Positions 1 through 64,000 of a DNA stretch of 64,000 nucleotides are shown here, in pieces; positions within the stretch are counted from its first letter, which is position 1; every line of letters begins with the position of its first letter. The DNA comes from a virus, in the IMG/VR virus record IMGVR_UViG_3300015263_000962, positions 12,383 to 76,382 of that record; one strand, given 5' to 3'. A program made the translations under genes and the position numbers. Below the pieces are notes generated by a model. The model was not told the DNA's origin and did no database searches. It worked only from the letters and a program-made list of their open reading frames with translations.

Positions 1-160
1 CCCGGTGATTCGGGTGGTCCTGTTTATCACGAGTACAAGCTCATTGGCATCACGCAAACAATCAGAACGATTCCCGGACCAATTCAGAATACACCGGTCT
101 GCTTCATGACTTATGTGATCCCTCTTGAACGCTACATGAAGCACAAAGAGATCGCCAGCA

Positions 161-898
161 TCATTGGTTGAGATCTTCGATGTGGCCTTTGTAGATTGAG
201 TTGTTGCTTTTGCTGACGAACTCAAATTGAATGATCCTTCGCTGGAAGTCCATTCTCAAACCTCCGTGGCGATTGTCGCACTGGAATGTGTGAGTTTCGT
301 GATTTCGGACTCGGCTCAATTCCCGCCCACCACTGCCAACCACGACCTGAACAGTATTCTTGTTGACCGGCTTGAACAACTGCATGTTGTGATCGTGGCC
401 GCTCAAGAACAATGTGGTGCGATCTGCCACCAGTTGATAGATATGTTCGGCGGCTTGGCAATTGGAATGCGCCCCAAATGTGAAGCGAGGCTTGTGATAG
501 CAAATCACCAATGGACCGGACCACAACCTCAGTTCATTCTTGATCCATGCGTGTTGGTCTGATCCGGGTCTGACAGCAATCTGAGCGTCAAGGAAGAGAA
601 CTTTCCAGCCGGTGATCTGGATAGAATACCAGTTCGGGACGCCATCCCAGTACGTCTTGTAGCCGTCGAGGTTGCCGGTGTTCCAATCGTGATTGCCGGG
701 GATCGGACAAGTGATGGGTTTCAGATGTCCGAAAGCCTTCTCGTAATGGCTTTCGTATTCTCTCAGAAGACCATTCTCATAGACATCGCCAAGATAGAAG
801 AAGCGAAACGGATCATCGCCCGCAATGGTTTGGCCGAGTTTCACACTCTCAGCCGAACCATTCGCAGCATCACCGACAGCCCATACGATTCTCCCCAT
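161..898 (-). CDS. Calcineurin-like metallophosphoesterase
   Basis: Motifs GD, LGDVY, GNHD, YHKP, SGHDH. Confidence 0.85.
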   Translation of the reverse strand: MGRIVWAVGDAANGSAESVKLGQTIAGDDPFRFFYLGDVYENGLLREYESHYEKAFGHLKPITCPIPGNHDWNTGNLDGYKTYWDGVPNWYSIQITGWKVLFLDAQIAVRPGSDQHAWIKNELRLWSGPLVICYHKPRFTFGAHSNCQAAEHIYQLVADRTTLFLSGHDHNMQLFKPVNKNTVQVVVGSGGRELSRVRNHETHTFQCDNRHGGLRMDFQRRIIQFEFVSKSNNSIYKGHIEDLNQ

Positions 899-917
899 GT
901 AAAATAGGTAGAGCCTA

Positions 918-1178
918 TTAGACTGGTCTTCTCAAAAAGATGGGAGTTTGAGGGCCGACGTAGGCGTCCACGACATTGAACTCCATGTGTTCCACAGCAT
1001 CTTCGAAACTCATGTCTTCCATGAGAATCTCGACACACTTGTTGTAGTCATAGATGATTGCAGGCTCACTGCCCTTTTGGCAGCCGACCCCAAGAATAGC
1101 TTCGTCGAATCCATCGGCCTTCAGGAGACCTTCGTACTCCTCCAAGAACTCCATCATCTCTGCACCATCTTTCGGCAA
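918..1178 (-). CDS. Conserved phage hypothetical protein
   Basis: ADGFDEAILG...YDYNKC...EFNV..AYVG..TPIF pattern recalled from phage proteins; tiles with neighbours. Confidence 0.65.
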   Translation of the reverse strand: MPKDGAEMMEFLEEYEGLLKADGFDEAILGVGCQKGSEPAIIYDYNKCVEILMEDMSFEDAVEHMEFNVVDAYVGPQTPIFLRRPV

Positions 1179-1684
1179 TAGTCGTACATGGCGATAGCGG
1201 ATGCACAGCCCACGTTCAGAGAGCGAATACTCCCATACTGGGAGATGTAGACCATTCTATCACAAAGCTGGATGATCTCCTCGGTGAGACCCGTCGTTTC
1301 CTGTCCCAGAGCCAACACAACGTGTTCTGAGGGCCATTCGAAGCTCTCGATGGGTTCTGCATCGTCCAAGTTGTCCACGCCCACTACGACGCTCCCAGAG
1401 AGGTCCAGTTCGTCGGTGAAACGAACGTGCTTCATCGTGGTGTAGAGGTGAGCCCCCACGGTGCCCCGTTTGTCGTACTGCTTGGAGCCGTAGACAATGA
1501 CTTCTTTGGCGCAGAAAGCGTTGGCGTTGCGGATCACGCTGCCGATATTGAAGTCGTGGAACTTGTTGGTGATCAGGACGGAGAAGTTGTTGCAGTTCTC
1601 TCTCAAGTCTGCCTTGATGGCATCTTCGGCCCAATACTTGTACCTGTCATCCACGTTTCTTGGATCTTCCCTGATCGTATCCAT
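1154..1684 (-). CDS. SpoU/TrmH-family RNA 2'-O-methyltransferase
   Basis: NIGSVIRNA, LGQETTGL, SLNVGCASAIAMY SPOUT motifs. Confidence 0.9.
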   Translation of the reverse strand: MDTIREDPRNVDDRYKYWAEDAIKADLRENCNNFSVLITNKFHDFNIGSVIRNANAFCAKEVIVYGSKQYDKRGTVGAHLYTTMKHVRFTDELDLSGSVVVGVDNLDDAEPIESFEWPSEHVVLALGQETTGLTEEIIQLCDRMVYISQYGSIRSLNVGCASAIAMYDYCRKMVQR

Positions 1685-2322
1685 TTTCTAACCTGTGCAG
1701 TGATGGGAGCAGGCGTTCTGATGTTGACATCCTTCTGAAAGAAAAATTCTTCTACAGCACGCTCGATGCCCGGTGTTGGGTGGTAACGATAATCGTCGAT
1801 GATTAAGAAGGCCCCATTGCTCAATCTGGGCCACACCAATTCAAGAGCATACTTCGTCGGTTCATAAAGATCAAGGTCCAAAAAGGCAAAGCTGATTCGC
1901 TCAGGCAAGTCTTCTGGTGTCAGATCCTCGATCAACGACTTGTGGATGATTGGTGGCTCCAATGTGTAAGCAGCGAAAGTGTCCAAGATTTGTTCTGGTG
2001 TAGAGCAGAAGGTTCCGTTCTCGAAGCTGGCATCCTCTCCATCAAGTGAACATCTGCCGTGTAGTCCTTGAAATCCATCATAGATGTGGAGCTTCTTGTT
2101 CGGGCAGCACGAGTTCATAAGGAATCGCAGCAAAGCAGTGGTCGCACCTTGAAAGCTACCCATCTCGATCACGTCTCCGATGACGTGTGTGGATTGGATC
2201 AGGCTCGTCCAAATGTTGCATTTTCGCTGAATGTCAACCGGCCCGATATTTAAGAGCGAATGGATTTTGGCGAGTTCGCTTGCTGGTATCATCATTTGAT
2301 TCTCCTGTGGGATATATACCAT
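1603..2322 (-). CDS. TylF/MycF-family O-methyltransferase
   Basis: GDVIEMGSFQG, YDGFQGL, FAFLDLDLYEPT, IIDDY. Confidence 0.85.
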   Translation of the reverse strand: MVYIPQENQMMIPASELAKIHSLLNIGPVDIQRKCNIWTSLIQSTHVIGDVIEMGSFQGATTALLRFLMNSCCPNKKLHIYDGFQGLHGRCSLDGEDASFENGTFCSTPEQILDTFAAYTLEPPIIHKSLIEDLTPEDLPERISFAFLDLDLYEPTKYALELVWPRLSNGAFLIIDDYRYHPTPGIERAVEEFFFQKDVNIRTPAPITAQVRKWIRSGKIQETWMTGTSIGPKMPSRQT

Positions 2323-2348
2323 GCCTAACTCACAATCAAGGAGGTTGT

Positions 2349-2732
2349 ATGAAGTACCTTATGCTTCTTGTGTTGGCCGCAAGCACTGTCTTCCTCGCCG
2401 GATGCTATCCGCACCGAGAGCGAGAAATCATCATTGAGCGGCACCAGTGTCCACCACAGCACTCGGATCGTTATCGACGACCGGAATATCCACAACACCA
2501 TCAGTCTGCCTGTAACCAATATCACCATTGCGGACGTTACAGTTGTCCGACCTGCCGGTACTACCACTGGTACACTTGCACCCGTTATGATCACTGCGGT
2601 CGTTACGACTGTCCGACTTGTCGTCGATACAGTTGGTCTGCTTGTACCCGGTATCATCACTGTGGCAAATCTACCTGCCCAGTGTGCCGACAAAATGGAT
2701 GGTTTCGTGTAGACATTGAGGTCCACCGATAA
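2349..2732 (+). CDS. Putative lipoprotein with three Cys/His-rich repeats
   Basis: GGAGG RBS; signal peptide with lipobox FLAG-C; three 22-aa CxxYxHCGxxxCPxCR repeats. Confidence 0.7.
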   Translation: MKYLMLLVLAASTVFLAGCYPHREREIIIERHQCPPQHSDRYRRPEYPQHHQSACNQYHHCGRYSCPTCRYYHWYTCTRYDHCGRYDCPTCRRYSWSACTRYHHCGKSTCPVCRQNGWFRVDIEVHR

Positions 2733-2932
2733 TGAGAACTCTCTTGATGCTGCTCAATCTAATGGCTTTTACCGCCGTTTGTATGATTGGGTTTGTCAAA
2801 ACAGGCGTGGGTGAAGCGTTCATCAAGCACGCCGCCAAAGGAGTTGTAAGAGAGATTGTGCAGGATGAGCTTAAAAAGCAACTTCCTGCACTTCCGAAGG
2901 TTCCCGATAAGAAATGGTGGGAACACGTCTAA
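2732..2932 (+). CDS. Small membrane protein
   Basis: Hydrophobic N-terminus; start overlaps upstream stop. Confidence 0.6.
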   Translation: MRTLLMLLNLMAFTAVCMIGFVKTGVGEAFIKHAAKGVVREIVQDELKKQLPALPKVPDKKWWEHV

Positions 2933-3014
2933 TTCACGGGGCCGTGTCTTCGGATACGGCCCTTATTCATTCCAAAAATTGTATTCCTCCCCCTAAATAA
3001 TCTGAGGAGGCAGC

Positions 3015-3317
3015 ATGAAATACAGTTGGAAATCATGGCTTGAAGCCAGAAATCTACAAGAACAAAGCGAAGGTTTGCCCAAAGACAAAGAAGCTGCTCG
3101 GGAAAAGCCCGGTGGATCAAACGTAGGCGAAGATCGTGAAACATCTAAGGCTGGCGAAGGACCATTCTGCGGCCCGTCAGGTGGTGCTCCAAAGGGGAGC
3201 TATCCTGTGACAAATGCAAAGCAAGCCAGAGCAGCCAAATCGTATGCTCGTCACGCCCCGAACCCTTCTGGAATCAAGAAGTGCGTGGATCGAGTTATGG
3301 GACACAGTGAGGAGTAA
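3015..3317 (+). CDS. Putative internal head protein
   Basis: TAAATA at 2994 plus GAGGAG RBS; N-terminus MKYSWKSWLE..LQE resembles the T4 capsid-targeting sequence (CTS). Confidence 0.55.
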   Translation: MKYSWKSWLEARNLQEQSEGLPKDKEAAREKPGGSNVGEDRETSKAGEGPFCGPSGGAPKGSYPVTNAKQARAAKSYARHAPNPSGIKKCVDRVMGHSEE

Positions 3318-3318
3318 T

Positions 3319-3924
3319 ATGAAAGACTTTATGCAATGGCTTTCTGAGCGAGGCATCAGAACAGCAATCAACGGAAACTATCCGCCTGCTTATGGTGCGA
3401 TTCATGGCGTCACACCCAATGCTATGACAGCCGTAACGGCGACTGCGCCAATTGCCCTCAAGAACACCGGCAAAGCGAAGGGCAAGTGTGATGAACTCAG
3501 CCCAGAGATGAGAAAAGAAGCTGGGTGCAAGAAAGAGTCAAAGCAATCGTCGAGTCCATGGAAGAGCTTCAAGCTCACTCAGGAATCTTTAACTGAAGGT
3601 CAGATGGACCCCCGAAAACTCTGGGCGAGTTTCCTTACGACTCCCGAAGGCCAAAAGTATCACGACATCCCTCTGGAGAACATCGTGCGGGCATTGAGCG
3701 ATCATTCCAACTGGAAGCTGGCCGCAACGATCAACTCTGATATTCATGCAGCGTTGGGAAGTCGATTGGGACAACCTCTCATTGATGCCCTCAAATCTTC
3801 GGCACCGGGCGGTAACGTCGAAGAAGATCCAATGGTGCAAGGCACTACACGTCCCTCTGGAGACGTTTACAAGCAGACTCAGGCATCCCGAGACATGATG
3901 GCTTTGCCTCACTGGAAACGCTAA
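3319..3924 (+). CDS. Putative internal head protein
   Basis: GGAG RBS; MKDFMQWLSE N-terminus; followed by terminator. Confidence 0.55.
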   Translation: MKDFMQWLSERGIRTAINGNYPPAYGAIHGVTPNAMTAVTATAPIALKNTGKAKGKCDELSPEMRKEAGCKKESKQSSSPWKSFKLTQESLTEGQMDPRKLWASFLTTPEGQKYHDIPLENIVRALSDHSNWKLAATINSDIHAALGSRLGQPLIDALKSSAPGGNVEEDPMVQGTTRPSGDVYKQTQASRDMMALPHWKR

Positions 3925-3939
3925 GGTGAGTGCAAAACG

Positions 3940-3968
3940 AAAGCCCGGCGAGATCCTCGCCGGGCTTT
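3940..3968. terminator. Bidirectional rho-independent terminator
   Basis: Perfect stem aaagcccggcgag/ctcgccgggcttt between convergent genes. Confidence 0.8.
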
Positions 3969-3970
3969 CT

Positions 3971-4342
3971 TCATTTTCCGCAGCCGCATTCGTCTATGGG
4001 GAGGCCGGATGCGATTGCCACGTTCTTGATGGGTTTGGGCATGTTTCTCAACGTCACGTCCCCTTCCCCACAAGGTTTGACCGTGACGTTTGACAGTCCG
4101 ATCACCAGCACTGCTGTACAGGTTGCGCCGCTGATGCTGAGTAAAACTCGCATTGGGCGGATGCCCAGTCGGCGTGCCTCATCCCGCATGATGCTGATGA
4201 CTGAGTGCGGCTCGTCTGGTTCTTCTGGAGGTCTCGGTGGAGTTGGCTTGTTCCACAGATGTACTCCGAGTCCAATTAGGCCCAGACTGGCGATCAGTCC
4301 GACAAAGCCTATCAACATTGCCGCACATGAACCTACTTCCAT
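3971..4342 (-). CDS. Membrane protein
   Basis: AGGAG RBS; hydrophobic segments. Confidence 0.5.
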   Translation of the reverse strand: MEVGSCAAMLIGFVGLIASLGLIGLGVHLWNKPTPPRPPEEPDEPHSVISIMRDEARRLGIRPMRVLLSISGATCTAVLVIGLSNVTVKPCGEGDVTLRNMPKPIKNVAIASGLPIDECGCGK

Positions 4343-4358
4343 AGGCAGTCTCCTTGGG

Positions 4359-4544
4359 TTAGGAGCCCTTCGCCTCCTTGGTCAGTTGCTTTTCAGCTTC
4401 CAACCAGTAGGACTCCGAATTGTTCTCCGGGCGACCCGCCTTTTCCCAGAGATCGTAAGCACGCTCACGAATCTGGGCCTCGGTGGGCCGTGAGGCTTCG
4501 GTGGTGGTTTCCTTGGTGGTGGTGGTTGAATCCTTTTTCGACAC
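4359..4544 (-). CDS. DUF2934-like small protein
   Basis: IRERAYDLWEKAGRPE....YWLEAEKQL. Confidence 0.8.
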   Translation of the reverse strand: MSKKDSTTTTKETTTEASRPTEAQIRERAYDLWEKAGRPENNSESYWLEAEKQLTKEAKGS

Positions 4545-4581
4545 GGGAATTGCTCCTTAAACGGTTCGGTGCGTGACCAAC

Positions 4582-5391
4582 TTAGGCCACTTTCTTGATC
4601 TCACGGTAAATCTCAGGCAGCGGCCTCACGTCCACTTGACGTTCCGTCGTCCGGTTTTGCGAAACCGAATGACTGATGGCGTGACTACGGAAATCCTGCT
4701 CATCGTTGAGAATTAGCAGATACCGCATGATCAGGCTGTCAGTTGGTGGGAACCGACCCTTGAGTACCACACAAAGTCTTTCAACCTTCACGCCGTCCCG
4801 ATAGACACTGGTGATGCCGTGGCCGGGGAAGATTTGGTACACCAGTCCGCTCTTGGCACGCACAGAAACAAAACCGTTCTTCACGAAGCTACGGAATTTC
4901 TGCTGCCCCAGAACTCGGAGAAGTGTTTCTCTCGCTCGAACCTCACGAATATCTTCTGTGGGTTCGATAACAGTGCGGGACCGGAGGAATGCCGGTGCCT
5001 GCCGTTGTTGAATGATTTCCTTAAGGCGGTCCTCGGGCTTGCGAGGGGTAACGCCACCGCTTTCGTACCATTGGAGTTCCATCCGTGCGAGGTAAGAATC
5101 GGCACCATAGCAAGCTGCGGCGTGATTTCTCATCGCCCGTGCAACTTGCTTCCAACTAATCGTGGCTGTCGAGGCTGAGCCTGTCGTGTATTTGCAGGTC
5201 AGCCAGTCGTCGCAGGCAGACGTGGTGGAGTTGTCTTCGTACTCCCACACACTGTAGTAGTTGTTCGAGATTTTGCAACTACGAGCACTGGTGTCACGGT
5301 ACTTGAGCGTGATGCCGTTGCCGGTCGTGCCGTAATCACCCCAACCTTCATAGATGGTCGAGCATGTGCTGTCTGAACTTGCGACGATCAC
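4582..5391 (-). CDS. Hypothetical protein, partner of upstream GG-ending protein
   Basis: Long ORF directly downstream of 5395-5757; globular C-terminal domain with RLCV and PPTD; start uncertain. Confidence 0.6.
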   Translation of the reverse strand: MIVASSDSTCSTIYEGWGDYGTTGNGITLKYRDTSARSCKISNNYYSVWEYEDNSTTSACDDWLTCKYTTGSASTATISWKQVARAMRNHAAACYGADSYLARMELQWYESGGVTPRKPEDRLKEIIQQRQAPAFLRSRTVIEPTEDIREVRARETLLRVLGQQKFRSFVKNGFVSVRAKSGLVYQIFPGHGITSVYRDGVKVERLCVVLKGRFPPTDSLIMRYLLILNDEQDFRSHAISHSVSQNRTTERQVDVRPLPEIYREIKKVA

Positions 5392-5394
5392 GAC

Positions 5395-5757
5395 TTATCC
5401 CCCAGCTACCAGTTTTGCAGTCGGCATGAAGATGACTTCTTCCGCATGGGGATCAAACTCACGCATCACTTCGGCAGTTGCTTTGCCGTTGGTTCCGACA
5501 CGATACGGGGTAAGTCCTTGCTTGACAAGCTCAATGAAAAGTTTTTTCGCTTGCTGAATCTCGCCGAGCGACGTGCAGTCCCACGTCAACCGCTCATCGC
5601 CTTTGTCGGGGTGCATGATGCGGAAGCAGTGACGGCCTGCGGCGACCTGCTGTCCGTCTTCCAAAAATTGTAATTCAGGCGGGACATCGATAGCCACTTT
5701 CAGCTTGCTGCCGATCAGCGGCGAAATGTCGATCTGTCTCAGTTCACTCGTCGTCAT
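5395..5757 (-). CDS. Small protein ending in LVAGG (ubiquitin/sulfur-carrier-like tail)
   Basis: C-terminal FDPHAEEVIFMPTAKLVAGG-stop. Confidence 0.6.
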   Translation of the reverse strand: MTTSELRQIDISPLIGSKLKVAIDVPPELQFLEDGQQVAAGRHCFRIMHPDKGDERLTWDCTSLGEIQQAKKLFIELVKQGLTPYRVGTNGKATAEVMREFDPHAEEVIFMPTAKLVAGG

Positions 5758-6124
5758 CAAACATGGCTCCTGTTCGTTCTCGGTGTGCAAGTTCTGCCCA
5801 GCGTTCCATCTGTGCCGCAGACATTTCAACTCCGTCTCGTCTGCCGCCGTAGGATGAACCGTCGTGGGCCTTTCTCATACGTTCGGTGATTGGCTCCTTG
5901 TGATAAGTCGCCATTGTCGTGCGAACGGTTTCTTTGACATCTGCCGAGTAGCGGCCCGATTCGTAGATCACGCCATCTTTGATGACACGCCGATGTTCGT
6001 GGCCGCAACTGGGGCACTTCACATGCACTTCGTGGTTCAACGCCATGTTGAGGCGGACCATGAAGTAGCCCTGACACTCACCACAATAGAATTCTTGGGT
6101 GACTCGTTGCGGACGCTCTGTCAT
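5744..6124 (-). CDS. Zinc-ribbon protein
   Basis: CGEC...CPSCGH. Confidence 0.65.
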   Translation of the reverse strand: MTERPQRVTQEFYCGECQGYFMVRLNMALNHEVHVKCPSCGHEHRRVIKDGVIYESGRYSADVKETVRTTMATYHKEPITERMRKAHDGSSYGGRRDGVEMSAAQMERWAELAHRERTGAMFDDDE

Positions 6125-6130
6125 CCTTGA

Positions 6131-6505
6131 CTACCCTTTGATGAACTGGTCGAACTTCTGAAACTCCGGTGACACCTCGGCGTCAGTGTTGGCGGGGCCA
6201 CCCTTGAGGCGACGAACTTCGAAGAGTGCGTCCTTGAGGTCGGCACGCTTCTTTCTCTTCTCACGAATGACTTCGATGCGAAGCTCCGTGCCGTTGGTCG
6301 TGTCTTTGTGTCTGAACTTCTTCAGCCGACCATCTGAGAGTTTTTCCCACGCATCGAACATGGTAGCCGATGCGACAGCAACCTTCAATCCGTTTTTGTC
6401 GTCGTGGAAATGAATCTCTCCGTTGTTCTCGTGGATGCGGAGGCTGCCGATGATTTGCCCCTCCTTGTCCTTAGCCGGTGTGTCGAACTGTCGTTCACCA
6501 CCCAT
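6131..6505 (-). CDS. Hypothetical protein
   Basis: GGAG RBS before ATG at 6505; tiles in operon. Confidence 0.55.
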   Translation of the reverse strand: MGGERQFDTPAKDKEGQIIGSLRIHENNGEIHFHDDKNGLKVAVASATMFDAWEKLSDGRLKKFRHKDTTNGTELRIEVIREKRKKRADLKDALFEVRRLKGGPANTDAEVSPEFQKFDQFIKG

Positions 6506-6643
6506 TTTTCGATCTCCATGAAATGATGTTGTGAGCGTCTGCGTCGTCATTCTACGGAACAAAAATTGTGTTGTAAAGCCAATGTTCTCGTTTTTCAGTC
6601 GCAAACTTTCCGGGTGCTCGTAGATACTCGTAGGAGGTGTCAA

Positions 6644-7129
6644 ATGGCCGATACTAACGAGGGGTCTCCGTGGTTCTGGAAGATATTCGGAGGCACCATT
6701 CTGGGCATGGTTACGTTCTTGTTGCTCGCCCACATCAACAACATCAACAGTTCCATCGACAAAGCTAAAACCGAAGGTCTGATCGCTGTCAACTCAGTGC
6801 GTGAAGACGTGAAGGAGCAGCGTGTCATCATCGATGGTCTGAAGGACCGAATGCTCGCCGTCGAGCAATCGCCTTTCAAAACAAAGATCGATAGTCTGGA
6901 AGCGTCCATCAAAGAAGTTGGAGAGACGGTTTCGTCTCGAAGTGAGAAATTGGCAGGACTCGAATCTTCAATAGAGCATTTCAAAGAAGAGATCAAAACG
7001 CTGCGTGAAGAGAGTGCCAAAACAATCGAGGGTTTGCGGACGGAAAACACGAAGCTCGTCGAGCAGATGCAACTTATGAGAGATCGCATCACAGCACTAG
7101 AAAATAAGAAAGCCCAGCCAAACGAATGA
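6644..7129 (+). CDS. Membrane-anchored coiled-coil protein
   Basis: AGGAGG RBS; N-terminal TM helix then heptad repeats. Confidence 0.7.
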   Translation: MADTNEGSPWFWKIFGGTILGMVTFLLLAHINNINSSIDKAKTEGLIAVNSVREDVKEQRVIIDGLKDRMLAVEQSPFKTKIDSLEASIKEVGETVSSRSEKLAGLESSIEHFKEEIKTLREESAKTIEGLRTENTKLVEQMQLMRDRITALENKKAQPNE

Positions 7130-7138
7130 CTGGGCTTT
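7109..7138. terminator. Terminator hairpin
   Basis: aaagcccagcca/tgactgggcttt between convergent genes. Confidence 0.65.
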
Positions 7139-7154
7139 CCAGCGACCCAACGAC

Positions 7155-8054
7155 TTACTTGCCCTTGGACGAGGACTGATGGCCTGAATCCACGACCTGC
7201 TGCAAGGCTTGCATGGCGGTGCGGCCAGAGGCACTTTGAAGTGCTGCGTTGGTGACTTCCTTGGCGTCCTGCAACGCTGCTTTCAACTGAACTTGCAGAG
7301 AACCGATTTGTTCTTCCAAGTTGTTGATGGTGTCGTCGAGGGCGGACACCTTCGTTGCGTGCAGAGTCCGTTCTGCATCCATGTCCTTCTGGAGCATGGC
7401 GATCTGGTGCTCGTAGTCTTTCTTGACTCGGTTGCCGACTACGGCTTCAGCCTTAGACACTTCTGCCTTCAGCTTATCTTCGAAGCCGTCAACCTGAGCT
7501 TTCAGATCCACGAACTCTTGCTCTTTCTCTGCGAGTTCATCTTCTCGCTCTTTCCACTGACGTTGCAGTTCTTGAACTCGGATAGCCTCGGCTCGGCGTC
7601 GATCTGCGATTTCAGTGTTGTACTCTTCTTGCGATCTCTTCACTCTCTGGGAGTGCATGTAAGCGTGCTCTTCATCTTGTCGCTGACAAGCCTTTTCACG
7701 CTCTTCGTCTTCCTCACTCCACTGCAACTGACGGGCTGCGACTTTCTTGTTCCAGTCGTCGTCCAGTTCTGCCCTGCGGGCTCGAACTTCATCCAGTGAT
7801 TGAGCTTCCTTCTCGATCTCATAAAGCTCTTCGAGTTCTTCGCTCTTGGCTGCAATCGCTGTATCGACCTTGTTCATCTGCTCGACCTTAGAAGTGATCT
7901 GAGCACTCAGTCCTGCCAGTGTGGACTGCAAAGTGTTTTGAAGAGCACCAATCTCTTCGATGACACTCTGGGGTTCCAAGTTGTTGACAGCTTCGAGGAT
8001 TTTCGCTGTCTCTTTCTTCTTTCTCGTGGTTGGTTTTCTTGTTGTAGTAGCCAT
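7155..8054 (-). CDS. Long coiled-coil protein
   Basis: 299 aa, E/K/Q/A-rich heptads. Confidence 0.75.
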   Translation of the reverse strand: MATTTRKPTTRKKKETAKILEAVNNLEPQSVIEEIGALQNTLQSTLAGLSAQITSKVEQMNKVDTAIAAKSEELEELYEIEKEAQSLDEVRARRAELDDDWNKKVAARQLQWSEEDEEREKACQRQDEEHAYMHSQRVKRSQEEYNTEIADRRRAEAIRVQELQRQWKEREDELAEKEQEFVDLKAQVDGFEDKLKAEVSKAEAVVGNRVKKDYEHQIAMLQKDMDAERTLHATKVSALDDTINNLEEQIGSLQVQLKAALQDAKEVTNAALQSASGRTAMQALQQVVDSGHQSSSKGK

Positions 8055-8153
8055 CGTGTTTACCTTTCGTAAGTTAGGCTGTTGGATGCTTTATGATCGT
8101 CAGGAACCATGTAAGACTTTACCAAAACATCGGCAGGGGAGATAAATAATGAC

Positions 8154-8732
8154 ATGGGTAAATTCAGGTCATTCTTAGAAGCTCACAGCCCCGCTCGGGT
8201 CATGATTCCGCTCCCAAAAGTGGAGCAAGTATCGGACTATGATTGCGGTCCAGCGGCTCTTCGAGCGATCTGTCTGTATTACCAAGTTGGCCCGCAGGAT
8301 CATCAACAATTCATTAAGGATTGCCGGGCCACCAAGAAGGATGGGACCGAACCAGAAAATCTCATTCGAGTGGCAAAACAATACGGCCTAAAAACTAAAG
8401 AATCACGAAATATGTCTGTCGATGAATTGCAGGGTTACTTAAATCAAAAGAAGCCTGTGATTGTCGATATTCAGGCATGGGGAGAGGGCTACGACGATCT
8501 GGAAAGTGGACACTATGTCGTAGCAATTGGGTATGATGAAAAGAACATCTATTTCGAAGACCCATCATTACATTCCCACAAGAGAGGGAGCCTTTCTAAG
8601 AGAGAACTGTTGAGTCGCTGGAAAGACAAGAAGGCCAACGGTGAAGAACTACACCAGTACGGCATCGTTATGTGGACAGATAAGATGGACAAAGAAACAT
8701 CCAGTTTGTCTGCCTCTAAGCGAATCCCATAA
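8154..8732 (+). CDS. C39-family cysteine peptidase
   Basis: Q..DYDCGPAAL, GHYVV..GYD, FEDP; TAAATA at 8143; CTS-like MGKFRSFLE start. Confidence 0.85.
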   Translation: MGKFRSFLEAHSPARVMIPLPKVEQVSDYDCGPAALRAICLYYQVGPQDHQQFIKDCRATKKDGTEPENLIRVAKQYGLKTKESRNMSVDELQGYLNQKKPVIVDIQAWGEGYDDLESGHYVVAIGYDEKNIYFEDPSLHSHKRGSLSKRELLSRWKDKKANGEELHQYGIVMWTDKMDKETSSLSASKRIP

Positions 8733-8763
8733 AGGAGCCCTCCATGGCTCTCGCAAGGAATTC

Positions 8764-9030
8764 TCAGTAGCAGATCACGACCTTGTGTTGGTAGCCTTCG
8801 AAGAATTCTACCTTAAGGTCGCTGCGAATCTGTTCTAGGCGATCAAATGTAAGATGGGACGCCCAGTTCTCATAAACATCGATGTAATCTTCCATCTCGA
8901 TGTCTGGGATCTCTTGACGCCCGCTCAACATAGCTTTGTGAAAATGATTGTCCTGCAACGCCTCAATCGTGATAGTTTGAGTGACGCATTCGTTTCTAAT
9001 AGCCCTATGATATTGTGAGTTGTCTGACAT
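8764..9030 (-). CDS. Hypothetical protein
   Basis: AAGGAG RBS; 88 aa. Confidence 0.55.
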   Translation of the reverse strand: MSDNSQYHRAIRNECVTQTITIEALQDNHFHKAMLSGRQEIPDIEMEDYIDVYENWASHLTFDRLEQIRSDLKVEFFEGYQHKVVICY

Positions 9031-9053
9031 GACAATTCTCCTTTCAATGAAAA

Positions 9054-9081
9054 AAGGCCGGTCGTTGCAGCGACCGGCCTT
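9054..9081 (-). terminator. Terminator hairpin
   Basis: aaggccggtcg/cgaccggcctt with A-run (U-tail on minus strand). Confidence 0.75.
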
Positions 9082-9105
9082 CGTTGTTTAAGTTGTTGGT
9101 TTTGC

Positions 9106-9486
9106 TCAATCAAGCAAATGATCGAACGGTTTCTTGTATCGCATACAATGGAAGATCATCGCCATCCGACGCTTCTCTTCATTGGTGATTTCCATATTCT
9201 TGTGCCAAGAGCGGCTCCAAGATGTTGTCACTCCCCGTTTGGTTTCGGTTTCGATTGGTCTGAAGTGATTTGACAACTCTTGACAAATACACATGACCAT
9301 TTCGGCTTCAGCAGAAAGACCGTGACAATCTCTCAGATCTTGCATGGCACAAGAACTGATCGTTGTCTTGTATGGACCTTTGCTGATTTCGATGTCCCGA
9401 GGGACGAAGGTATCGCATTCGTATGCGACCGGGTTGATCTTCTTGATCTCTAACTTCCAGCTTTGTTGTAGCCAGTGGTTTCTCAT
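9106..9486 (-). CDS. Small protein with major-capsid fragment (MCP ~275-302) and MRNHWL tag
   Basis: GAAAGGAG RBS; AMQDLRDCHGLSAEAEM..ICQEL vs MCP AQQDLRSQHNLDAEAEL..LAQEI. Confidence 0.7.
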   Translation of the reverse strand: MRNHWLQQSWKLEIKKINPVAYECDTFVPRDIEISKGPYKTTISSCAMQDLRDCHGLSAEAEMVMCICQELSNHFRPIETETKRGVTTSWSRSWHKNMEITNEEKRRMAMIFHCMRYKKPFDHLLD

Positions 9487-9496
9487 AATTCTCCTT

Positions 9497-10084
9497 TCAC
9501 AGAAGATCAGGGTCGATCTCCGTGTTGTCTTGAATGTCCAGTGGAGCCAACTTTTCTCGTAGTTTAAGAAGAGGCGTATAGTCCTCGCCCCACAAGTCGG
9601 CTCGTGCGGCATCATGCCAGAAGTTCCATGTGTTCTCGCTCACCATGCTCTTATAAGGCTGGAGTGCTTCGAACATCGCTGCGGCATACTGTTCCAGACC
9701 TGTCAATCGAAGGCTCTTCAACATCCGTGTGACTCGAAGCATCGTATGATTGAATCTTCGAAGCCACCATGGGGTGTCTGTGGCAGATACGATCAAGACG
9801 CTGTTGGGTTCATCTTCAACCAACTTGAATTCAAGAAAGCTCAGAAAGCGTACAAACGCCTGCTTGACCTTCTCTTGAAGTTCCGGGTCGCTCTGAAACA
9901 CCTGACAGTCCTCTCTGGTCATCACAGGAGCATCGCCGTTCATCATGCTCGGCTCATTGGACGGAAAGATCCACTGGATGTAATCGTGGTCCATTTCCAG
10001 TTGTCCGTTGTTCCATGTGAGAATATCGTCAAGTCGGTGGCCGTTGCAGTTGCCCCGTTCACCTCTGTAAAAATCAACAATCAT
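9497..10084 (-). CDS. Opioid growth factor receptor (OGFr_N)-like domain protein
   Basis: LEMDHDYIQWIFP, NHTMLRVTRMLKSLRLTG. Confidence 0.85.
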   Translation of the reverse strand: MIVDFYRGERGNCNGHRLDDILTWNNGQLEMDHDYIQWIFPSNEPSMMNGDAPVMTREDCQVFQSDPELQEKVKQAFVRFLSFLEFKLVEDEPNSVLIVSATDTPWWLRRFNHTMLRVTRMLKSLRLTGLEQYAAAMFEALQPYKSMVSENTWNFWHDAARADLWGEDYTPLLKLREKLAPLDIQDNTEIDPDLL

Positions 10085-10404
10085 CAGTCATCATCCTCTT
10101 CTTCAATTGTGGCCTTTTTGACTTTTTTGCTTTTGAGAAGCCAGTCCAAAAACCCCTCTTTACTCTTGCGAGTCATAACCTGAATCTCGTAGGAGTTGGT
10201 AGCTGGGTCTTTCTGTCTTACAGAAATGATCCGGTCGCCGCTCGACACGATCTGTGGAATGGTTTCAAATGGATCGGCACCTTGGTCAATGTTAACGATG
10301 ACAGTGAGGTGTTTCGTCATGGTCAAGTCATAGACCATCAAACTGCTCACCATTACAACCAACCCGACCAACATACCAAAAACGATTCGTTGTGCCCATT
10401 GCAT
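10084..10404 (-). CDS. Membrane protein, paralog of 15113-15541
   Basis: TM helix; HLTVIV..DQGADP...KSK..FLDWL shared with paralog. Confidence 0.7.
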   Translation of the reverse strand: MQWAQRIVFGMLVGLVVMVSSLMVYDLTMTKHLTVIVNIDQGADPFETIPQIVSSGDRIISVRQKDPATNSYEIQVMTRKSKEGFLDWLLKSKKVKKATIEEEDDD

Positions 10405-10447
10405 ATTTCACCTCTTGTTTGTTTAAGATAGTGCGGGCGCATGAAAA

Positions 10448-10480
10448 AAGACCGGTGCGCACTTTGGGCGCACCGGTCTT
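10448..10480 (-). terminator. Terminator hairpin
   Basis: 13-bp stem aagaccggtgcgc/gcgcaccggtctt. Confidence 0.75.
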
Positions 10481-10507
10481 CAATTTTATGTATGCAGCTA
10501 CCGTCGA

Positions 10508-10813
10508 TTATCGCACAGGATATCTAGGCTCTCTGCCCTGATGCCTGTCAGCGGCCCCAATTTGGTGCCCACGGCGATATTGCTCGTCAAACGTCCAAGA
10601 GAACGGACCCAGCCAAGTCCCACTGTAGCCGTCCCAGTAACCTCTCAGAAAGTCATCCGAAGGAGGAACTTCGTAAAGGTCTGGCTTGTGTTGTTCAACC
10701 GCTGGTGGTGCGGGCTGAACAGGTTGGACGGGCTGTTGAATGGGTTGGGCTGGTTGTGGCTTGCTGCAACCAGCGACGAACAAACAAAACGTAACAAAAA
10801 GGATGTTTCTCAT
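10508..10813 (-). CDS. Putative lipoprotein
   Basis: Lipobox FVAG-C; Pro/Gln linker; AGGAGG RBS. Confidence 0.7.
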   Translation of the reverse strand: MRNILFVTFCLFVAGCSKPQPAQPIQQPVQPVQPAPPAVEQHKPDLYEVPPSDDFLRGYWDGYSGTWLGPFSWTFDEQYRRGHQIGAADRHQGREPRYPVR

Positions 10814-10873
10814 AAGTTCCCTCCTTTCGGTATTTATTCAGCCAGAGGCATTTATACTACAGGAGGATCTGGA

Positions 10874-11485
10874 ATGAAGATTCGGCGTTTTAACGAATGG
10901 GTAATCGAACGACAATTCGATGAAGGTGCCCACATTCTCATTGAATTTGCAGGCAATCCAGCCCAAGAGTTGGAACAGTTCGCTCGTATGCCTGACTCGC
11001 CGCAGAAGAAAGGTTTCGTCCGCCAATTCTGGGCACGTCACAAGAATAAGTTCAAAGGTGCCGCCGTTGGGGCCGCTGGTATCGCAACCTTGATTTTGGC
11101 TGGCATCCCACTCGAATCACTGATCCCATTCTTTGGGTTGAGTGCTGTCCGCCAAGGAATGCACATCGCTGGAAAGAGTCCAGCCCATGAAGCACCTTGG
11201 GCTGTGCCGAAAGAAACTCCCGATCAAGTGTATGTGATGGCCGACCGAGGCATCTGGAAAAACCAAGGCGGACAATGGCAGCAGCTTGACATGCAACGTG
11301 CCGCTCAAGAAATCAAACAACTAACAGATGCGGGACATGTCATTCCAATCCATCGTGACAACAGCACACGTTACAGTGCCGAAGCTAAGATGGAAGATCT
11401 TCTCGATCAGATGGGCGTCGATGGCGACAAATGGTGGTTCCCAACAGAACCATTCGATCCGGCAGAGTTCGGGTTCGACTTCTAA
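10874..11485 (+). CDS. Putative internal head/ejected protein with hydrophobic segment
   Basis: AGGAGG RBS; MKIRRFNEWVIE start. Confidence 0.6.
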   Translation: MKIRRFNEWVIERQFDEGAHILIEFAGNPAQELEQFARMPDSPQKKGFVRQFWARHKNKFKGAAVGAAGIATLILAGIPLESLIPFFGLSAVRQGMHIAGKSPAHEAPWAVPKETPDQVYVMADRGIWKNQGGQWQQLDMQRAAQEIKQLTDAGHVIPIHRDNSTRYSAEAKMEDLLDQMGVDGDKWWFPTEPFDPAEFGFDF

Positions 11486-11904
11486 ATCTTACAGTTCGCA
11501 ATCGTCATGTGAAAGCACTTCCGAAAACCCTCTGGTGGCAGTGTGTATTGGCTGACGACCGGCAACCCTAGTTCCAACCGGATGTCTTCCAGCTTTCGGC
11601 AAAAACAGTTGAGCCAGTAGTAGACCTTCCCCTGCTGGATCTCTGGCGAATACCAGAACTCCACAGGCTCGCCTTCGTACCTACCCCAGAACTCCAGATT
11701 CACCGGCGTCTCTTTCTCTTGCCGAACCACTGTGATGTGTGCAGGCCAGCGAGGACGGTTCACAGGGAGCCATTTGGGGATCAGGGAGCGGTAGTAGTCG
11801 GAGATCTCTTGTTCAGCTTCTACGGCCAATCTGTAGCCTTCTGGGCTGTATCTGAGAATTCCGGTCGTTTTGTGGAGGTTGTTCATCTTGACCCTTTCGG
11901 CCAT
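11482..11904 (-). CDS. 2H phosphoesterase-family protein
   Basis: Two HxT motifs: AHITV and FHMTI. Confidence 0.7.
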   Translation of the reverse strand: MAERVKMNNLHKTTGILRYSPEGYRLAVEAEQEISDYYRSLIPKWLPVNRPRWPAHITVVRQEKETPVNLEFWGRYEGEPVEFWYSPEIQQGKVYYWLNCFCRKLEDIRLELGLPVVSQYTLPPEGFRKCFHMTIANCKI

Positions 11905-11946
11905 CTATCTTAAAGTATTTTCAGTCCAAAAGTCACGGAGGATCAC

Positions 11947-12246
11947 ATGGACGACCGACAAATTTTTCGCAACGCAATGGCCGAAAAAGGCATTGAGTAC
12001 ACGCCCACCGAAGCCGAAACAGTGATGGATGCTGCCATCGAATTCCGCAACGAGATGGACATGAAGGCCCTCGAAGATCCCGACTTCTTCGACAATCTGG
12101 CCGAGATGACCCACGAGGATAAAATACGCATCTGTCAAGAGTTCGCCGACGATGGCACTGAGATGACCGTCGATGAACTGGACGAGATCGTCCAGTTGAT
12201 GCTATCCACTCAGGAAGACGACGAAGTTGACGACTGGTGGAAATAG
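11947..12246 (+). CDS. Small acidic protein
   Basis: GGAGG RBS; about one third D/E. Confidence 0.7.
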   Translation: MDDRQIFRNAMAEKGIEYTPTEAETVMDAAIEFRNEMDMKALEDPDFFDNLAEMTHEDKIRICQEFADDGTEMTVDELDEIVQLMLSTQEDDEVDDWWK

Positions 12247-12261
12247 CCATATCATGATGGC

Positions 12262-12693
12262 ATGAAGTTTTCACCCGCACCTGATGATCCTGAAATCACC
12301 GGGCAATTCCATCGCTTGGTGTCCGAAAACGGCGTCATCGCAATTGGCGTCTATCGGGTGATGTACGGCTTCAGGGTGCGTGCCGGGAAAGCCAAAGACC
12401 TGATGGGCTGCACGCTCGACTGGTGCGGAGGCGGCAACTGGCAGGACGTGGAACGTCTCTATTCGCTGGCCGTCTCAATCCTCTCACAACGTGAAGAAAG
12501 CCCGTCGTGTTTCGACGGGCTTCCCACTTGTTCCGAGGTCAAACCGTTCTTCCTCGACGAATGCTTCACGAAGACGTTGGCCGAAGCTGCTGGCCCTGAT
12601 CTTGAATTGATCAAGCTCCCGCCACCGCCTCCACATCCGCTGTTACAATTTTTGGATCAGCAGGACGACATCGACCAAGACGGTGCAGAATAG
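12262..12693 (+). CDS. Hypothetical protein
   Basis: 143-aa ORF following upstream gene. Confidence 0.55.
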   Translation: MKFSPAPDDPEITGQFHRLVSENGVIAIGVYRVMYGFRVRAGKAKDLMGCTLDWCGGGNWQDVERLYSLAVSILSQREESPSCFDGLPTCSEVKPFFLDECFTKTLAEAAGPDLELIKLPPPPPHPLLQFLDQQDDIDQDGAE

Positions 12694-13076
12694 AGTTTCT
12701 CCACCTCTTCCCGAGTCCGATGCTCATCACAAAGCTGAAAGATGCTGTAGTCCAGCGTGGCAAATTTGGTTGTCCATTCGCCACAGACCTGACACTTCCG
12801 CTGTTCATTCGGGTCTTCGTGATCCAGTTGAAGCTGATGGTCCAACTGATACTGCTTGTAACATTCGCAGGCTTCATCTGCTGACTCGTGACCGTCAGCA
12901 TGGTACTTATTGGCGAAACTGTTGTGCTTCTCGACTTCTGAGGCCGAGATATGGAAGTTCTCGACAAATTCCTTGTCGAACTCCCTGAAAGCGTGACAGT
13001 AGCCTGTTGGATGATTGTTGCGGGTGTAATCCCAGCGACCATCCGATTTCCGCTGTTTTGGCTCGTAGTAGTTCAT
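12657..13076 (-). CDS. Cys/His-rich hypothetical protein
   Basis: AGGAGG RBS; CQVC...LCDEH. Confidence 0.65.
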   Translation of the reverse strand: MNYYEPKQRKSDGRWDYTRNNHPTGYCHAFREFDKEFVENFHISASEVEKHNSFANKYHADGHESADEACECYKQYQLDHQLQLDHEDPNEQRKCQVCGEWTTKFATLDYSIFQLCDEHRTREEVEKLYSAPSWSMSSC

Positions 13077-13119
13077 TATTCCCTCCTGCCTTATAGTAGT
13101 ACGGGTGGCCGAAAAGGAA

Positions 13120-13446
13120 CTACACCAAACCCTTCTCTTTGGCGACTGACAGGGCGGCTTGCGCCGGGCCTTCGATCCAGTCGTTTTCGAAAAGCTTTAC
13201 AGCTTCACAGATGGGACAAACCGCTTCTGCGGCCATCAGGCTGAGGCCGACGACCCGCAACCCCTGCGAGGAAATCATGTTGTTACAGTCCATCAGAGGA
13301 TCATAGTCGTTTTCAGCCCCACGACCCTCCAGTTCTGTGACAATGTTCTTCATGGCATCTTCGCCAGTTTTGGCCCCCAAATGCCCGATGCCCAATTCAT
13401 CCAGCTTGGCTTTCAGTCGGTCCCAGTGTGTTTGGCAGATCTGCAT
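13120..13446 (-). CDS. Hypothetical protein
   Basis: GGAGGAG RBS; CxxHW and CPIC. Confidence 0.65.
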   Translation of the reverse strand: MQICQTHWDRLKAKLDELGIGHLGAKTGEDAMKNIVTELEGRGAENDYDPLMDCNNMISSQGLRVVGLSLMAAEAVCPICEAVKLFENDWIEGPAQAALSVAKEKGLV

Positions 13447-13660
13447 AGTTCTCCTCCATGAGTTTGAGGGGTTGAACCCTCTTAAGGTTGAGTTCGACGC
13501 CTTGTGGATTGCGAAGACGGCCAATCAATGGATCAACGACCACGAATGGCCCATGAGCACAATCGTCTTTATCTCGAATGCGATAGAAGATTCGTTCGCC
13601 CGGCTTGAGTTCATCCCATGAAACAAGTCGGAACTGCATCTGACATTCAAGCCACACCAT
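13397..13660 (-). CDS. Hypothetical protein
   Basis: Tiles in minus-strand operon; GAGG RBS. Confidence 0.5.
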   Translation of the reverse strand: MVWLECQMQFRLVSWDELKPGERIFYRIRDKDDCAHGPFVVVDPLIGRLRNPQGVELNLKRVQPLKLMEENYADLPNTLGPTESQAG

Positions 13661-13670
13661 CGCTGATTCC

Positions 13671-14177
13671 TCAGTACACGGTGCTGGCGATCAGTCCTTT
13701 GCCGTCTGCACACCATTCTTCCGCAGTCTTCGTGACCACACTGTTGTCCTCCTGACGTACAGGAAGCACTGTGTCTGATGATAACTGACGCACATCAAAC
13801 TCGTCAATCTCTTCTTGGCTCCACTCCGTGATCTCGCCTGTCTTGGGACTACGGAGGGGCTCCAGATGTTGATTCAGAGCGTCCTCACGAGATTCAGCGG
13901 CATACCAGTGTTGCTCACCATCATCAACTTCATAGACGGCCAGCTTGCGATTCAACCAGTAGTTTTTCATGGTCGGTTCTTCTTTCTTTGTTCTCATATC
14001 CCAGAATGGATATTGTTTGACCCAAATTTCAATCAATCGTTCTTCTACAACAATTGGTTGTTCGGCCCGAGGGCCATCCTTCTCTGCGAACACACATCGA
14101 AGGCCATCGTCGTAAACAGCCATCCCTCGTTTGCACTTCTCGCAAACGAAGTGTTTACGCTCCTCGTCCGTCATCAT
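13671..14177 (-). CDS. Hypothetical protein with internal MKNYWL motif (possible second start at 13970)
   Basis: GAGGAG RBS; motif similar to starts of 9486 and 29115 genes. Confidence 0.6.
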   Translation of the reverse strand: MMTDEERKHFVCEKCKRGMAVYDDGLRCVFAEKDGPRAEQPIVVEERLIEIWVKQYPFWDMRTKKEEPTMKNYWLNRKLAVYEVDDGEQHWYAAESREDALNQHLEPLRSPKTGEITEWSQEEIDEFDVRQLSSDTVLPVRQEDNSVVTKTAEEWCADGKGLIASTVY

Positions 14178-14439
14178 TTTTCTGCTCCTCGACCAGCTTG
14201 ATTAAGACATCTCCGTGGCAGAGTTCGTCTCGGTCGCACCAACAACCGAGCACTTTGCCGTCGAGTTCATGGATGTCAGCCAGCAGTTCAGGTTTGAGCC
14301 GAATCCACTTCTCGTACATCTCCACGGCTTGTTCTCGGGTCCGGTCCTTGCGGATCGGAAATGGGTTGCCCCATTTGCTCCCCCTACCTATGAAGACATC
14401 AAAAGGCTCTTTCTGATAATGGACTCTGGTTGTTGGCAT
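14155..14439 (-). CDS. DUF4326-family protein
   Basis: FIGRGSKWGNPF...LGCWC...CHGDVL. Confidence 0.9.
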   Translation of the reverse strand: MPTTRVHYQKEPFDVFIGRGSKWGNPFPIRKDRTREQAVEMYEKWIRLKPELLADIHELDGKVLGCWCDRDELCHGDVLIKLVEEQKNDDGRGA

Positions 14440-14629
14440 TTTTCAAATCCTGTGCCCAACGAATAAAGGCGACAGCGATTTCGCAAGCCACCTTGAGCTT
14501 GTCGTCGCTGTCGCCTCCCTCGACTTGTTCTTTAAGACGCTGCACATCATCGTCTTGACCTATTTTTCCGTCAAGTGCAATGCTGACTGCATCAATGATG
14601 CGATGGTCACGATCTGACGCAATTTTCAC
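14399..14629 (-). CDS. Hypothetical protein
   Basis: GTG start inferred; fills operon gap. Confidence 0.4.
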   Translation of the reverse strand: MKIASDRDHRIIDAVSIALDGKIGQDDDVQRLKEQVEGGDSDDKLKVACEIAVAFIRWAQDLKNANNQSPLSERAF

Positions 14630-15014
14630 GATTGACCCTTTCTGCTTTGACCATCCGTTGCTCGATTTCCTTGATGTGTTCGAACAACTGGAGAGGAACT
14701 GCAATGACGTTGCAGTTCTTGGCGGCTTCTGTTTCTGCCTCCTCCTTGGTGCCGACACCATCCCAGCCTCTTTTCCAAGATAGGCCCATCTTGCCGGGGA
14801 AGATTGTCGTCCACTCCTTGAAGACAGGTTCTTGTATGTTCCTTATGAGAACCGGCCCAATGGCGTTCAGTTCGTCTGGATACAGTTTGTGGGTGGCGGC
14901 GTGCTCGTAGGCCATCTGCCAGATAGGGTCGGTGGCTACATCATCTCTGAGCCGGAAAGTCTCTCTGAAGTTCTTCTCGTGCTCGGGGCTGGCTGGAATT
15001 TGTTCTCGTCGCAT
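14607..15014 (-). CDS. Hypothetical protein
   Basis: AAGGAGGAG RBS. Confidence 0.65.
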   Translation of the reverse strand: MRREQIPASPEHEKNFRETFRLRDDVATDPIWQMAYEHAATHKLYPDELNAIGPVLIRNIQEPVFKEWTTIFPGKMGLSWKRGWDGVGTKEEAETEAAKNCNVIAVPLQLFEHIKEIEQRMVKAERVNRENCVRS

Positions 15015-15112
15015 GGCTCCTCCTTAAAGAACTCTTTGTATCGGAATCTTTCAGAAAGCACAAGATCATCCAGACAAGCATAAATAATGAAACGTACCAC
15101 AAGGAGCTTAAA

Positions 15113-15541
15113 ATGGCACACAAGGAACCAATGTCGCTGGAAGACCTACCCCAACATCTCAAATCCGTCAGAGCACACGGAGAAACAGGAAGTGCGCCTG
15201 TTGTTGGTATGGGCCAGATCATCGTGCCTAAGAAATCGTTCGGATGGACCAAGGCCCTGTTCGCCATGATCATGTTCATGACGCTGAGCATCGGTGGCCT
15301 TGTGACCTACAACGCCGTCACACCTCAACATCTGACTGTCATTGTGGGGCTCGAACAAAGTGCCGACCCATCTCAAACGATCTCAAGGATCGTCTCAGAC
15401 AGTGGAGGCGAGATCATCGCTGTGAAGCAGAAGGAAGATTCTGTGTACGAAGTCAAGGTATCCACGCACAAGAGCAAGAATTCGTTCTTGGAGTGGTTGC
15501 GTAAAGACAAAGATGTCAAGAAGGCTTCGCTGGAAGATTAG
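15113..15541 (+). CDS. Membrane protein, paralog of 10084-10404
   Basis: TAAATA at 15081, AAGGAG RBS; TM helix and shared C-terminal domain. Confidence 0.7.
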   Translation: MAHKEPMSLEDLPQHLKSVRAHGETGSAPVVGMGQIIVPKKSFGWTKALFAMIMFMTLSIGGLVTYNAVTPQHLTVIVGLEQSADPSQTISRIVSDSGGEIIAVKQKEDSVYEVKVSTHKSKNSFLEWLRKDKDVKKASLED

Positions 15542-15780
15542 TCTCTTCGAATGATGTGTCCTTCGTCATCGAATTGAATCGGGTGCTCTTGGCACCACTG
15601 ATCGACACACTCGAAATGCAGATAGCCGGTGTCGAATCCAGACACCATGCGAGCCATCACTGGCTCTGTCATACATCTCTTCCCGCATTGATCGCAAGGA
15701 ATGTCAACCGGCCACGTCAGGATGGCTGTGAGGATTGTCAGTAATCCGACTGACAACCAGACTTTCTTTCTTAATGTCAT
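15538..15780 (-). CDS. Small membrane protein with CxxC/HxxC motifs
   Basis: AAGGAG RBS; TM helix; CDQC..HFEC. Confidence 0.55.
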   Translation of the reverse strand: MTLRKKVWLSVGLLTILTAILTWPVDIPCDQCGKRCMTEPVMARMVSGFDTGYLHFECVDQWCQEHPIQFDDEGHIIRRD

Positions 15781-15819
15781 AGGAAACTCCTTTGACATAT
15801 AAGAGTCTGTCCAACAAAA

Positions 15820-15845
15820 AAGCCCAGCCATTGCTGGCTGGGCTT
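15820..15845 (-). terminator. Terminator after major capsid gene
   Basis: aagcccagcca/tggctgggctt with U-tail on minus strand. Confidence 0.8.
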
Positions 15846-15874
15846 CTTGTTTTCTTTGCCTCTCACATCATGGG

Positions 15875-17329
15875 TTAGATGATGAAGTTGGCGATGCTCA
15901 TGCGTGCGTAGAACTTCGCACCTTCACGGAGCAGCTTCTTGCCGTAGCGGGTCAGAATACCCTTGCGTGGGCAGAAGGATTCAGGATCAAGCACCACAGG
16001 TGTCTGTGTCAGCGGGACGTATGGGCAGTAGAAGTAGCCCGAGTCCATGTAGCTGTCGCCCTTGTAACCCAAAAGGATCTGGCCTTGTGGGAACAGCGGG
16101 TCTTTGTACAGACGCCATCTGTTGTTGATCGTACCGACGTACTGGATACCCAGCGACGAGGTGAACGTCTCAGATGGTGCTGGTGCGAAACCTGCGGTTG
16201 CCGTTTCGAAGACGGACGCAACTTCAGGCGAAGTGACGAGCCAGTTACATCCGCCACGGAGGGTCTTACGATGCACGACGTTCGAAACTTCGACGACCTT
16301 GACATACAGCGACTCGTACTTTTCCTTGATGGTGTCACCGAGGGCTGTGTTGAAGTCCCACACAGCGATAGTACCGGCGTTGTTGCGGAGGTCTGTAAGA
16401 ACCTCACGGTCGATTTCGAGGTTGATTTCCTGAGCCAAAACGGCTGTCAGTTCTGCCTCAGCGTCAAGGTTGTGCTGGGATCGGAGATCCTGCTGAGCTT
16501 CGTAGCTCCAGACAGCCTTCAGCTTGCGGGTCTTGGCGGCGATTTCTTCGCTTTCGACCACGAGGTTCACTTCAGGAAGATCCTGATTGCACTCCATGTT
16601 GTACTCGTAGCTCATGACGAGGTGGTTCGGGCCGGGAGCAACGTCCCATCCGATGGTGACTTCGCCAGTCACGAGGTCCAACGTACCGCTCGTCGGGTTC
16701 GATGTCGGAGCACCGATAGCCGAGAAGCTGAAGGTTCCGTTCTCTGCAACAACATAGGTTGCGACGGCGACCGAACCATCATAGACAGTACCGGTCATGG
16801 TGCCTGCGAGAACAGGAGTGTGCTCCAGCGGAGCGAAAATGGATGTCAGGTCATCGCCAGCGTCAGTGCTGGAAGTTTCGTTCTGCACGAATTGATGCGT
16901 GTAGAAGATTTCCAAGTTGCCATCACCGGATGCCAACTGCTGGAGCGATGTCACGTCGTCCGTTGGGAAGCCGCTTGGTGTCAGGTCGGCACCTCGCATT
17001 CCGCCCTTATTGGACGAGTAGCGGAAACGCAGGTAGTACACCAGACCAGTCGGGCCGAGCAATGGCTGGACCGAGACGATCTTGTTGGCGATCAACTGCG
17101 GGTAGATTCTGCGAACCAGCGGAATGCTGATTCTCTTGAACTGGGCGATGTCCCCAGTATCCGTCATCGCCTCATTCATAAGGCGTTGGTTTTCAAGAAG
17201 CACGGCGGCAGCGGCACGCTCTGTTCGGTTTGTGATGCCATCAAGCATCGACTTGCCGTTTCTCAGCGGACGTGACCAGCGGGCTTCAATCTGACGGGCT
17301 TCGTTAAGATATCTTGCGTTAAAAGACAT
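15875..17329 (-). CDS. gp23: Major capsid protein (T4 gp23-like)
   Basis: LLENQ, LVRR..PQLIA..IVSVQP..GPTG, AKTRKLKA.WS.EAQQDL, GYFYCPYVPL, PRKGILTRYG. Confidence 0.97.
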   Translation of the reverse strand: MSFNARYLNEARQIEARWSRPLRNGKSMLDGITNRTERAAAAVLLENQRLMNEAMTDTGDIAQFKRISIPLVRRIYPQLIANKIVSVQPLLGPTGLVYYLRFRYSSNKGGMRGADLTPSGFPTDDVTSLQQLASGDGNLEIFYTHQFVQNETSSTDAGDDLTSIFAPLEHTPVLAGTMTGTVYDGSVAVATYVVAENGTFSFSAIGAPTSNPTSGTLDLVTGEVTIGWDVAPGPNHLVMSYEYNMECNQDLPEVNLVVESEEIAAKTRKLKAVWSYEAQQDLRSQHNLDAEAELTAVLAQEINLEIDREVLTDLRNNAGTIAVWDFNTALGDTIKEKYESLYVKVVEVSNVVHRKTLRGGCNWLVTSPEVASVFETATAGFAPAPSETFTSSLGIQYVGTINNRWRLYKDPLFPQGQILLGYKGDSYMDSGYFYCPYVPLTQTPVVLDPESFCPRKGILTRYGKKLLREGAKFYARMSIANFII

Positions 17330-17341
17330 TTGGTCTCCTTA

Positions 17342-18247
17342 TTAAGCCTCTTGAATTCCAGAAAGAACTAGAAGATCGTTCAAGTGATCAGAGCCTTCCA
17401 TCAGCGTCTCATCATTCTTGCTCGATTTTTGTGCAGCCGGATTGACGTATTCATTAAGAATGTCTCCGTCATTAGCGGCTCTATGCCCACGCCCACTTGC
17501 ATTCTGTGCCTTGCTCGCTCTTTCTTTTCTTCCAACCTTCGAAGCTTCAGTGATAAGCTGGTTTGCAGCCTGTACTTGCTCGTTCAGTTTGTTGTTCTGT
17601 GACGAAAGCTTCACATTGCGTGCTTCCACGATTCTCATCTGGGCTCTCATCTGTTCGATCTGAGAATGTGCTTCTTCGAGCTTCGAAGAGGCAACGCCGT
17701 TGAGATCGTCACGGTCCATGTAGTCGGACAGGATTTCGGCCATCTTGGCGACGGCTACACGCTGTTCCGAAAGGGATGGATCGTTAAGAATGTCACGCTT
17801 TGCGTGCTCGTAGATTTCGGATTCCTGAAGGTTCAAGAACTCATCGACCTTATCGACCATGAAGTCCTTCATTTCCTTCAGCTTGTTGTCGAACTCGTCA
17901 TACAGTTCGACTTCGATGTTTCCGTTCTTGCCCTTCTCCTTCTGGAGTTCCTGATAGGCTTCTTCAAAGCCTTCTTCAAGAGCGGACTCGAATTCTTCTC
18001 GTTGCTCATCAATTCTCTTCATCAGAGAACCGATGATTTCATAAGCTTGCTGATATCCAGCTTCAGCGATGGCTTCGTCGGCTTGCTTTTCTTCAGCAAG
18101 CTGTTCGTAAGCTTCATCAAGCTTCGTTTGGAATTCAGACTTGAGTTCGTTGTAGTTCTCGGCCATCAATTCTTCGACGGCCTTGGCAACCTCACTCACT
18201 TGATTCTCTGGGAGAATACTCTTCAGTGCTTCGGTGATTCTGTCCAT
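17342..18247 (-). CDS. gp22: Prohead scaffold/core protein (gp22-like)
   Basis: Acidic coiled coil between protease and MCP; start overlaps protease stop. Confidence 0.8.
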   Translation of the reverse strand: MDRITEALKSILPENQVSEVAKAVEELMAENYNELKSEFQTKLDEAYEQLAEEKQADEAIAEAGYQQAYEIIGSLMKRIDEQREEFESALEEGFEEAYQELQKEKGKNGNIEVELYDEFDNKLKEMKDFMVDKVDEFLNLQESEIYEHAKRDILNDPSLSEQRVAVAKMAEILSDYMDRDDLNGVASSKLEEAHSQIEQMRAQMRIVEARNVKLSSQNNKLNEQVQAANQLITEASKVGRKERASKAQNASGRGHRAANDGDILNEYVNPAAQKSSKNDETLMEGSDHLNDLLVLSGIQEA

Positions 18248-18948
18248 TAGCCTAACCTCGACTTGTACTTCTGTGTTTGAGATTTCACAATGCCGCCCAA
18301 ACAAGCGATAAGTGCTTCTTTGTTAATCGTATCTATGCAGCTACTCTCAGATTTAATATCCGATTTCGAAGATACGACTCTTTCCAGTGGTCTCGCATCC
18401 GCCCGTGGAGGAGCCACACTCTCTTTCGCAACAACTTTCTCTTGGAAAGCGGCAAACGTCGAAGGGTCAGCAACAGCGTCAAAGGTGATAAGCTTGTAGC
18501 TTTCGCCAATAACTAAGATGCCATCTTCGTTGGTCGATCCGTTTCCTACACCTCTCGAACTAATTCCGACTCTCACGCCATCATCGATCAAAGCTTTAAG
18601 AACTTTGCCGTGAGGTGTGTTCAAGATCTCGCCTTCGCCCATCAGCACATTGCCTTCCCACCAGAGGCGAGTAACAATGTGTGAAGCATTGGCATAGTGA
18701 ATGATGCTATCCGTAGGGTGATCGAGTTCACCGATCAAACTTCTACCGTCGATTGCTTCTTGAAGGCGTTTCACGCTTTCATCAAGGACGGCAAACGGAT
18801 ACATTCTCTTGTTTTTGTTGACTGCTTCTGCCTCTTGGAATTTCCCTCGGAACTTCACGAGCCCACGAGAGCTTTTCGTGGACTCAGTGAGTTCGAATTC
18901 AAAACCAGAGTGCGTGCAACAATCAACGAGTAACATTTGTTGCTCCAT
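18247..18948 (-). CDS. gp21: Prohead protease (gp21-like)
   Basis: NKNKRMY, GELDHP, TPHGK, GISSRGVG, FDAVADPS. Confidence 0.95.
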   Translation of the reverse strand: MEQQMLLVDCCTHSGFEFELTESTKSSRGLVKFRGKFQEAEAVNKNKRMYPFAVLDESVKRLQEAIDGRSLIGELDHPTDSIIHYANASHIVTRLWWEGNVLMGEGEILNTPHGKVLKALIDDGVRVGISSRGVGNGSTNEDGILVIGESYKLITFDAVADPSTFAAFQEKVVAKESVAPPRADARPLERVVSSKSDIKSESSCIDTINKEALIACLGGIVKSQTQKYKSRLG

Positions 18949-18967
18949 GTTGCTTACTCCTTAATGA

Positions 18968-20704
18968 TTAGCGATCCACAACCAGATCAGTTTCTTTGCC
19001 GTCTTTCATCTTGTAGCCCTTGCCACCAACTCCACCGGCTTCCTTCGGAACGTATGGATTCTGGAGATCAGGCCATGTGTCGCCAGAACTCCACGTTGAG
19101 TGGTGCTGGCCTGTGGCTTCTTTGTCCACGCCCTTTTCGCCCTTCATGGTGTAGTCACCGAATGGCTTCGGAACGTATGGGTTCTTAAGCTTCGGGAACA
19201 CGTCCCCGCCGCCGACTTGACCCCAACTGTTGTTCCGCATGGTCTTGGCGTTCTTGCCACCCTTGTAGTTGTGATTGTCCTGTCCAATGGCAGGAGCCTG
19301 ATCACCCCATTCGCCTTCATGACGGCCAGCGACGGCAGGAACCTTTGCGTTCTTAGCCATCTGCGGGTGATCGCCCGAGACTGTCAGGTGTGGCTTGTTG
19401 GAGACATTCCACTTCTCAGAAGCACCTTCAACATTGGCTTCCAGAAGCTTCTTGACCCAAGATGCAGCTTCGTGTGCAACGCCCAGATCTGGTCTGAGTT
19501 CACCATTGAGGATGTCAGCGATCTCGTTGAGATACATTGCTGCGCCTCGCTTGATGTCTGCGTTGCCGTCTGCTTCGCCGATCTTGTAGACTCTCTCCAA
19601 AGACTCATACAAGTCGGAGAATGCCTTGCGTTCCAGACCGAAACGCTGATCCAGCGATGGATAGAATTGGTGAACAACACCTTGGAAGTGGTCATAAGGA
19701 TCTTGTCCAGATTCGCACTTCGGAGCACCTGCCAGAGCCAAGATCTCTTGGACCTTTTCTCGGTAGCAGTTCTGTGCATGTCGCAGAATTCCTTCTGCCA
19801 TGAAAGCACAGTGTTGGTCGTCATAGTTCTTGACGCCGATGTTTTCGAGTGCTTCAGCAACGATGTCGGCCAGTTCGGTCTGCGTAACCATCAAAAGCTG
19901 AGGGTACGACTTTGCGATGTGGTCGAGGGCTTCTTCCAAACCTTCTTGATCAGAGAAAGCGTTCTGCTGCTTAAGCTGTGCAATCGCTGCGCAGAACTTC
20001 TGTTCGCTGGTCAATGCCGGAACCGACGAACGAACGTCATGGTTCTTAGCATTTGGAACAACCCAGTTGAAACTCTTGATGCGAGCTTCGTTGCGAGCTT
20101 CATTTGTAGGAATTCGCAGGTCTGTCACGTTGCCCTTCTCGTCTCGCTTGGCAACAGACTCAGAAAGAGCAGGACCATTACGCATGTAATCAACGTAGTC
20201 CAGCACGTTTTGAGCGGTGACATATACGTCTTTCAAACCAGCACGGTCACAAGCTTCCACAACTGCTTCTCGAAGAGTAGCTTCTTTCACTGCTTGTGCT
20301 GCTTTGGTGTTCTTCTGTGGCTTTCCTTCATTCCAGTGAACCATCTCAAGATAGTTCTTGAACAGGTTTTTGGCTTTTGCGTGGTCGTCCACCAATACGG
20401 CATCGATCATTTCAGAAAGTGCTTCTCGCATCTTGCCCTTGCGGCTGGACTCGTCGATGACGAGTTCTTCGATGTTGCTGAAGGTGACATGATCATTCTT
20501 GATTTCGTATCCGGCGTGGACGAAGGTTTTCTGTGGTGTTTGATAAACCACAGTGCTTTCATTGAAGCACTTCAGTCCCAGTTGTCCTTTGCCCAACGTC
20601 TTTGTGAGAATGTGTTCGGCTTCGACTAACTCACGCTCAGCCGTAGTAACTGATGTCTTTTCGATTTGATCGAAGGCATCTTGCTTAATGAGTTTTCGTC
20701 TCAT
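18968..20704 (-). CDS. Putative prohead core/head-associated protein
   Basis: 578 aa between portal and protease (T4 gp67/68 position); repeated P.L.NPYVPK...YxMK in C-terminus. Confidence 0.55.
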   Translation of the reverse strand: MRRKLIKQDAFDQIEKTSVTTAERELVEAEHILTKTLGKGQLGLKCFNESTVVYQTPQKTFVHAGYEIKNDHVTFSNIEELVIDESSRKGKMREALSEMIDAVLVDDHAKAKNLFKNYLEMVHWNEGKPQKNTKAAQAVKEATLREAVVEACDRAGLKDVYVTAQNVLDYVDYMRNGPALSESVAKRDEKGNVTDLRIPTNEARNEARIKSFNWVVPNAKNHDVRSSVPALTSEQKFCAAIAQLKQQNAFSDQEGLEEALDHIAKSYPQLLMVTQTELADIVAEALENIGVKNYDDQHCAFMAEGILRHAQNCYREKVQEILALAGAPKCESGQDPYDHFQGVVHQFYPSLDQRFGLERKAFSDLYESLERVYKIGEADGNADIKRGAAMYLNEIADILNGELRPDLGVAHEAASWVKKLLEANVEGASEKWNVSNKPHLTVSGDHPQMAKNAKVPAVAGRHEGEWGDQAPAIGQDNHNYKGGKNAKTMRNNSWGQVGGGDVFPKLKNPYVPKPFGDYTMKGEKGVDKEATGQHHSTWSSGDTWPDLQNPYVPKEAGGVGGKGYKMKDGKETDLVVDR

Positions 20705-20871
20705 GGTTTTTAACTCCTCGACTTCTTGTGTTTTGGCATCACTACAGCTTGTGAATTTTCGGCTATCAGGCCGAATAGGCTCGAAATCGGGGTCACACCA
20801 CCGTAAATACTCGATGCCTACTATATCTAAGTATGCAGGACGACCTGATTTTTGATAAGAAAGAGGCTCAA

Positions 20872-21228
20872 ATGTCGATGTGGACCAAGTGGAAAAAGAG
20901 AAGGGATCTTACAGAAGGTCTTGGCGAAGGTGGCAGCCCTGTAGATAGTTTCAAATTTAATACAGGGGGCGACGGACACGCCGAAGACTATGAACACATT
21001 CAGCACGAATTGTTCTCAATCGTTATGTCCAAATACCCCGATGAAACTATGCAATTTCTCGATGGAATTGCCCAACGAGGAGATGAGGAAGTCCTCAATC
21101 TTCTGAGAAAATTGCAACAGGAACCATCTATGGGTGATGAAGATGGCAACACGCCACGGAACCCACCCGAAGTTGTGCCTCCTGCCTCAGATACCGGTCA
21201 CTCTGACTTCGGCGGCGGCGAAGAATGA
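20872..21228 (+). CDS. Putative internal head protein
   Basis: MSMWTKWKKRRDLTE start; acidic. Confidence 0.5.
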   Translation: MSMWTKWKKRRDLTEGLGEGGSPVDSFKFNTGGDGHAEDYEHIQHELFSIVMSKYPDETMQFLDGIAQRGDEEVLNLLRKLQQEPSMGDEDGNTPRNPPEVVPPASDTGHSDFGGGEE

Positions 21229-21485
21229 TTACTCGGGCGCAGCCAGTGATCTCTGATCTCCATCAACGATGTTGTATCAAGAGGGCAGCCCAGCGACTCT
21301 GGCAATAACGTGTCCATCGTACACTTGGGGCAAAGAGCCGTCTCGTCATCATCGGTCCACAAATCGATGTCCTCTACCTGAATAACTTCAAGGCAGTTGT
21401 AGCAACCACAGACCTGTGATTGCAGAACTGCCTCTCTGTTTTTGAAGGCATACATCGGTGCTTTTCTAATGTATTCCTCGCTCAT
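21198..21485 (-). CDS. Cys-rich zinc-binding protein
   Basis: CGCYNC...TALCPKC; coupled to portal stop. Confidence 0.7.
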   Translation of the reverse strand: MSEEYIRKAPMYAFKNREAVLQSQVCGCYNCLEVIQVEDIDLWTDDDETALCPKCTMDTLLPESLGCPLDTTSLMEIRDHWLRPSNHSSPPPKSE

Positions 21486-24031
21486 TAAGACTCCTCTGAG
21501 TAATCAATCTCCTCGTCGTCCATTTCCTTTGCGTAGTTCTGAATCTCAAGATTGAACTTCTTGATTTCTTCCTCATCTGGCTCTGGAATCGGCGAATCCA
21601 TGTTGGTCTGAGGCGCATTACCCGCTTCTGGGGTCGCTTCCATTCCTGTGCTGTCCGCATCCATGTACTTACGCATTCCTTGTGCGCCTTCAGGTGGCGG
21701 TTGCTGTTCTTCGCCCGGCTGACCGCCCAACATTGGGTTCGGACCACCCGGCTCTGTGCTCACTTCGTCCTCGTCTGGGCCGGGCAAACCGACACCAAGC
21801 AACTGAGGATTCTGAGCAATGATTTGGAGCTTCAACTCTTCCAATTTTTGGATTTTGAGTCGGGCCAACATTTTCTTGGCTTCGTCCTCTGGATATTTCA
21901 TCCATTTTGTGAGGATGTCGAAGTCGCTCATCAGTTGTGAGCCCTTCAAGTTGGCCGCATTGTTCAATCGGTTGGTAATGACTTCCGCTCTTGTTAGTTC
22001 TCGCCAGTCAGACGGAGGCGTCATTTTGATCGTCAGATCTTCATAGATCTCTTCCGGGTATCCCAACAATCTCAGATGTCGATCACAGATCTCCCAGAAG
22101 GCATCCTCCATGTGAGACTGCAATCGCTCGATCATGCGGGCGAACTTGATATCCTGAGCCGACAAAGCAATTCGTGTGCTCTGTGTGTCTTCGTTGTTGA
22201 AGTAGTTTCTCGGGAAGTTCAAAGCCGTGAACAGCTTGTTGCGGAAGTACACAGTGTCATCGATCTCGCCGAGGTTTTGAGCACCGGGCAAAGTCTCAAC
22301 ACGGGTATTTGCATTTGGACGAATTGGAATCCAGTAATCTTCGTCTGCCGCTGGAGCGTGCCAGCGTTCCTCAACGCCAGATGCGCCCGGCAGACTTCCG
22401 CCCTTCCGGCTGCTCACCTTCTTCTTCTTGAACTGATCCTTCATACGTTCGATGAAGGCTTCAGCCTTGTTCGGCGGCAACTGGGCCACGTCGATATAGA
22501 AAACACGTCGTTCCGGTGCCCGAGTCAAACGGTACACAACCATGGCGTCTTCCATCATTCTCAACTGATGAGCAGGCCCACGAGCCGCTTCGATCAAAGA
22601 AACGCCATATGGATAGAAGGTCTTTCTGTCATCGCCGATCTTGATGTGAATAATCTGCTCTGGAGCAAACCGAATAGCTGTCGCCTGTTGAAGATCGGCT
22701 TCTGTGGCTTGAGTGACTTCAACCCGAGCCAAGCTCTGGTAGTCCGGGCCTTCCTTCGACTGTTGAAACTCAACCAGCTTGCCTTTGGTTGTTTCGATTC
22801 GGTACATGCTATCAGGCGGCAATGGCACCAGATTAAGAACGCCGTCTTTGGGGTTCTCGGTATCAATGACGATTTCATAGAAGAAGTCGCCCATTGAGAA
22901 GAGCCGTTTCGCCATATCCCACATCTTCTTCTGATCGAAGTTGAGCATCTTGCGATGGAACAACAGATATTCGAGTTCTTCTTGAATCTCGACGTTGTTA
23001 CAGTTGACGGTCATAACTCGACCATCATCGTCCTTCTGGCAGTTGTGAACGATTCCCCAATCTGTGGCGAAGTTCTGATGGCCTTCAACTGACAAGTCGT
23101 AAACATCGATCTCTCTCCATGGTTGAATGCCAATCACACGGCGATGATCCTTCTTCTTGCCGAGCCACTTGAGTTCCTTATTGGAGAAACCGGCTTTCTC
23201 GATACGCTCCCTGACTGTCCTGAAATCACTACCTGTCAACTTGTTGATCTGGCGAACCGACAACCCTTCAGTGACCATCTGGCAATAACTGTTGACCTGC
23301 TTCATCGTTTCTGAGGTCTTGCCGCTCGTCCAATCATCAACAAATTGTCGCTCATGAATCCAACCCTTGTCGTGAGTCCAGATACGGGCGAACTGATTAG
23401 TCTTCAGATTTGTAAGATCTTGCCGTGCCGAGAGTCGGTAGAATGGCATCAACTCCGATCCATGTTCTAAACGGCCAGCTTCAATCCACGTTCGATCCGC
23501 CATCAAGATTCTGTGGTCCGGTGTGCAGATGAAATAACTACCATCGTCCAGCTTCACCTTAATGGTCATGGCTTTCTTGGTCTTGCGTGGATTGAAAGCC
23601 CAGCCTAGCGTGTAGTCACGCTTATCGAAGTCGAAGCAATAGACCAAGAAGCGTTCTTCTTCGCTCTCAGCCAATTCTTGTATTGTTTTGAATCCGTGTG
23701 GCGTTGCAATTTTTGTATCGCCAGCCAAACACGCTTCGTCTGCAAAGACCGTCATCGCCATTTCGATTTCGGCCATATTTCTGAGACGTTCGTACTCTTT
23801 ATATCTGTGGACACGGTTCGTCACCGTGGACAAATCCACAAAATCGTTCGTATCTCGCAGACGGATGGCACCACTGCCACCACCCCACGATCCGTCTTGT
23901 CCCGCCCGAATATCAGGAATTGCGTCAGGTTGTGAAACGCCTGCGCCACCCATATCCCGATGACTTCTTCTGGTCAGCGGATCATCTGTGAATGCGTAAG
24001 TGAATACCTTAAAAAAGTCCCACCAAGCCAT
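21485..24031 (-). CDS. gp20: Portal protein (gp20-like) with intein
   Basis: LRMMEDAMVVYRLTRAPERRVFYIDV, EDYWIP, TLPGAQNLGEIDD..YF.NKL. Confidence 0.95.
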   Translation of the reverse strand: MAWWDFFKVFTYAFTDDPLTRRSHRDMGGAGVSQPDAIPDIRAGQDGSWGGGSGAIRLRDTNDFVDLSTVTNRVHRYKEYERLRNMAEIEMAMTVFADEACLAGDTKIATPHGFKTIQELAESEEERFLVYCFDFDKRDYTLGWAFNPRKTKKAMTIKVKLDDGSYFICTPDHRILMADRTWIEAGRLEHGSELMPFYRLSARQDLTNLKTNQFARIWTHDKGWIHERQFVDDWTSGKTSETMKQVNSYCQMVTEGLSVRQINKLTGSDFRTVRERIEKAGFSNKELKWLGKKKDHRRVIGIQPWREIDVYDLSVEGHQNFATDWGIVHNCQKDDDGRVMTVNCNNVEIQEELEYLLFHRKMLNFDQKKMWDMAKRLFSMGDFFYEIVIDTENPKDGVLNLVPLPPDSMYRIETTKGKLVEFQQSKEGPDYQSLARVEVTQATEADLQQATAIRFAPEQIIHIKIGDDRKTFYPYGVSLIEAARGPAHQLRMMEDAMVVYRLTRAPERRVFYIDVAQLPPNKAEAFIERMKDQFKKKKVSSRKGGSLPGASGVEERWHAPAADEDYWIPIRPNANTRVETLPGAQNLGEIDDTVYFRNKLFTALNFPRNYFNNEDTQSTRIALSAQDIKFARMIERLQSHMEDAFWEICDRHLRLLGYPEEIYEDLTIKMTPPSDWRELTRAEVITNRLNNAANLKGSQLMSDFDILTKWMKYPEDEAKKMLARLKIQKLEELKLQIIAQNPQLLGVGLPGPDEDEVSTEPGGPNPMLGGQPGEEQQPPPEGAQGMRKYMDADSTGMEATPEAGNAPQTNMDSPIPEPDEEEIKKFNLEIQNYAKEMDDEEIDYSEES
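23042..23731 (-). mobile_element. 230-aa intein in portal (residues 101-330)
   Basis: CLAGDTKI start, CTPDHRIL block B, VYDLSV..HQNF block F, HN followed by +1 Cys. Confidence 0.93.
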
Positions 24032-24135
24032 GTGCTCTCCTTTGGGTGATCATTACCCTAAAACTGTTACCTGTTGGTAGTTATTAGGGTCGTTGCAATT
24101 TTTGGGGCTACATTCAATAGAGTACGGAGGACACC

Positions 24136-24660
24136 ATGTCTGGAAAATCCAGATGGCTGTTCGCAGCATCTTTCCCGAAACTCGGGGAGATACCTCCCCA
24201 GTTCGTTAAGTTGATCACTCGTCCTGAGTGGTCTGAAGAAACTAAATCACCAACTCCAAACGGCAGCTTTACTACAAGTTACATAGGGTTCGTACAATCC
24301 ACCTGTCCCGATCTGTTCGAGATATTGGGCGGGTTCTATAAGTTCGGCAGCGATCTCTTCACAGAAGAAGGCAAGATGCTCGAAGAGATCGCACAATACA
24401 TGGGATCGGCCACCTTGGACTTCCAAGTTACCGTGGCTCCAAAATGCCCCAACTGTAATCACTCATTGGGTCTATTCTTTGGAAGCAGTGGCCCGCTGGA
24501 AACCATAGAGCGATGGAGCTTCTCTGGTGTCTGGCCGCACTCCGTCAATTTTGGCGAGTTGTGCTATTCCTCAAGTGAGGAGATTGATCTGGAAATCACA
24601 TGGAGATACAAGACATGTGAATACGAGCACCTGATGCTCAAGGAGAAACAGAATGTCTGA
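24136..24660 (+). CDS. Tail-tube (gp19)-like paralog 1
   Basis: ERWSFSGVWPHSVNFGELCYSSSEEIDLEITWRY resembles gp19-family C-terminus. Confidence 0.6.
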   Translation: MSGKSRWLFAASFPKLGEIPPQFVKLITRPEWSEETKSPTPNGSFTTSYIGFVQSTCPDLFEILGGFYKFGSDLFTEEGKMLEEIAQYMGSATLDFQVTVAPKCPNCNHSLGLFFGSSGPLETIERWSFSGVWPHSVNFGELCYSSSEEIDLEITWRYKTCEYEHLMLKEKQNV

Positions 24661-25411
24661 AACAACACAGTTCCCACCATGGAACACAGAAAACTATGGA
24701 TTTGATTTTGGAGATGGACTTCCCGAGAACACGAAAGAGATGCCGAAAATCTATGGCCTCAAGACGCCCGAGAAGCACAAGTTTGTTTTTACAGATGGAG
24801 TCCCCGAGCCACCCAAGAAGGGTGAAGTGATTTCCAAGCCCGGAAGCATGGGCCTTGGAAAGCTCGGCATCACCAACACAACTTTCAGAAGAAAGTGGCG
24901 TTGGAGCGTCTCAGGACAGTTCGGCGATCTGAATCTCTCAGAAAAGATCATCAAAACCCAACGTCCGCAGATTGACTCAGAAAGCGGCCTCGTTGAAGAC
25001 AAGACGTTTAAGACGCACTTCGATGAAGCCCCGAAAGATCTGATCGACATCGTGACCACCTTCATGTGGCAACATCCTGATGACCAACTCACAAGGGAAG
25101 GCATCGAGAGATGGAACAACAAGCTCGGCACACTGAAGCTGACTCTTTATGATGGCACAGCAACAGTCATGGAGACATGGGCTTTTGAGGGTGTACATGT
25201 CAAATCTGTCGAATTTGGTGAACTGGATTACTCATCTAGTGAGGAACCAATCATCGATGTTGTGTGGGGATTCAAAAAATGCACTTGGGAAACGCCTGCT
25301 TACTTTTCACCCATCTCGGGAACGACGAAAAAATCGTCGAAGTGCTTGACCGGCACCCCAACATATGTGTGTACCACACGGGAAATGAATACCATCACCC
25401 GGACGATTTAG
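24653..25411 (+). CDS. Tail-tube (gp19)-like paralog 2
   Basis: FRRKWRW, LTLYDG..VMETW.FEGV...SVEFGELDYSSSEE; shares motif with upstream ORF. Confidence 0.6.
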   Translation: MSETTQFPPWNTENYGFDFGDGLPENTKEMPKIYGLKTPEKHKFVFTDGVPEPPKKGEVISKPGSMGLGKLGITNTTFRRKWRWSVSGQFGDLNLSEKIIKTQRPQIDSESGLVEDKTFKTHFDEAPKDLIDIVTTFMWQHPDDQLTREGIERWNNKLGTLKLTLYDGTATVMETWAFEGVHVKSVEFGELDYSSSEEPIIDVVWGFKKCTWETPAYFSPISGTTKKSSKCLTGTPTYVCTTREMNTITRTI

Positions 25412-25686
25412 ACCGTCTTTTCAAACTTCCTCATAAAAGAAACAACGCAGCGGCAATTTGGGTGGACGTTCTGTACTACAACGAACAGTTCACCTGCCGT
25501 GCGTTGTGCGATTGCTGTAAGTTCATCTTCTGGATGACCGACTACGATCAAATCGATCTGCCCGAACCCGAGCTTTACTATAAGTTTCGGGTTCGTGGCA
25601 TGAGGGAGTACCACAGACGAACCAAGGGTTTGTGGAATCCGTCACTTCTTCAGGAAGATCTTATCTTTGACGCCATTCTTGGATGA
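25279..25686 (+). CDS. Hypothetical protein
   Basis: Plausible globular ORF overlapping tail of upstream gene; start uncertain. Confidence 0.45.
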   Translation: MHLGNACLLFTHLGNDEKIVEVLDRHPNICVYHTGNEYHHPDDLDRLFKLPHKRNNAAAIWVDVLYYNEQFTCRALCDCCKFIFWMTDYDQIDLPEPELYYKFRVRGMREYHRRTKGLWNPSLLQEDLIFDAILG

Positions 25687-26166
25687 GAAGACCACATAGT
25701 CTGCGGTGAACTCTTCGCCTTCCCATTTTGTTTTTCCACGATGTTTCCAACCCTTGCCCTTCTTAACGTATGCAACGGTGATGTGGGGGCGATAACTGCT
25801 GTACTTGTTGGTGTGCCTAACCTTCTCGGCCAATACCCCATTCCACTTTGTTAAGTCTTTGCTGGTCACATCAATGACCACAACATCAAACTTCATGGGA
25901 TTGGTGAAGATCTCGATCTTGTTGAGCTTCACGGTGATCGGCCCAGCGTCGGCCAGCAGATGTTCTACTTGGTTGGGGCTCTCGGAGTGGATTCCGTACA
26001 GAATGGTTGCGTGCATCTCGTCTTCCCGGCCAAATGTCGGGTCGCTCTGACTGACGAAGATGTCGTCGTCCGAGATGTTGTCTTTGCCCCATAGAATGAT
26101 CTCCTCAGCAAGTTGCGATGGCAAATCGATGTGAACCGAGGAGAAGTCGTAGTTCACATTTTTCAT
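25642..26166 (-). CDS. 2H phosphoesterase, T4 57B/Acb1-like
   Basis: GREDEMHATILYG and YRPHITVAY. Confidence 0.8.
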   Translation of the reverse strand: MKNVNYDFSSVHIDLPSQLAEEIILWGKDNISDDDIFVSQSDPTFGREDEMHATILYGIHSESPNQVEHLLADAGPITVKLNKIEIFTNPMKFDVVVIDVTSKDLTKWNGVLAEKVRHTNKYSSYRPHITVAYVKKGKGWKHRGKTKWEGEEFTADYVVFSSKNGVKDKIFLKK

Positions 26167-26177
26167 GACGTGTCTTT

Positions 26178-27197
26178 CTAAATTCTGCTCATCCCCCGAA
26201 TCGCTGGCGTCGGCTGCTGTGGTGCAGGCAGTCCTTTTTGTGCGGGAGGTCCGCTCAACAACTTCTGAGCACCGTCTGCGGCCTGTTGCAGTTGTTGTGC
26301 GATTTGAGGAGCACCGGGATTCTGGGTCTTAGCCAGAGCATCGTTCAACGCACCGAGGGCGGTGTTGAACTGTTGCAATGTCTGCATATTCGGAGTTGCT
26401 TGAGTTGCCCCCGTTGCAGGAAGTCCCGATCCTGATGTAACAGGGGTGCTTCCGGGCGTATTTACAGCAAGATGTCCTGCTGGCGGAAGCTGTTGAATTT
26501 GTTCTGTGTCTTGTGCGGCCTCTGGTGCCGCTTCTTCAGGTTGGGCCTGTTGCGGCCCGGCTGTTGTTCGACCACCCGACTGCCAAGCATTCACGAAAGC
26601 TGGTCGTCCGCCCTGATAGTTCTGATACTGATCGGCGAACTTCGCAGCGGCATTACCGGCAATACCGGCCATTTGATCTGTGAACCCACCGGGCTGTGTC
26701 AGCTTGTTCGCAGCCCAATTCACACCCATCTGTGGAACCTGTGCCAGATGGCCCGGTGTCTTGGCCGCTCCCATCAATGCTTTTTGCCACATGGGGGCGT
26801 TCTGGGGGTCATAACCCATTTGCTTCGCACCCCAGTCCACGACATTGTTCCAACCCTGCCCAGCCATAGCTGGAATTTTGGTTCCAGTCATCAGACCCAG
26901 CACGTTCCCAGCCGCATTTCCTTGCGGCTGACCTTGAGCCGGAATGTTGGGAGGAGGAATAGGGCTGTCATATTCTTCAGGCCCGAATGAGATATCGTCT
27001 CGGGCTGCTTCCCTTAGCAACTGATCCAACAATTCGTCTGTGGATTGGTAGCCGTGCTCCAGAATGACAGGCATTCCGTGCTTCTCCCAAAACTCTTGGA
27101 AAGGCACGCCTCTGTGATCCAGAACCACGGAGATGAAGTACAACTTCTGTCCAACGGTTACAGAATCACGGTGCTCTCTGTATTCATTGAAGTTCAT
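26178..27197 (-). CDS. Putative internal head protein (Q/P/A/G-rich)
   Basis: MNFNEY start; N-domain paralogous to 27194-28183. Confidence 0.65.
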   Translation of the reverse strand: MNFNEYREHRDSVTVGQKLYFISVVLDHRGVPFQEFWEKHGMPVILEHGYQSTDELLDQLLREAARDDISFGPEEYDSPIPPPNIPAQGQPQGNAAGNVLGLMTGTKIPAMAGQGWNNVVDWGAKQMGYDPQNAPMWQKALMGAAKTPGHLAQVPQMGVNWAANKLTQPGGFTDQMAGIAGNAAAKFADQYQNYQGGRPAFVNAWQSGGRTTAGPQQAQPEEAAPEAAQDTEQIQQLPPAGHLAVNTPGSTPVTSGSGLPATGATQATPNMQTLQQFNTALGALNDALAKTQNPGAPQIAQQLQQAADGAQKLLSGPPAQKGLPAPQQPTPAIRGMSRI

Positions 27198-28183
27198 TGA
27201 TCTCCCATGTATCCTTGTTGACCAGTGGCCTTCATCACATCACGGAGAGGGGTCTTAGGATTCCTCTGCCAATTTCGAAGAGCCGAAGGTGTGATATTGC
27301 CGAGGGCATCGCCCTTCTGTGGGTTGCCTTGGCGACCCAACTGACGAATAGTTTCAGTGCCTTCTTCGCCCGGCTGCCAACCCATTCGATTTGCATGTGC
27401 GCCAACACGCTTGAGGGCGTTGGCTTTGTTGCCGCCAACGATTCCCTTTTCAGCATCACCCACTCGTTGTTGAGCGGCTGCCGCTTGATCTGGAGTTCCG
27501 CCGTAAGCGTCCTTCCCAGCCAAACCGCCATTGACGACGCCTCGCTGTTGTCTTTCAGCTTCGGCTCTCGCCAGTTCGCCTCTTCTGAGACCGCCTTGAT
27601 GTTGCTGATAGGCGTTTTGGTAATCCTGTCTGTATTCTGGGCCACCTTCTCCTGCTCGACTGACTTTCGGCATCCAGTTCTGAAGCCATCTGTTGGCAGA
27701 ATTTGAGAGCAACTCAGCCGCCTTCCAAGCGTGATGTTGGTTGGGGCTGTTCATAGCCAATCGCTGAGCATCTTTGGTGAACTCGGAGATCTTCTTGGCA
27801 AACAGTTGCTTGATAGGCCCAACGATGTTTTGAGCCTTCTGTCTCATTGCGTCTGAGGCAGGGGCGGGGCCAGTTGGCCTCTGTTGCATTGTGGAAGGGG
27901 CAGGAGTGCCCTGATCGTCGCCGCCCACATTGCCAGCGGGGCTTGAGCCACGATTCATCAGGTTGTTCCAACCGTTTCGGATTCCTTGAAGAAAACCAAA
28001 CTCCATGAGATCCAATGTCTCTTCTGGGGTTTGGGAAGCTCCCTCTATCAAAACGGGCATGGCGGTTTCCAGCCAGAAATCGTCGAATCCTTTTCCTGAA
28101 AACGCAATTGTTTCGCACAAGGAATCGAACTTCTTGAAGAGTTCGATGTCGTCCCGGCGTGATTTGTACTCTGAGAATTTCAT
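27194..28183 (-). CDS. Putative internal head protein
   Basis: MKFSEY start; TAAATA at 28210-28215 (minus strand). Confidence 0.65.
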   Translation of the reverse strand: MKFSEYKSRRDDIELFKKFDSLCETIAFSGKGFDDFWLETAMPVLIEGASQTPEETLDLMEFGFLQGIRNGWNNLMNRGSSPAGNVGGDDQGTPAPSTMQQRPTGPAPASDAMRQKAQNIVGPIKQLFAKKISEFTKDAQRLAMNSPNQHHAWKAAELLSNSANRWLQNWMPKVSRAGEGGPEYRQDYQNAYQQHQGGLRRGELARAEAERQQRGVVNGGLAGKDAYGGTPDQAAAAQQRVGDAEKGIVGGNKANALKRVGAHANRMGWQPGEEGTETIRQLGRQGNPQKGDALGNITPSALRNWQRNPKTPLRDVMKATGQQGYMGDQ

Positions 28184-28234
28184 ATGTTTTGTCCCCCGGC
28201 CATTTCGACTATTTAGACGAGAGACATGAAATTC

Positions 28235-28606
28235 TTAACCATTCAGGAGTTGATCGTTCGGAGGATTGTCTGACTGCTGGTCAAGCTCATCCAACTTGTT
28301 CTGTTCGACGGCAATCATGGAATTCAGTTGAGCGAGGGATCGATTACGAGCCTCTTCCGAAAATGGCGTATGAGAAGCCATTGCCGTGCCGCTCTGGACG
28401 TTTCCCCACCATGTCTCGAACTGCGATCCCGTGAGGGCTCTTTTCCGGGTCTGGGTCTTCTGAGCTTTATCAAGCTTGTTCATAGCTTGCTTGATGTGAC
28501 CACGAGCCTCCATCACAGCCGGATTGTGAGGCATCGAATTCAATGCCGTTGATAGTGCTTGTTGCAGAAGACTCTGGGCCTTCTGGAGTTGATCTTCTTT
28601 TTTCAT
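28235..28606 (-). CDS. Helical hypothetical protein
   Basis: AAGGA RBS before MKKEDQ. Confidence 0.6.
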   Translation of the reverse strand: MKKEDQLQKAQSLLQQALSTALNSMPHNPAVMEARGHIKQAMNKLDKAQKTQTRKRALTGSQFETWWGNVQSGTAMASHTPFSEEARNRSLAQLNSMIAVEQNKLDELDQQSDNPPNDQLLNG

Positions 28607-28740
28607 GTGTTTCCTTGTACCACTTCTCGGCGCACGCATAGGAGCAGCCGCCCTTACACGATTTAGTGTGAACCACTTCAATTTTGTACCGAGGAGGGCC
28701 GGGGCGACAGGGGATGTTGACATCCTCATCGCACCAAACC

Positions 28741-29115
28741 TTAATTGTTTTCGGCGTAGTTGTATTCGTAGGAGATAACGAATCCGTCTTGAAGTTCTTC
28801 TGGGATCGCAATCGTGCCCATTTCATAACAAATGAAACCAAATCTCTCATCTGTCTCCTTCCATTGCAGTCGCCCATCTCCATCATCTGTGAACAACTTG
28901 TTGTTGCAAATACCGAAGATTGAGTTGTTCAACAAGCTGTGAAATTTCAGATTCGCCGTCACACTCATCAACTGTGCGACCCTTTCCCACTTCTGAGGCT
29001 TCTCGTCTTGGACGAACTGCCATTCATAGCAAAGATCCAAAGTGCATCCTTGAGCCAATTCTACGAGATTGAGCGTGTCTTTTACGTCACGTCTCTTCAA
29101 CCAATGATTTTTCAT
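28741..29115 (-). CDS. Stand-alone copy of MCP region ~125-248 with MKNHWL tag
   Basis: LVELAQG-CTLDLCYEWQFVQDE vs MCP LQQLASGDGNLEIFYTHQFVQNE; VISYEYN vs VMSYEYN. Confidence 0.7.
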   Translation of the reverse strand: MKNHWLKRRDVKDTLNLVELAQGCTLDLCYEWQFVQDEKPQKWERVAQLMSVTANLKFHSLLNNSIFGICNNKLFTDDGDGRLQWKETDERFGFICYEMGTIAIPEELQDGFVISYEYNYAENN

Positions 29116-29150
29116 TTTACCCTCAATTTGTTACCTAGTTTAAGTTAGTT

Positions 29151-31001
29151 CTACCAGCCGAATTCTTTAAGCAACGCATCGTGTCTGCGTTTGGCCCCGG
29201 TGGAGATTGGCAGATCATCGTCGTTGATCGACTCAAACATTTCTGCCTCTTCATCAGTCAGCCAGTCGTCAGGAGCATTCTTGGCGAGTTCGGCCCGGAT
29301 CTCATCCAAAATCTCAGCTTTGTATGCTTCCGAGTAATCTTCTGTGTCGCCAACGCCAGCAGGCGTGAATCGGCCCATGCTGTCTCGGGCATACAGTGCC
29401 AAACACAAAGCCATTACTGCATCATCATGGAAGCCACCCGAAGCTTCAGCACGTTTTGTCTGAGCATTCCAGATGAAACCCTTCAATTCTTTAACGAATC
29501 GACGGCTGCGAATAGCGATACTGTTGTTGATCAACCGTGTCTGCATTGTTTCAAGGAACTTCGGTCGATTGCTGCGTGTTGTCTTGATGCCAGCCTGCAA
29601 GGTTTTGCTGCTGGTGCCCTGAGAACTCTGGAACAAGTTCTCGTAGTAGAAGTCGTGTTGCAGTTTCTCCAACACTGTCAAGCCAGCGTTCTGTGATTCA
29701 ACAATGATCATGGCGTTGTTGTAGGTGCGACCGACTTGTGCCAAGATCTGAGCAAAGTTGTGCGGTGGACAGAGGTTTGAATAGAACTCTGCACATTGTT
29801 CACACGTCACTGCGTCGATGACCTCAAAGCAACTGTTGTCGTTCTCTTCGCCCATACCTTCAGCACAGTCAACGCCGATGATGTATTCTCGGCCCTCGAC
29901 AGGCTCACGCCAGATTTGTAGAGCCCCACGCTCCCATGTGTCGAGATCCTCCACCCGTTGGTCACGAGCTTCATCTAAGTTGTTCCACTTTTCGAACAAT
30001 AGACGAATTGGCTCAATCTCACGAGTTACGAGATCGAGATCGTTGATGATGTCAGGCGGGATGTAAGATTCACCGGCACCCAAGAAGTCACGCATAACTT
30101 CCTGAAGCCAACCTTTTTCACCAAGCTGAGCACGGGTCTGCTTGACCCAAACCGGGTCGTTGTATTCGGGGTGTTCCCAGTAGTCGAGTTCAATGATGTG
30201 GAACTCAGAACCGAATCCCACGCCCTTTTTCGCTCCCATGAACACGTCATAGTACCAGTTGCCCACGCCGTTCACCGTCGAGACGGCGATACAGTGACCA
30301 CCGGTCGAGATTGTCGGGAACATGGACTTCCAGTGTTTTTCCATTTGTGGCACGAAGGCCGCTTCGTCCAGAACCAGATATGTGATCGATCTACCACGAG
30401 CAGCTTCCGGGGTATAGAAGAACATCTTGCATCCGGTATCGGCGAACAACTTTTGGTGGTCGTTGTTCTTTTCCATTTCGGGGTGCATCCACTTGGGAAG
30501 CTCCTGCAAGGCTCTCTTAACGATTTCGCCAGAAGCGATAGCTTCACGGTCAGATTTCGACAACACCATGATGGTTTCGTCGAGCTTAAACATACATCGC
30601 CACATGCACCACAACACGGTTACGGTTGTCAGGCCACCTTGGCGGAATTTTGAAAGGATATTGAAGCGGTGTCGCTCATACTCCTGCACAACACGTCGCT
30701 GGTACTTGTACAAGATGAATGGGAGGAGACCCCGTTTCGGATGAGCAATCTTAACGTACTTGTGGCAGAAGTAAGGAAATGACATGGCACATTTCAGAAG
30801 TTCTTCCTTCTGTTTGGCTACGTCATATTCCTCAATCTCCTCGAAGGGTTCGAGGGGATCAATATCTAGTTCCCATTTGTTGAAGCCGAAATACTCGGGA
30901 TCATATTCGTTCGCATAGAACTCTTTTAAGGAACTGTAAGACTTCTTCCAGTTCGAATCGATGTCTGCAAATTTCTTCATGCGGGGTTCCTCCCAACTCA
31001 C
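29151..31001 (-). CDS. gp17: Terminase large subunit (gp17-like)
   Basis: KFRQGGLTT, LDEAAF, STVNG, IGVDCAEG, HDDAVMAL. Confidence 0.95.
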   Translation of the reverse strand: MSWEEPRMKKFADIDSNWKKSYSSLKEFYANEYDPEYFGFNKWELDIDPLEPFEEIEEYDVAKQKEELLKCAMSFPYFCHKYVKIAHPKRGLLPFILYKYQRRVVQEYERHRFNILSKFRQGGLTTVTVLWCMWRCMFKLDETIMVLSKSDREAIASGEIVKRALQELPKWMHPEMEKNNDHQKLFADTGCKMFFYTPEAARGRSITYLVLDEAAFVPQMEKHWKSMFPTISTGGHCIAVSTVNGVGNWYYDVFMGAKKGVGFGSEFHIIELDYWEHPEYNDPVWVKQTRAQLGEKGWLQEVMRDFLGAGESYIPPDIINDLDLVTREIEPIRLLFEKWNNLDEARDQRVEDLDTWERGALQIWREPVEGREYIIGVDCAEGMGEENDNSCFEVIDAVTCEQCAEFYSNLCPPHNFAQILAQVGRTYNNAMIIVESQNAGLTVLEKLQHDFYYENLFQSSQGTSSKTLQAGIKTTRSNRPKFLETMQTRLINNSIAIRSRRFVKELKGFIWNAQTKRAEASGGFHDDAVMALCLALYARDSMGRFTPAGVGDTEDYSEAYKAEILDEIRAELAKNAPDDWLTDEEAEMFESINDDDLPISTGAKRRHDALLKEFGW

Positions 31002-31104
31002 TGTTACCGAAAGTAGTTATTAAGGAACCTCGCATTTTTTCTCAGAAATTTTCTGGGGTTGTACTTTAAGATGCGTCTGGTAGAATCAGCCCAACATAGG
31101 AGAA

Positions 31105-32322
31105 TTGTATATGACGACCAAACAAGTCCTCGCCTTTCTGCTTACCTTGAGCACGCTCGGATGTATCGCTCTTGGTGTGAAGTACCTACATGACCATCGA
31201 GTCAAGCCACCAGTGGTGGTAGAACAACCTCCCAGCCACGACGGGGAAACGACCCCTCTCCCAGAGGTCAAAGAGCATACTGTCGAGGAAGCCGTCGCCT
31301 CGATCACAGAAGAGGAACTCAAGACGGACCTGTACTATTTGGCCTCTGACGAACTGGAAGGCCGCATGTCTGGTAAGAAGGGCAATGTAACGGCTGCGGC
31401 TTTCATTAAGGCCGAATATGAGAAGATGGGTCTGGAAACCATGTATCACAAGTTTCCGATTCGCCGTCTCAATCCGGGGCCGAAGAATGAGCAAGGTGAT
31501 GATTTCACTCAGAACATCTATGCTTGGATTCCCGGCAATGACCCGAAGTATAAGGACGAAATCATTGTCATCGGGGCACACATGGATCACATTGGCTATG
31601 GCCCCAGCATGTCTCGGGCTCCTCGCCGCTTGGAAATCCACAATGGAGCCGATGACAACGCCTCGGGCACTGTGGGTCTGCTGGAGATTGCCGAAGCCTT
31701 CTCGTTGGTTAAGGATAAAGTGAAGCGAACCATCGTCTTTCAGTCCTACAGTGCCGAAGAGATGGGCCTGATCGGCAGCCGCTACTATTGCGATCACCCG
31801 GTGTTTCCACAGGGAAGCCCAGACATCAAGAAGCACATCTTCATGTTGAACATGGACATGATCGGGTACTTAAACAAAGGCGTGTACTTCGCCGGGTTCG
31901 ATGCCGCTGAAAGCTCTGTTGACATTTCAGCCATAATCAACGATCTTAACGAAAAGTACACGTTTGCCAGAAGAATCACCAGCCGAGGGAGTGGCGGAAG
32001 TGATCACGCTTGCTTCTACAACAAAAAGGTGCCTATTGCTTTCCTCCACACTGGAGGGCACCCGTACTACCACACGCCAGACGATACAGCGGACAAAATC
32101 AATTACGCTGGTATCGAGCAAGTTGCCCGTTATGGCTTCGAGTTGGCGTGGAGAGTGGCGCAATCTGAAACGCCGCCTCGCTTCAACCATGCGTCCTTTA
32201 AGGAAATGGACTATGTTCATGACCATGGACATCCTGAAGTTCCGTTCGCTCATCCTTATCATCAGGAAGAGTGGGAACGTGAGCACGGACATCCACACAA
32301 TCACGGACGAGACGACGAATAG
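31105..32322 (+). CDS. M28-family metallopeptidase, membrane anchored
   Basis: GAHMDHIG, GADDNASG, AEEMGLIGS, NMDMIG, SDHA, YYHTPDD; start may be 31111. Confidence 0.92.
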   Translation: MYMTTKQVLAFLLTLSTLGCIALGVKYLHDHRVKPPVVVEQPPSHDGETTPLPEVKEHTVEEAVASITEEELKTDLYYLASDELEGRMSGKKGNVTAAAFIKAEYEKMGLETMYHKFPIRRLNPGPKNEQGDDFTQNIYAWIPGNDPKYKDEIIVIGAHMDHIGYGPSMSRAPRRLEIHNGADDNASGTVGLLEIAEAFSLVKDKVKRTIVFQSYSAEEMGLIGSRYYCDHPVFPQGSPDIKKHIFMLNMDMIGYLNKGVYFAGFDAAESSVDISAIINDLNEKYTFARRITSRGSGGSDHACFYNKKVPIAFLHTGGHPYYHTPDDTADKINYAGIEQVARYGFELAWRVAQSETPPRFNHASFKEMDYVHDHGHPEVPFAHPYHQEEWEREHGHPHNHGRDDE

Positions 32323-32334
32323 AAAGGTTCAAAC

Positions 32335-32784
32335 ATGACCAACGAAGAAATCATTGAATTGCTGCAAGAAGACCTGAAAAACGAACGAAAGCATTTGGCT
32401 GCATACACACAGTTTGCCGTCAATCTACGGGGCCTCCATCGAGAAGAACTCCGGGAGTTCTGTGAGAAGGAAGCCGCTGGCGAACTCCAGCACGTTCTAC
32501 AATTCTCAGAACTCATTGTCCATCTGGGCGGTGTTCCGGGCATCGAAGTCAACCCCTATCCAACCGACATCAGTTGTCCGGTGGCGATCATGAAGGCCAT
32601 CGTGGAAATGGAAGACGAAGTTGCCGATAAGTATGCCGAGCGTCTACGTCAGACGCACGAAATGGAGAATGCAGCGACGGCTTACGTCCATGTCTTCTAT
32701 GAAGAACAAATTGCCGACTCGTGGCGCACGGCCCGAGAGGTGGAGCAGATGATTCCACAAGGGAGGCACGTTGACCACGACTGA
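32335..32784 (+). CDS. Ferritin/bacterioferritin-like protein
   Basis: L.NE..H..Y, E..GELQH, LGGVP four-helix pattern. Confidence 0.75.
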   Translation: MTNEEIIELLQEDLKNERKHLAAYTQFAVNLRGLHREELREFCEKEAAGELQHVLQFSELIVHLGGVPGIEVNPYPTDISCPVAIMKAIVEMEDEVADKYAERLRQTHEMENAATAYVHVFYEEQIADSWRTAREVEQMIPQGRHVDHD

Positions 32785-33040
32785 CGTGAAGCTCTCCAAG
32801 AGAGAGATCCGAGTCCTGTTAGATGCCTTAGAAGAAGCGAATCGAAAGTACGTTTCACGGGGAGGTTCACGGGACTTCGCTTGGGAAGATGAGCATGATG
32901 CTTTGGAGAAAAGATTAACGGAAGCTCTTCAACAGTCACCTGAACCAAAGGGCAAAAGCGATCAGACGATTCAGGCTGTTATGGGGACCATCATCTTCCT
33001 CCAGATCATCTTTTTTGCGTACTTGTTCCTCTGCATGTAA
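32771..33040 (+). CDS. Small protein with C-terminal TM helix
   Basis: GGGAGG RBS, TTG start. Confidence 0.55.
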   Translation: MTTTDVKLSKREIRVLLDALEEANRKYVSRGGSRDFAWEDEHDALEKRLTEALQQSPEPKGKSDQTIQAVMGTIIFLQIIFFAYLFLCM

Positions 33041-33050
33041 GGATGCTGCA

Positions 33051-33431
33051 ATGTGGATCGTACTCGCTTTATTGCTGACTGGGCACATAGATCATGATCC
33101 AAGTCTCAAAGACAACGTGGAGATGATTGAACTCAATCATCTTTATGACGGTCAAGGAAAACTGGTGCTTGATCAATGGATCTTCTATGACTGGAGTGGT
33201 CGTTTATCCCAGTTTGTTGTGGTTGATTGGCGTCGGTCGAAGACCGACATATTTGTCTCCAAGAACTGGAAGACCGGCGAGTACAACCTGACTTTCTTTG
33301 ACGGGGATTATCTCCGAAAGATCAGGTCGAAGATCTATCGAGAAACGTGGACACAATACGATCCAGAGTTGAAGAACCGAGAGATTGTGCCGGTCGAACA
33401 CCGCAGACTTCTAACACCACCGAGAAAGTGA
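33051..33431 (+). CDS. Putative exported protein
   Basis: Short hydrophobic N-terminus. Confidence 0.6.
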   Translation: MWIVLALLLTGHIDHDPSLKDNVEMIELNHLYDGQGKLVLDQWIFYDWSGRLSQFVVVDWRRSKTDIFVSKNWKTGEYNLTFFDGDYLRKIRSKIYRETWTQYDPELKNREIVPVEHRRLLTPPRK

Positions 33432-33435
33432 AAAC

Positions 33436-34008
33436 ATGCCAACAGAACATGAGTACAAGTATGTGATTGATTTGGCTCTGGCCGACAAGTATTCCCACAA
33501 GGACATCAAGTCCATGGCCGACCATTTCACTCACATCAAACAGGGCTATCTGGCATTCTCTAAGGGAATGACGACTCGCATCCGCTGCATCACCACCACC
33601 AAGAAGGAGCGGTGGTACTTAACTTTCAAACAGAAAGTTGGCAACCGAGTCATAGAAGTTGAGAAGAAGATCGATTCTCGTGACGGCCACGATTTGTGGG
33701 AAGTTTGTGTCGGAAAATTAAAGAAAGATCGGTATGCCATCGATAATGAAGGTATCACATGGGAATTGGATTTCTTTAAGAAAGGCACCCTGTACTTCAT
33801 TTTGGCAGAAGTCGAATTGGAAGAAGGGGCACCAAGGCCGAAGAGTGTGCCGGGGTTTCTTAAGGAATACATTCTTTATGAAGTTCCCTTGACTGATGAC
33901 CGTTTTTCAAATAAAAGGTTAGGAGACGCAGAGTATGCGACTGGCCTTTACGCAGCGATTCAAAAAGGAGAAATCGATGGCTACTACAACGACACAGAGG
34001 ACACATAG
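33436..34008 (+). CDS. CYTH-domain protein (triphosphate tunnel metalloenzyme)
   Basis: EHEYKY, IKQGYL, RIR, LTFK, KDRY, WELDFF, AEVEL. Confidence 0.9.
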   Translation: MPTEHEYKYVIDLALADKYSHKDIKSMADHFTHIKQGYLAFSKGMTTRIRCITTTKKERWYLTFKQKVGNRVIEVEKKIDSRDGHDLWEVCVGKLKKDRYAIDNEGITWELDFFKKGTLYFILAEVELEEGAPRPKSVPGFLKEYILYEVPLTDDRFSNKRLGDAEYATGLYAAIQKGEIDGYYNDTEDT

Positions 34009-34327
34009 GAAGGTCTATGACCTTGTGTCCAAGAAGCCGGTTGCCCGCTTCTACTACCAAGGCAACCACACGCACCCAATTCGCCGCACCGTCCTCGTGA
34101 TCGAAGAAGACGACACGAAGCTGGTCGGCTACGAGTTCCGTGCCGGAAACGTCGTGCGAACTCGTGAAGAAGCGTTGTCCTGCATCCGTACTTACAGAAA
34201 GGATCGCATCGCCAAGTGGGGTGACTATTCTCGCCTCCGCATGACGACAAAGACGTTTCTCAAAGACCCGGACAAGACCACGCTTGAACGCTCGTCCATC
34301 GTCACGATGTTCAGCGAAGGACCATAA
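33977..34327 (+). CDS. WYL-like domain protein
   Basis: FYY..., RTYRKDRI similar to WYL RxFRxDRI. Confidence 0.5.
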   Translation: MATTTTQRTHRKVYDLVSKKPVARFYYQGNHTHPIRRTVLVIEEDDTKLVGYEFRAGNVVRTREEALSCIRTYRKDRIAKWGDYSRLRMTTKTFLKDPDKTTLERSSIVTMFSEGP

Positions 34328-34350
34328 CACCTTTGCGAATCAGGTGTTTT

Positions 34351-34374
34351 GAAAGACGCAGCAATGCGTCTTTC
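34351..34374 (+). terminator. Terminator hairpin
   Basis: gaaagacgca/tgcgtctttc plus T-run. Confidence 0.75.
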
Positions 34375-34405
34375 TTTTTGCGCCATCTTAAACTACAATG
34401 AAATC

Positions 34406-34903
34406 ATGAACGACAACTTTTTCCAACATATGATGAACCGAGGCTTCCTCATCTTTGAGGCCGGTACAAAATTTGTACTGACCAAACTTCCGACTCCTGC
34501 CGATCCTCGGCCTGCGATCACAGATGAAGTGAAGGCGAACACATCAGAGCTTGAGTTTGACTCATGGGATGCCGCTGTCGCTAAAGCCAAATACCTATGT
34601 CAATGGCAGGATCAAGTCAACGAAACCATTCCTCATCAAAACGGCACAGGGTGGTTGATGCAGATGATGTATCAGCATCGTGGCTTGGGTCGCAAGGTCG
34701 CTGAATTGGGCGAGGTTGGGCCTGTCAGCTACGACAAAGCCAAGGCAGAAGCCGAAGAGCGTGCCCGACGATATGTTGAAGATGGGTTCGCAGAAGGAGA
34801 AATCGAAAGATGGGAAGTAAGGATCAGGCCATTCAAGAAATCAATCAGCACTACCAGTCCAACCTCGCAGAACACAGCGATCAACGGCATCTCCGACTTC
34901 TAA
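34406..34903 (+). CDS. Hypothetical protein
   Basis: Open frame; start inferred. Confidence 0.55.
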   Translation: MNDNFFQHMMNRGFLIFEAGTKFVLTKLPTPADPRPAITDEVKANTSELEFDSWDAAVAKAKYLCQWQDQVNETIPHQNGTGWLMQMMYQHRGLGRKVAELGEVGPVSYDKAKAEAEERARRYVEDGFAEGEIERWEVRIRPFKKSISTTSPTSQNTAINGISDF

Positions 34904-35607
34904 AGCGATACGGAGAACAGTGCGATTCTATCACAGAGATCGGCTTTCGGGGCGGCGTCTCTGCCTCAGCCTTTCTGGCATCGTTGCCCAAAAAGTTCAC
35001 CGCAGTTGACTGGGATCGCCATCCCTTCAAAGTCAACCGGCTAGTTCTCAACGCCATGCAGCAGCGATCTGAGGCCGCTGGCATTCAGTTTGAGTTCATC
35101 AGCGGAGACAGCCTTCATGTGAGACTGGAGCCGTGTGACTTGCTGTTCATTGACAGCTTCCACACCTACGAGCATTTGTTCCTCGAATTGATCCGGCACC
35201 ATTGTCGGGCTCAGAAGTTCATCCTCTTACACGATACAGACGTGCCGACTTGTCCGGGGATGTTCCACGCTGTCGAGGACTTCTTGTTGGATAATTCTGA
35301 TCTGTGGGATCTGGAAGCAAGACATCGAGAGTCGCCCGGCTTGACGATTCTTCGCAGGAAGGCTCCCGACGATCATCGGGGCTATCCTCGGGTGGTAATA
35401 CGGACCTTGGAACTGGCTGTGGCCCGTCAGAAAGAGATGTACTATTCCCAAATTGATCAAACAGGATCTTCCAATCAGCAGTGGCATGATTGGGCTTGGA
35501 GCGAGTTGATGAGATTTTCTGATCGAGAGCGTTGGCCGCTTGCGAACAAGTCGAGCGGGGCAACCGAGATGGTTGCTTCATATCAATCTCGTCAAACAGA
35601 GAGTTGA
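34810..35607 (+). CDS. Class I SAM-dependent methyltransferase
   Basis: EIGFRGGVS, DLLFIDSFHTYEHL, LLHDT. Confidence 0.85.
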   Translation: MGSKDQAIQEINQHYQSNLAEHSDQRHLRLLKRYGEQCDSITEIGFRGGVSASAFLASLPKKFTAVDWDRHPFKVNRLVLNAMQQRSEAAGIQFEFISGDSLHVRLEPCDLLFIDSFHTYEHLFLELIRHHCRAQKFILLHDTDVPTCPGMFHAVEDFLLDNSDLWDLEARHRESPGLTILRRKAPDDHRGYPRVVIRTLELAVARQKEMYYSQIDQTGSSNQQWHDWAWSELMRFSDRERWPLANKSSGATEMVASYQSRQTES

Positions 35608-35643
35608 GGTCGTTGGAATACGCTGTCCTCTCCGTAACAAAAA

Positions 35644-35672
35644 CATGGCACCCCGTTTTTTGAGGTGCCATG
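35644..35672. terminator. Terminator hairpin
   Basis: catggcacc/ggtgccatg between convergent genes. Confidence 0.55.
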
Positions 35673-35739
35673 GAGTTTTGCTCGGAAGGAAAATTATACA
35701 GCTTGAAGTCTGTCCAAATTTTCCACCTTCTCTCTTTTG

Positions 35740-36348
35740 TTACATGACAAAGAACATGTATCCGAAGAAGGCCAACTGTGCGATCAGAATGCCTGCCATA
35801 ACGATGTTAATGACACCATCGTTTTTCTTCTTGTCAGCCACATTCTTCTCGACCACTGATTGGGCATTGAAGATTGGTTGCGGCTGTGGCTCATAAGCCA
35901 TTGGCATTGCTTCTGACTTGTGATGGATGACAGGCTCCATGTGCTCCATAAGAGCGGAGACACCTGCAACAACACCATCAGCTACCAGCTTGTCGATCTC
36001 ATCTTTGCGAACATAGTCGCCATCGACGATCTTGGCGTGGTCGGCCAGACCAATACGTTCACGCACTTGCATAGGCGGTTCTGCATCTCTGGAAATGACC
36101 TCACGCTGCACGACTTCACCGTCACGCACCAACTCATGAGTTTCTTTGGCGACGATCTTCTTATGCTCTCTGACAATTCGCTTTTCAAGTTTCTTCGGTC
36201 GTTTTTCCTCAGCAAAGATTTCAACAATCTCATTGCCATCTTCATCGAAGGAAATGTGACGTTCTGCGTGGCGACCGTCATCCAATGTCAGATGTTGAAT
36301 CTGCACATGGTCACAATGTTCGTCGCAGCAGTGATGCTTATTAGCCAT
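35740..36348 (-). CDS. Protein with C-terminal membrane anchor
   Basis: GGGAGG RBS; TACATA upstream; C-terminal TM helix. Confidence 0.7.
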   Translation of the reverse strand: MANKHHCCDEHCDHVQIQHLTLDDGRHAERHISFDEDGNEIVEIFAEEKRPKKLEKRIVREHKKIVAKETHELVRDGEVVQREVISRDAEPPMQVRERIGLADHAKIVDGDYVRKDEIDKLVADGVVAGVSALMEHMEPVIHHKSEAMPMAYEPQPQPIFNAQSVVEKNVADKKKNDGVINIVMAGILIAQLAFFGYMFFVM

Positions 36349-36436
36349 AATTCCCCTCCCGTGGGTAAGTTCATAGAGATGATCTACTACACCTCTATGT
36401 ATGCAGAGTTGATCGGATTTTGGGTGTGGATTTCGG

Positions 36437-37012
36437 TCAGAGACCCCACCTCATTCTGAGTCTTTCCCAGAACGATTGTTTTTTCTCACGGACTTTCAGG
36501 GCTCGCTCCTGATCGTGCTGGGCTTTGGATTCTTTTTCTTTTTTCTTGGACGCCGTGTACAGACGGTCGATCATGGATTCCCATTCTTCGAACGGAGCAT
36601 AGGCTTCAAGTTCGCCAGCCACTTCTTTGTAAACCAGATACCCTTTGTAGGTCACTGTCAGCTTGTGATTGGCTTGGTGGTACTGAACCTCCAAGTGCAT
36701 CCCTCGACTAAGCCCATCGAATATGTAGCCCTCGTGATGCACGAAGTCATCGCCCATCTCGGCGATCTCATCACGAGACACCAACGGACCTTTCTGTTCG
36801 CTCATTGTGGTCTCGAAAACCTCGTCCACAAAATCATCATAGGGATCATCCATGAAAACTTGATCAAAGAGACCACTGCCCTGACGCAGTATCGGACTGC
36901 CCAGAGTTCTCACAATCACGCCAAGCTTCCCAGAAGGCCCCATCAAATTCTTCTTCGTGGCTTCTATGGTTCGCTTTTCACGGATGACTGCTTCTTTTTG
37001 ATCCCAAGGCAT
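36437..37012 (-). CDS. Hypothetical protein
   Basis: AGGAGGAGG RBS. Confidence 0.7.
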   Translation of the reverse strand: MPWDQKEAVIREKRTIEATKKNLMGPSGKLGVIVRTLGSPILRQGSGLFDQVFMDDPYDDFVDEVFETTMSEQKGPLVSRDEIAEMGDDFVHHEGYIFDGLSRGMHLEVQYHQANHKLTVTYKGYLVYKEVAGELEAYAPFEEWESMIDRLYTASKKKEKESKAQHDQERALKVREKKQSFWERLRMRWGL

Positions 37013-37030
37013 CTTACCTCCTCCTGTTAA

Positions 37031-37042
37031 CCCTATATAGGG
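37031..37042. promoter_or_regulatory. Palindromic putative late promoter CCCTATATAGGG
   Basis: Perfect palindrome between divergent genes; TANATA box recurs upstream of many genes. Confidence 0.5.
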
Positions 37043-37053
37043 TGGAGGTTCTT

Positions 37054-38532
37054 ATGAAAATCGTAGACAAAGTAATGGAGTTTCTGGGCTTCGAAAAAGT
37101 TACCGAAGTGGGTGCCAACCGCAGTAGCCGCACTCGCTGGAGACGACGACCCGGTACAGCAAAAAGCCAATCCGTCAACAACGAACGGATTGAGTATGTG
37201 CTCAATGACATGAGCACGCCACAACTGGTAAAGATGGTCAACACACCACAACCACCAGCGGCCCCGAAGTTCGCAGTTAAGGATTTTGCCGGTGGCGGAT
37301 ATCCCAGAGGGAGCGTCCAGTCTCAAGCAGCCAACTGCGCCGTGACGATCAGCAACGTGCTGAATTTTCACACCAACTTCACAGACAAGCCGGTTCACAA
37401 GTGGAGTGGCACGCCTCTTCTGGCTGTGTTCCCGAGAGCCGGGCAGGATCTCAATGCGTACTACGACCGTCGCACCTTGAGTTTCTTCTATTTCGGCCAC
37501 AAGGCAATTGGCGGAACTGTGTTTGCCGCCGACTCGGCAGACATCGTGTCTCACGAACTTGGACATGCCATTTTGGACGCATACCGACCTGACACATGGG
37601 CTGCTGCCTCTCTGGAAGTGTGGGCTTTCCACGAAGCTTTCGGTGACTTGACAGCCATGATCAACCTGATGTCGCACCGGGAGATGTTGCTTTATGCCAT
37701 CAATCAGACAGGCGGCGATATGCGTAAGCCGAACGTCATCTCTAATCTCGCTGAAGATTTTGGCCGTGCGATCTTTAAGTTGACCGGACCAGCAAGCGGG
37801 CGTAACCCAGCTTACCTGAGAAGTGCCATTAACGATTTCAAGTATGTGAACCCCGGCACACTGCCAGAAGAAGCTCCAGACAACAAGTTGGCCGCAGAGT
37901 GCCACAGCTTTTCCAGAATCTTCACTGGTGCCTTTTATGACATTCTCGTAATGATCTACGAAGATATCAGAAGCAAGGGAAACCTCGGTCCCGTTGACTC
38001 CTTGGCCCAAGCACGCAACTGGTTGTGGAAGTATGTGCTCAAAGCCATTCAGAACGCTCCGATGAACGTCAAGTTCTTTGAGTCTGTGGCAAAGACTATG
38101 TTGTGGGCCGATGTGACCCTGAACAACAAGACCTATCATGATCGCATGATGGAAATCTTCATGAATCGAAACATGATGACTCCTCAGTTCCGAATTCTTT
38201 CGGCACCGACCTGCGACAACGACAACGCCATCATGACAACTCAAAGCAAGATGACCCTCAAATTGGGCGATCACCTGCTGCGAGCCCAGTCCAACAACCC
38301 GTTGTATGATGTGGAAATCGAAATCCCACAAGATTCGGTCTTTCTGTACGACAACAACAAGCAGTTGATCGATGCGATCTCCTGCTCGGACGAAGATGCC
38401 TTGAGTGGTGCTCAAGACATGATTACCTACCTGCACTCTGCACGTCTGGTGGATGATACAGACAAGACGCCGTTTGCAGTTCAAGAAGGCAAGTTGGTTC
38501 GAACCCACTTTGCCTGCAAGTGCTGTCGATAA
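37054..38532 (+). CDS. Thermolysin/fungalysin-like (M4/M36) zinc metalloprotease
   Basis: NAYYD, DIVSHELGHAILD, AFHEAFGD, ECH. Confidence 0.88.
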   Translation: MKIVDKVMEFLGFEKVTEVGANRSSRTRWRRRPGTAKSQSVNNERIEYVLNDMSTPQLVKMVNTPQPPAAPKFAVKDFAGGGYPRGSVQSQAANCAVTISNVLNFHTNFTDKPVHKWSGTPLLAVFPRAGQDLNAYYDRRTLSFFYFGHKAIGGTVFAADSADIVSHELGHAILDAYRPDTWAAASLEVWAFHEAFGDLTAMINLMSHREMLLYAINQTGGDMRKPNVISNLAEDFGRAIFKLTGPASGRNPAYLRSAINDFKYVNPGTLPEEAPDNKLAAECHSFSRIFTGAFYDILVMIYEDIRSKGNLGPVDSLAQARNWLWKYVLKAIQNAPMNVKFFESVAKTMLWADVTLNNKTYHDRMMEIFMNRNMMTPQFRILSAPTCDNDNAIMTTQSKMTLKLGDHLLRAQSNNPLYDVEIEIPQDSVFLYDNNKQLIDAISCSDEDALSGAQDMITYLHSARLVDDTDKTPFAVQEGKLVRTHFACKCCR

Positions 38533-38541
38533 GGAGATTTT

Positions 38542-38847
38542 ATGACTTGTTCTAATTGTGGTCCCAGCAAATACTCGCCCGAATACAACCGGAGGTTTAA
38601 GCCAGAAAATGCCTCCGGTTGTTGTGGCGGCAATAGCCCTGACTGCGACGTTCCCAGCAAGGCCGTCGAAGGCAGTCCGCTCTGGGACTGGGAACAGGAG
38701 CACGGAAAACTCGTTGCCCACATCACTAAGAAGCTCGGGGACGACGGAAGATTCTTTCTGGAGATCGAACGTGTCGCCTGCGGGAAGTCCAGCACCCGCC
38801 AAGAGAGAAAAGGCTGCTGTTCCTTAAAATACCGGGTCGTCAGATAG
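38542..38847 (+). CDS. Small Cys-rich protein
   Basis: AAGGAG RBS; CSNC, GCCGG, GCC. Confidence 0.6.
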   Translation: MTCSNCGPSKYSPEYNRRFKPENASGCCGGNSPDCDVPSKAVEGSPLWDWEQEHGKLVAHITKKLGDDGRFFLEIERVACGKSSTRQERKGCCSLKYRVVR

Positions 38848-38947
38848 CCGGTTTTCTGTAATTATTTGGATCGAGATCCGCTTGCGTTTTTTAAGTAACG
38901 GATCTACTATACTCTTACGTCTCTCAAACAAGGTAGGAGGTGATCCG

Positions 38948-39266
38948 ATGTGCTTTTCAACCGATATGCCTGAGTGGCTTGAAGAAAGCCGTGGTTTCCA
39001 AATGGTCGAAACGGTCAGCGATGACTACGACGATGACTGGGATGAAGATGATCTCGACGATCTCGACGACGATGATTATGACGACGACGACTACAACACC
39101 TACTCATACGAGGATGACCTCGACGAAGACGACGAGGATGACGAAGACGACCTAGACGACCTCGATGATGACGATTGGGGCGACGACGATGACGACGACC
39201 TCGATGATGACGATTGGGACGACGACGAATCTCGACGACGATGATTGGGATGACGACGACGAATGA
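38948..39266 (+). CDS. Asp-rich low-complexity protein with apparent frameshift near 39230
   Basis: AGGAGG RBS; in-frame stop at 39244, but LDDDDWDDDDE continues in the +1 frame to a TGA overlapping the next ATG. Confidence 0.65.
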
Positions 39267-39841
39267 AGTTGGCGACTGAGTATCTTGTAAGAACAGGAGC
39301 GATCAGGGAATTCTTTAAGACGCCGTGCTCTTTGTGTCTCAATTCTTTGACACTGGGAGCACCAATGGTGTTGACAATTGAAGAATTCTCTGATCGCCCT
39401 TTCTTCAAGGTCACTCAGTACATTCTTCGAGACATCCCGCCCGAGATCCAAGTTCATGAAGTTGTCGATGTGTTCAATAGCGACAAGGTTTTGGTGCCGG
39501 GCTATCGGCCCATTTCCTACCGGGAATCTTACTTCCCCAGAGGGCTGAATTCTTACAATCACCCGATGCCAGAGTATCTCTGGAACCTCTACACGAAACA
39601 GTCATTGAATTCAGACAACCATAGAAGACACCGGGAGCACTGGCTGTGGTCTGTCTTTTCTCGCTTGGCTTTCGGCGACATCTACGACCAGATGGACGTT
39701 CTCCGGTTTCGGCCCACCCTGAAATTGACTTGGCAAGGCTGGAAGACCCGGATGCTTTTTGACAACTCGGTCGCTGCTGAGTTGATCTTCATGAAAAGCT
39801 TCCCGAAGCTCATTTTGCCTTCATCTTCTTCATCCTCTTGA
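39263..39841 (+). CDS. Hypothetical protein, possible degenerate MCP fragment (~395-433)
   Basis: KVLVPGYRPISYRESYF vs MCP QILLGYKGDSYMDSGYF. Confidence 0.5.
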   Translation: MKLATEYLVRTGAIREFFKTPCSLCLNSLTLGAPMVLTIEEFSDRPFFKVTQYILRDIPPEIQVHEVVDVFNSDKVLVPGYRPISYRESYFPRGLNSYNHPMPEYLWNLYTKQSLNSDNHRRHREHWLWSVFSRLAFGDIYDQMDVLRFRPTLKLTWQGWKTRMLFDNSVAAELIFMKSFPKLILPSSSSSS

Positions 39842-40055
39842 GCATCAGTTTCCTGCGATGCGCCGGGGAAAGATAATCGGCTGTGGGTGATTTGACGCCA
39901 GACTTAGGCGGATTGTCGCCGCCTTGAGGGAAAGCTCCGGCCTCTTTGGACGCAATATCCCTGTAGTATCGCACAAGATCGATAGAGGACCAGTCTGGTC
40001 CGCCACCCGGTCCTCCGATATTCTCGTTCGTCTGTAACCACAATTTGAATCTCAT
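39810..40055 (-). CDS. Small putative internal head protein
   Basis: MRFKLWLQTNE start, basic tail; TATATA 6 nt upstream. Confidence 0.55.
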   Translation of the reverse strand: MRFKLWLQTNENIGGPGGGPDWSSIDLVRYYRDIASKEAGAFPQGGDNPPKSGVKSPTADYLSPAHRRKLMLKRMKKMKAK

Positions 40056-40071
40056 CACACTTATATACTGT

Positions 40072-40614
40072 ATGAGACATTCAGATTGGCACGGCATTAT
40101 GAAGATCCTTGAGGTCACGCATCGTGATCCTGAAGGAAAGATCCTTTTCTACGAGAACAACATCCTCAACATCCTTCACAATGATGGGGAGGAATTCCTG
40201 CTCCGGGCAGCCTTCACAGGCGGAACCGTGAGCACTGTCATTCCCGAGAACTACTACTTGGGCCTCGACAATCGTGGTTCCTTGGATGTCGGAGACGACA
40301 TGGATTCACTGATCGGTGAACCCCAATCTGGCGGCTACCAGCGTCAGTTGGTGAGTTCCTCTGGTGACTTCGCCATCAACTTCGAATCAGGACACTTCGT
40401 TGCCACCAGTCCAATTGTTGCTTTCCGATCCACTTCTGCTGACTGGGGGCCTGTGAGCAATCTGTTTCTCACAGACAAAGCTGACAATACCGGCTCCCTA
40501 ATCTCTTCTGCGAGACTCTCCTCGCCGCTGATCGTCGCTCTTGGCGACAGCGTAACCATGCGAATCGGGATGCAACTTCGAGATTGTATCGATAGCACAT
40601 CAGACAGCACATAA
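40072..40614 (+). CDS. Putative virion structural protein
   Basis: Beta-rich composition; TATATA just upstream; start 40072 or 40099. Confidence 0.55.
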   Translation: MRHSDWHGIMKILEVTHRDPEGKILFYENNILNILHNDGEEFLLRAAFTGGTVSTVIPENYYLGLDNRGSLDVGDDMDSLIGEPQSGGYQRQLVSSSGDFAINFESGHFVATSPIVAFRSTSADWGPVSNLFLTDKADNTGSLISSARLSSPLIVALGDSVTMRIGMQLRDCIDSTSDST

Positions 40615-41091
40615 GCTGTCTGTAAGAACGCTCATGTCTTCCATTGTGACGAAATGAGCGATCTTCATTGTGGTGTCATCCTTCTTGACCTGATTGTGTT
40701 CCCTGTAGAAAAGGTATTGGCTTCCGCCATCTTTGATGTCTAGGAGGTTCTTTGACGATACTTCGGTTACGCACTTGCTGTAGTATTCCTCTTCGAGCTT
40801 TCCTTGTCGGCTCAACTCACGCCATTGTTCATCTGAGATCTCTGGCCGGGAGCTTTTGCGATGGGGCAAAACCACTTCGTATCCGTCTTTCAAAATTTGG
40901 ATTGGGGTGTCCCGCTTACTGTTTTTCAAGTAGTAGCGGCAAAACACTTCACGTCCGGGTTCAGAGGTGAAATTCTTCGTAAACCACACAGGAATTGAGA
41001 CCCCGGTGAGCACCAAGTCGATCCCTTCATGGAGGGCGTACCTTTGCTCTTTTGTCAGATAAATCTTGTGGTGAATTGTAAGACTCAACAT
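40600..41091 (-). CDS. Hypothetical protein
   Basis: GAGG RBS; 163 aa. Confidence 0.6.
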   Translation of the reverse strand: MLSLTIHHKIYLTKEQRYALHEGIDLVLTGVSIPVWFTKNFTSEPGREVFCRYYLKNSKRDTPIQILKDGYEVVLPHRKSSRPEISDEQWRELSRQGKLEEEYYSKCVTEVSSKNLLDIKDGGSQYLFYREHNQVKKDDTTMKIAHFVTMEDMSVLTDSLCAV

Positions 41092-41150
41092 CGATACCTC
41101 GCTGTTTTCATATATAACTGAGTAAGTCTAATCGAGATTGAGGAGAGCCT

Positions 41151-42074
41151 GTGTCGCAAAATAAAACTCTACTCCTGTTGGGGTCCGTGCTGATGATGGC
41201 TGTTGTCAACTTCTTCATGGTTGTTGGCTATCAGAACCACAAAATTCCGGGATACGATCTCTCGACGAATCCCATCGACAACATGCCGTTGATTGACAAC
41301 GACCCATTTGCCGCTCTGGCACATGGCGGGGCTCCTATCGAGCAAAGAGACGCTGAATTTCGCAGATGGCTCTCTCAAGGGGTCAAGATTCGAGTCAGCG
41401 GTGCATCTGGTTCAGGAACCATCGTCTACTTCAATGAAGATGACGGTTGGGCCTATGTGCAGTCCTGCGGCCATCTGTGGTCCGGGAACATGAGTGCCGA
41501 GGAAGGCAAGCGGCGAAAGATTACATGCACTGTCCAGACTTGGTATCACAACGAAACCAAATTGGGCCAACCGCAAGACTACCAAGCAGAGGTTCTTTAC
41601 TACAGCAACAGCCGTGGTCGAGACTGTAGCCTTCTGAGGTTCCGTCCAGACTGGGTGCCCAACTACCTTCCTATCGCTCCAGAAGACTTTCAGTATCATC
41701 CGGGAATGAGACTGCATTCGGTGGGCTGCGACGGCGGCAGAGAGGTTGCACACTACGATGTAGAAGTTGTTGGTTTAAGAGATGGCGATTGGCCCGATCT
41801 CGTCACCACAAGAAACAGCCCCCGACCGGGACGATCCGGTGGAGGGCTGTCATCCGATGACTACTACGTTGGAATCTGCTGGGGAACATCCAGCTACGAC
41901 GGTGATGGGAACGGTTACTTCACGCCACTCAACACCATTCGTGAGTACAACAAGATGAACGGTTACGGTTGGCTTAATGATGTGGGCTTCAGTCTGGCAC
42001 GCCAGATTCCCATCATCGACCGAAACAATCCACAAGGAAAATATCCTCGTGATTACATCCCATTGCCTCGTTAG
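41151..42074 (+). CDS. Trypsin-like serine protease, membrane anchored
   Basis: GSGT, SCGHL, RDCSLL, PGRSGGGL catalytic triad motifs. Confidence 0.85.
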   Translation: MSQNKTLLLLGSVLMMAVVNFFMVVGYQNHKIPGYDLSTNPIDNMPLIDNDPFAALAHGGAPIEQRDAEFRRWLSQGVKIRVSGASGSGTIVYFNEDDGWAYVQSCGHLWSGNMSAEEGKRRKITCTVQTWYHNETKLGQPQDYQAEVLYYSNSRGRDCSLLRFRPDWVPNYLPIAPEDFQYHPGMRLHSVGCDGGREVAHYDVEVVGLRDGDWPDLVTTRNSPRPGRSGGGLSSDDYYVGICWGTSSYDGDGNGYFTPLNTIREYNKMNGYGWLNDVGFSLARQIPIIDRNNPQGKYPRDYIPLPR

Positions 42075-42568
42075 TTCTTGGCAGCTTTTGTGTACTTGTC
42101 CACGTCCAGCCAAGCAATAGGCTTGGGACCGAAACCGCCGACGTAGTAGATGTCCTTGATCTTCAGCCGGTAAAAGGCGAAGTCGTGGAACTCTTCGTAG
42201 ATCTTGGCGTCGGGAAATCTCTTGAAGTAGATTTCCTTGACAGCCTTCAGATCGCCATCAGGCACCTTCTCGAATTCACCCATCAACGTCACACGAGGGC
42301 TATCCAGTTCGGCTTCCTTGCTTGGCGTCGTGACAAACAAGCTGGCCTTTGGGTTTTTCTCGATGTTCTGGGTATGGATGGCGAGGGTGCTGATGAAGAT
42401 CAGCGGACGACCTTCAGCGTCAACGGCATACGGCATGACAGAGCCAAACGGACCTTTCTCATGCGTGGTGCAAGCTGTTCCAACTTTTGTATCGCTGACC
42501 AGCTTGAAGGCCAACTCTTCTGCTGAGGGTTCGGCTGCCAGCAGAACAGCACATAGAAGAAAAGTCAT
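42071..42568 (-). CDS. HugZ/pyridoxamine 5'-phosphate oxidase-like split-barrel protein
   Basis: PFGS..PY, STLAIHTQNI..NPKASL, RVTLMG, YYVGGFG. Confidence 0.85.
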   Translation of the reverse strand: MTFLLCAVLLAAEPSAEELAFKLVSDTKVGTACTTHEKGPFGSVMPYAVDAEGRPLIFISTLAIHTQNIEKNPKASLFVTTPSKEAELDSPRVTLMGEFEKVPDGDLKAVKEIYFKRFPDAKIYEEFHDFAFYRLKIKDIYYVGGFGPKPIAWLDVDKYTKAAKN

Positions 42569-42579
42569 TCTGACTCCTT

Positions 42580-43392
42580 TCAATATCCCAGCGAACCCAG
42601 ATCGCCGTCCCACTTGGCTTCAGCCTCCGACTGAGACGAGTAGAAGGGGCACATCTCGGCATAGTCGCACGTTTTACAGTGCCAACCGACCTTGCCCCAA
42701 ACTTTATCGGGATCTGAGTTCTCAATCTGAATGTAGGCGTCGTGAAGATCCTGCTCAACCTGCTCCAGCGATTCCTCTGTGTAGCAGCAACCGATCAGGT
42801 TTTCGCCTTCCAGATAGTAGAGTGCAGCCTTGATGTTTTCGGGCCTCAGATTGAACTCTCGCTGGACGACTCGGGCATACATGCGTAACTGAAGGTCGTA
42901 TTTCACGGTTTCTGTGTTAACCCGCCACTTGCCCTTCTTGGTGGTCTTGTAGTCGATGATCCATGCCTTGTCGCCCTTAATGATTAACCGGTCGATGAAA
43001 CCTTTGATGTGTCTTCCGTTTGGTGGATCGAGATCGTAGTAGAAGGGATGTTCGACGATACCGCCGCACCCGATGCGATCTGTAAGATTCTGGATGGCCC
43101 GAAGATGCTTCTGGAACTTTTTGGCGTAGTCATCTGGCAGCGGCGGGGCTTTGGTGCCATGTTCGTCCAGATCATACTTGCCTCGCAGAACGTCTTTCCC
43201 AAGTTGTCCCACAGAGAGTTCGCCGTTGTTTTCGACGTAAAGTTCTGCGACTTTGTGGACGATACTACCATAAGTGAAGTAGAATGGTTCTTCGCCGGGA
43301 CGAGGGATTTTCAGGTGGTAGCGATATTTGTATTGTTGTTCGCAGGTGTCAAAGCATTTCTTGCGGCTCACTGAAATGTGGTTGATATTCAT
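42580..43392 (-). CDS. PD-(D/E)XK Cas4/RecB-like nuclease
   Basis: GSIVHKVAE, GFIDRL, IIDYKT, QLRMY, CxxCxxxxxC. Confidence 0.9.
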   Translation of the reverse strand: MNINHISVSRKKCFDTCEQQYKYRYHLKIPRPGEEPFYFTYGSIVHKVAELYVENNGELSVGQLGKDVLRGKYDLDEHGTKAPPLPDDYAKKFQKHLRAIQNLTDRIGCGGIVEHPFYYDLDPPNGRHIKGFIDRLIIKGDKAWIIDYKTTKKGKWRVNTETVKYDLQLRMYARVVQREFNLRPENIKAALYYLEGENLIGCCYTEESLEQVEQDLHDAYIQIENSDPDKVWGKVGWHCKTCDYAEMCPFYSSQSEAEAKWDGDLGSLGY

Positions 43393-43503
43393 GATTCCTC
43401 AATTCTTTAAGGGATGCCGGAATAGCATCGCATGTCATCTTCCATTTTCGACGAAATCACGTTATAACTCAAGTGCTTTCTTAAATAACGAGGAGTCAGA
43501 TGA

Positions 43504-44568
43504 ATGGCAGTAGATTTCGACACATTCCTGCAATGGGCAAATGATCGGTTTGGCTCCTTCAACGTGAAGGTGCGGCACACTGCTCACGGGGTCGAAATCT
43601 GCACCCATTCCCCGTGGTCCGAGGAGATAATCGGCAAGACAGATCGCAAGTTTAAGCTCTGGATGAACTGCGAGGGCGGGAAGCATAAGGTCGATGAAGG
43701 GGCCTACCGTTGCTGGCTCACGGACAAATCAGGAACTCTCGTCGAACTCATGTCCAATTGGGACGGGGTTCCTTATGAAGAGGCTGAAGAAATGCTTCTG
43801 GGGGTGGCATCTCTCAGAAGTTTAGAACAGAAAGTCCACGATTTCTTCGGCTACCATGAAGAAGCCACAGTCGCTCCCACTGTGATCGTGCCACAAGCTG
43901 CGGAGATGGCTCTTCCAGAATACTGCTATCTGATCGACGAGATGCCGCCCAGCAGCTTCATGAGGATTCGGGCACGCCAGTATCTCAGAGATCGAAAGAT
44001 TCCCACAGACGGGCTCTACGTCTGCACCGATGGGGATTACAAAAACCGCATCATCATTCCCTACTACGACCGAGAGGGCAGACTGATTTGGTACAACGCT
44101 CGTACCATGAGCACCAAAGAGAGTGTTCTCAGATACATGAAGCCACCGGAAGGAGATCAAGATCAAGTTTTATTCATGACCAAGTGGCCGCATTCGGGTT
44201 CCCAGATCTACATAATGGAGGGGGAATTCGATGCTATCACTCTTGCTTTGTGCGGCTTTACTGGCTGTGCTGTCGGTGGCAAATATATTACAGATACTCA
44301 GGTCCAGATGATCCGGGACTACCGGCCCATTCTCGCTTTCGACGCAGATGAGGCTGGTCTGGAAGCTCTCATCAATGTGGGCAATGGGTTGCTGGAAAGA
44401 GGGATCACCGATCTCATGTATGTAAGACCACCGAAAGCCTACAAGGACTGGAACAAGTTGCTGAAAGAACGCAACGTCCAGACTGTGCAGGCTTATGTGG
44501 AACGGTTCGTGAAACGCTTTACTTCTACGACCGGCGATATTCTGTTGTCGAATCAGCTTTCGATCTGA
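43504..44568 (+). CDS. DNA primase (gp61/DnaG-like TOPRIM)
   Basis: YL.DRKI, RIIIPYY, EGEFDA, FDADEAG, KDWN. Confidence 0.9.
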   Translation: MAVDFDTFLQWANDRFGSFNVKVRHTAHGVEICTHSPWSEEIIGKTDRKFKLWMNCEGGKHKVDEGAYRCWLTDKSGTLVELMSNWDGVPYEEAEEMLLGVASLRSLEQKVHDFFGYHEEATVAPTVIVPQAAEMALPEYCYLIDEMPPSSFMRIRARQYLRDRKIPTDGLYVCTDGDYKNRIIIPYYDREGRLIWYNARTMSTKESVLRYMKPPEGDQDQVLFMTKWPHSGSQIYIMEGEFDAITLALCGFTGCAVGGKYITDTQVQMIRDYRPILAFDADEAGLEALINVGNGLLERGITDLMYVRPPKAYKDWNKLLKERNVQTVQAYVERFVKRFTSTTGDILLSNQLSI

Positions 44569-44759
44569 GGCTTGGGTTTGTCAATGTGCCCCATGCGAGC
44601 CATCCAATCAAAGTCGGCCTGAGAAACGTATCGAACCGACCCGTCTCGTTGAACCATTGGAATGTTGGCTTCCTCAGTGGGCTGAGACAACAACTTGGGC
44701 GTATAGCCGGGCTGAAGCCCGACCTTGCGTTTGTTGTTTTTGCTGATGATCTGGCCCAT
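44553..44759 (-). CDS. Small hypothetical protein
   Basis: ATG overlaps upstream stop. Confidence 0.45.
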   Translation of the reverse strand: MGQIISKNNKRKVGLQPGYTPKLLSQPTEEANIPMVQRDGSVRYVSQADFDWMARMGHIDKPKPQIES

Positions 44760-45136
44760 TAGCAGTTGCAACCTGCACAGCCGCAGTCCTTACAAGTACA
44801 CTTGGAACAATCGCCTGTTTTGCAACCAGCACACGGGCAGGTGCAAGCTTGTTTGGCTTCTCGCATCATTTTCCATTTTCTCCATAGATTGAGTTCATCG
44901 ACTCTTTTGAGTTTGCGATCCAGAAAGTCCGAGAAGGATTCTTCCTTCTCATCATCGTCATCGTCATCCACCTTCTCGGGCAAACCCTTGTGTTTGGTGG
45001 AAGCGAAATCTTCGGCGTCTTTCTTGGATATGCTTTTGGCGACCTTTTCGACTTCAGGTCCACCAACATCCTCGCCCTTCTGGCGAGCGTGGACCATGCC
45101 GAAAAATCGTTGTTGTTTCTTGCTTTTTGCTGGCAT
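44759..45136 (-). CDS. DUF3008-like protein with metallothionein-like C-terminus
   Basis: MPAKSKKQQR...FASTKHKGLPEKV; tail CTCPCAGCKTGDCSKCTCKDCGCAGCNC; TAAATA upstream. Confidence 0.8.
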   Translation of the reverse strand: MPAKSKKQQRFFGMVHARQKGEDVGGPEVEKVAKSISKKDAEDFASTKHKGLPEKVDDDDDDEKEESFSDFLDRKLKRVDELNLWRKWKMMREAKQACTCPCAGCKTGDCSKCTCKDCGCAGCNC

Positions 45137-45262
45137 GATGTCCTCCTTGGTTTATTTATGATCAAAACCACAAAAACCAGACTATCTTAATTTTGCCCCG
45201 GTCAAACCAAACACTCTTATGCCTAACGGCCAATGGAAATATGAGACCGGGGCTTTTTTGAT

Positions 45263-45754
45263 ATGAACACAAAGACCATCCAGCACATGCAATACTTCGT
45301 CGGAAAAGTATGCAGCATCGTCACATCTTCTATGAACCGATCATTCGATGAGCAGACAGCCAGAGAGCATTTTGCCGTCAGAGTAGGGGAAGTTGGCATG
45401 GATGGCATCTGGGGAACCCACCCATACAACCCGGACATGGTGAGCTTTTTTGCTATGGCTCATGTCATCTCGATTCACGAGGAAACAGAACTGGACCCCA
45501 GCAATCCAGAACATGCGGCGATGATTGAGGAATATGAGAAGAAGACGGGCCAGAAGATAAAGAGTGATCTCAAACAAGCCCCGAAACCTCAGAAGAAGAA
45601 GACAGAACTACCGGTTCTAAATCAAACGCCGCCAGCACCCGTTCAGGAAGCCAGCGGCGATGCAACATTTGTTGATTTGGAAAGTCTTGAGCGACTCGCC
45701 GAGGATACCCGGCGAGCTTATGCTCAGTATGACAGTTTCGACTTACGCAAGTAG
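45263..45754 (+). CDS. Hypothetical protein
   Basis: 163-aa ORF. Confidence 0.65.
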   Translation: MNTKTIQHMQYFVGKVCSIVTSSMNRSFDEQTAREHFAVRVGEVGMDGIWGTHPYNPDMVSFFAMAHVISIHEETELDPSNPEHAAMIEEYEKKTGQKIKSDLKQAPKPQKKKTELPVLNQTPPAPVQEASGDATFVDLESLERLAEDTRRAYAQYDSFDLRK

Positions 45755-48700
45755 TTGCTCACGCAGTTCTTGAACTCTGCTCTTAGTGGGCCGAACGCCC
45801 TCTCTTAGAAGCTTCTTGTAGAGTTCAATTGTGTCTTGGAAGGTTTCGTTCTTGCCTTCGCCTGATTTGCGAGCCTTACGATCCTTCATGAATTGAGACA
45901 TTGTTGAGCCTCGTGCCTGTTTTGGCTCCTTTGGCTTTGCTTCGCCTTCAGGCTCGGGTTCGTTGACAGGAAGGTGTCCACCATCTCTCTTCATGTCAGC
46001 CTGTTGTTGAGCGATGAGATCTTGGAGTTCTTTGTCCATATCTTCGTCGCTGGCCCCGGCTTCCTCTTCAGGGGCTTCGCCAGTCATCTTGCTCAACTTG
46101 GCAATATCGTGAGCCACGTTCATGACTTCCTTTTCCAAGTTTCCATCGCCATCCAATGCGTTCATTAAGGCGTCCAGTGGTGTGCCCGGATCTTGCATAC
46201 TTTCCACATCTTCCTCTCGACCAGCCTTAGACAAAGCCTGCTTCATTTGAGCGGACAAGAATTTGTAGAGATTCTGCTTGGCACTTGGGTCTCCAGTCTT
46301 AGCAGCATCAAGCAACTTCTTTGCTCTTGCAAAGAGTTGTGCATCATCTAACGCACTTGTGCCGCCCTTTGATTGTGCGAATTTTTCCAAGTCCTCAGCA
46401 TCGGCAGCCTTCCTGTTGATGGCGTCATCGAAGTTGCCTTGTGCGAGTTTTGTGATCGCATTCATGATCGCTTGCTGGTCTTCCTTGTCCAGTGCGATGA
46501 TTCCAGCATCTTCGTCAGCCATGCTCTTGCCGAGCGGTTCTTGGCCCAATAGTTCGGCGATCTTAGCCTTCAGTTGGTCTTCGCCACCGCTGGCCTTCAC
46601 CATGTGTTCGAGATCACCATCTTGCTGCAACTTCTTCAGAACCGAAGGAACCAACTGTTGTGCTCTGCCTTCAGGCTGAGCGGCTGGAGCTTTGGCTGCT
46701 GGAGCCATCTCTGGAGCGGCTTCTGCTCCGGGAGTCACTCCCGGTGCGGCTGGAGCGGCTGGAGCGGCTTCTGGGCCGGTGACGCCGAGCTTGCCGTAAA
46801 TCTTGGCAAGCTTCTCTGGCGGAACCTCTTGATCCCCGAACGTGTTGTCGAGAACGGTTTCGAGATCTTTCAGAGGATCACCTGTTGATTCGTCTCCACG
46901 GGTCTTAAGGAACTCTTGGGTTGTGGCGATGGCCTTGTCCAGTTGTCCGGTGCTCTTCAAGTGACTGATGACCGATCTTGTTGTTGCATTGCCTGTTTCT
47001 TTGGTATCAACCGGAAGGTGCCCAGTTTCCTCTGGAGGAGCTTCTGGGGCTGCTGGATTCGCCTCAATCGATGGTGCCTTGGTAGGTGCCATCGGTTCTG
47101 TTTTGGCGTCCAAGTCTACGACAGGTGGTTGCATTGTTGATTTTTCAGGACTTGCTCCTGCACGCTTGCCTGCTGCCCATGTTTCAGGATCAAGGACCAA
47201 TCCCGGCGACTGGTGTGCCGCAGCGGTTCCACCTTGTGATCCACCACCTCGGGACCAAGCACCAACCTTCAGAACCAATTCCAAAATTCGGTTTGGATAT
47301 CGGTCATCGAAGTGGTTCAGTCCACCCAGTGTTGACATCAGGTGTGTGGCGATTGTGCTGACACGAGGATTCGGGTTCTTACCGCCCGTGGCCTGATAGG
47401 CACGACGCAAGATTTCTCCCCACAGACCCTTCGCACTCTTGCCAATGGCCTTGCCCGGCTTGGCTTCGTATGCGGAGGCAGGCGTGGCCTCAATGTCTTC
47501 GCCAGCTTGATTCTTGATGAACGCCATGTATTCGTAAGGCGTTGGAAGATGCAGGCTGCCCTTCGATGTCGGAATCGCCTTGCTCTTGTTGAACATTGGC
47601 TGCATACCCATCGCTCGCAGACCAGCATCAAAGTTCTGCATGTGAAGTTCTTTGATTTGATGAGCTTTCATTCGGTGTTCTGGATTGGTGCTTCTTTCCA
47701 GTTCATCTGTGGCCGCAACGTCATCGCTCAAAGCATCAGGGTTCGTTCCTGTCTTTAGTTCTTCGTCTTCTTGTGGGTTGCCTGTGCTGACCGGAATGTC
47801 AACGCCATTGGCTGCTTCTGGGCCGTCTCCCGGCACAGATGGACCATTCACGCCTGCCGAAGCTGTTGGCGAAGCTGTGCCACGCTTTGTGTAAGGCATC
47901 TTGATGGCCGCAGCAAATTGCTCAAGACGATCATCGAGCCAACCCATGAAGTCCATCTTGGCCTGATCAATCAAGGCGTCGATGTCCATTTCGGATTCCA
48001 GAAGCATCGAGTTGAAATGAAGACGTGCTTCTTTCGCCATTGGGCGAGTAGGATCGTTATGCCAGCGTCGGCGGAATTTCTTAATCGGACCCCAGTTGGC
48101 GATGGGATCGATGATGGATCTTCTGAGAGCACCACCCAATCTCTTCCACCATGGTTCGCCCTGAGAGCGTGCGCCCGGCAGAAAGCTGCCCAGCGAGGCA
48201 GGCTTATAACCGCCCACTTCTGGACGATCTTGAGGAAGGTGTTCTCTGGAGAAAGTCGGATCGCTTTCATCACCAGCAGGCGGCGAATGGGTTGCACCAG
48301 AACCAGACGGCCCGGCACCCATCACTCCACCACGAGGGCTTCCGCCAGCAGGAGGAGCCCCAGCATCTCGGGCATGTCCGCCTGTGGGTGGCAAACCCGA
48401 TCCAGAACCGGGAGCACTGCCGCCCTCGGCATCTGCTGCGGGCTCATCTGCGGGACTTGTAGCAGTCCCACGAGATGCTTTCATTCCGCCCATGACAGTG
48501 CTTTTGATCGCATCGAACATGGCGGAAACTTTGGCTTCGATCTCATCCCGAAGAGCGTCAAGGGATGGTGCAGCGGCCCCGTCAGACTCCATCAGAGCCT
48601 CGTACAGCGTTTGCTTCGCAAATCGCATCGTGTTGTCGATAACGTATCTCTGAAGTCTGTGATCGTTTTCGACAGCGAGGTTCCACTCGGACTGTTCTGA

Positions 48701-48850
48701 CAGGTTTTCAATGATCAGCTTGGGTAATTTCGAAGATTCGATCAGTCTCAGTCTGAGAATCTCAAGTTGGTTCTCAACTCCTTCACGAATGTCGCAATTG
48801 TCCAAGCTATCCGTTAGCTCATGAATCTGATGTTCTCTAAAGCTTCGCAT
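45743..48850 (-). CDS. Large (1035 aa) putative internal head/ejected protein
   Basis: MRSFREHQIHE start, many L-x-E sites, P/A/G-rich linkers; TATATA upstream. Confidence 0.7.
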   Translation of the reverse strand: MRSFREHQIHELTDSLDNCDIREGVENQLEILRLRLIESSKLPKLIIENLSEQSEWNLAVENDHRLQRYVIDNTMRFAKQTLYEALMESDGAAAPSLDALRDEIEAKVSAMFDAIKSTVMGGMKASRGTATSPADEPAADAEGGSAPGSGSGLPPTGGHARDAGAPPAGGSPRGGVMGAGPSGSGATHSPPAGDESDPTFSREHLPQDRPEVGGYKPASLGSFLPGARSQGEPWWKRLGGALRRSIIDPIANWGPIKKFRRRWHNDPTRPMAKEARLHFNSMLLESEMDIDALIDQAKMDFMGWLDDRLEQFAAAIKMPYTKRGTASPTASAGVNGPSVPGDGPEAANGVDIPVSTGNPQEDEELKTGTNPDALSDDVAATDELERSTNPEHRMKAHQIKELHMQNFDAGLRAMGMQPMFNKSKAIPTSKGSLHLPTPYEYMAFIKNQAGEDIEATPASAYEAKPGKAIGKSAKGLWGEILRRAYQATGGKNPNPRVSTIATHLMSTLGGLNHFDDRYPNRILELVLKVGAWSRGGGSQGGTAAAHQSPGLVLDPETWAAGKRAGASPEKSTMQPPVVDLDAKTEPMAPTKAPSIEANPAAPEAPPEETGHLPVDTKETGNATTRSVISHLKSTGQLDKAIATTQEFLKTRGDESTGDPLKDLETVLDNTFGDQEVPPEKLAKIYGKLGVTGPEAAPAAPAAPGVTPGAEAAPEMAPAAKAPAAQPEGRAQQLVPSVLKKLQQDGDLEHMVKASGGEDQLKAKIAELLGQEPLGKSMADEDAGIIALDKEDQQAIMNAITKLAQGNFDDAINRKAADAEDLEKFAQSKGGTSALDDAQLFARAKKLLDAAKTGDPSAKQNLYKFLSAQMKQALSKAGREEDVESMQDPGTPLDALMNALDGDGNLEKEVMNVAHDIAKLSKMTGEAPEEEAGASDEDMDKELQDLIAQQQADMKRDGGHLPVNEPEPEGEAKPKEPKQARGSTMSQFMKDRKARKSGEGKNETFQDTIELYKKLLREGVRPTKSRVQELREQLLA

Positions 48851-48907
48851 ACTTCTCCCTCATTTGCCGCACCTTCGGGTTGTTAAGGTATATACGGGCA
48901 ATGAGTC

Positions 48908-49399
48908 TTATTTGGAGGGCATGTACTCGCCAATTTTCTTCAGGGCCATGAGATTCGAGTCATAAGTCTGGAATTGGCTGGGCAAATACTGATACGACAG
49001 GCGTTCAAATGCGTCCCCAACACCTTCTGGATGCTCGAAATAGACGTACTTCCCCTTCTTGCCAATTACCCGCACTCCGAGGCTCTTGTCTCGGTACTCG
49101 TGCATTAACAAATAGGCGGCAACTCCTAGATCTGTAACCACCTTGTGTGTGTCCTCATTCAGATTTTCCGGTACATACTCGTTGATCTTCTTAAGGAACA
49201 TCAAGCACGAGTCAAATGTATAGAACTCGTTTGGTGGCTGATATTCAAAGATAAGCTTGTCAAACTCGGCTGATTCCTCATCGCTGTTGCACTCGAAGTA
49301 AATCGATCTGCCCCGCTTGCCGACTACAGCGTAGCCGTGCATTAAGATGTAGGCGGCAACCCCGAGATCATTGACAAATTTGTGGATGCTCTCTCCCAT
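48908..49399 (-). CDS. Tandem-duplicated small domain protein (DUF5659-like)
   Basis: Two copies of DLGVAAY.LMH...GK.G...YF....F..L...Y....F.T.DS.LM.LKKI.EY. Confidence 0.7.
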   Translation of the reverse strand: MGESIHKFVNDLGVAAYILMHGYAVVGKRGRSIYFECNSDEESAEFDKLIFEYQPPNEFYTFDSCLMFLKKINEYVPENLNEDTHKVVTDLGVAAYLLMHEYRDKSLGVRVIGKKGKYVYFEHPEGVGDAFERLSYQYLPSQFQTYDSNLMALKKIGEYMPSK

Positions 49400-49641
49400 T
49401 TCTCTTTCCTTTCTTGCTGTTCAAGTTGGGCAAGATACATATGCCAAGCGATGGACTTTTCGATATATCCCTCGTCAACAATTGGCATAACTTTTTCGCC
49501 CTCTGTAAGTGGACCATGATGGTTCTCCCAAGCAAGGCGTATCGGTTCTATGTTGTCCCGAATATGCCATGCTTGGGCATGAACCTTCAATTTGGTGTTG
49601 GTGACGCCCAAACTGGCCGTCACCTTCAGGGTTCCACTCAT
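49342..49641 (-). CDS. Hypothetical protein
   Basis: Overlaps upstream stop; fills operon gap. Confidence 0.4.
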   Translation of the reverse strand: MSGTLKVTASLGVTNTKLKVHAQAWHIRDNIEPIRLAWENHHGPLTEGEKVMPIVDEGYIEKSIAWHMYLAQLEQQERKEKWERASTNLSMISGLPPTS

Positions 49642-50318
49642 TCCGTTGATTCCTCAATATATGAGTGTGATGGTTGGACACTATGAACGTGTTTGTGTCC
49701 TTTTCCTTCAACATCTTTCTTTTCCGGTTTCTTGTCTTCAAGGTCGAGATCTTTGACCTCGGACCTCAGTTCTTCGATGGTTTTCGAAGGCTTCTCCACG
49801 TTGGGAACCTCTTCGACCTTCTCTCCGAACAGTGGATCAAGTTTCTGCTTCATCACGCCAGCGATCACCTCGACCGCTTGCTTATGATTCAACAGGCCAG
49901 CGAGACCCATGTAGCAGTGTTTCACAGAATCAACCGGGATGGTTGTAGGAATGGTGTTGATCCGAATCATCTTGTCAGCAAAGCTGACTGTCATATTCGG
50001 ATACAGTTTCGCCAAAGCCTTACGGATGGCCTGTCGGCCAGAGTCACCGTCTTCAACAATGACGTGGACTTCATCCCAATTGATGATTCCGGCGAGTGCC
50101 AGAAATTCAACTGGATACAGTTCTGCTTGTTCTTCGCCGTGTTCAGCCGTTTGCTGAAATTTCATACGACTCAGAACTGGCATGGCCCACTCAGATGCCG
50201 AAGCGGTATCTTCTTTGTAGGACAGCCCTGCTGGATAATTGTTGTGCCAAATGGCAAACGATTGCCCTTCGGCGAGTCTGTACCGATCAACGTCGGTACT
50301 CTCTGCAAATGAAAACAT
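49638..50318 (-). CDS. Hypothetical protein
   Basis: GAGG RBS; 226 aa. Confidence 0.65.
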   Translation of the reverse strand: MFSFAESTDVDRYRLAEGQSFAIWHNNYPAGLSYKEDTASASEWAMPVLSRMKFQQTAEHGEEQAELYPVEFLALAGIINWDEVHVIVEDGDSGRQAIRKALAKLYPNMTVSFADKMIRINTIPTTIPVDSVKHCYMGLAGLLNHKQAVEVIAGVMKQKLDPLFGEKVEEVPNVEKPSKTIEELRSEVKDLDLEDKKPEKKDVEGKGHKHVHSVQPSHSYIEESTE

Positions 50319-50372
50319 TTTCTACCTCTATTCTGTTACCTAGAAAACCGGCTACCCAACCGGTCTTAATAG

Positions 50373-51395
50373 TTATGCGTTGCCTCCCGAATTTTCCGCA
50401 GCAATTAAGCACCCACGAGCCACAGAATAGACTGGATCACTGGGACGGATCACCCGACCAATATCCACAGGAATCCCCGAATTGCGAACCATCTTCTCGA
50501 AAAACTTATCGAATCCCGGTGGGCTGGCTGTTCCACCAGCAACCACGATGTCGATTGGTTGATCCAGACGAGCGTTCTTATCCTTGTTTTCTTCAAGGCC
50601 CTTCTTCAGTCCGCCGACCGTCTTCTCGATCATCAGTTCGTACTGAGTCTTGATGGCTCGTTCGACGAGTGTGTTGGGTTCTTTGCCCAGATCAATCTTG
50701 GTTTTCTCCTTGTTGATGAAGGCGATGGTCTCGCCAGTTGCTTTAGCAGCCTGACGATCAATCCAGTCACCCGAGTTCACAAGTGCGAAGCTGAAGACCT
50801 CGGCACCGAAGAGGGAGAAGGCCACGTTGACCATACCTGCGCCACAGGAGATGCCGATGCCGGTGAACATCCTGTCGGCCAGTTCTGAGTACACAAGTGC
50901 CATGCCTTCATTGATTGGACGGGCATCGACTCTGTATCCCTCTTCGCTGCTGTATGCCTTAAAGATGGACTCCAGAATCTTACGGTGATAGTCGGCGTCT
51001 GTTTCTTCGTTGATGGCATTGGCCGGAACGGAGTAGTACAGAATCTCTTTGTCGTAAGAGATTTCGCCGAGCAGGCTGTGAATCATGATGTTCATGATCT
51101 GGAAGGCATCCTTTTCCTTCGGATTCACACATCCGTCTTTCATTGGACGTTTCAGATCGATTTGGTTCATGGTGTAGGCCATGTTGATTGCAGCCTCACC
51201 CAACGCATACGCCATGTTGGCGTCTTCACGATGAATCAAGGGCACTCCCGATTTCTTCATCATGTTGAATACGAAGTCGTTCTGGAGTTCCATTTCCAAG
51301 AAAGCATTAACCTCTCTCTTGTAAACAAAATCGCCAGCTTCGTTCCGCTTGCAGCAGATCAAGTTGTATGTTCCGCAGTCGAAACCGATGCTCAT
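50373..51395 (-). CDS. Actin-like ATPase (MreB/ParM superfamily)
   Basis: IGFDCGTYN (phosphate 1), INEGMA, GISCGAGMVN (phosphate 2), VVAGGT (adenosine), VARG. Confidence 0.85.
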   Translation of the reverse strand: MSIGFDCGTYNLICCKRNEAGDFVYKREVNAFLEMELQNDFVFNMMKKSGVPLIHREDANMAYALGEAAINMAYTMNQIDLKRPMKDGCVNPKEKDAFQIMNIMIHSLLGEISYDKEILYYSVPANAINEETDADYHRKILESIFKAYSSEEGYRVDARPINEGMALVYSELADRMFTGIGISCGAGMVNVAFSLFGAEVFSFALVNSGDWIDRQAAKATGETIAFINKEKTKIDLGKEPNTLVERAIKTQYELMIEKTVGGLKKGLEENKDKNARLDQPIDIVVAGGTASPPGFDKFFEKMVRNSGIPVDIGRVIRPSDPVYSVARGCLIAAENSGGNA

Positions 51396-51622
51396 TTTTC
51401 CTCCTTACCGAAATTGAGTTTGACCCCCGATGTGAAATCGGGAATCATGGGTGCGGCCTCATCCTCATCTGGTTGGCTTAAAGCCGTAACCTCAGCATTG
51501 TCAGCCGTAGCTGAGACTTTCCCGTCCACGGTGATGTTGATGTTCAGAGTGATTTCAAGTTCCCCATCTTTGGGAACGACCCGAACAGTCGTCTTTGTTG
51601 GGGGTTTTACAATCTGTGGCAT
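51392..51622 (-). CDS. Small protein coupled to actin-like gene
   Basis: ATGA overlap; TATATA directly upstream. Confidence 0.65.
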   Translation of the reverse strand: MPQIVKPPTKTTVRVVPKDGELEITLNINITVDGKVSATADNAEVTALSQPDEDEAAPMIPDFTSGVKLNFGKEEK

Positions 51623-51637
51623 ACCTTATATAGAGTT

Positions 51638-52636
51638 TCAGAAAGGCCATTTCTGGAACATTGCATCCACCTTCTCCATGATGTCATCCACCGTAATCTC
51701 TGTCAGACAAGGCTTTGGGTTCTCTTTTGTTTTCGTGCAAGCTCCCCAGTTGTAACATGGCCCACAGGTCCATTCTGGGTCTCTCGCCCGGTGTTTCTGT
51801 ACGATGAAACAGTCGAAGTATTGCCCGTACACGAGACCATCGGCGAAGGTGAAGATCCCCGTCAGTGGTTTTCCCATCCCGCCAGCACAGTGAAAGTGGG
51901 CGGTATCCACGCTGATGATGTAGTCGGCCTGATTGATTACTCCCATCCACGGACGCAGCTTCAACCCCTCGATCATCGGCACATCTTCTTTAAGTAATGT
52001 TTCCACCGGTGTACTATGCAAACCGAACACATAGCAGCCACGTTGCCTAAGTTCGTGTACGAGGCCCTTCATCTGATGCTCCATCAGATTTTTGTTGTGC
52101 ATCGCCGAGATCGGACAGAGTGCCACGGACGGCCCATCACAATCTCTGACATCCTCTATCAGCTTCTTGCCAACCGCTTTCTCCTGATCCGTGAGGGAGA
52201 TGTGCATGTTGTGTTTCGTTAGAACAACTCCGCAGTGATTAGCCCAGATATCGCTGCGGTGTTTCCCGGAGTAAGGGGCCATCGCCATTTCGTATCGACC
52301 ACAAGCGGACGTGGTGACGTAAGACACCAGATAATCATGCCGATTGACTTTATCGCAATCCAAAATTTGTGATAGGTATGGGTGGTCGATCAGAGAGTCG
52401 TGGTAGCGGGTTGGACAAGCGAAATGAATCTCGGCGTTTGGATTGATACGCTTGAAATCTTCGAACATCATGCGGTGCATCAGAATATCGCCCAAACCGC
52501 CACAAGCTCGCATGATGAGCACTTTGTTCCGCTTGTCGTAGAATTCCCGGAGGTTCAGCGTCCGAGTCAGCTTCTCGGGCCTGCGGTATTCAGTTCTGCG
52601 ACGAACTACACGACTTTTTTGTTGTACAACCGGCAT
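51638..52636 (-). CDS. GT9 (heptosyltransferase-like) glycosyltransferase
   Basis: GGLGDIL, ISVDTAHFHCAG, CGPC...PCL. Confidence 0.85.
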   Translation of the reverse strand: MPVVQQKSRVVRRRTEYRRPEKLTRTLNLREFYDKRNKVLIMRACGGLGDILMHRMMFEDFKRINPNAEIHFACPTRYHDSLIDHPYLSQILDCDKVNRHDYLVSYVTTSACGRYEMAMAPYSGKHRSDIWANHCGVVLTKHNMHISLTDQEKAVGKKLIEDVRDCDGPSVALCPISAMHNKNLMEHQMKGLVHELRQRGCYVFGLHSTPVETLLKEDVPMIEGLKLRPWMGVINQADYIISVDTAHFHCAGGMGKPLTGIFTFADGLVYGQYFDCFIVQKHRARDPEWTCGPCYNWGACTKTKENPKPCLTEITVDDIMEKVDAMFQKWPF

Positions 52637-52666
52637 GTTGTATAAGAGTGCCAGTGCAAAAAAAGA

Positions 52667-52690
52667 GGCGAAGCCCCGAGGGACTTCGCC
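52667..52690 (-). terminator. Terminator hairpin
   Basis: ggcgaag/cttcgcc with A-run. Confidence 0.65.
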
Positions 52691-52719
52691 AATGTAGATT
52701 TTTCAGTTTGACACAGTGA

Positions 52720-53331
52720 TTAGCTGTTGCAGACCGAGCGGATCGATGCGATCCAAGACACATCAGGTGTGCCAGCACCGGCAGCCAGTTTGAGCAACGT
52801 AATCGACAAGTCTCCGTTGTTGAAGATCTGTGTTTCGCCGGGGTTCAAGGTGAAGGTGATGTTGACATCGCCGTTCAACTGTCCCGTGACTACCTGAGTA
52901 GCGTCGAGGTTCTGAACCTGCAAGAAGCGGGCTGCACCACCGTAGGTCGTCACGAAGTCGATGACCGTGTTGTCCAACGTGGTGTCCAGAGTTTCGGTTG
53001 CACCAGCAGCGAATACGTTCTCTTCTGCAACGTCGCTGTAGATTGAACCGTCATCTGAGACCACTTCGATGAAGGAGAACTCTGCCGAAACCTGCGGTAC
53101 TGCGAATCTCTTCCAGTAGTTGCAGTCCGTGAAGGTTTCACCGTCCTTCAGAAGTCTGTATGTACGATTTGGGCCAGCAACAAACATCTGTCGCTGGAGG
53201 GACACCGAGATCGGATCGCCCAAGTCGCCGTAGAGGCCGTTACCGGTTCCCGCTGCGAGTGGGTGAGTCGATGGATCAAGGTCCAAAAGACCCTGCTTCA
53301 GTGTTTGCAATTTTACCTTAAAGACTGACAT
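52720..53331 (-). CDS. Putative virion structural protein
   Basis: Own TAGATA box and terminator; T/S/G/beta-rich. Confidence 0.55.
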   Translation of the reverse strand: MSVFKVKLQTLKQGLLDLDPSTHPLAAGTGNGLYGDLGDPISVSLQRQMFVAGPNRTYRLLKDGETFTDCNYWKRFAVPQVSAEFSFIEVVSDDGSIYSDVAEENVFAAGATETLDTTLDNTVIDFVTTYGGAARFLQVQNLDATQVVTGQLNGDVNITFTLNPGETQIFNNGDLSITLLKLAAGAGTPDVSWIASIRSVCNS

Positions 53332-53371
53332 GATTTGTCTCCGTTTGTCTTAAAAGTTCCGTCCGTCAATT

Positions 53372-53980
53372 TTATCTATGCAGCACCACACCATTCGGGA
53401 ACATCGCTTTATACAACCGTGTACCAACCCCAGTAGGCACCAAAGTTGTACGAACGCCTCGGCCCGCCGCTTCGAAGATTTGTGGGCTCTCAACCCCCAC
53501 GACCCAACCTGCTCCCTCGATTCCCGAATCGAAACTAACCGAGAAACCCTTGGCTCTGGCCGTCCTCTCCAGATCGTTTATTTCTTGGGTTCCCAGATTG
53601 CCGGTTGGCAGCACGCTCCGTGTCACGATCACACATTTGTTCGTGGTGGCCTCTGCTTTGTCTGTAACAAACAGATTGGTCATACCTGATTCCACCAGCA
53701 ACTCTTCGATTGGATGAGTTCTCCCATCCGATTTGATTTCTTTGATGTGGGCGAACTCGTGCTTCCGTTCTTTGATCTGACTAATCTTCAGAACGCCGGG
53801 ACAACCTTCAAGCAAATGTACTTTGTCGTCCTTGCAACCAAAGAAGATGTTGAGCCCCTTAAACTCCCGCTCCATCTTCTTCTGCAACAATCGAAGTTGG
53901 ATGAGGTACTCGTCAGCATGGCCGAAGTAACAGATGCAGTAGTGGTCTTTGACTTTGGAGAATTGTGCGTACCCAATCAT
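53372..53980 (-). CDS. Hypothetical protein (possible degenerate glycosyltransferase)
   Basis: Lies in GT cluster; VVGVES..FEAA resembles GT-B C-terminal motif. Confidence 0.5.
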   Translation of the reverse strand: MIGYAQFSKVKDHYCICYFGHADEYLIQLRLLQKKMEREFKGLNIFFGCKDDKVHLLEGCPGVLKISQIKERKHEFAHIKEIKSDGRTHPIEELLVESGMTNLFVTDKAEATTNKCVIVTRSVLPTGNLGTQEINDLERTARAKGFSVSFDSGIEGAGWVVGVESPQIFEAAGRGVRTTLVPTGVGTRLYKAMFPNGVVLHR

Positions 53981-54870
53981 TTCTTGACGAGCCCCTTCAT
54001 GTATTCAAGGTCTGTGAACGATTTGGCTTCGAATTTGTGCGGCCACTTGAATATGTGTTGCATTTCTTCTGCCGTGAAAATTTCGTTCATCACATCTTTG
54101 GGTTCCTTGATCGCAATGAAGAATTTTCCTCGTCGCTCTCTCGGTATCTCGGACTGAACTCCGTGATAGTTCAGGTGAATCATCTTAATCAACCTCCAAT
54201 CTATATCTGCGTTTTCTGACAGTTCGTGAAACCAGATCAGGTGCCAGTTTTCGTAGTTCGACCACTTAGAGAATTTGAAATCGAACTTCTTTAAGATGTA
54301 TTTCGACACAGCCTCTTCATGAAAGATTGGCGGACAGGGATGGGCGACTTGAATCACTTCATCACGAATCACCGGACTGTGACAACCAGCGATGCACATT
54401 GAGGCCCATGTTTCCATGAAACGCTGGCTCTGAGATTCTCGTTTGTCAAAGTAGAACAATCCGATGTTTTGTGTCATCGAGATTTTCGATAGATCGCCGA
54501 ACAAGGGAAAGATGTGCTTCATAAAAATTGTATCGGAGTCGGCATGGATGATGATGTTCTCCGGGATGTTGTTCATGAGCCACAACAATGCCTCTGGCCT
54601 CGACAACATCTGCGGATAGAGATCGGCATTTTGAGGCTTTCTCATTCGGCTCTCGCTCTTTTTCAAGATCCAGTCTCTCTGCACTACCTTAAAATTCAGA
54701 CGATTGGGCCAATTCCCCCAATCTGAGTGTTCCATGTCGATGACATAGATTGGCACATCCTTGTGAAAATACCGAAAGGTGGCAATCGACGGAATGATGG
54801 GCGAATACATGTCTCTCGCCGGGTCTTTGGCGTCATTGTGCCAATATGTGTAAATCAACGCTGGTGTCAT
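53977..54870 (-). CDS. Putative GT-A glycosyltransferase
   Basis: IIHADSDTIF DxD motif, NIGLFYF. Confidence 0.6.
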   Translation of the reverse strand: MTPALIYTYWHNDAKDPARDMYSPIIPSIATFRYFHKDVPIYVIDMEHSDWGNWPNRLNFKVVQRDWILKKSESRMRKPQNADLYPQMLSRPEALLWLMNNIPENIIIHADSDTIFMKHIFPLFGDLSKISMTQNIGLFYFDKRESQSQRFMETWASMCIAGCHSPVIRDEVIQVAHPCPPIFHEEAVSKYILKKFDFKFSKWSNYENWHLIWFHELSENADIDWRLIKMIHLNYHGVQSEIPRERRGKFFIAIKEPKDVMNEIFTAEEMQHIFKWPHKFEAKSFTDLEYMKGLVKK

Positions 54871-55005
54871 AACTACCTTATATGAGTGACCAAGAACAAC
54901 AAAAAACCACACTCGCTGCCAGAACGCTACATCGATTCTTCGATCAATTTGGCAACGACGTTCACGCACAAATCCTTCTCGAAGAATTGTTTAAGGGGCT
55001 GATGG

Positions 55006-55365
55006 ATGAAGAGGCTATATTTATATTTGGCAAGCAGGAGCAAGAAGGGAATGAAGCTGATCACAGTGCTCCAGAGCAAGGAGGCGGTGAACGGGAAACT
55101 GGACGACATGACCAGTCTGAATCTTCCCAAGGTCTGGGAACGCAAGATTGCTCAGATTATCCATGACAATCGGATGCTCTACGAGCCACGCCTCGAAACT
55201 GCCAAGGATTTCAACGAACTTCGCAGCCGACTTAAGCATCGAGGATACTCTGATATTCCCATGGGCGCAAATCCAATGCTTGACATGAAAGCCTATGCCA
55301 AAGCACCCGAAGCGAACACCAGTTCCGTCAAAGTACAAAAAACAATGATAAGGAAGAAGAAATGA
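55006..55365 (+). CDS. Basic hypothetical protein
   Basis: Stop overlaps next ATG. Confidence 0.6.
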   Translation: MKRLYLYLASRSKKGMKLITVLQSKEAVNGKLDDMTSLNLPKVWERKIAQIIHDNRMLYEPRLETAKDFNELRSRLKHRGYSDIPMGANPMLDMKAYAKAPEANTSSVKVQKTMIRKKK

Positions 55366-56264
55366 AAGATGATCGCCTAGACGATCCAAGAATGGATTAC
55401 TACAAGGAAGTTTTCAAAGACAGCATTCGGTGGCATCAAGAGGGTTTCCGACCCTATGGACCCGAAGCTACAGACAAGCGGGTTATTGTTTATGGCGAAC
55501 AGGGGTTTGGCGACATCATTCAATTCGCCCGCTACATTCCCGTCTTGAAGGAGAAGTTCGCCGAGCGGAACTTCCAGTTCTCCTTCTATGTTCCCAAAGA
55601 TCTCCATCGTCTGTTTGAGTGTTTGGGAGTCACTCTGTTGGATAAAGACGACCCAAACCTCCCAGATCACGACTTCCATGTGCTGGCTATGGACCTGCCT
55701 TTCTTATTGCAGGTCATTGACGTGAAGTTCCCGTATCTGACTGTCAACGAAACAGCAGAAGTTGACCCAGTACCCGAAGGCGTCAAGCGGATTGGGATCG
55801 CATGGGAAGGAAACCCGAATCACACAAATTCAGAGCATAGAGATTGCCCTCTGAAATACTTTAAGTGTCTGGATCATGAATTGATCCATCTCTACATGCT
55901 TCAAAAAGAAGCACACGACCCTCGGCTCCTAGAGGGTGCCGAAGATATGAATCTGTATGGGTATGAGATCAAGGATTTCTATGATACCGCCAAACTCATC
56001 AATGCTATGGATGCAGTGGTGACAGTAGACACATCTGTTCTTCATCTGGCTGGTGCCATGAACAAGCTGACCTACGCCCTGCTGCCACAAGAACGTGATC
56101 CTCGCTGGGATGTCCACAACTGGTATCACAGCGTCGTATTCATTAAGCAGAACCGACCGAGCGATTGGACAGCCGCTTTCATCGCCACCATTAAGATGAT
56201 GACAGGTCAGATGTTTAAGTCGGTTTCTCCAGATGAAGATGTGCTCAATCAGGTATTGAGCTAA
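55362..56264 (+). CDS. GT9-like glycosyltransferase domain protein
   Basis: EQGFGDIIQFARY, IGIAWEGNP, VTVDTSVLHLAGAM. Confidence 0.85.
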   Translation: MKDDRLDDPRMDYYKEVFKDSIRWHQEGFRPYGPEATDKRVIVYGEQGFGDIIQFARYIPVLKEKFAERNFQFSFYVPKDLHRLFECLGVTLLDKDDPNLPDHDFHVLAMDLPFLLQVIDVKFPYLTVNETAEVDPVPEGVKRIGIAWEGNPNHTNSEHRDCPLKYFKCLDHELIHLYMLQKEAHDPRLLEGAEDMNLYGYEIKDFYDTAKLINAMDAVVTVDTSVLHLAGAMNKLTYALLPQERDPRWDVHNWYHSVVFIKQNRPSDWTAAFIATIKMMTGQMFKSVSPDEDVLNQVLS

Positions 56265-56303
56265 AACCATACAAGTGATACACTATTGCCAAGGAGGTGC
56301 CTT

Positions 56304-57782
56304 ATGTTTCAAGGAAAGAACCTAATCAACGGCGAATGGACATCTGACAAGTCCAGTTTCGAAGCCGTCAACCCCTCAACTGAGCTAATCTACGGGACGT
56401 TTCCCAACTCAGGCGAGGCAACTGTCAAAAGTGCGGTAGCTGCCGCCCGAGCGGCATTCGCCACTTGGAAAAAGGAAAGCCGAGTTCGTCGAGGAGAGTT
56501 GTTTGACAAGCTCGCCCAATTGCTTAAGAGGGACCATGAGCGAATCCGAGACGCCATCTCAATCGAGACCGGGAAGAATCTTAACGAATCCCACGCAGAG
56601 GTCATCGAGGCCCTCCACATGTGCCAGTTCGCTGCTGCATCTGGAAGAGAGCCACATGGACAGTGTGTTGCGTCCGAACTTCCTACGAAGGACGCCTACG
56701 TCGTCAGGAAGCCTCGTGGCGTTGTTGCTGTTATCTCTCCTTGGAACTTCCCTGCCGCTATTGGCTCTTTTTGGAGTTCCGCTCCTGCTCTCGTGGAAGG
56801 TAACTGCGTCGTTCACAAACCTTCTGAACTTACCCCAATGGTCAACCAGATCATCGCTGAACTCTATGAGGAAGCAGGATTCCCCGCAGGAGTCTTTAAT
56901 CTCGTTCATGGTGATGGGGGTGCTGGTGCGGTTCTGGTGAGATCTGAGGTGGATGTCATCCTCTTCACCGGATCAGCGGAAGTCGGTCAAGACATCCGCA
57001 AGCATTGTGCTGAGACCCATTCCAAAACTTGTAGTATCGAATGTGGCTCCAAATCCGCCACAATCGTCTTTGAAGACGGCGATCTCGATCTGGCCCTAGA
57101 TGCCACCGTCGCCTCTTCCTTCAAGCTGAGCGGCCAGCGGTGCGTTTCTTCGAGCCGAATTCTCATCCAGAGATCCATCTTCGATGGATTCAAGGACAAG
57201 TATGTGGAGCGAGTGCAGAACCTTATCACTGGCGATCCTTTCAGCGAAGGCCCTCCATTCTACGGCCCGCTGATCTCAGAAGAACAGATGAACAAGGTGC
57301 TCGACTTCAACCATCTGGCACGCAACGATGCCGACACTACCGTCTATTTGGGTGGTGGACGAGCACAGAATCCAGATGGCAGCGTCAAGGGCTGGTTCTT
57401 GCGTCCCTTTGTGTATAGCTGCGAGTGGGCCGACAAGCCATTCTTGAAGCAGGAAGTCTTCGGGCCACACGTCGCCTTGATTCCCTTTGATACGCTCGAA
57501 GACGCCATCCGCATCTACAACGATACAGACTATGGGCTTGCCTTGGGGGCAATCACAGATGATTACCGCAAGCATCGAGTGCTGGCCCAAGAATGTACCA
57601 CTGGGATGCTCTATATCAACGGAGGCAGCATCGCTGCCGAGAGCCATCTTCCGTTCTCAAGTTGGAAGAAGAGTGGCTACGGGGCCAGTGCGGCAGCCAC
57701 ATGGAAGGCTGTGACGCACACCATGGCGGTGACGGTCAATTACGAGTCTGGCAAAGTCAGTTGGGCTCAGGGAATGAAGTAG
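56304..57782 (+). CDS. Aldehyde dehydrogenase
   Basis: ISPWNFP, KPSELTP, FTGSAEVG, ECGSK, SGQRC, EVFGP. Confidence 0.95.
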   Translation: MFQGKNLINGEWTSDKSSFEAVNPSTELIYGTFPNSGEATVKSAVAAARAAFATWKKESRVRRGELFDKLAQLLKRDHERIRDAISIETGKNLNESHAEVIEALHMCQFAAASGREPHGQCVASELPTKDAYVVRKPRGVVAVISPWNFPAAIGSFWSSAPALVEGNCVVHKPSELTPMVNQIIAELYEEAGFPAGVFNLVHGDGGAGAVLVRSEVDVILFTGSAEVGQDIRKHCAETHSKTCSIECGSKSATIVFEDGDLDLALDATVASSFKLSGQRCVSSSRILIQRSIFDGFKDKYVERVQNLITGDPFSEGPPFYGPLISEEQMNKVLDFNHLARNDADTTVYLGGGRAQNPDGSVKGWFLRPFVYSCEWADKPFLKQEVFGPHVALIPFDTLEDAIRIYNDTDYGLALGAITDDYRKHRVLAQECTTGMLYINGGSIAAESHLPFSSWKKSGYGASAAATWKAVTHTMAVTVNYESGKVSWAQGMK

Positions 57783-57790
57783 GAGGACAA

Positions 57791-58246
57791 TTGGCTTTCA
57801 CTGTTGAATTCCGGGAGCCGATCTATGATTCAGGGACACACCAATGGATCTTGATCGGCTCTCTGGATCTTAAGATCGATGAGCGGCACTATCGCACTCT
57901 CACCAAGAAACTTTGGTTGTCACAAGAAGCACGCTTCAATGAAGGGTGGTTCTTGCAGGCAAAGCGAACGATTCGTGAAGAGTTGGAACAAAGGGCAAAG
58001 CGGGAACTGGCTGCCATGTTGCAGCATCGGCCTCCGCAAGAAGTTGCCACGTTTGAACGCATCAGCATTCCGTTGGTCCGTCGCATCTATCCACAGTTGA
58101 TTGCCTCACAGATCGTCGGTGTTCAGCCGTTGTCTGGGCCGACATCTTTGACCTTCTATGAACGATTCAGATATTCAGGCAATCGAGGCGGCTGCATCGT
58201 CAAGGAAGCTATCGAGCAAGTCAACTGGAAGACAGAGGGTTTTTGA
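57791..58246 (+). CDS. Protein with MCP 64-110 (Gol-region) copy and NWKTEGF tail
   Basis: AGGAGG RBS, TTG start; 36/47 aa identical to own MCP. Confidence 0.85.
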   Translation: MAFTVEFREPIYDSGTHQWILIGSLDLKIDERHYRTLTKKLWLSQEARFNEGWFLQAKRTIREELEQRAKRELAAMLQHRPPQEVATFERISIPLVRRIYPQLIASQIVGVQPLSGPTSLTFYERFRYSGNRGGCIVKEAIEQVNWKTEGF

Positions 58247-58587
58247 TGACACAAGGGATTGAACTTCAGATCAACATTCAGGTGCCCGTTCCGCAAGGTA
58301 TGGAAATCCAAGGCATTAGTGTGAGCTTCGGCGAACCAACACTGACCTACTATCCGCCGCAGTATATTCCACGACAATTGTTCGGACAGCAGCAGCAGCA
58401 TTATGTTTCGCCTCAACATCGTGAGATCGAACTGAACATCCAAACCGAAGAAATTCGAGCCCGAGAGCGAGGGTTGCGTGCTTACTGGTCAGAAGAGTCA
58501 GAGGCAGATCTGTTGGCTTGGAGTCAACAACCATGGAAGCCTACTCCAAAAGATGAGAAGGCAAATTGGAAGGAAGAAGGTTTCTGA
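58246..58587 (+). CDS. Protein with MCP 253-282 copy and NWKEEGF tail
   Basis: TGATG coupling; 14/30 aa identical to own MCP. Confidence 0.75.
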   Translation: MTQGIELQINIQVPVPQGMEIQGISVSFGEPTLTYYPPQYIPRQLFGQQQQHYVSPQHREIELNIQTEEIRARERGLRAYWSEESEADLLAWSQQPWKPTPKDEKANWKEEGF

Positions 58588-58602
58588 AGAAAGGAAAAGG
58601 GC

Positions 58603-59475
58603 ATGAAATCGATTGGAATCATTGGGCAGGGATTTGTAGGAAGTGCGGTGTTTGATGGCATGATGCACGCCTTCGATGTTTTCGCTTACGATTTGAAGTA
58701 TGGGATTGTGTCCACCAAGACATCGATCACCAACGTCGAAATTGACAAGGGCTATGCTCATGTGTTGGAGAAGTCGGATGGGCCGATCTTCATTTGTTTG
58801 CCAACCCCCATGGATGAGGATGGTCGTTGCTCGACGTACCTCGTTGAATCCGCAATCCAAAAATTGGAACAACTGGCGACAGAGAAAGGTCGAGTTCTCG
58901 TCATCAAGTCCACCGTGCCGCCCGGAACCACCGAGCGAATCAACAGTTGGGCCACGAAGTTCCATGTCTGCTTCAATCCAGAATTCCTGCGAGAAGCCAC
59001 AGCGGCAGAGGACTTCAAGAATCAGGATCGAATCATCATTGGTGGGCCACGAGAAGGCACCAACGTCCTCAAGGCTATGTACGAGAAGGCTTACCCTGAC
59101 GTACCTGTGACCAAGACATCTTCGACAATCGCAGAACTGGTCAAGTACACCACCAACATCTTTCTGGCAACTAAGGTGGCCGTCGCCAACGAGATCGCAC
59201 AAGTCTGCGAGGCTCTGGGCGAAGACTATGACAAAGTGGTTGAGTATGCCACGAAGGATAAGCGGCTGGGGACATCACACTGGGCTGTACCGGGGCCAGA
59301 TGGAAAGAAGGGCTTTGGTGGTTCATGCTTCCCGAAAGATCTGAATGCTTTCATTCAGGTTGCAGAAGACAATGATGTTGAGTGCTCGACGCTTAAGGGA
59401 GCTTGGGAAACGAACCTGAGAGTTCGGCCTGAGAAGGACTGGGAACAACTCAAGGGACGGGCCGTCGTCAAATAA
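58603..59475 (+). CDS. UDP-glucose/GDP-mannose dehydrogenase family protein
   Basis: GIIGQGFVG, CLPTP, KSTVPPGTT, NPEFLRE, GFGGSCFPKD. Confidence 0.93.
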   Translation: MKSIGIIGQGFVGSAVFDGMMHAFDVFAYDLKYGIVSTKTSITNVEIDKGYAHVLEKSDGPIFICLPTPMDEDGRCSTYLVESAIQKLEQLATEKGRVLVIKSTVPPGTTERINSWATKFHVCFNPEFLREATAAEDFKNQDRIIIGGPREGTNVLKAMYEKAYPDVPVTKTSSTIAELVKYTTNIFLATKVAVANEIAQVCEALGEDYDKVVEYATKDKRLGTSHWAVPGPDGKKGFGGSCFPKDLNAFIQVAEDNDVECSTLKGAWETNLRVRPEKDWEQLKGRAVVK

Positions 59476-59476
59476 A

Positions 59477-59503
59477 AATGCCGAGTCTTGTGGACTCGGC
59501 ATT
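59477..59503. terminator. Terminator hairpin
   Basis: aatgccgagtc/gactcggcatt between convergent genes. Confidence 0.7.
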
Positions 59504-59527
59504 CGGGGCACTGCTTATACAGCGGTG

Positions 59528-59845
59528 TTAATCCTTAGAGATCTTCACGCAAAAACGTGGAAGATAGAATTCACCTGACTCAGTTTTGATCAGGACTCTC
59601 TTGGGTTCGACATTTAAGACGGAACCACCAGTAGTTGTGAATTCGCAAACCAGTTGTTCTGCATCAGTGCATTCTGTTTCAATCTTTTCCAGCAGCTTCT
59701 TGCTACTCACCTTCGAGTGAACGCCCTTCCCGATGTATTTCTCATTGGGATCTTCGGGGCGTGCGCCAACGAAGAAGTCAGACATGTCTTTTTGTTCTGA
59801 CAACCAGTTCTTAAAGTCGTTTACTGATAGATGCCGTCTATCCAT
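59528..59845 (-). CDS. Hypothetical protein with CTS-like N-terminus
   Basis: SVNDFKNWLSE. Confidence 0.6.
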   Translation of the reverse strand: MDRRHLSVNDFKNWLSEQKDMSDFFVGARPEDPNEKYIGKGVHSKVSSKKLLEKIETECTDAEQLVCEFTTTGGSVLNVEPKRVLIKTESGEFYLPRFCVKISKD

Positions 59846-59851
59846 TTGAGT

Positions 59852-60721
59852 TTACTCCTCCTGATCGACGAAAAAGTCAAGTGCATCCTGTTCACTCGAT
59901 ATATACACAGCATTAGTGTAATTCCCGCCGCTTGAGTAGTCTGCCACAACTACTTCTCTTCCCTCCTGATGCGTCAGCCAGTACAGGTTGGCGTCGATGA
60001 TTTCTTTAGACCTTAGATGTTGAGGGTAAGTCCATAGGCCGTTTTCCAGTTGTACCGCCTGATCTTTCTTCTCTGTAAACGATGCGTCACAACAAAGCAA
60101 TAGCAGTTTCCTTACATCAAATTGGAACGACAACCCGATAGCGGCACAGACTGGATTTCTGTAATCATCAATGAAATATGCCTCGTTTTTCTCATATCCG
60201 AACACTCTTTCCGGTGTCGGCTGATAGACGTAAACATCCCCCCGATACCTTTCGTAGAACTCGTGGTTGGCCCTGATCGACCCCACGCAAACTGGAAAGT
60301 ATGGGGACTGTCGCTCTGGGAGATCGGTTAAGACTTCCCGGTAAGGGTTGTTTACGATGTGGGCGTTGATGGATCGCTGGCTTTGGGGGTCCACTTTTGG
60401 ACCCATCAACTTCCATCCTTTTAAGGCACCATTGATTGTCAGAATGCAGACATCTGGTGGCAGTTTACTCAGAAGTTGATGCCGATTGGCAAAGTCGTAA
60501 CCATCTGAAACAACAACCACTTTGTGGAAGATGATCTTCTCTTCCGAGATGCGTGCCCGCTTGCGGTTGCGTTCCTCATTCCTTAGAAGGTTGGGATAGT
60601 CGGACTTGTCATACATGTGCGAGATGGAAATGGGTGCGATCCCCTTTTTGGTGAAGTTTCGCACCCAGACATCTCCAGCACGAATGTATTCGTTTGATGA
60701 ATAGGTTGTTTTTATTCTCAT
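59852..60721 (-). CDS. Hypothetical protein
   Basis: 289 aa; start overlaps upstream stop. Confidence 0.65.
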   Translation of the reverse strand: MRIKTTYSSNEYIRAGDVWVRNFTKKGIAPISISHMYDKSDYPNLLRNEERNRKRARISEEKIIFHKVVVVSDGYDFANRHQLLSKLPPDVCILTINGALKGWKLMGPKVDPQSQRSINAHIVNNPYREVLTDLPERQSPYFPVCVGSIRANHEFYERYRGDVYVYQPTPERVFGYEKNEAYFIDDYRNPVCAAIGLSFQFDVRKLLLLCCDASFTEKKDQAVQLENGLWTYPQHLRSKEIIDANLYWLTHQEGREVVVADYSSGGNYTNAVYISSEQDALDFFVDQEE

Positions 60722-62580
60722 GGTACAGGGCAGGGTGTAATCATGACGCAATTGCGTCCATCAGCACTCTTGTCCAAGATCTGGTCCATTGTGATCTTGA
60801 CCTCGATTGGTGCTCCCCTATAAACGAGTTCCACTTCTGGCATTTCTTCAGGGAAGATCACCGGGATGCCGATGTCATCTGGAATCTCCAGTGTAATCGA
60901 ATCCGGCATATTGACGTTGATTACATCCGGTCCCTCGTAAGCCATAACGATTCGCTCAGGAATTGGTTGGGGCATTTCCACCTTGATCGATGGAAATTCG
61001 ATTGGCTCCACTTTGACTGTTACCTCGGTCTCAACCTTCACAGGGATCGCATCGCCCTTGTAGATCAAATCGATGGCCTCTGGAACCTCAGTCGCATCAA
61101 AGCGAATCATGTTTGGAATCGGCTGGTCTGGACCATAGATCTTGATGCTCTTGGGAATGTCCACTTCGGAGCAATCCAACTTGATGCACTCAGGGACATC
61201 CCGAGTGTCAAGCTTGAGCTTGGGCATCTCAGATTCCTTCGGCGGCACAATCTTGATCTCTTCGGGGATACCCACAGACTGATACTCGACCTTCATCGTG
61301 CCGGATGCTTCGAACAAGTCGGCAAATTCCTCGCCGAACTCACTCACTAAGGCTTGGTCAGCAGCGAAGATTTCTGGAGTCTTTACATCCTTAGCCAATG
61401 TCAGTGCGACCTCCATATCAGGAGGCGTACCCCAATCAACTTCCAGCCGTGGCAGACTTGCGGCATCCAAGGCCAGCACGATGCTCGAAGCTGGCGGGAT
61501 GATCACAATCGTCGGCGGAATCGGCGGATCGATGATGATTGTCGGAGGCACCGGTGGGTCGATCAGAATGATGCTCGGCAGGTCCGGGCCAATGATCGAA
61601 ACGATGCTCGTTGTAATGTTGATCGGGTTGTCCGGGCCTGTAATCGTGACGTTACTGACCAAATTGATGTCCGGTCCTGTAATGACAGATGGAATCGGGC
61701 CAATCTGTCCTTCGAGCGATACACACGGAAATACCTGTGGCGGAATGTTGATGTCTGGTTCTGGCACATCACATGGTACGAACGTGAAATCCGGGAACTC
61801 AGGCACTTCCGGGATCGGGATGTCAAACACCTCTTGAATCTGAGGTGGCGGTTCCTGTGGTTCAATGCGTTCAATCGGAGTCTGGATAATTTGGCACTTG
61901 TCGTTCGCCACAGATACCACTGGGTCCACAGAAGCGTTGAGAGCATATCTGTGTGTTCCTTCGAGGCTCGTTGTGGTGAATTCGCCGTCACCAAAATCCA
62001 AGCGAAATGAGTTGATTGTGCCGGGTGGCGTGATCTCTACCAGAAACTCGGCCAGTTTCCCCGTCACAGGGTCATCTTCAACGACATTGAAGGTGAAATT
62101 GATGTCAGGGCAGTTGTAGTCATCGAAGATGACTTGGAGTTCTTCAAGATTGCGGATTCTCCAATCCAAGGTTTCCTGTCGGGGATCGAAGTTATAGCCG
62201 ATGAAATCCTCGGTTTGCAGAATCGCATCCACCAGTTGGTTGTGGTGTTCGGCTACCACATAGCTGCGAATCCACGAACATTTCCGATTGAATTTGGTCT
62301 GCGTCCCACCCAGATTCCGAGCACACTTCTTTAATTTATTGACCTTACCATTCTCGTCTTTGGCTACAGCATCATAGTACAGAAGTTCTCCGCTCAGATT
62401 GGCAAAACCGTTGTCTGCCCAGATCTCTTGGGCATCGGCAGCAACCGGCATGATGTCGATTTCTTGAGCCCACGGCGCATTGTCACTGGTCAGCTTGGTC
62501 TCAGTCGTGTTGTAGACCAAGAACAGCGTATGATCTGTATCAATTGCTTCAGGATATGTGGGTACTGGAGGAAATGTCAT
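60718..62580 (-). CDS. Putative virion protein with PKD-like domain and Pro/Ile-rich repeats
   Basis: LDFGDG...HRY PKD motif; repeated IP..I.. units. Confidence 0.7.
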   Translation of the reverse strand: MTFPPVPTYPEAIDTDHTLFLVYNTTETKLTSDNAPWAQEIDIMPVAADAQEIWADNGFANLSGELLYYDAVAKDENGKVNKLKKCARNLGGTQTKFNRKCSWIRSYVVAEHHNQLVDAILQTEDFIGYNFDPRQETLDWRIRNLEELQVIFDDYNCPDINFTFNVVEDDPVTGKLAEFLVEITPPGTINSFRLDFGDGEFTTTSLEGTHRYALNASVDPVVSVANDKCQIIQTPIERIEPQEPPPQIQEVFDIPIPEVPEFPDFTFVPCDVPEPDINIPPQVFPCVSLEGQIGPIPSVITGPDINLVSNVTITGPDNPINITTSIVSIIGPDLPSIILIDPPVPPTIIIDPPIPPTIVIIPPASSIVLALDAASLPRLEVDWGTPPDMEVALTLAKDVKTPEIFAADQALVSEFGEEFADLFEASGTMKVEYQSVGIPEEIKIVPPKESEMPKLKLDTRDVPECIKLDCSEVDIPKSIKIYGPDQPIPNMIRFDATEVPEAIDLIYKGDAIPVKVETEVTVKVEPIEFPSIKVEMPQPIPERIVMAYEGPDVINVNMPDSITLEIPDDIGIPVIFPEEMPEVELVYRGAPIEVKITMDQILDKSADGRNCVMITPCPVP

Positions 62581-64000
62581 CAATAAACTCCCATGAGCCA
62601 CTGCTCGCCTTCGGGTCTGGAGATCAACGAACTGAAGGTCAGATCGATCTCATTGAACTTAACGAAGGCGTTCGGGCTGTAATCAAAACTTAGATATGCC
62701 CGCTTGTCTCCATCTGATGCCAATCTCATTGAATTTGCCGGATCATCGAATCCTACAACTGTAGTGTCTTGGAGAGACCGATACAGCAACGAGTTCGCTC
62801 CCGGACCACCAGTAGACCAAACCTCGGCAAGATCATCGAACTGCGAGACGGAGCCAGAGTTGCTTAAGAAATACATGCCCTCGCTAAGATCCACCAATTC
62901 CCCATTCAGCTTCGTTGGGCCTTGAATGTCTTGCATCTTTCGAATGTTGACGAACGGATTTCCAACCAACCCTTCTGTACGATAAAAGCTCTTGATTCGG
63001 AAGAACGGTCCCACACCGTCATTTCTACAGATGTACCCTGTTTGGTCCTTCCAACCGGTTCTGTAGACGCTGAAGTGTCCATAAATGGATTCGCCTGCAC
63101 CATCGAATACCGCAGGATTTTGTTCTAGTTCAATGGCCCCATTCAGGTAGTTTCCGTCTGACAAGGCCGTGCTGCTGGTGGTAAAGTCCGCCAACGTGAA
63201 AGTCTGCTTGTTTGTATTTGTGAGCGAAGTGTTTGGGGCACGAGTTGGCATGTCTCCAAAAATGAAGTATGAGAAGCCGCTTGGCGATGCAAGATGCGCC
63301 CAGTTCCATTGTCTTGTGATCGGCGAGCGATTGATGTAAACGCCACCGAATCCGTCATACTCAACAACATTGATGACTTCGCTGGCAGCCGGGTCTGATT
63401 CGTTTCTACCGCTGGCCCAATACAACATGGTTGTGCCGCCCTGCCCAGAAGACAAGGTGCCTCTCGGGGCCAGAGCAGAGTTTCTCAGGAACTCCGTGAT
63501 CTGTTGATCGGAGTTGTTTGCGTTTGCCAAGAAGTCGTCGTTGCGATCTACCGTCAGTGTGGCTGCCGGGGTCAACTTGAATGTTTCGCTGATCAGACCG
63601 AACTCGTAGGCTCGCACAGTCGATGCCGTCGTGAATGTCCACAACCAAAGGTTTGTGTTCTCGATGATGTCAATGCTATCCTCGTAGGTGGTAATTCTGT
63701 AAGCACCGAATTGTGTATCCACACGCAGTTTCAAGTCATAGATTCCACCAACACTGTAAGAAGCCTTGGTGAGCGGCGAGTTTGGGTGCAGAAGGTCGTC
63801 GCCCAACTCCCATGTATAATTGGTGATTGGATCGAGTGCGTTGCCCAGTTCATCCAATGGCTCGCCGCCGAAACTTCGGCCCGGCGTAGCAGGGTTTTCA
63901 CCGTCCTGAATTTCAATCTGAATCAGTGTATTGATTGGAGATCGAATCTTTGGCAGAGTTTCAAATGGCCCATTCGGAGGCACGCCCGGCGTAGCGTCTT
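62580..64000 (-). CDS. Putative virion/tail protein with PKD-like domain (5' truncated by window edge)
   Basis: YTWELGD...SY..GG.YDL.LRV; frame appears open to the window edge. Confidence 0.7.
   Translation of the reverse strand, partial: DATPGVPPNGPFETLPKIRSPINTLIQIEIQDGENPATPGRSFGGEPLDELGNALDPITNYTWELGDDLLHPNSPLTKASYSVGGIYDLKLRVDTQFGAYRITTYEDSIDIIENTNLWLWTFTTASTVRAYEFGLISETFKLTPAATLTVDRNDDFLANANNSDQQITEFLRNSALAPRGTLSSGQGGTTMLYWASGRNESDPAASEVINVVEYDGFGGVYINRSPITRQWNWAHLASPSGFSYFIFGDMPTRAPNTSLTNTNKQTFTLADFTTSSTALSDGNYLNGAIELEQNPAVFDGAGESIYGHFSVYRTGWKDQTGYICRNDGVGPFFRIKSFYRTEGLVGNPFVNIRKMQDIQGPTKLNGELVDLSEGMYFLSNSGSVSQFDDLAEVWSTGGPGANSLLYRSLQDTTVVGFDDPANSMRLASDGDKRAYLSFDYSPNAFVKFNEIDLTFSSLISRPEGEQWLMGVY

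Follow-up and report, generated by a model that had tools for sequence, protein, structure and literature searches.

The stretch of DNA analysed here—a window of 64,000 nucleotides from a 76-kb fragment of an uncultured megaphage with a genome of ~500 kb—encodes an intact major capsid protein (MCP) of the Gp23 type and, dispersed around it, four small genes that each carry a different fragment of that protein together with one of two short terminal tags (Table 1). Codon-level comparisons show these pieces to be old duplicates under purifying selection, not decaying copies, and the best explanation of their anatomy, judged from sequences and structure models, is that each mini-protein displays one isolated interaction element of the MCP—the N-terminal arm (equivalent to the Gol region of T4 gp23), the surface insertion domain, or a P-domain strand with the spine helix—beside a short disordered terminal tag. 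The likeliest mechanism, to which we give a probability of roughly one in three, is that the pieces act as mimics or decoys of conserved core-protein surfaces. A sequence-only reading of this DNA had known of no described system of such form and our literature search likewise found no description of tagged capsid fragments, nor any paper on the wider design of tagged core-protein fragments.

Table 1. The parent capsid gene, the four genes derived from it and a further tagged gene in the window.
Feature	Position	Strand	Length	Content
Full-length MCP, parent of the fragments	15875..17329	-	484 aa	Pfam Gp23, E 1.8e-84
Piece 1	57791..58246	+	151 aa	Private N-domain (1-78), MCP 15-121-like segment, C-tag VNWKTEGF-stop
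Piece 2	28741..29115	-	124 aa	N-tag MKNHWLKRR, then MCP 123-251-like insertion (I) domain
Piece 3	58246..58587	+	113 aa	MCP 251-283-like segment, then C-tag ANWKEEGF-stop
Piece 4	9106..9486	-	126 aa	N-tag MRNHWLQQ, MCP 268-303-like spine-helix segment, private C-terminal part
Third N-tag gene	13671..13970	-	99 aa	MKNYWLNRK...; not a capsid piece (motif scan)

The MCP shares 77-90% identity with its counterparts in LR756511 and IMG/VR megaphage contigs and can be aligned with T4 gp23 structures. When it was compared with the window by tblastn, the best four non-self matches were the same four genes that had earlier been aligned to it by eye. Piece 1 is matched at 57926-58192 (MCP 15-110, 49% over 98 aa, E 2e-20), with exactly the 36 identities in 47 residues that had been counted against MCP 64-110, and passes the Pfam Gp23 cut-off (44.4 bits against 24.4). 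The tblastn matches of the others were 29079-28747 for piece 2 (MCP 125-248, E 0.8), 58423-58512 for piece 3 (MCP 253-282, 14/30 residues, E 6e-4) and 9348-9271 for piece 4 (MCP 278-303, E 2e-3), and comparison by hhalign with a profile of seven aligned MCPs gave E-values of 8e-12 for the piece 2 family (97.5% probability, MCP 123-251), 2.8e-5 for piece 3 (MCP 251-283) and 2.9e-5 for piece 4 (MCP 268-303). Pieces 3 and 4 lie under the Pfam Gp23 cut-off (11.7 and 12.1 bits), and the protein atlas returned Gp23-labelled clusters and nothing else. An open reading frame at 39263..39841 on the plus strand, once put forward as a fifth, weak member, had to be dropped: hhalign gave it a probability of 0.1% (E 0.51), it carries no tag and has no Pfam match, and no plus-strand tblastn match to the MCP was found inside it at E<=100.

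That the pieces tile the parent protein holds for this phage, in so far as MCP 15-303 is covered; pieces 3 and 4 overlap, though, and the sets of relatives are redundant, so tiling is no general rule. No dispersed piece of MCP sequence past residue 303 was found anywhere in the 76-kb contig. With 30-130 MCP residues per gene, the complete HK97 fold of a capsid-forming Gp23 protein (N-arm, E-loop or I-linkers, P and A domains) is absent from every piece. The pieces resemble the T4 vertex protein gp24, a full-length paralogue of gp23, in being extra MCP-derived genes in the same genome but, unlike gp24, which has the complete HK97 fold and builds vertices, they are unable to form that fold.

All four open reading frames are intact and start as had been claimed, at ribosome-binding sites or by coupling: piece 1 at a TTG (57791) behind AGGAGG, piece 3 in a TGATG overlap with the stop of piece 1, and pieces 2 and 4 at ATG codons (29115 and 9486) with GAGG-type sites ahead. 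Piece 2 belongs to a structural module, with the large terminase gene 36 nt upstream; pieces 1, 3 and 4 lie among metabolic and accessory genes, piece 4 coming last in a small operon, behind an OGFr_N-like gene. A scan for sigma-70 promoters and terminators near piece 2 gave results at chance level, and the T4 late-promoter motif TATAAATA has one occurrence in the window, which is uninformative.

In AF2 models, residues 1-78 of piece 1 have a pLDDT of about 90, and disorder is seen over residues 84-151, made up of the N-arm segment and the tag; a fold search with this private N-domain gave only middling, unspecific matches (best Z 7.5, LptE-like folds). Piece 2 (pLDDT 84) is modelled as a beta domain (30-124) with a disordered tag (1-12), and it comes closest in fold to residues 197-304 of the phage P1 capsid protein (Z 6.5); Foldseek with piece 2 found no match at E<=1e-3. 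The MCP-like part of piece 3 corresponds to the P-domain strand and the start of the spine helix. A disordered arm or tag beside a folded domain is the build one would look for in a bait that folds upon binding.

Of the 36 identical residues that piece 1 shares with the MCP, only 16 use the same codon, and the comparison of the two genes gives a dN of 0.25 and a saturated dS of 4.3. Between two IMG/VR lineages, the dN/dS of three tagged fragment genes that stand in tandem was 0.03, 0.33 and 0.41; the last value belongs to a 70-aa orthologue of piece 3 with the same tag, found in a syntenic triad in five IMG/VR contigs. Copies of the tags differ by synonymous and serine-box codon changes and form no DNA repeat, so they are conserved as peptides. 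Because dS is saturated with residues conserved, orthologues show dN/dS of 0.03-0.41 and not the value near 1 that had been named as the sign of decay, and the tags differ synonymously, the pieces are not decaying copies; with their intact reading frames they are not pseudogenes either. Together with their recurrence in relatives, this upholds the earlier view of them as functional, kept genes.

Orthologues of piece 1 (P0002 and P0003) and many further relatives that combine N-arm and tag were recovered. All members of the piece 2 family collected by phmmer (P0093-P0102) start with MKN.W[LIV] and end in SYEY; a word-based search for relatives of piece 2 returned the query alone. For pieces 3 and 4, word-based searches for close homologues returned the query only, or nothing, and piece 4 has no close homologue except itself in a set of 5.8 billion proteins. 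Contigs from sequencing runs yielded the source sample and otherwise only short stretches of relatives.

The tags themselves are MKN.WL at the N-terminus (the N-tag) and NW..EGF-COOH at the C-terminus (the C-tag). The two tags seen by eye among the four genes are real: two matches to NWK.EGF-stop and three to M[KR]N.W[L] were counted in the 76-kb contig, where 200 shuffles gave means of 0.005 and 0.035. The third gene with the N-tag has a product that resembles, and only weakly (E 1e-3, 33% over 54 aa), a single other protein, a 755-aa helicase-like ORF that lies upstream of the window. The N-tag is strictly N-terminal, and is followed by L-x-E in some family members only. Small membrane proteins and zinc-ribbon proteins, which are not fragments of core proteins, bear the same tags. 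Since tags are found on these unrelated small proteins and on pieces of other core proteins, we infer that they are general address labels and not specific to capsid pieces.

Every related megaphage examined holds one MCP and a number of dispersed MCP pieces (1-7 in G001-G005, five in LR756511), and no second full-length MCP was found in the complete relatives. In one of these, G002, the tag [YW]RSID[DE].W is present on 18 ORFs and MKN.WL on five, and, of 13 dispersed pieces derived from the MCP, the prohead protease, the gp32 SSB, the portal and the baseplate hub, 10 are tagged (Fisher p about 4e-14, with about 700 genes assumed). These pieces include three of gp32, one of the gp5-like hub and a protease piece corresponding to Peptidase_S77 aa 48-170, in which the His of ELDHP and the Ser of SSRG are replaced. 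Fragment sets vary from genome to genome, and relatives hold redundant, differently cut sets: LR756511 has three I-domain pieces, and most of its MCP pieces are without a recognisable C-tag; IMG/VR loci carry MCP 395-430, the N-arm and 262-310 in tandem; P0060 has the spine helix fused ahead of the N-arm; and some relatives join a complete propeptide to the N-arm (P0004) or a propeptide (a piece of MCP 2-61) to a zinc ribbon. The pieces retain motifs that are invariant over the whole megaphage clade, and over the core 40 residues the identity between N-arm pieces and the resident MCP is 77-100%.

Several candidates for the reader or origin of the tags were considered and set aside. The C-tag is wholly different between lineages with MCPs 80-90% identical, and both the MCP and a Volactin-like protein are too conserved between such lineages to be its reader. 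A 164-aa ORF adjoining piece 2 has a faint TPR match and is not conserved in G001 or G002. The residues of the tag do not fit a role in prohead-protease cleavage. An origin of the C-tag in the C-terminal tip of an SSB, or in a sliding-clamp-binding tail, fails because the true SSB is without the tag: in G001 the full-length gp32-like ORF has the acidic terminus ...ELESMEG and not ‘tag A’, and in G002 ‘tag B’ is found, among gp32 copies, on truncated ones only and on no ORF over 290 aa.

As mimics, the pieces would each be a specific ‘bait’, occupying proteins that recognise the phage's conserved core proteome, chief among them host immune sensors of capsid, portal, SSB and the like. The tag would serve for addressing or docking: a single partner would read it, and whatever the bait had bound would be taken to a shared sink or location. 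Bacterial STAND receptors respond to core phage proteins, among them the MCP, tail proteins and polymerases (PMC13581612), and the N-terminal region of T4 gp23 is flexible and has many partners, contacting the scaffold, neighbouring capsomers, Soc and the portal (PMC9546572). The MCP-like segment of piece 1 contains the N-arm and the Gol-equivalent region: MCP 57-106 aligns with the N-terminal region of T4 gp23*, and piece 1 carries, free-standing, the stretch aligned to T4 gp23 ...VRRAIPNLIAFDICGVQPMNSPTG.... The Gol region of T4 gp23, which we take to be residues 93-122, activates the Lit protease through EF-Tu. This stretch is the most conserved part of gp23 and binds EF-Tu in T4 (PMC3014915); M98 and L106 of gp23 agree with the numbering adopted here (PMC9546572). 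By homology, an N-arm piece could hold EF-Tu as the Gol region does. Unlike Gol in T4, which occurs only inside the full capsid protein, the putative EF-Tu binder here is a separate tagged mini-gene, one of dozens in metagenomes. A predicted complex of piece 1 residues 78-151 with E. coli EF-Tu scored 0.00, without controls, and is no evidence either way.

Some considerations weigh against mimicry. By analogy with T4, one would expect a Gol-like peptide on its own to set off a Lit-type trap, not to blunt it; most MCP pieces of LR756511 are without a recognisable C-tag; the presence of tags on membrane and zinc-ribbon proteins that are not fragments means that the tag system alone does not point to immunity; and mimicry of assembly partners would fit the same sequence facts equally well. 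From sequences and models, decoys, poisons of rivals and modulators of assembly—the three roles first proposed—could not be told apart. Truncated mimics are familiar from other conflicts, such as poxvirus K3L, a pseudosubstrate of PKR, and the Gag-derived, host-encoded Fv1 and enJS56A1, which poison retroviruses. The likeness, by analogy only, is that of a cut-down copy mistaken for a full-length protein; unlike those single genes, which copy a host protein or a rival virus, the megaphages hold a tagged repertoire drawn from their own core proteins.

Should the pieces prove to be mimics, they would embody a new principle of virus-host or virus-virus conflict, in which a virus copies short stretches of its own conserved proteins to blind recognisers, and the fragments would reveal the surfaces by which capsid, portal, SSB and protease are recognised in nature, with a bearing on how bacterial immune sensors see phages. 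We tentatively extend this to an evolvable ‘bait-and-tag’ repertoire of dozens of mini-genes, kept by megaphages to intercept host pattern-recognition receptors for core phage proteins, in which a lineage-specific tag might hand sensors to one phage-encoded reader for sequestration or destruction; if true, viruses would have their own equivalent of the receptor repertoires of innate immunity. Whichever role is right, the terminal tags, differing between lineages, would define a megaphage protein-addressing system, whose reader can be searched for by experiment.

It is possible, if doubtful, that the pieces are instead head-assembly parts or head-targeted cargo, binding scaffold, portal or neighbouring MCP subunits as their parent segments do, whether for prohead loading, with propeptide and N-arm working in the manner of a capsid targeting sequence (CTS), or for modulating the assembly, size or decoration of a very large capsid, with the tags as head-addressing labels comparable to the T4 CTS or encapsulin cargo peptides. 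Proteins of the head module (MCP, prohead protease and portal) are most of the fragment sources, piece 2 lies within the structural module behind the terminase gene, propeptide and N-arm or propeptide and zinc ribbon are joined in some relatives, and T4 gp23 contacts the scaffolding core of the prohead through its N-terminal region and docks onto the adjacent subunit through its I domain (PMC9546572). However, the same tags mark gp32 SSB pieces, baseplate-hub pieces and small membrane proteins, pieces 1, 3 and 4 lie outside that module, and a C-tag that changes wholly between lineages with MCPs 80-90% identical makes the MCP an unlikely reader. CTS proteins of T4 carry an N-terminal leader of about 10 residues, then an L/I-x-E prohead-protease cleavage site. 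Like the CTS of internal proteins and Alt, or encapsulin cargo peptides, the tags are short terminal peptides common to otherwise unrelated small proteins, with a T4-like phage as context or an HK97-fold shell as reader. Unlike the CTS, they have no likeness to it in sequence, stand at either end, occur on membrane proteins and SSB pieces and show no protease site conserved throughout—direct reading of the sequences found an L-x-E after the N-tag in some family members but no consistent L/I-x-E—and the C-tags have no CTS counterpart. As assembly parts, the pieces would bear on the building and loading of 500-kb phage capsids.

An unlikely reading is that the pieces are weapons against co-infecting related phages, truncated core proteins that would co-assemble with a rival's MCP, protease or SSB as dominant negatives. 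Clade-invariant motifs are kept in the pieces, all sources are self-assembling or oligomeric core proteins, and the two conserved motifs of the protease copy no longer contain their His and Ser. Against this, the 77-100% identity of N-arm pieces to the resident MCP core means that the phage's own assembly would be poisoned too, and no feature that might confer self-resistance is visible.

We regard as very improbable a second capsid protein encoded in separate pieces and reassembled by pairing of the C-tag and N-tag of successive pieces. The abutment is exact—piece 1 ends in ...EGF at MCP SGF 119-121, piece 2 covers 123-251 and piece 3 begins at 251—and the tags run in the order C-tag, N-tag, C-tag, N-tag. 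This reading is nonetheless largely refuted by the overlap of pieces 3 (251-283) and 4 (268-303) and by the redundant or permuted sets of LR756511, the IMG/VR loci and P0060; no piece in the contig reaches beyond MCP residue 303, tag counts are not 1:1 (18 C-type against five N-type in G002) and tags occur on proteins that are not fragments. T4-like genes in pieces, such as nrdA split by mobE and split gp43, likewise encode parts of one protein separately, but those parts are adjacent, do not overlap, make up a whole enzyme and replace the intact gene, whereas this phage keeps its intact MCP gene alongside pieces that are scattered, overlap in part and do not make up the whole protein.

Equally improbable is that the pieces are chance ORFs in neutral debris, left by illegitimate recombination in so large a genome: the lack of close homologues of pieces 3 and 4 in the databases searched and the unlike fragment sets of different genomes would suit it, but every ORF is intact with a ribosome-binding site or coupled start, substitution patterns show constraint, and the tags are common to several lineages and strongly associated with fragments, and for pieces 1 and 2 and their families this explanation is already refuted.

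Used as a tblastn query against the whole window, the major capsid protein (MCP) gave its best four non-self matches to the four small genes that the sequence-only reading had proposed as capsid fragments (all other matches E > 1.8), here called pieces 1 to 4, and our gene starts and coupling for them agree with that reading. Compared with an MCP profile, piece 3 aligned to MCP 251-283 (E 2.8e-5) and piece 4 to MCP 268-303 (E 2.9e-5). Piece 2, the weakest of the four by tblastn, belongs to a family of 115-148 aa recovered by exhaustive phmmer searching with this gene as query, in which every member starts MKN.W[LIV] and ends ...SYEY.. and some retain the MCP motifs GGFP.DD..SLQQ and QFV.NE; the family profile matched a profile of seven MCPs with a probability of 97.5% (E 8e-12, MCP 123-251). 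The fifth gene proposed as a fragment failed to match the MCP profile (probability 0.1%) and is dropped; the ORF immediately upstream of it ends in a degenerate array of Asp-rich repeats (D-D-D-W/L units, GAC/GAT codons).

Positions in the window of the capsid gene, its pieces and other features discussed
Feature	Position	Strand	Detail
MCP gene	15875-17329	-	484 aa; Pfam Gp23, E 1.8e-84
Piece 1	57791-58246	+	tblastn MCP 15-110, E 2e-20; C-tag
Piece 2	28741-29115	-	tblastn MCP 125-248, E 0.8; N-tag
Piece 3	58246-58587	+	tblastn MCP 253-282, E 6e-4; C-tag
Piece 4	9106-9486	-	tblastn MCP 278-303, E 2e-3; N-tag
Fifth candidate, rejected	39263-39841		
Asp-rich array	39021-39260	+	
Third N-tag gene	13671-13970	-	MKNYWLNRK
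Portal gene	21485-24031	-	Portal_T4, E 6e-78; intein inside N-terminal part (Intein_splicing, E 5.8e-12, residues 115-330)
Actin-like protein	50373-51395	-	Pfam Volactin, E 2.4e-69
Peptidase_C39 gene	8154-8732	+	double-glycine leader peptidase type
OGFr_N-like protein	9497-10084	-	E 2e-18
First gene of piece 4 operon	10084-10404	-	106 aa
Membrane protein gene	15113-15541	+	adjoins MCP gene
Tandem paralogues	24136-25411	+	two genes
M28 peptidase	31105-32322	+	
Trypsin-like peptidase	41151-42074	+	
Tail-anchor-like ORFs	32753-33040; 35740-36450	+; -	
Sugar-nucleotide and glycosyltransferase cluster	~51.6-59.5 kb		

The two short tags shared by the pieces, a C-terminal NW..EGF-stop (tag A) and an N-terminal MKN.WL type, are far more frequent than chance: the C-tag was counted twice against a mean of 0.005 in 200 shuffles and the N-tag three times against 0.035. 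All tagged ORFs on this contig but one are MCP pieces. The exception, the third N-tag gene, is not a capsid piece; it weakly matches (E 1e-3) a 755-aa helicase-like ORF, at residues 182-231, from the 12 kb that precede the window, and on this similarity may be a tagged fragment of some non-capsid protein.

The window comprises bases 12383-76382 of a 76,382-bp IMG/VR virus fragment, for which a CheckV completeness of 15% implies a full genome of roughly 500 kb. Its minus strand encodes a T4-like head module. An intein-bearing portal gene (Portal_T4) comes first, followed by a 578-aa ORF, the Peptidase_S77 prohead protease, a scaffold-like ORF (acidic, coiled-coil) and MCP; the large terminase gene lies beyond the module, further along the window. 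The closest named record is LR756511 (uncultured phage, 595 kb; MCP 77% identical), and IMG/VR contains many relatives with MCP identities of 78-91%, among them five large contigs of 459, 533, 343, 254 and 223 kb (G001-G005).

Dispersed MCP pieces recur in these relatives. LR756511 has five (MCP 135-207, 161-245, 172-245, 315-435 and 426-470), one beginning MKNHWL and two fused to zinc ribbons, and each large contig has one full MCP plus 1-7 pieces. The single piece in G001 ends, like pieces 1 and 3 of the window, in tag A, and most in G002-G005 terminate in a different common tag, KK.YRSIDDPWE. In the complete 533-kb genome (G002) that type of tag occurs on 18 ORFs and the N-tag MKN.WL on 5; the tagged ORFs include five or six pieces of MCP, three of a gp32-like SSB and one of a gp5-like baseplate hub, together with a copy of prohead protease residues 48-170 (39% identity, E 2.5e-27) in which substitutions have removed the ELDHP His and the SSRG Ser. 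The portal piece there is untagged. Around 10 of the 13 dispersed core-protein pieces in this genome are tagged, versus ~3% of all genes (Fisher p ~4e-14, assuming roughly 700 genes). Since other tagged ORFs in both tag lineages encode small membrane proteins, zinc-ribbon proteins and unknowns, the tags are general labels, with capsid pieces as one labelled class. N-arm pieces form the commonest class in public data, with dozens of proteins of 83-160 aa on contigs up to 272 kb; they carry ...RISIPLVRRIYPQLIA..VQPL.GP... followed by either of the two tails. Our literature search found no paper describing tagged core-protein pieces.

Piece 1 shares 36 of 47 residues with MCP, only 16 of them through the same codon (dN 0.25; dS 4.3, saturated); with residues retained despite saturation, the copy is old and the peptide is the target of selection. 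Scanning IMG/VR with a DNA pattern for the C-tag returned 18 loci. In five of these, an aldehyde dehydrogenase gene is followed by a triad of tandem genes that is syntenic with 57791-58587 and made up of a piece of MCP ~395-430 and orthologues of pieces 1 and 3. All three triad genes end W..EGF-stop, and their dN/dS values between two lineages are 0.03, 0.33 and 0.41. The tags differ at synonymous sites, AGC/TCC serine switches included, and no DNA-level repeat underlying them was found. Outside this phage, neither piece 3 nor piece 4 has close relatives, so the evidence for conservation comes from the tag in the case of piece 4 and from the orthologous triad in that of piece 3.

Piece 2 was modelled as a confident beta domain (pLDDT 84) with its first 12 residues, the tag, disordered; its best structural match, to the phage P1 capsid protein at residues 197-304 (rmsd 4.4 over 85 residues, Z 6.5), is middling in score, yet this match agrees with the MCP profile result. 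Its T4 counterpart, the insertion domain, protrudes from the capsid and rests on the neighbouring subunit (PMC9546572). In the piece 1 model a confident private domain (residues 1-78) precedes a disordered MCP-like arm and tag. In the T4 prohead the equivalent N-terminal region of gp23 is flexible and touches the scaffold; it afterwards becomes the N-arm and N-fist, which make contacts between capsomers and with Soc and the portal (PMC9546572). On alignment of the MCP N-terminal region to T4 gp23, the Gol region, which is the best-conserved stretch of gp23 and binds EF-Tu (PMC3014915), falls within the piece 1-equivalent stretch. Pieces 3 and 4 contain a P-domain strand and the spine helix. 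Each mini-protein thus presents a single interaction element, detached from the fold in which it is normally embedded.

Homology, selection and tags point to a function that needs both resemblance to core proteins and a common label. We rank first, at a probability of about 0.35, that the mini-proteins would mimic core proteins toward proteins that recognise the phage's conserved core proteome, because the pieces derive from classes that bacterial sensors reportedly detect (capsid, portal, protease, SSB and hub; PMC13581612, PMC3014915), retain invariant motifs and lie mostly among accessory genes. A role in head assembly or as head-targeted cargo comes second and is doubtful; interference with related phages, third, seems unlikely. 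A split capsid protein whose parts reassemble via the tags can largely be ruled out, as the pieces overlap, are redundant and have a permuted order; for the conserved families, neutral debris is ruled out as well.

MCP and the actin-like protein were both rejected as tag readers, being too conserved between lineages with different C-tags. The true SSB lacks the tag at its C-terminus. The Volactin-type protein is found in all five large relatives (62-79% identity), which makes it a core gene of this megaphage group. The Peptidase_C39 gene lies ~400 bp from piece 4. The 533-kb relative has a homologue of it in the same region, downstream of MCP, with two tandem tagged genes ~1.2 kb away; the peptidase gene may be linked to the tags. 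The first gene of the operon that ends in piece 4 encodes a protein partly paralogous to the membrane protein encoded beside MCP, matching the C-terminal half of the latter (E 4e-24, 45% over 98 aa). The second of the tandem paralogues has FPPWNTENYGFD and YGLKTPEKH motifs, also present in the gp5-like baseplate hub and an N-tagged mini-ORF of the 533-kb relative, and by these motifs the locus may be another core-protein-derived piece. Contigs from two other runs (sediment and soil) match the UDP-glucose dehydrogenase gene from exactly one base after the piece 3 stop codon (58587/58588) and diverge upstream, so the fragment genes may occupy a replaceable cassette position. The OGFr_N-like protein and the trypsin-like and M28 peptidases are auxiliary genes unusual for a phage, and a hydrophobic C-terminal segment resembling a tail anchor (43% over 30 aa) is common to two ORFs that are otherwise unrelated.

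Follow-up and report, generated by a model that had tools for sequence, protein, structure and literature searches.

Gene organization of the locus

The window, which is the whole 64,000-nucleotide stretch of DNA that was analysed (positions 12,383 to 76,382 of IMG/VR record IMGVR_UViG_3300015263_000962), belongs to an uncultured huge T4-like phage of a clade with genomes of about 0.5 Mb. ORF1 (57791-58246, + strand, 151 aa) encodes three parts in order: an N-terminal domain (N-domain; aa 1-80, 57791-58030); a segment derived from the major capsid protein (MCP; aa 85-134, 58043-58192, as delimited by the Pfam Gp23 match and codon comparison) that includes the equivalent of the T4 Gol peptide (aa 91-119, corresponding to gp23 94-122; 58061-58147); and a C-terminal tag, VNWKTEGF (58220-58243), all on the + strand. 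Translation begins at a TTG codon located 4 nt downstream of a Shine-Dalgarno sequence, AGGAGG (57781-57786, + strand; read from the sequence), which overlaps the stop codon (57780-57782) of the preceding aldehyde dehydrogenase gene; the identical start is called in a database copy (P0004), and orthologs start at the equivalent place. The T4-type capsid-targeting leader (M-x-x-[FY]-x-E-[FW]-[IL]-x-E, with its L/I-x-E cleavage end) is absent from ORF1, which begins MAFTVEFREPIYD.

The stop codon of ORF1 overlaps the start codon of ORF2 in a TGATG (58244-58248, + strand), a junction also found at the ortholog locus L036; as judged from the sequence, the two genes are translationally coupled. ORF2 (58246-58587, + strand, 113 aa), predicted to be largely disordered on its own, carries a second MCP piece (aa 60-89, 58423-58512, + strand) homologous to MCP aa 253-282, which correspond to T4 gp23 249-278, and ends in the same kind of tag, ANWKEEGF (58561-58584, + strand). 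The counterpart of this piece in T4 is the strand just before His282/Met284. The ORF2 piece matches the MCP by BLASTP with an E value of 8e-7, and a profile of the ORF2 family aligns with MCP 261-306 by hhalign (96.7%, E 4.6e-10). Relatives of ORF2 are detected through synteny and tag only, none having been found by word-based protein search or in isolate phages.

ORF1-type and ORF2-type genes recur jointly in a fixed slot for tagged mini-genes, bordered on the left by the aldehyde dehydrogenase gene (56286-57782, + strand; Pfam Aldedh, E 8e-129), a border with conserved synteny in four related loci (L020, L007, L022, L031), and on the right by a UDP-glucose/GDP-mannose dehydrogenase-like gene (58603-59475, + strand), identified through Pfam with no match to the family's C-terminal domain and likewise supported by synteny. 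ORF1 shares its operon with metabolic genes and lies on the opposite strand to the head genes, among them the gene for a gp23-type MCP of 484 aa (15875-17329, - strand; Pfam Gp23, E 1.8e-84; T4 gp23 structures, E 1e-32). The scaffold gene is at 17342-18304 and the portal gene at 18968-20704. An Acb1-like anti-CBASS gene is also present within the window.

The capsid-derived segment and its constraint

An earlier note on this DNA paired positions 58052-58192 (+ strand; ORF1 aa 88-134) with positions 17000-17140 (- strand; MCP aa 64-110), and both the coordinates and the peptide are correct: the alignment runs without a gap over 47 codons, with 36 of 47 residues identical. A different codon is used at 20 of the 36 identical residues, close to the 19 or so counted previously by hand. 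Nucleotide identity is 65%, with synonymous differences saturated (pS 0.755) and pN at 0.21, and the best nucleotide identity to any clade MCP gene is 66.7%, so that it is indeed the peptide rather than the DNA that has been conserved. BLASTP of ORF1 against its own MCP gives an E value of 2e-24, and Pfam Gp23 (PF07068) matches aa 85-132 with an E value of 9.8e-12 (45.4 bits, against a cut-off of 24.4); by these scores, the resemblance is far beyond chance. A PDB-wide phmmer search aligns ORF1 94-140 with T4 gp23 97-143 (E 0.011), which together with the Pfam match upholds the proposed homology to the T4 Gol region, and 14 of the 26 aligned positions 94-119 are identical to the T4 Gol peptide.

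Like T4 gp24 and full-length MCP paralogs (PF07068, HK97 fold), ORF1 is a second gp23-derived gene that scores above the Pfam threshold; unlike them, it covers only positions 1-48 of the 376 in the Gp23 profile, with no match beyond position 48, and it has no HK97-type fold. AlphaFold2 predicts instead a small alpha/beta domain with flexible segments, and there is no capsid protein among the structural matches; ORF1 therefore has no capacity to serve as a shell subunit. The N-domain is modelled with high confidence (pLDDT 92-97 over aa 1-80) as beta strands at residues 5-43 packed against a long helix at residues 45-79, and the motif and tag are predicted to be flexible (pLDDT 50-72), a predicted architecture that suits display of the motif.

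The N-domain is private to this family: exhaustive HMMER searches with it recovered only the five orthologs, Foldseek returned no match in the PDB at E <= 0.001, and the best match in a wide structural search (LptE-like, Z 7.6) is inside the tool's stated noise range. The earlier description of this domain as unrelated agrees with comparisons of the N-terminal 84 residues with the MCP (delta domain), in which BLASTP found no match and hhalign gave a probability of 0.5%; the stretch of the BLAST alignment that reaches into ORF1 aa 46-84 should accordingly not be read as homology. Between the N-domain and the N-terminal parts of proteins bearing the second MCP piece (L007, L022, L009), hhalign reports 55% over only 15 columns.

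Five orthologs have the same plan of a folded private N-domain, a flexible Gol-equivalent segment and a tail ending in NWKxEGF. Within the gene body, constraint is strongest on the Gol equivalent: invariant positions across the five orthologs amount to 47% of the Gol equivalent, 62% of the tag, 29% of the N-domain, 7% of the post-Gol region and 0% of the spacer. Apparent purifying selection had earlier been attributed to the whole segment; among the five orthologs the constraint lies on aa 88-119, where 15 of 32 positions are invariant, and conservation is poor over aa 120-134, where 1 of 15 is. A codon comparison, which rests on the DNA of the single ortholog locus L036 (the sole match in a metagenome profile search with the ORF1 alignment), finds saturated synonymous sites and pN of 0.24-0.34 in every region. 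A contig from an independent study differs within ORF1 codons 4-14 by a single amino-acid replacement and four synonymous nucleotide substitutions. Among contigs of four DNA sequencing runs, the Gol region is covered in none but the likely source run. Across 20 mini-proteins of differing build, the counterparts of MCP residues 64-81 (except K65), 87-90, P93, L96 and Y99 are kept in at least 85%, with relaxed neighbours. ORF1 is a real, conserved, tagged gene of which the motif is the constrained part.

The clade MCPs themselves are 97.9% identical in protein over this segment at 76.8% DNA identity, and no near-identical DNA donor was found, either in the phage's own MCP gene or among 77 clade MCP genes. 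Because the best of these 77 genes is only 66.7% identical in nucleotides, ORF1 is not a recent capture, and it is not a pseudogene either. The outcome that the earlier note had named as fatal to its proposal, namely a recent near-identical capture from another phage's MCP that is not retained in orthologs, is contradicted by the retention of the segment in the orthologs as well as by the lack of a donor. A tree of the 47-residue segment has few columns and no starred branches, and was used solely for branch lengths and nearest neighbours.

It is consequently hardly credible that ORF1 is what remains of a capsid gene that was duplicated or captured and is now in decay, or DNA captured recently from another phage's MCP. 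The capsid pieces follow each other in ORF1 and ORF2 in the order they have in the MCP (aa 64-110, then 253-282), making the splitting of a single ancestral MCP copy a plausible origin, and some family members (L006, L020) have degenerate motifs; but the orthologs are unbroken and agree in their boundaries, starts and TGATG coupling, the protein is conserved while synonymous sites are saturated, the N-domain is predicted to fold confidently, the shared tag is under peptide-level selection, and the ceiling on DNA identity to clade MCPs applies here as well.

The NWKxEGF tag and other builds of the motif

The tag family was defined here as a protein end of the form [VIF..][ND]-W-x-x-E-G-F followed by a stop codon, and both ORF1 and ORF2 belong to it. 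Viral contigs of related huge phages contain 43 distinct tagged ORFs, which are small, otherwise unrelated and often arranged in tandem arrays, with 2-10 per partial genome versus 0 for a reversed control pattern. In these 43 ORFs the glutamate is encoded by GAA in 25 and GAG in 18, the glycine by four codons and the phenylalanine by TTC in 21 and TTT in 22, and all three stop codons occur; the W, E, G and F are invariant, also in neighbours that lay outside the selection imposed by the search pattern. This combination of free codon choice and fixed residues indicates that the tag is a peptide-level signal. A DNA or RNA element, such as a junction at which cassettes recombine or the ribosome-binding site of the downstream gene, would account for the AAGGAGG-like purine runs inside many tag codons, the frequent start of the next gene at the stop codon or within a few bases of it, and the tandem arrays. 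Nevertheless, such an element is highly improbable, given that all synonymous codons are used around invariant W, E, G and F, that many tagged ORFs have no close downstream gene, and that the gene after ORF2 starts 16 nt past the stop codon with a purine-rich site of its own.

Pfam and PHROGs searches with 34 tagged ORFs yielded only Gp23/major head protein (5 members) and scattered weak matches. The tag is also present on predicted membrane proteins. It is absent from LR756511, the closest complete relative (MCP 77% identical), so the tagged form can be dispensed with or replaced. The tag strings were in no paper found by literature search.

Short address peptides are known from other systems, among them the T4 capsid-targeting sequence, which is N-terminal and cleaved after L-x-E, and the C-terminal cargo-loading peptides of encapsulins. 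NWKxEGF is likewise a short terminal motif common to otherwise unrelated proteins, but its sequence differs and, unlike the T4 signal, it is C-terminal; its occurrence on predicted membrane proteins argues against a role in capsid loading. Two other explanations of the tag were rejected. An origin as a host-derived short linear motif does not fit a scan of bacterial and archaeal genomes, in which the number of matches was near a rough estimate of chance, few matches fell at real ORF ends, none of the 80 loci examined had tag arrays, and an excess in Saprospiraceae was not at ORFs. An actin-like (Volactin) filament as the hub to which the tag docks was set aside as well: LR756511 has an actin homolog without the tag, and the tagged contigs, which are fragments, showed none.

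The Gol-equivalent motif occurs in several other builds: a full MCP N-terminus with the tag (P0007, P0008), a transmembrane helix with motif and tag (P0017, P0036), and the motif combined with another tag that is unrelated to the first (class B). The motif is cut down to its first half in truncated relatives (L039 in LR756511, a 75-aa ORF in L007, and L042 in G003); in L042, a T4-like capsid-targeting leader runs straight into a sequence that mimics the N-terminus of mature MCP. Some form of Gol mini-protein is present in every relative examined. Further MCP pieces, namely the insertion domain, the P-domain strand and the start of the spine helix, are encoded by separate genes in the same phage, and the window contains four copied MCP pieces in all (64-110, 125-248, 253-285 and 271-303).

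Candidate partners and possible roles

In T4, the free 29-residue Gol peptide binds EF-Tu, and binding is more stable with roughly the N-terminal 100 residues of gp23; no other part of gp23 is as conserved as Gol, and the free peptide activates Lit (PMC3014915). Inside the unexpanded T4 head, the N-terminus through L106 has no ordered structure and is probably located on the scaffold; it becomes the N-arm at a later stage. Three residues, Met98, His282 and Met284, jointly face the portal whiskers (PMC9546572). Capsid proteins, sometimes with EF-Tu, trigger several immune families (PMC3014915, PMC13581612). ORF1 91-119 is homologous to the gp23 Gol stretch (94-122) that binds EF-Tu and mediates cleavage by the e14 Lit protease, coincides with the most conserved part of the clade MCPs and mini-proteins, and is predicted to be flexible, as the active T4 peptide is. 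The T4 Gol stretch, however, is internal to a capsid protein and known from no separate gene, whereas ORF1 is a gene apart from the MCP and adds a tag and a private domain.

We regard ORF1 as probably a functional accessory gene whose tagged product mimics the N-arm of the MCP; that it does so, which ligand it has and what the tag does are inferred from the features described above. The displayed motif would occupy a site on a partner that is normally bound by the corresponding stretch of nascent or unassembled capsid protein, the tag would dock the resulting complex to a putative shared hub, and ORF2, made in step through the TGATG overlap, would act likewise with the next conserved capsid piece. 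The occurrence of the tag on predicted membrane proteins means that such a hub is not obviously capsid-related, and the lack of NWKxEGF in LR756511 also counts against a tagged mimic.

A comparable principle operates in the microProteins of plants and animals, such as LITTLE ZIPPER and the Id proteins, which keep one interaction element of a larger protein of the same genome and are thought to compete with it, acting on eukaryotic transcription-factor dimers. ORF1 is likewise small and retains one interaction element of a larger protein of the same genome, but the parent is a virus shell protein, there is an additional address tag, and competition is only putative. A literature search for capsid fragments, decoys and microproteins in phages found no description of a design like that of ORF1.

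As to the ligand of the proposed mimic, host EF-Tu (domains II/III) is the partner best documented by homology, and by analogy with T4 we name it as a tentative candidate. Half-motif relatives (L039, the ORF in L007, and L042) may be too short for Gol-type binding, and other capsid pieces without a known EF-Tu link are also separate genes, which favours an explanation that spans the capsid over one specific to EF-Tu. A ligand involved in head assembly (the scaffold core, the portal whiskers or an adjacent capsomer) is only slightly less likely than EF-Tu. The explanation offered in the earlier note, which centred on Gol and Lit, is too narrow, because ORF1 is tagged, ORF2 carries a second MCP piece, and both belong to a wide family of tagged capsid fragments.

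ORF1 might accordingly be seen as a head-assembly factor that caps contacts of unassembled MCP or binds scaffold or portal, and thereby prevents off-pathway polymerization, helps initiation, tunes capsid size or poisons the assembly of a co-infecting relative. The four copied pieces correspond to contact elements of T4, namely the N-arm/N-fist, the insertion domain on the neighbouring subunit, and the P-domain strand and helix; pieces 1 (near T4 Met98) and 2 (before His282/Met284), which are encoded here by coupled genes, lie side by side in mature gp23, facing the portal (PMC9546572). The leader of L042, joined to its N-terminal mimic, and the presence of some Gol mini-protein in all relatives examined also suit such a factor. 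It is nonetheless doubtful, as ORF1 lies outside the head-gene block and on the other strand, NWKxEGF is also found on predicted membrane proteins and unrelated small proteins, and the tagged form is missing from the closest complete genome. In addition, the 11 changes in ORF1 cannot reflect co-evolution with its own MCP, because the MCP segment is invariant in the clade.

Alternatively, the mini-proteins could be anti-defence decoys that engage host sensors of the capsid protein or of its complex with EF-Tu (Lit-type proteases, Avs7/8/10, CapRel-type) without activating them, or that shield EF-Tu, so that abortive infection is blunted. The copied pieces are the most conserved stretches of the MCP and thus natural targets of pattern recognition, and the slot is hypervariable in the number and type of its genes, with fast turnover of tags, as is typical of arms-race genes; location in a metabolic operon on the strand opposite the head genes hints at non-late expression. 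The Acb1-like anti-CBASS gene in the window also speaks for a decoy role. Sensing of MCP with EF-Tu is known from two systems, Lit (PMC3014915) and Avs7 (PMC13581612). However, a simple decoy role is not obvious, because the free Gol peptide suffices to activate Lit in T4, and a faithful mimic should trigger the protease rather than block it (PMC3014915). The Gol mini-protein found in every relative examined also resembles a core need more than an optional counter-defence, and we judge a decoy role unlikely.

A broader conjecture, which we consider more unlikely still, is that the clade systematically splits its capsid protein into tagged microproteins (Gol/N-arm, insertion domain, P-strand and spine helix start) that would serve as decoys or shields against host immunity that senses the capsid protein or its EF-Tu complex (Lit-, Avs7/8/10- or CapRel-type), with interchangeable tags (NWKxEGF, the class B tail and N-terminal leaders) delivering them to a common neutralizing hub. 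If true, these would be the first natural phage 'pattern decoys'.

Gol is the classic phage pattern read by a bacterial suicide system via EF-Tu, and the Gol stretch is nearly invariant in T4-like capsid proteins. A free-standing, selected and tagged motif that occurs in several independent builds can be used directly as a reagent, and offers a natural experiment, on three questions: which ligands the motif has beyond the capsid, whether a phage manages immunity or assembly with copies of its structural motifs, and where the short terminal tags on small proteins of huge phages dock. For annotation, a Pfam "Gp23" match on a short ORF of a huge phage can mark a gene class in its own right and need not be a truncated call. 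In the ESM Atlas, leads that were all sub-threshold point to clusters of short viral Gp23-bearing proteins.

Gene layout and conservation of the Gol-equivalent segment

ORF1 (57791-58246, +) encodes 151 aa from a TTG start at 57791, four bases 3' of an AGGAGG that overlaps the stop codon of the aldehyde dehydrogenase gene; its initial M-[AP]-[FY]-x-V-E-F is also the start of the database copy (P0004) and of all orthologs. A longer frame from 57593 was rejected as the true start, being an out-of-frame overlap with the 3' end of the dehydrogenase gene. The frame 57593-57790 (+) is open into ORF1 in the window, so that gene callers lengthen ORF1 by about 66 residues, and likewise in a distant ortholog (P0096, aa 1-66); it is apparently a side effect of the conserved 3' end of the dehydrogenase gene, not a real extension. 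Position 57790, one base 5' of the start codon, is A in the window and G in the contig of the likely source run, as also in a contig from a second study. ORF2 (58246-58587, +; 113 aa) begins with an ATG that overlaps the ORF1 stop in TGATG. The gene for the gp23-type major capsid protein (MCP; 484 aa; 15875-17329, -) lies 41 kb from ORF1 on the opposite strand, adjoined by scaffold, prohead protease and portal genes.

The segment 58052-58192 (ORF1 aa 88-134) aligns without gaps to MCP aa 64-110 with 36 of 47 residues identical. An earlier note, counting by hand about 19 identical residues with a different codon, had proposed that the peptide rather than the DNA is conserved; codon comparison finds 20 of the 36 and agrees, with DNA identity at 65%, pS at 0.755 (saturated) and pN at 0.21. 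BLASTP matches ORF1 to the MCP (E 2e-24), and Pfam Gp23 matches aa 85-132 above the family cut-off. The proposed homology to Gol, the EF-Tu-binding peptide of T4 gp23 (residues 94-122), also holds: in a search against the PDB, ORF1 94-140 aligns to T4 gp23 97-143, and therefore ORF1 91-119 is the equivalent of the Gol peptide.

Word-based search and HMMER, the latter an exhaustive search of 1.84 billion representatives with the N-terminal 84 residues, yielded four further orthologs (P0005, at locus L036; P0095; P0096; P0006), and all orthologs share the plan of N-domain, Gol-equivalent and tail. Across the five, invariant positions number 15 of 32 in the Gol-equivalent (aa 88-119), 5 of 8 in the tail, 23 of 80 in the N-domain, 1 of 15 at aa 120-134 and 0 of 9 in the spacer. 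The orthologs' DNA was compared at one locus, L036, where every region shows saturated synonymous sites with a pN of 0.24-0.34, so that the comparison gives only an upper bound for dN/dS, not a ratio. A 165-nt contig from another study, spanning ORF1 codons 4-14, carries four silent nucleotide changes and one amino-acid change, to a residue found in the orthologs: a hint of selection on ORF1 at the population level.

The alternative raised earlier, capture of a near-identical segment from another phage's MCP without retention in orthologs, predicts a close donor. Among 77 clade MCP genes from IMG/VR the Gol segment is almost invariant (97.9% protein versus 76.8% DNA identity), and their highest DNA identity to the segment in ORF1 is 66.7%; a set of 5.8 billion sequences likewise contained no protein match to it above about 80%. 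Since the orthologs keep the segment and no near-identical donor was found, such a capture does not describe ORF1, which on these sequence comparisons is a selected gene, neither remnant nor capture.

Predicted fold and other builds of the motif

An AlphaFold2 model built on a 44-row alignment places beta strands (aa 5-43) against a long helix (45-79) with pLDDT 92-97 over aa 1-80, and reaches only 50-72 over aa 81-151. Comparison of the N-domain with known structures gave no convincing relative (best Z 7.6, within the tool's noise guide), and the N-domain has no detectable relation to the N-terminal delta domain of the MCP, as expected from the earlier suggestion of an unrelated N-terminal domain. 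In this picture ORF1 is a private folded body from which a flexible capsid motif would be displayed and a tail would extend freely at the C-terminus. For ORF2 on its own, the prediction is a mostly disordered protein.

Other proteins combine the motif and tail with a complete MCP N-terminus (about 110 aa; P0007, P0008), a short leader (P0009, P0080, L001) or a transmembrane helix (P0017, P0036), and in the metagenome protein P0047 a copy of the start of the MCP spine helix (LATRIAQEINVEIDREV) is fused directly to Gol and the tail variant IDWKTHGF. In another metagenome protein, P0066, a twin-arginine-like signal (MKRRDFLKAIAASAAAV...) precedes the motif. Twenty Gol mini-proteins keep MCP residues 64-81 (except K65), 87-90, 93, 96 and 99 at 85% or more, with the residues between relaxed; in T4 numbering these are 91-108, 114-117, 120, 123 and 126, of which almost all fall inside the Gol peptide or at its edges.

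Class B mini-proteins (83-97 aa; P0072, P0078, P0079, P0081, P0084, P0088 and L183 3001-3505) end in a K-rich stretch followed by W-R-D-I-x-x-P-W-E-x-S. The next ORF in L183, otherwise unrelated, has a similar tail (RSILEDWEVTQDSG), which points to a second, independent address tag on the same capsid motif. In the closest complete relative, a 150-aa ORF (L039 1498-1950, -; LR756511.1 around 234.3-234.8 kb) terminates exactly where the first half of the motif ends (FDKITIPKINRIYPQLLL), and a 75-aa ORF (L007 3988-4215) has a similar half-motif end (YKRISVPLVRQIYPEL-stop). In a 175-aa frame of a related genome (L042; G003:229039-232158, reverse), a T4-like capsid-targeting leader, MGFKEWLLKE, runs directly into a sequence mimicking the N-terminus of the mature MCP (VGTSTGDIAGFRRISIPMWRRMWPP), followed by unrelated sequence; by its make-up, the protein looks like capsid-targeted cargo with a capsid N-arm at the processed end.

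C-terminal tail and genomic slot

ORF1 ends in VNWKTEGF and ORF2 in ANWKEEGF. A back-translated pattern scan of IMG/VR followed by six-frame reading recovered dozens of small ORFs ending in [VIF..][ND]-W-x-x-E-G-F-stop, often in tandem arrays (five in a row in L002/L024, three in L006/L020), and one 239-kb contig holds ten tags versus 0 for a control pattern. Codon choice varies freely for the conserved E, G and F as well as for the stop, so the peptide is the conserved entity. The five-ORF array (L002 5756-6822, identical to L024 7161-8227; each ORF ending [VN/VD]W[KQ][KR]EGF-stop) lies on IMGVR_UViG_3300014205_005590, whose MCP is 81% identical to that of the window; in one of its ORFs the Gol segment is represented by its second half alone (VQPLVGPTGLVYYLRWRH). 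Across 185,579 bacterial and archaeal genomes the pattern gave 111 matches, close to a rough chance estimate of about 70, with no arrays in the 80 loci returned and few matches ending real ORFs, and the tag is absent from LR756511 (595 kb; MCP 77% identical).

Among the cargoes of the tail are predicted membrane-anchored proteins as well as many unrelated sequences, with enrichment of capsid pieces (Pfam Gp23 in 5 of 34 tagged ORFs, Gol ones excluded). That predicted membrane proteins bear the tail speaks against capsid loading and in favour of docking to a cytoplasmic hub.

Genes of the ORF1 and ORF2 types lie in a fixed slot between aldehyde dehydrogenase and UDP-glucose-dehydrogenase-like genes. 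One to three tagged genes are found there in the window, L020/L006, L007, L022 and L031; in L036, ORF1 and ORF2 are joined by a third tagged gene. ORF2-type proteins bear MCP aa 261-306 (hhalign 96.7%, E 4.6e-10), and the ORF2 piece corresponds to T4 gp23 249-278, directly before His282 and Met284. Two further capsid-piece genes, 28744-29115 (-; MCP 125-248, the insertion domain, E 0.002) and 9106-9486 (-; MCP 271-303, E 6e-6), begin with an M-[KR]-N-[HY]-W-L leader in place of the C-terminal tag. Together the four window genes span most of MCP 64-303 (pieces 64-110, 125-248, 253-285 and 271-303). Two genes without a Pfam match, 59528-59845 (-; 105 aa, FKNWLSEQKD...LPRFCVKI) and 59852-60751 (-; about 290-300 aa), are slot-syntenic in L007, L020, L022 and L031.

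Candidate partners and other genes of the window

No name beyond Gp23 applies to ORF1-type proteins in Pfam, PHROG or NCBI-type naming, and no description of free-standing tagged capsid-motif copies, or of the tag itself, was found in the literature. With a flexible, strongly constrained motif copy on a private scaffold and an address tail, ORF1 is most readily interpreted as a competitive mimic of the N-arm of the capsid protein; the motif copy would compete with that arm for a partner of the capsid protein.

EF-Tu is a plausible but tentative candidate for this partner; it would suit both the peptide-like, context-free motif and the builds that include the first quarter of the MCP. In T4, domains II/III of EF-Tu are bound by the free 29-residue Gol peptide and, more stably, by roughly the first 100 residues of gp23. 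No part of gp23 is more conserved than Gol, hence the suggestion that gp23 meets EF-Tu in all T4-like phages (PMC3014915); Avs7 is a capsid-protein sensor that incorporates EF-Tu (PMC13581612). A head-assembly partner, only slightly less likely than EF-Tu, would fit in that each copied piece is a contact element and that coupled genes encode pieces 1 and 2, which lie next to each other in mature gp23. In T4 proheads the gp23 N-terminus, as far as L106, lies disordered within the shell, probably on the scaffold, and later turns into the N-arm and N-fist, while Met98, His282 and Met284 point to the portal whiskers (PMC9546572). The remaining probability falls to some other ligand. A role of ORF1 in anti-defence would suit the rapid turnover of both slot and tags, but leaves to be explained how a Gol copy could avoid triggering a Lit-type system itself.

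Elsewhere in the window lies an actin-like gene (50376-51395, -; Pfam Volactin, E 2e-69), with an ortholog of 61% identity in LR756511 (595 kb); conservation of an actin-family cytoskeletal protein seems likely for this huge-phage clade. Pfam matches among the window ORFs also include an Acb1-like anti-CBASS protein (E 4e-7), peptidases C39 (E 2e-16) and M28 (E 3e-40), an intein splicing domain (E 6e-12), ferritin-like and CREG/PNPOx-like proteins and two GT9 glycosyltransferases.
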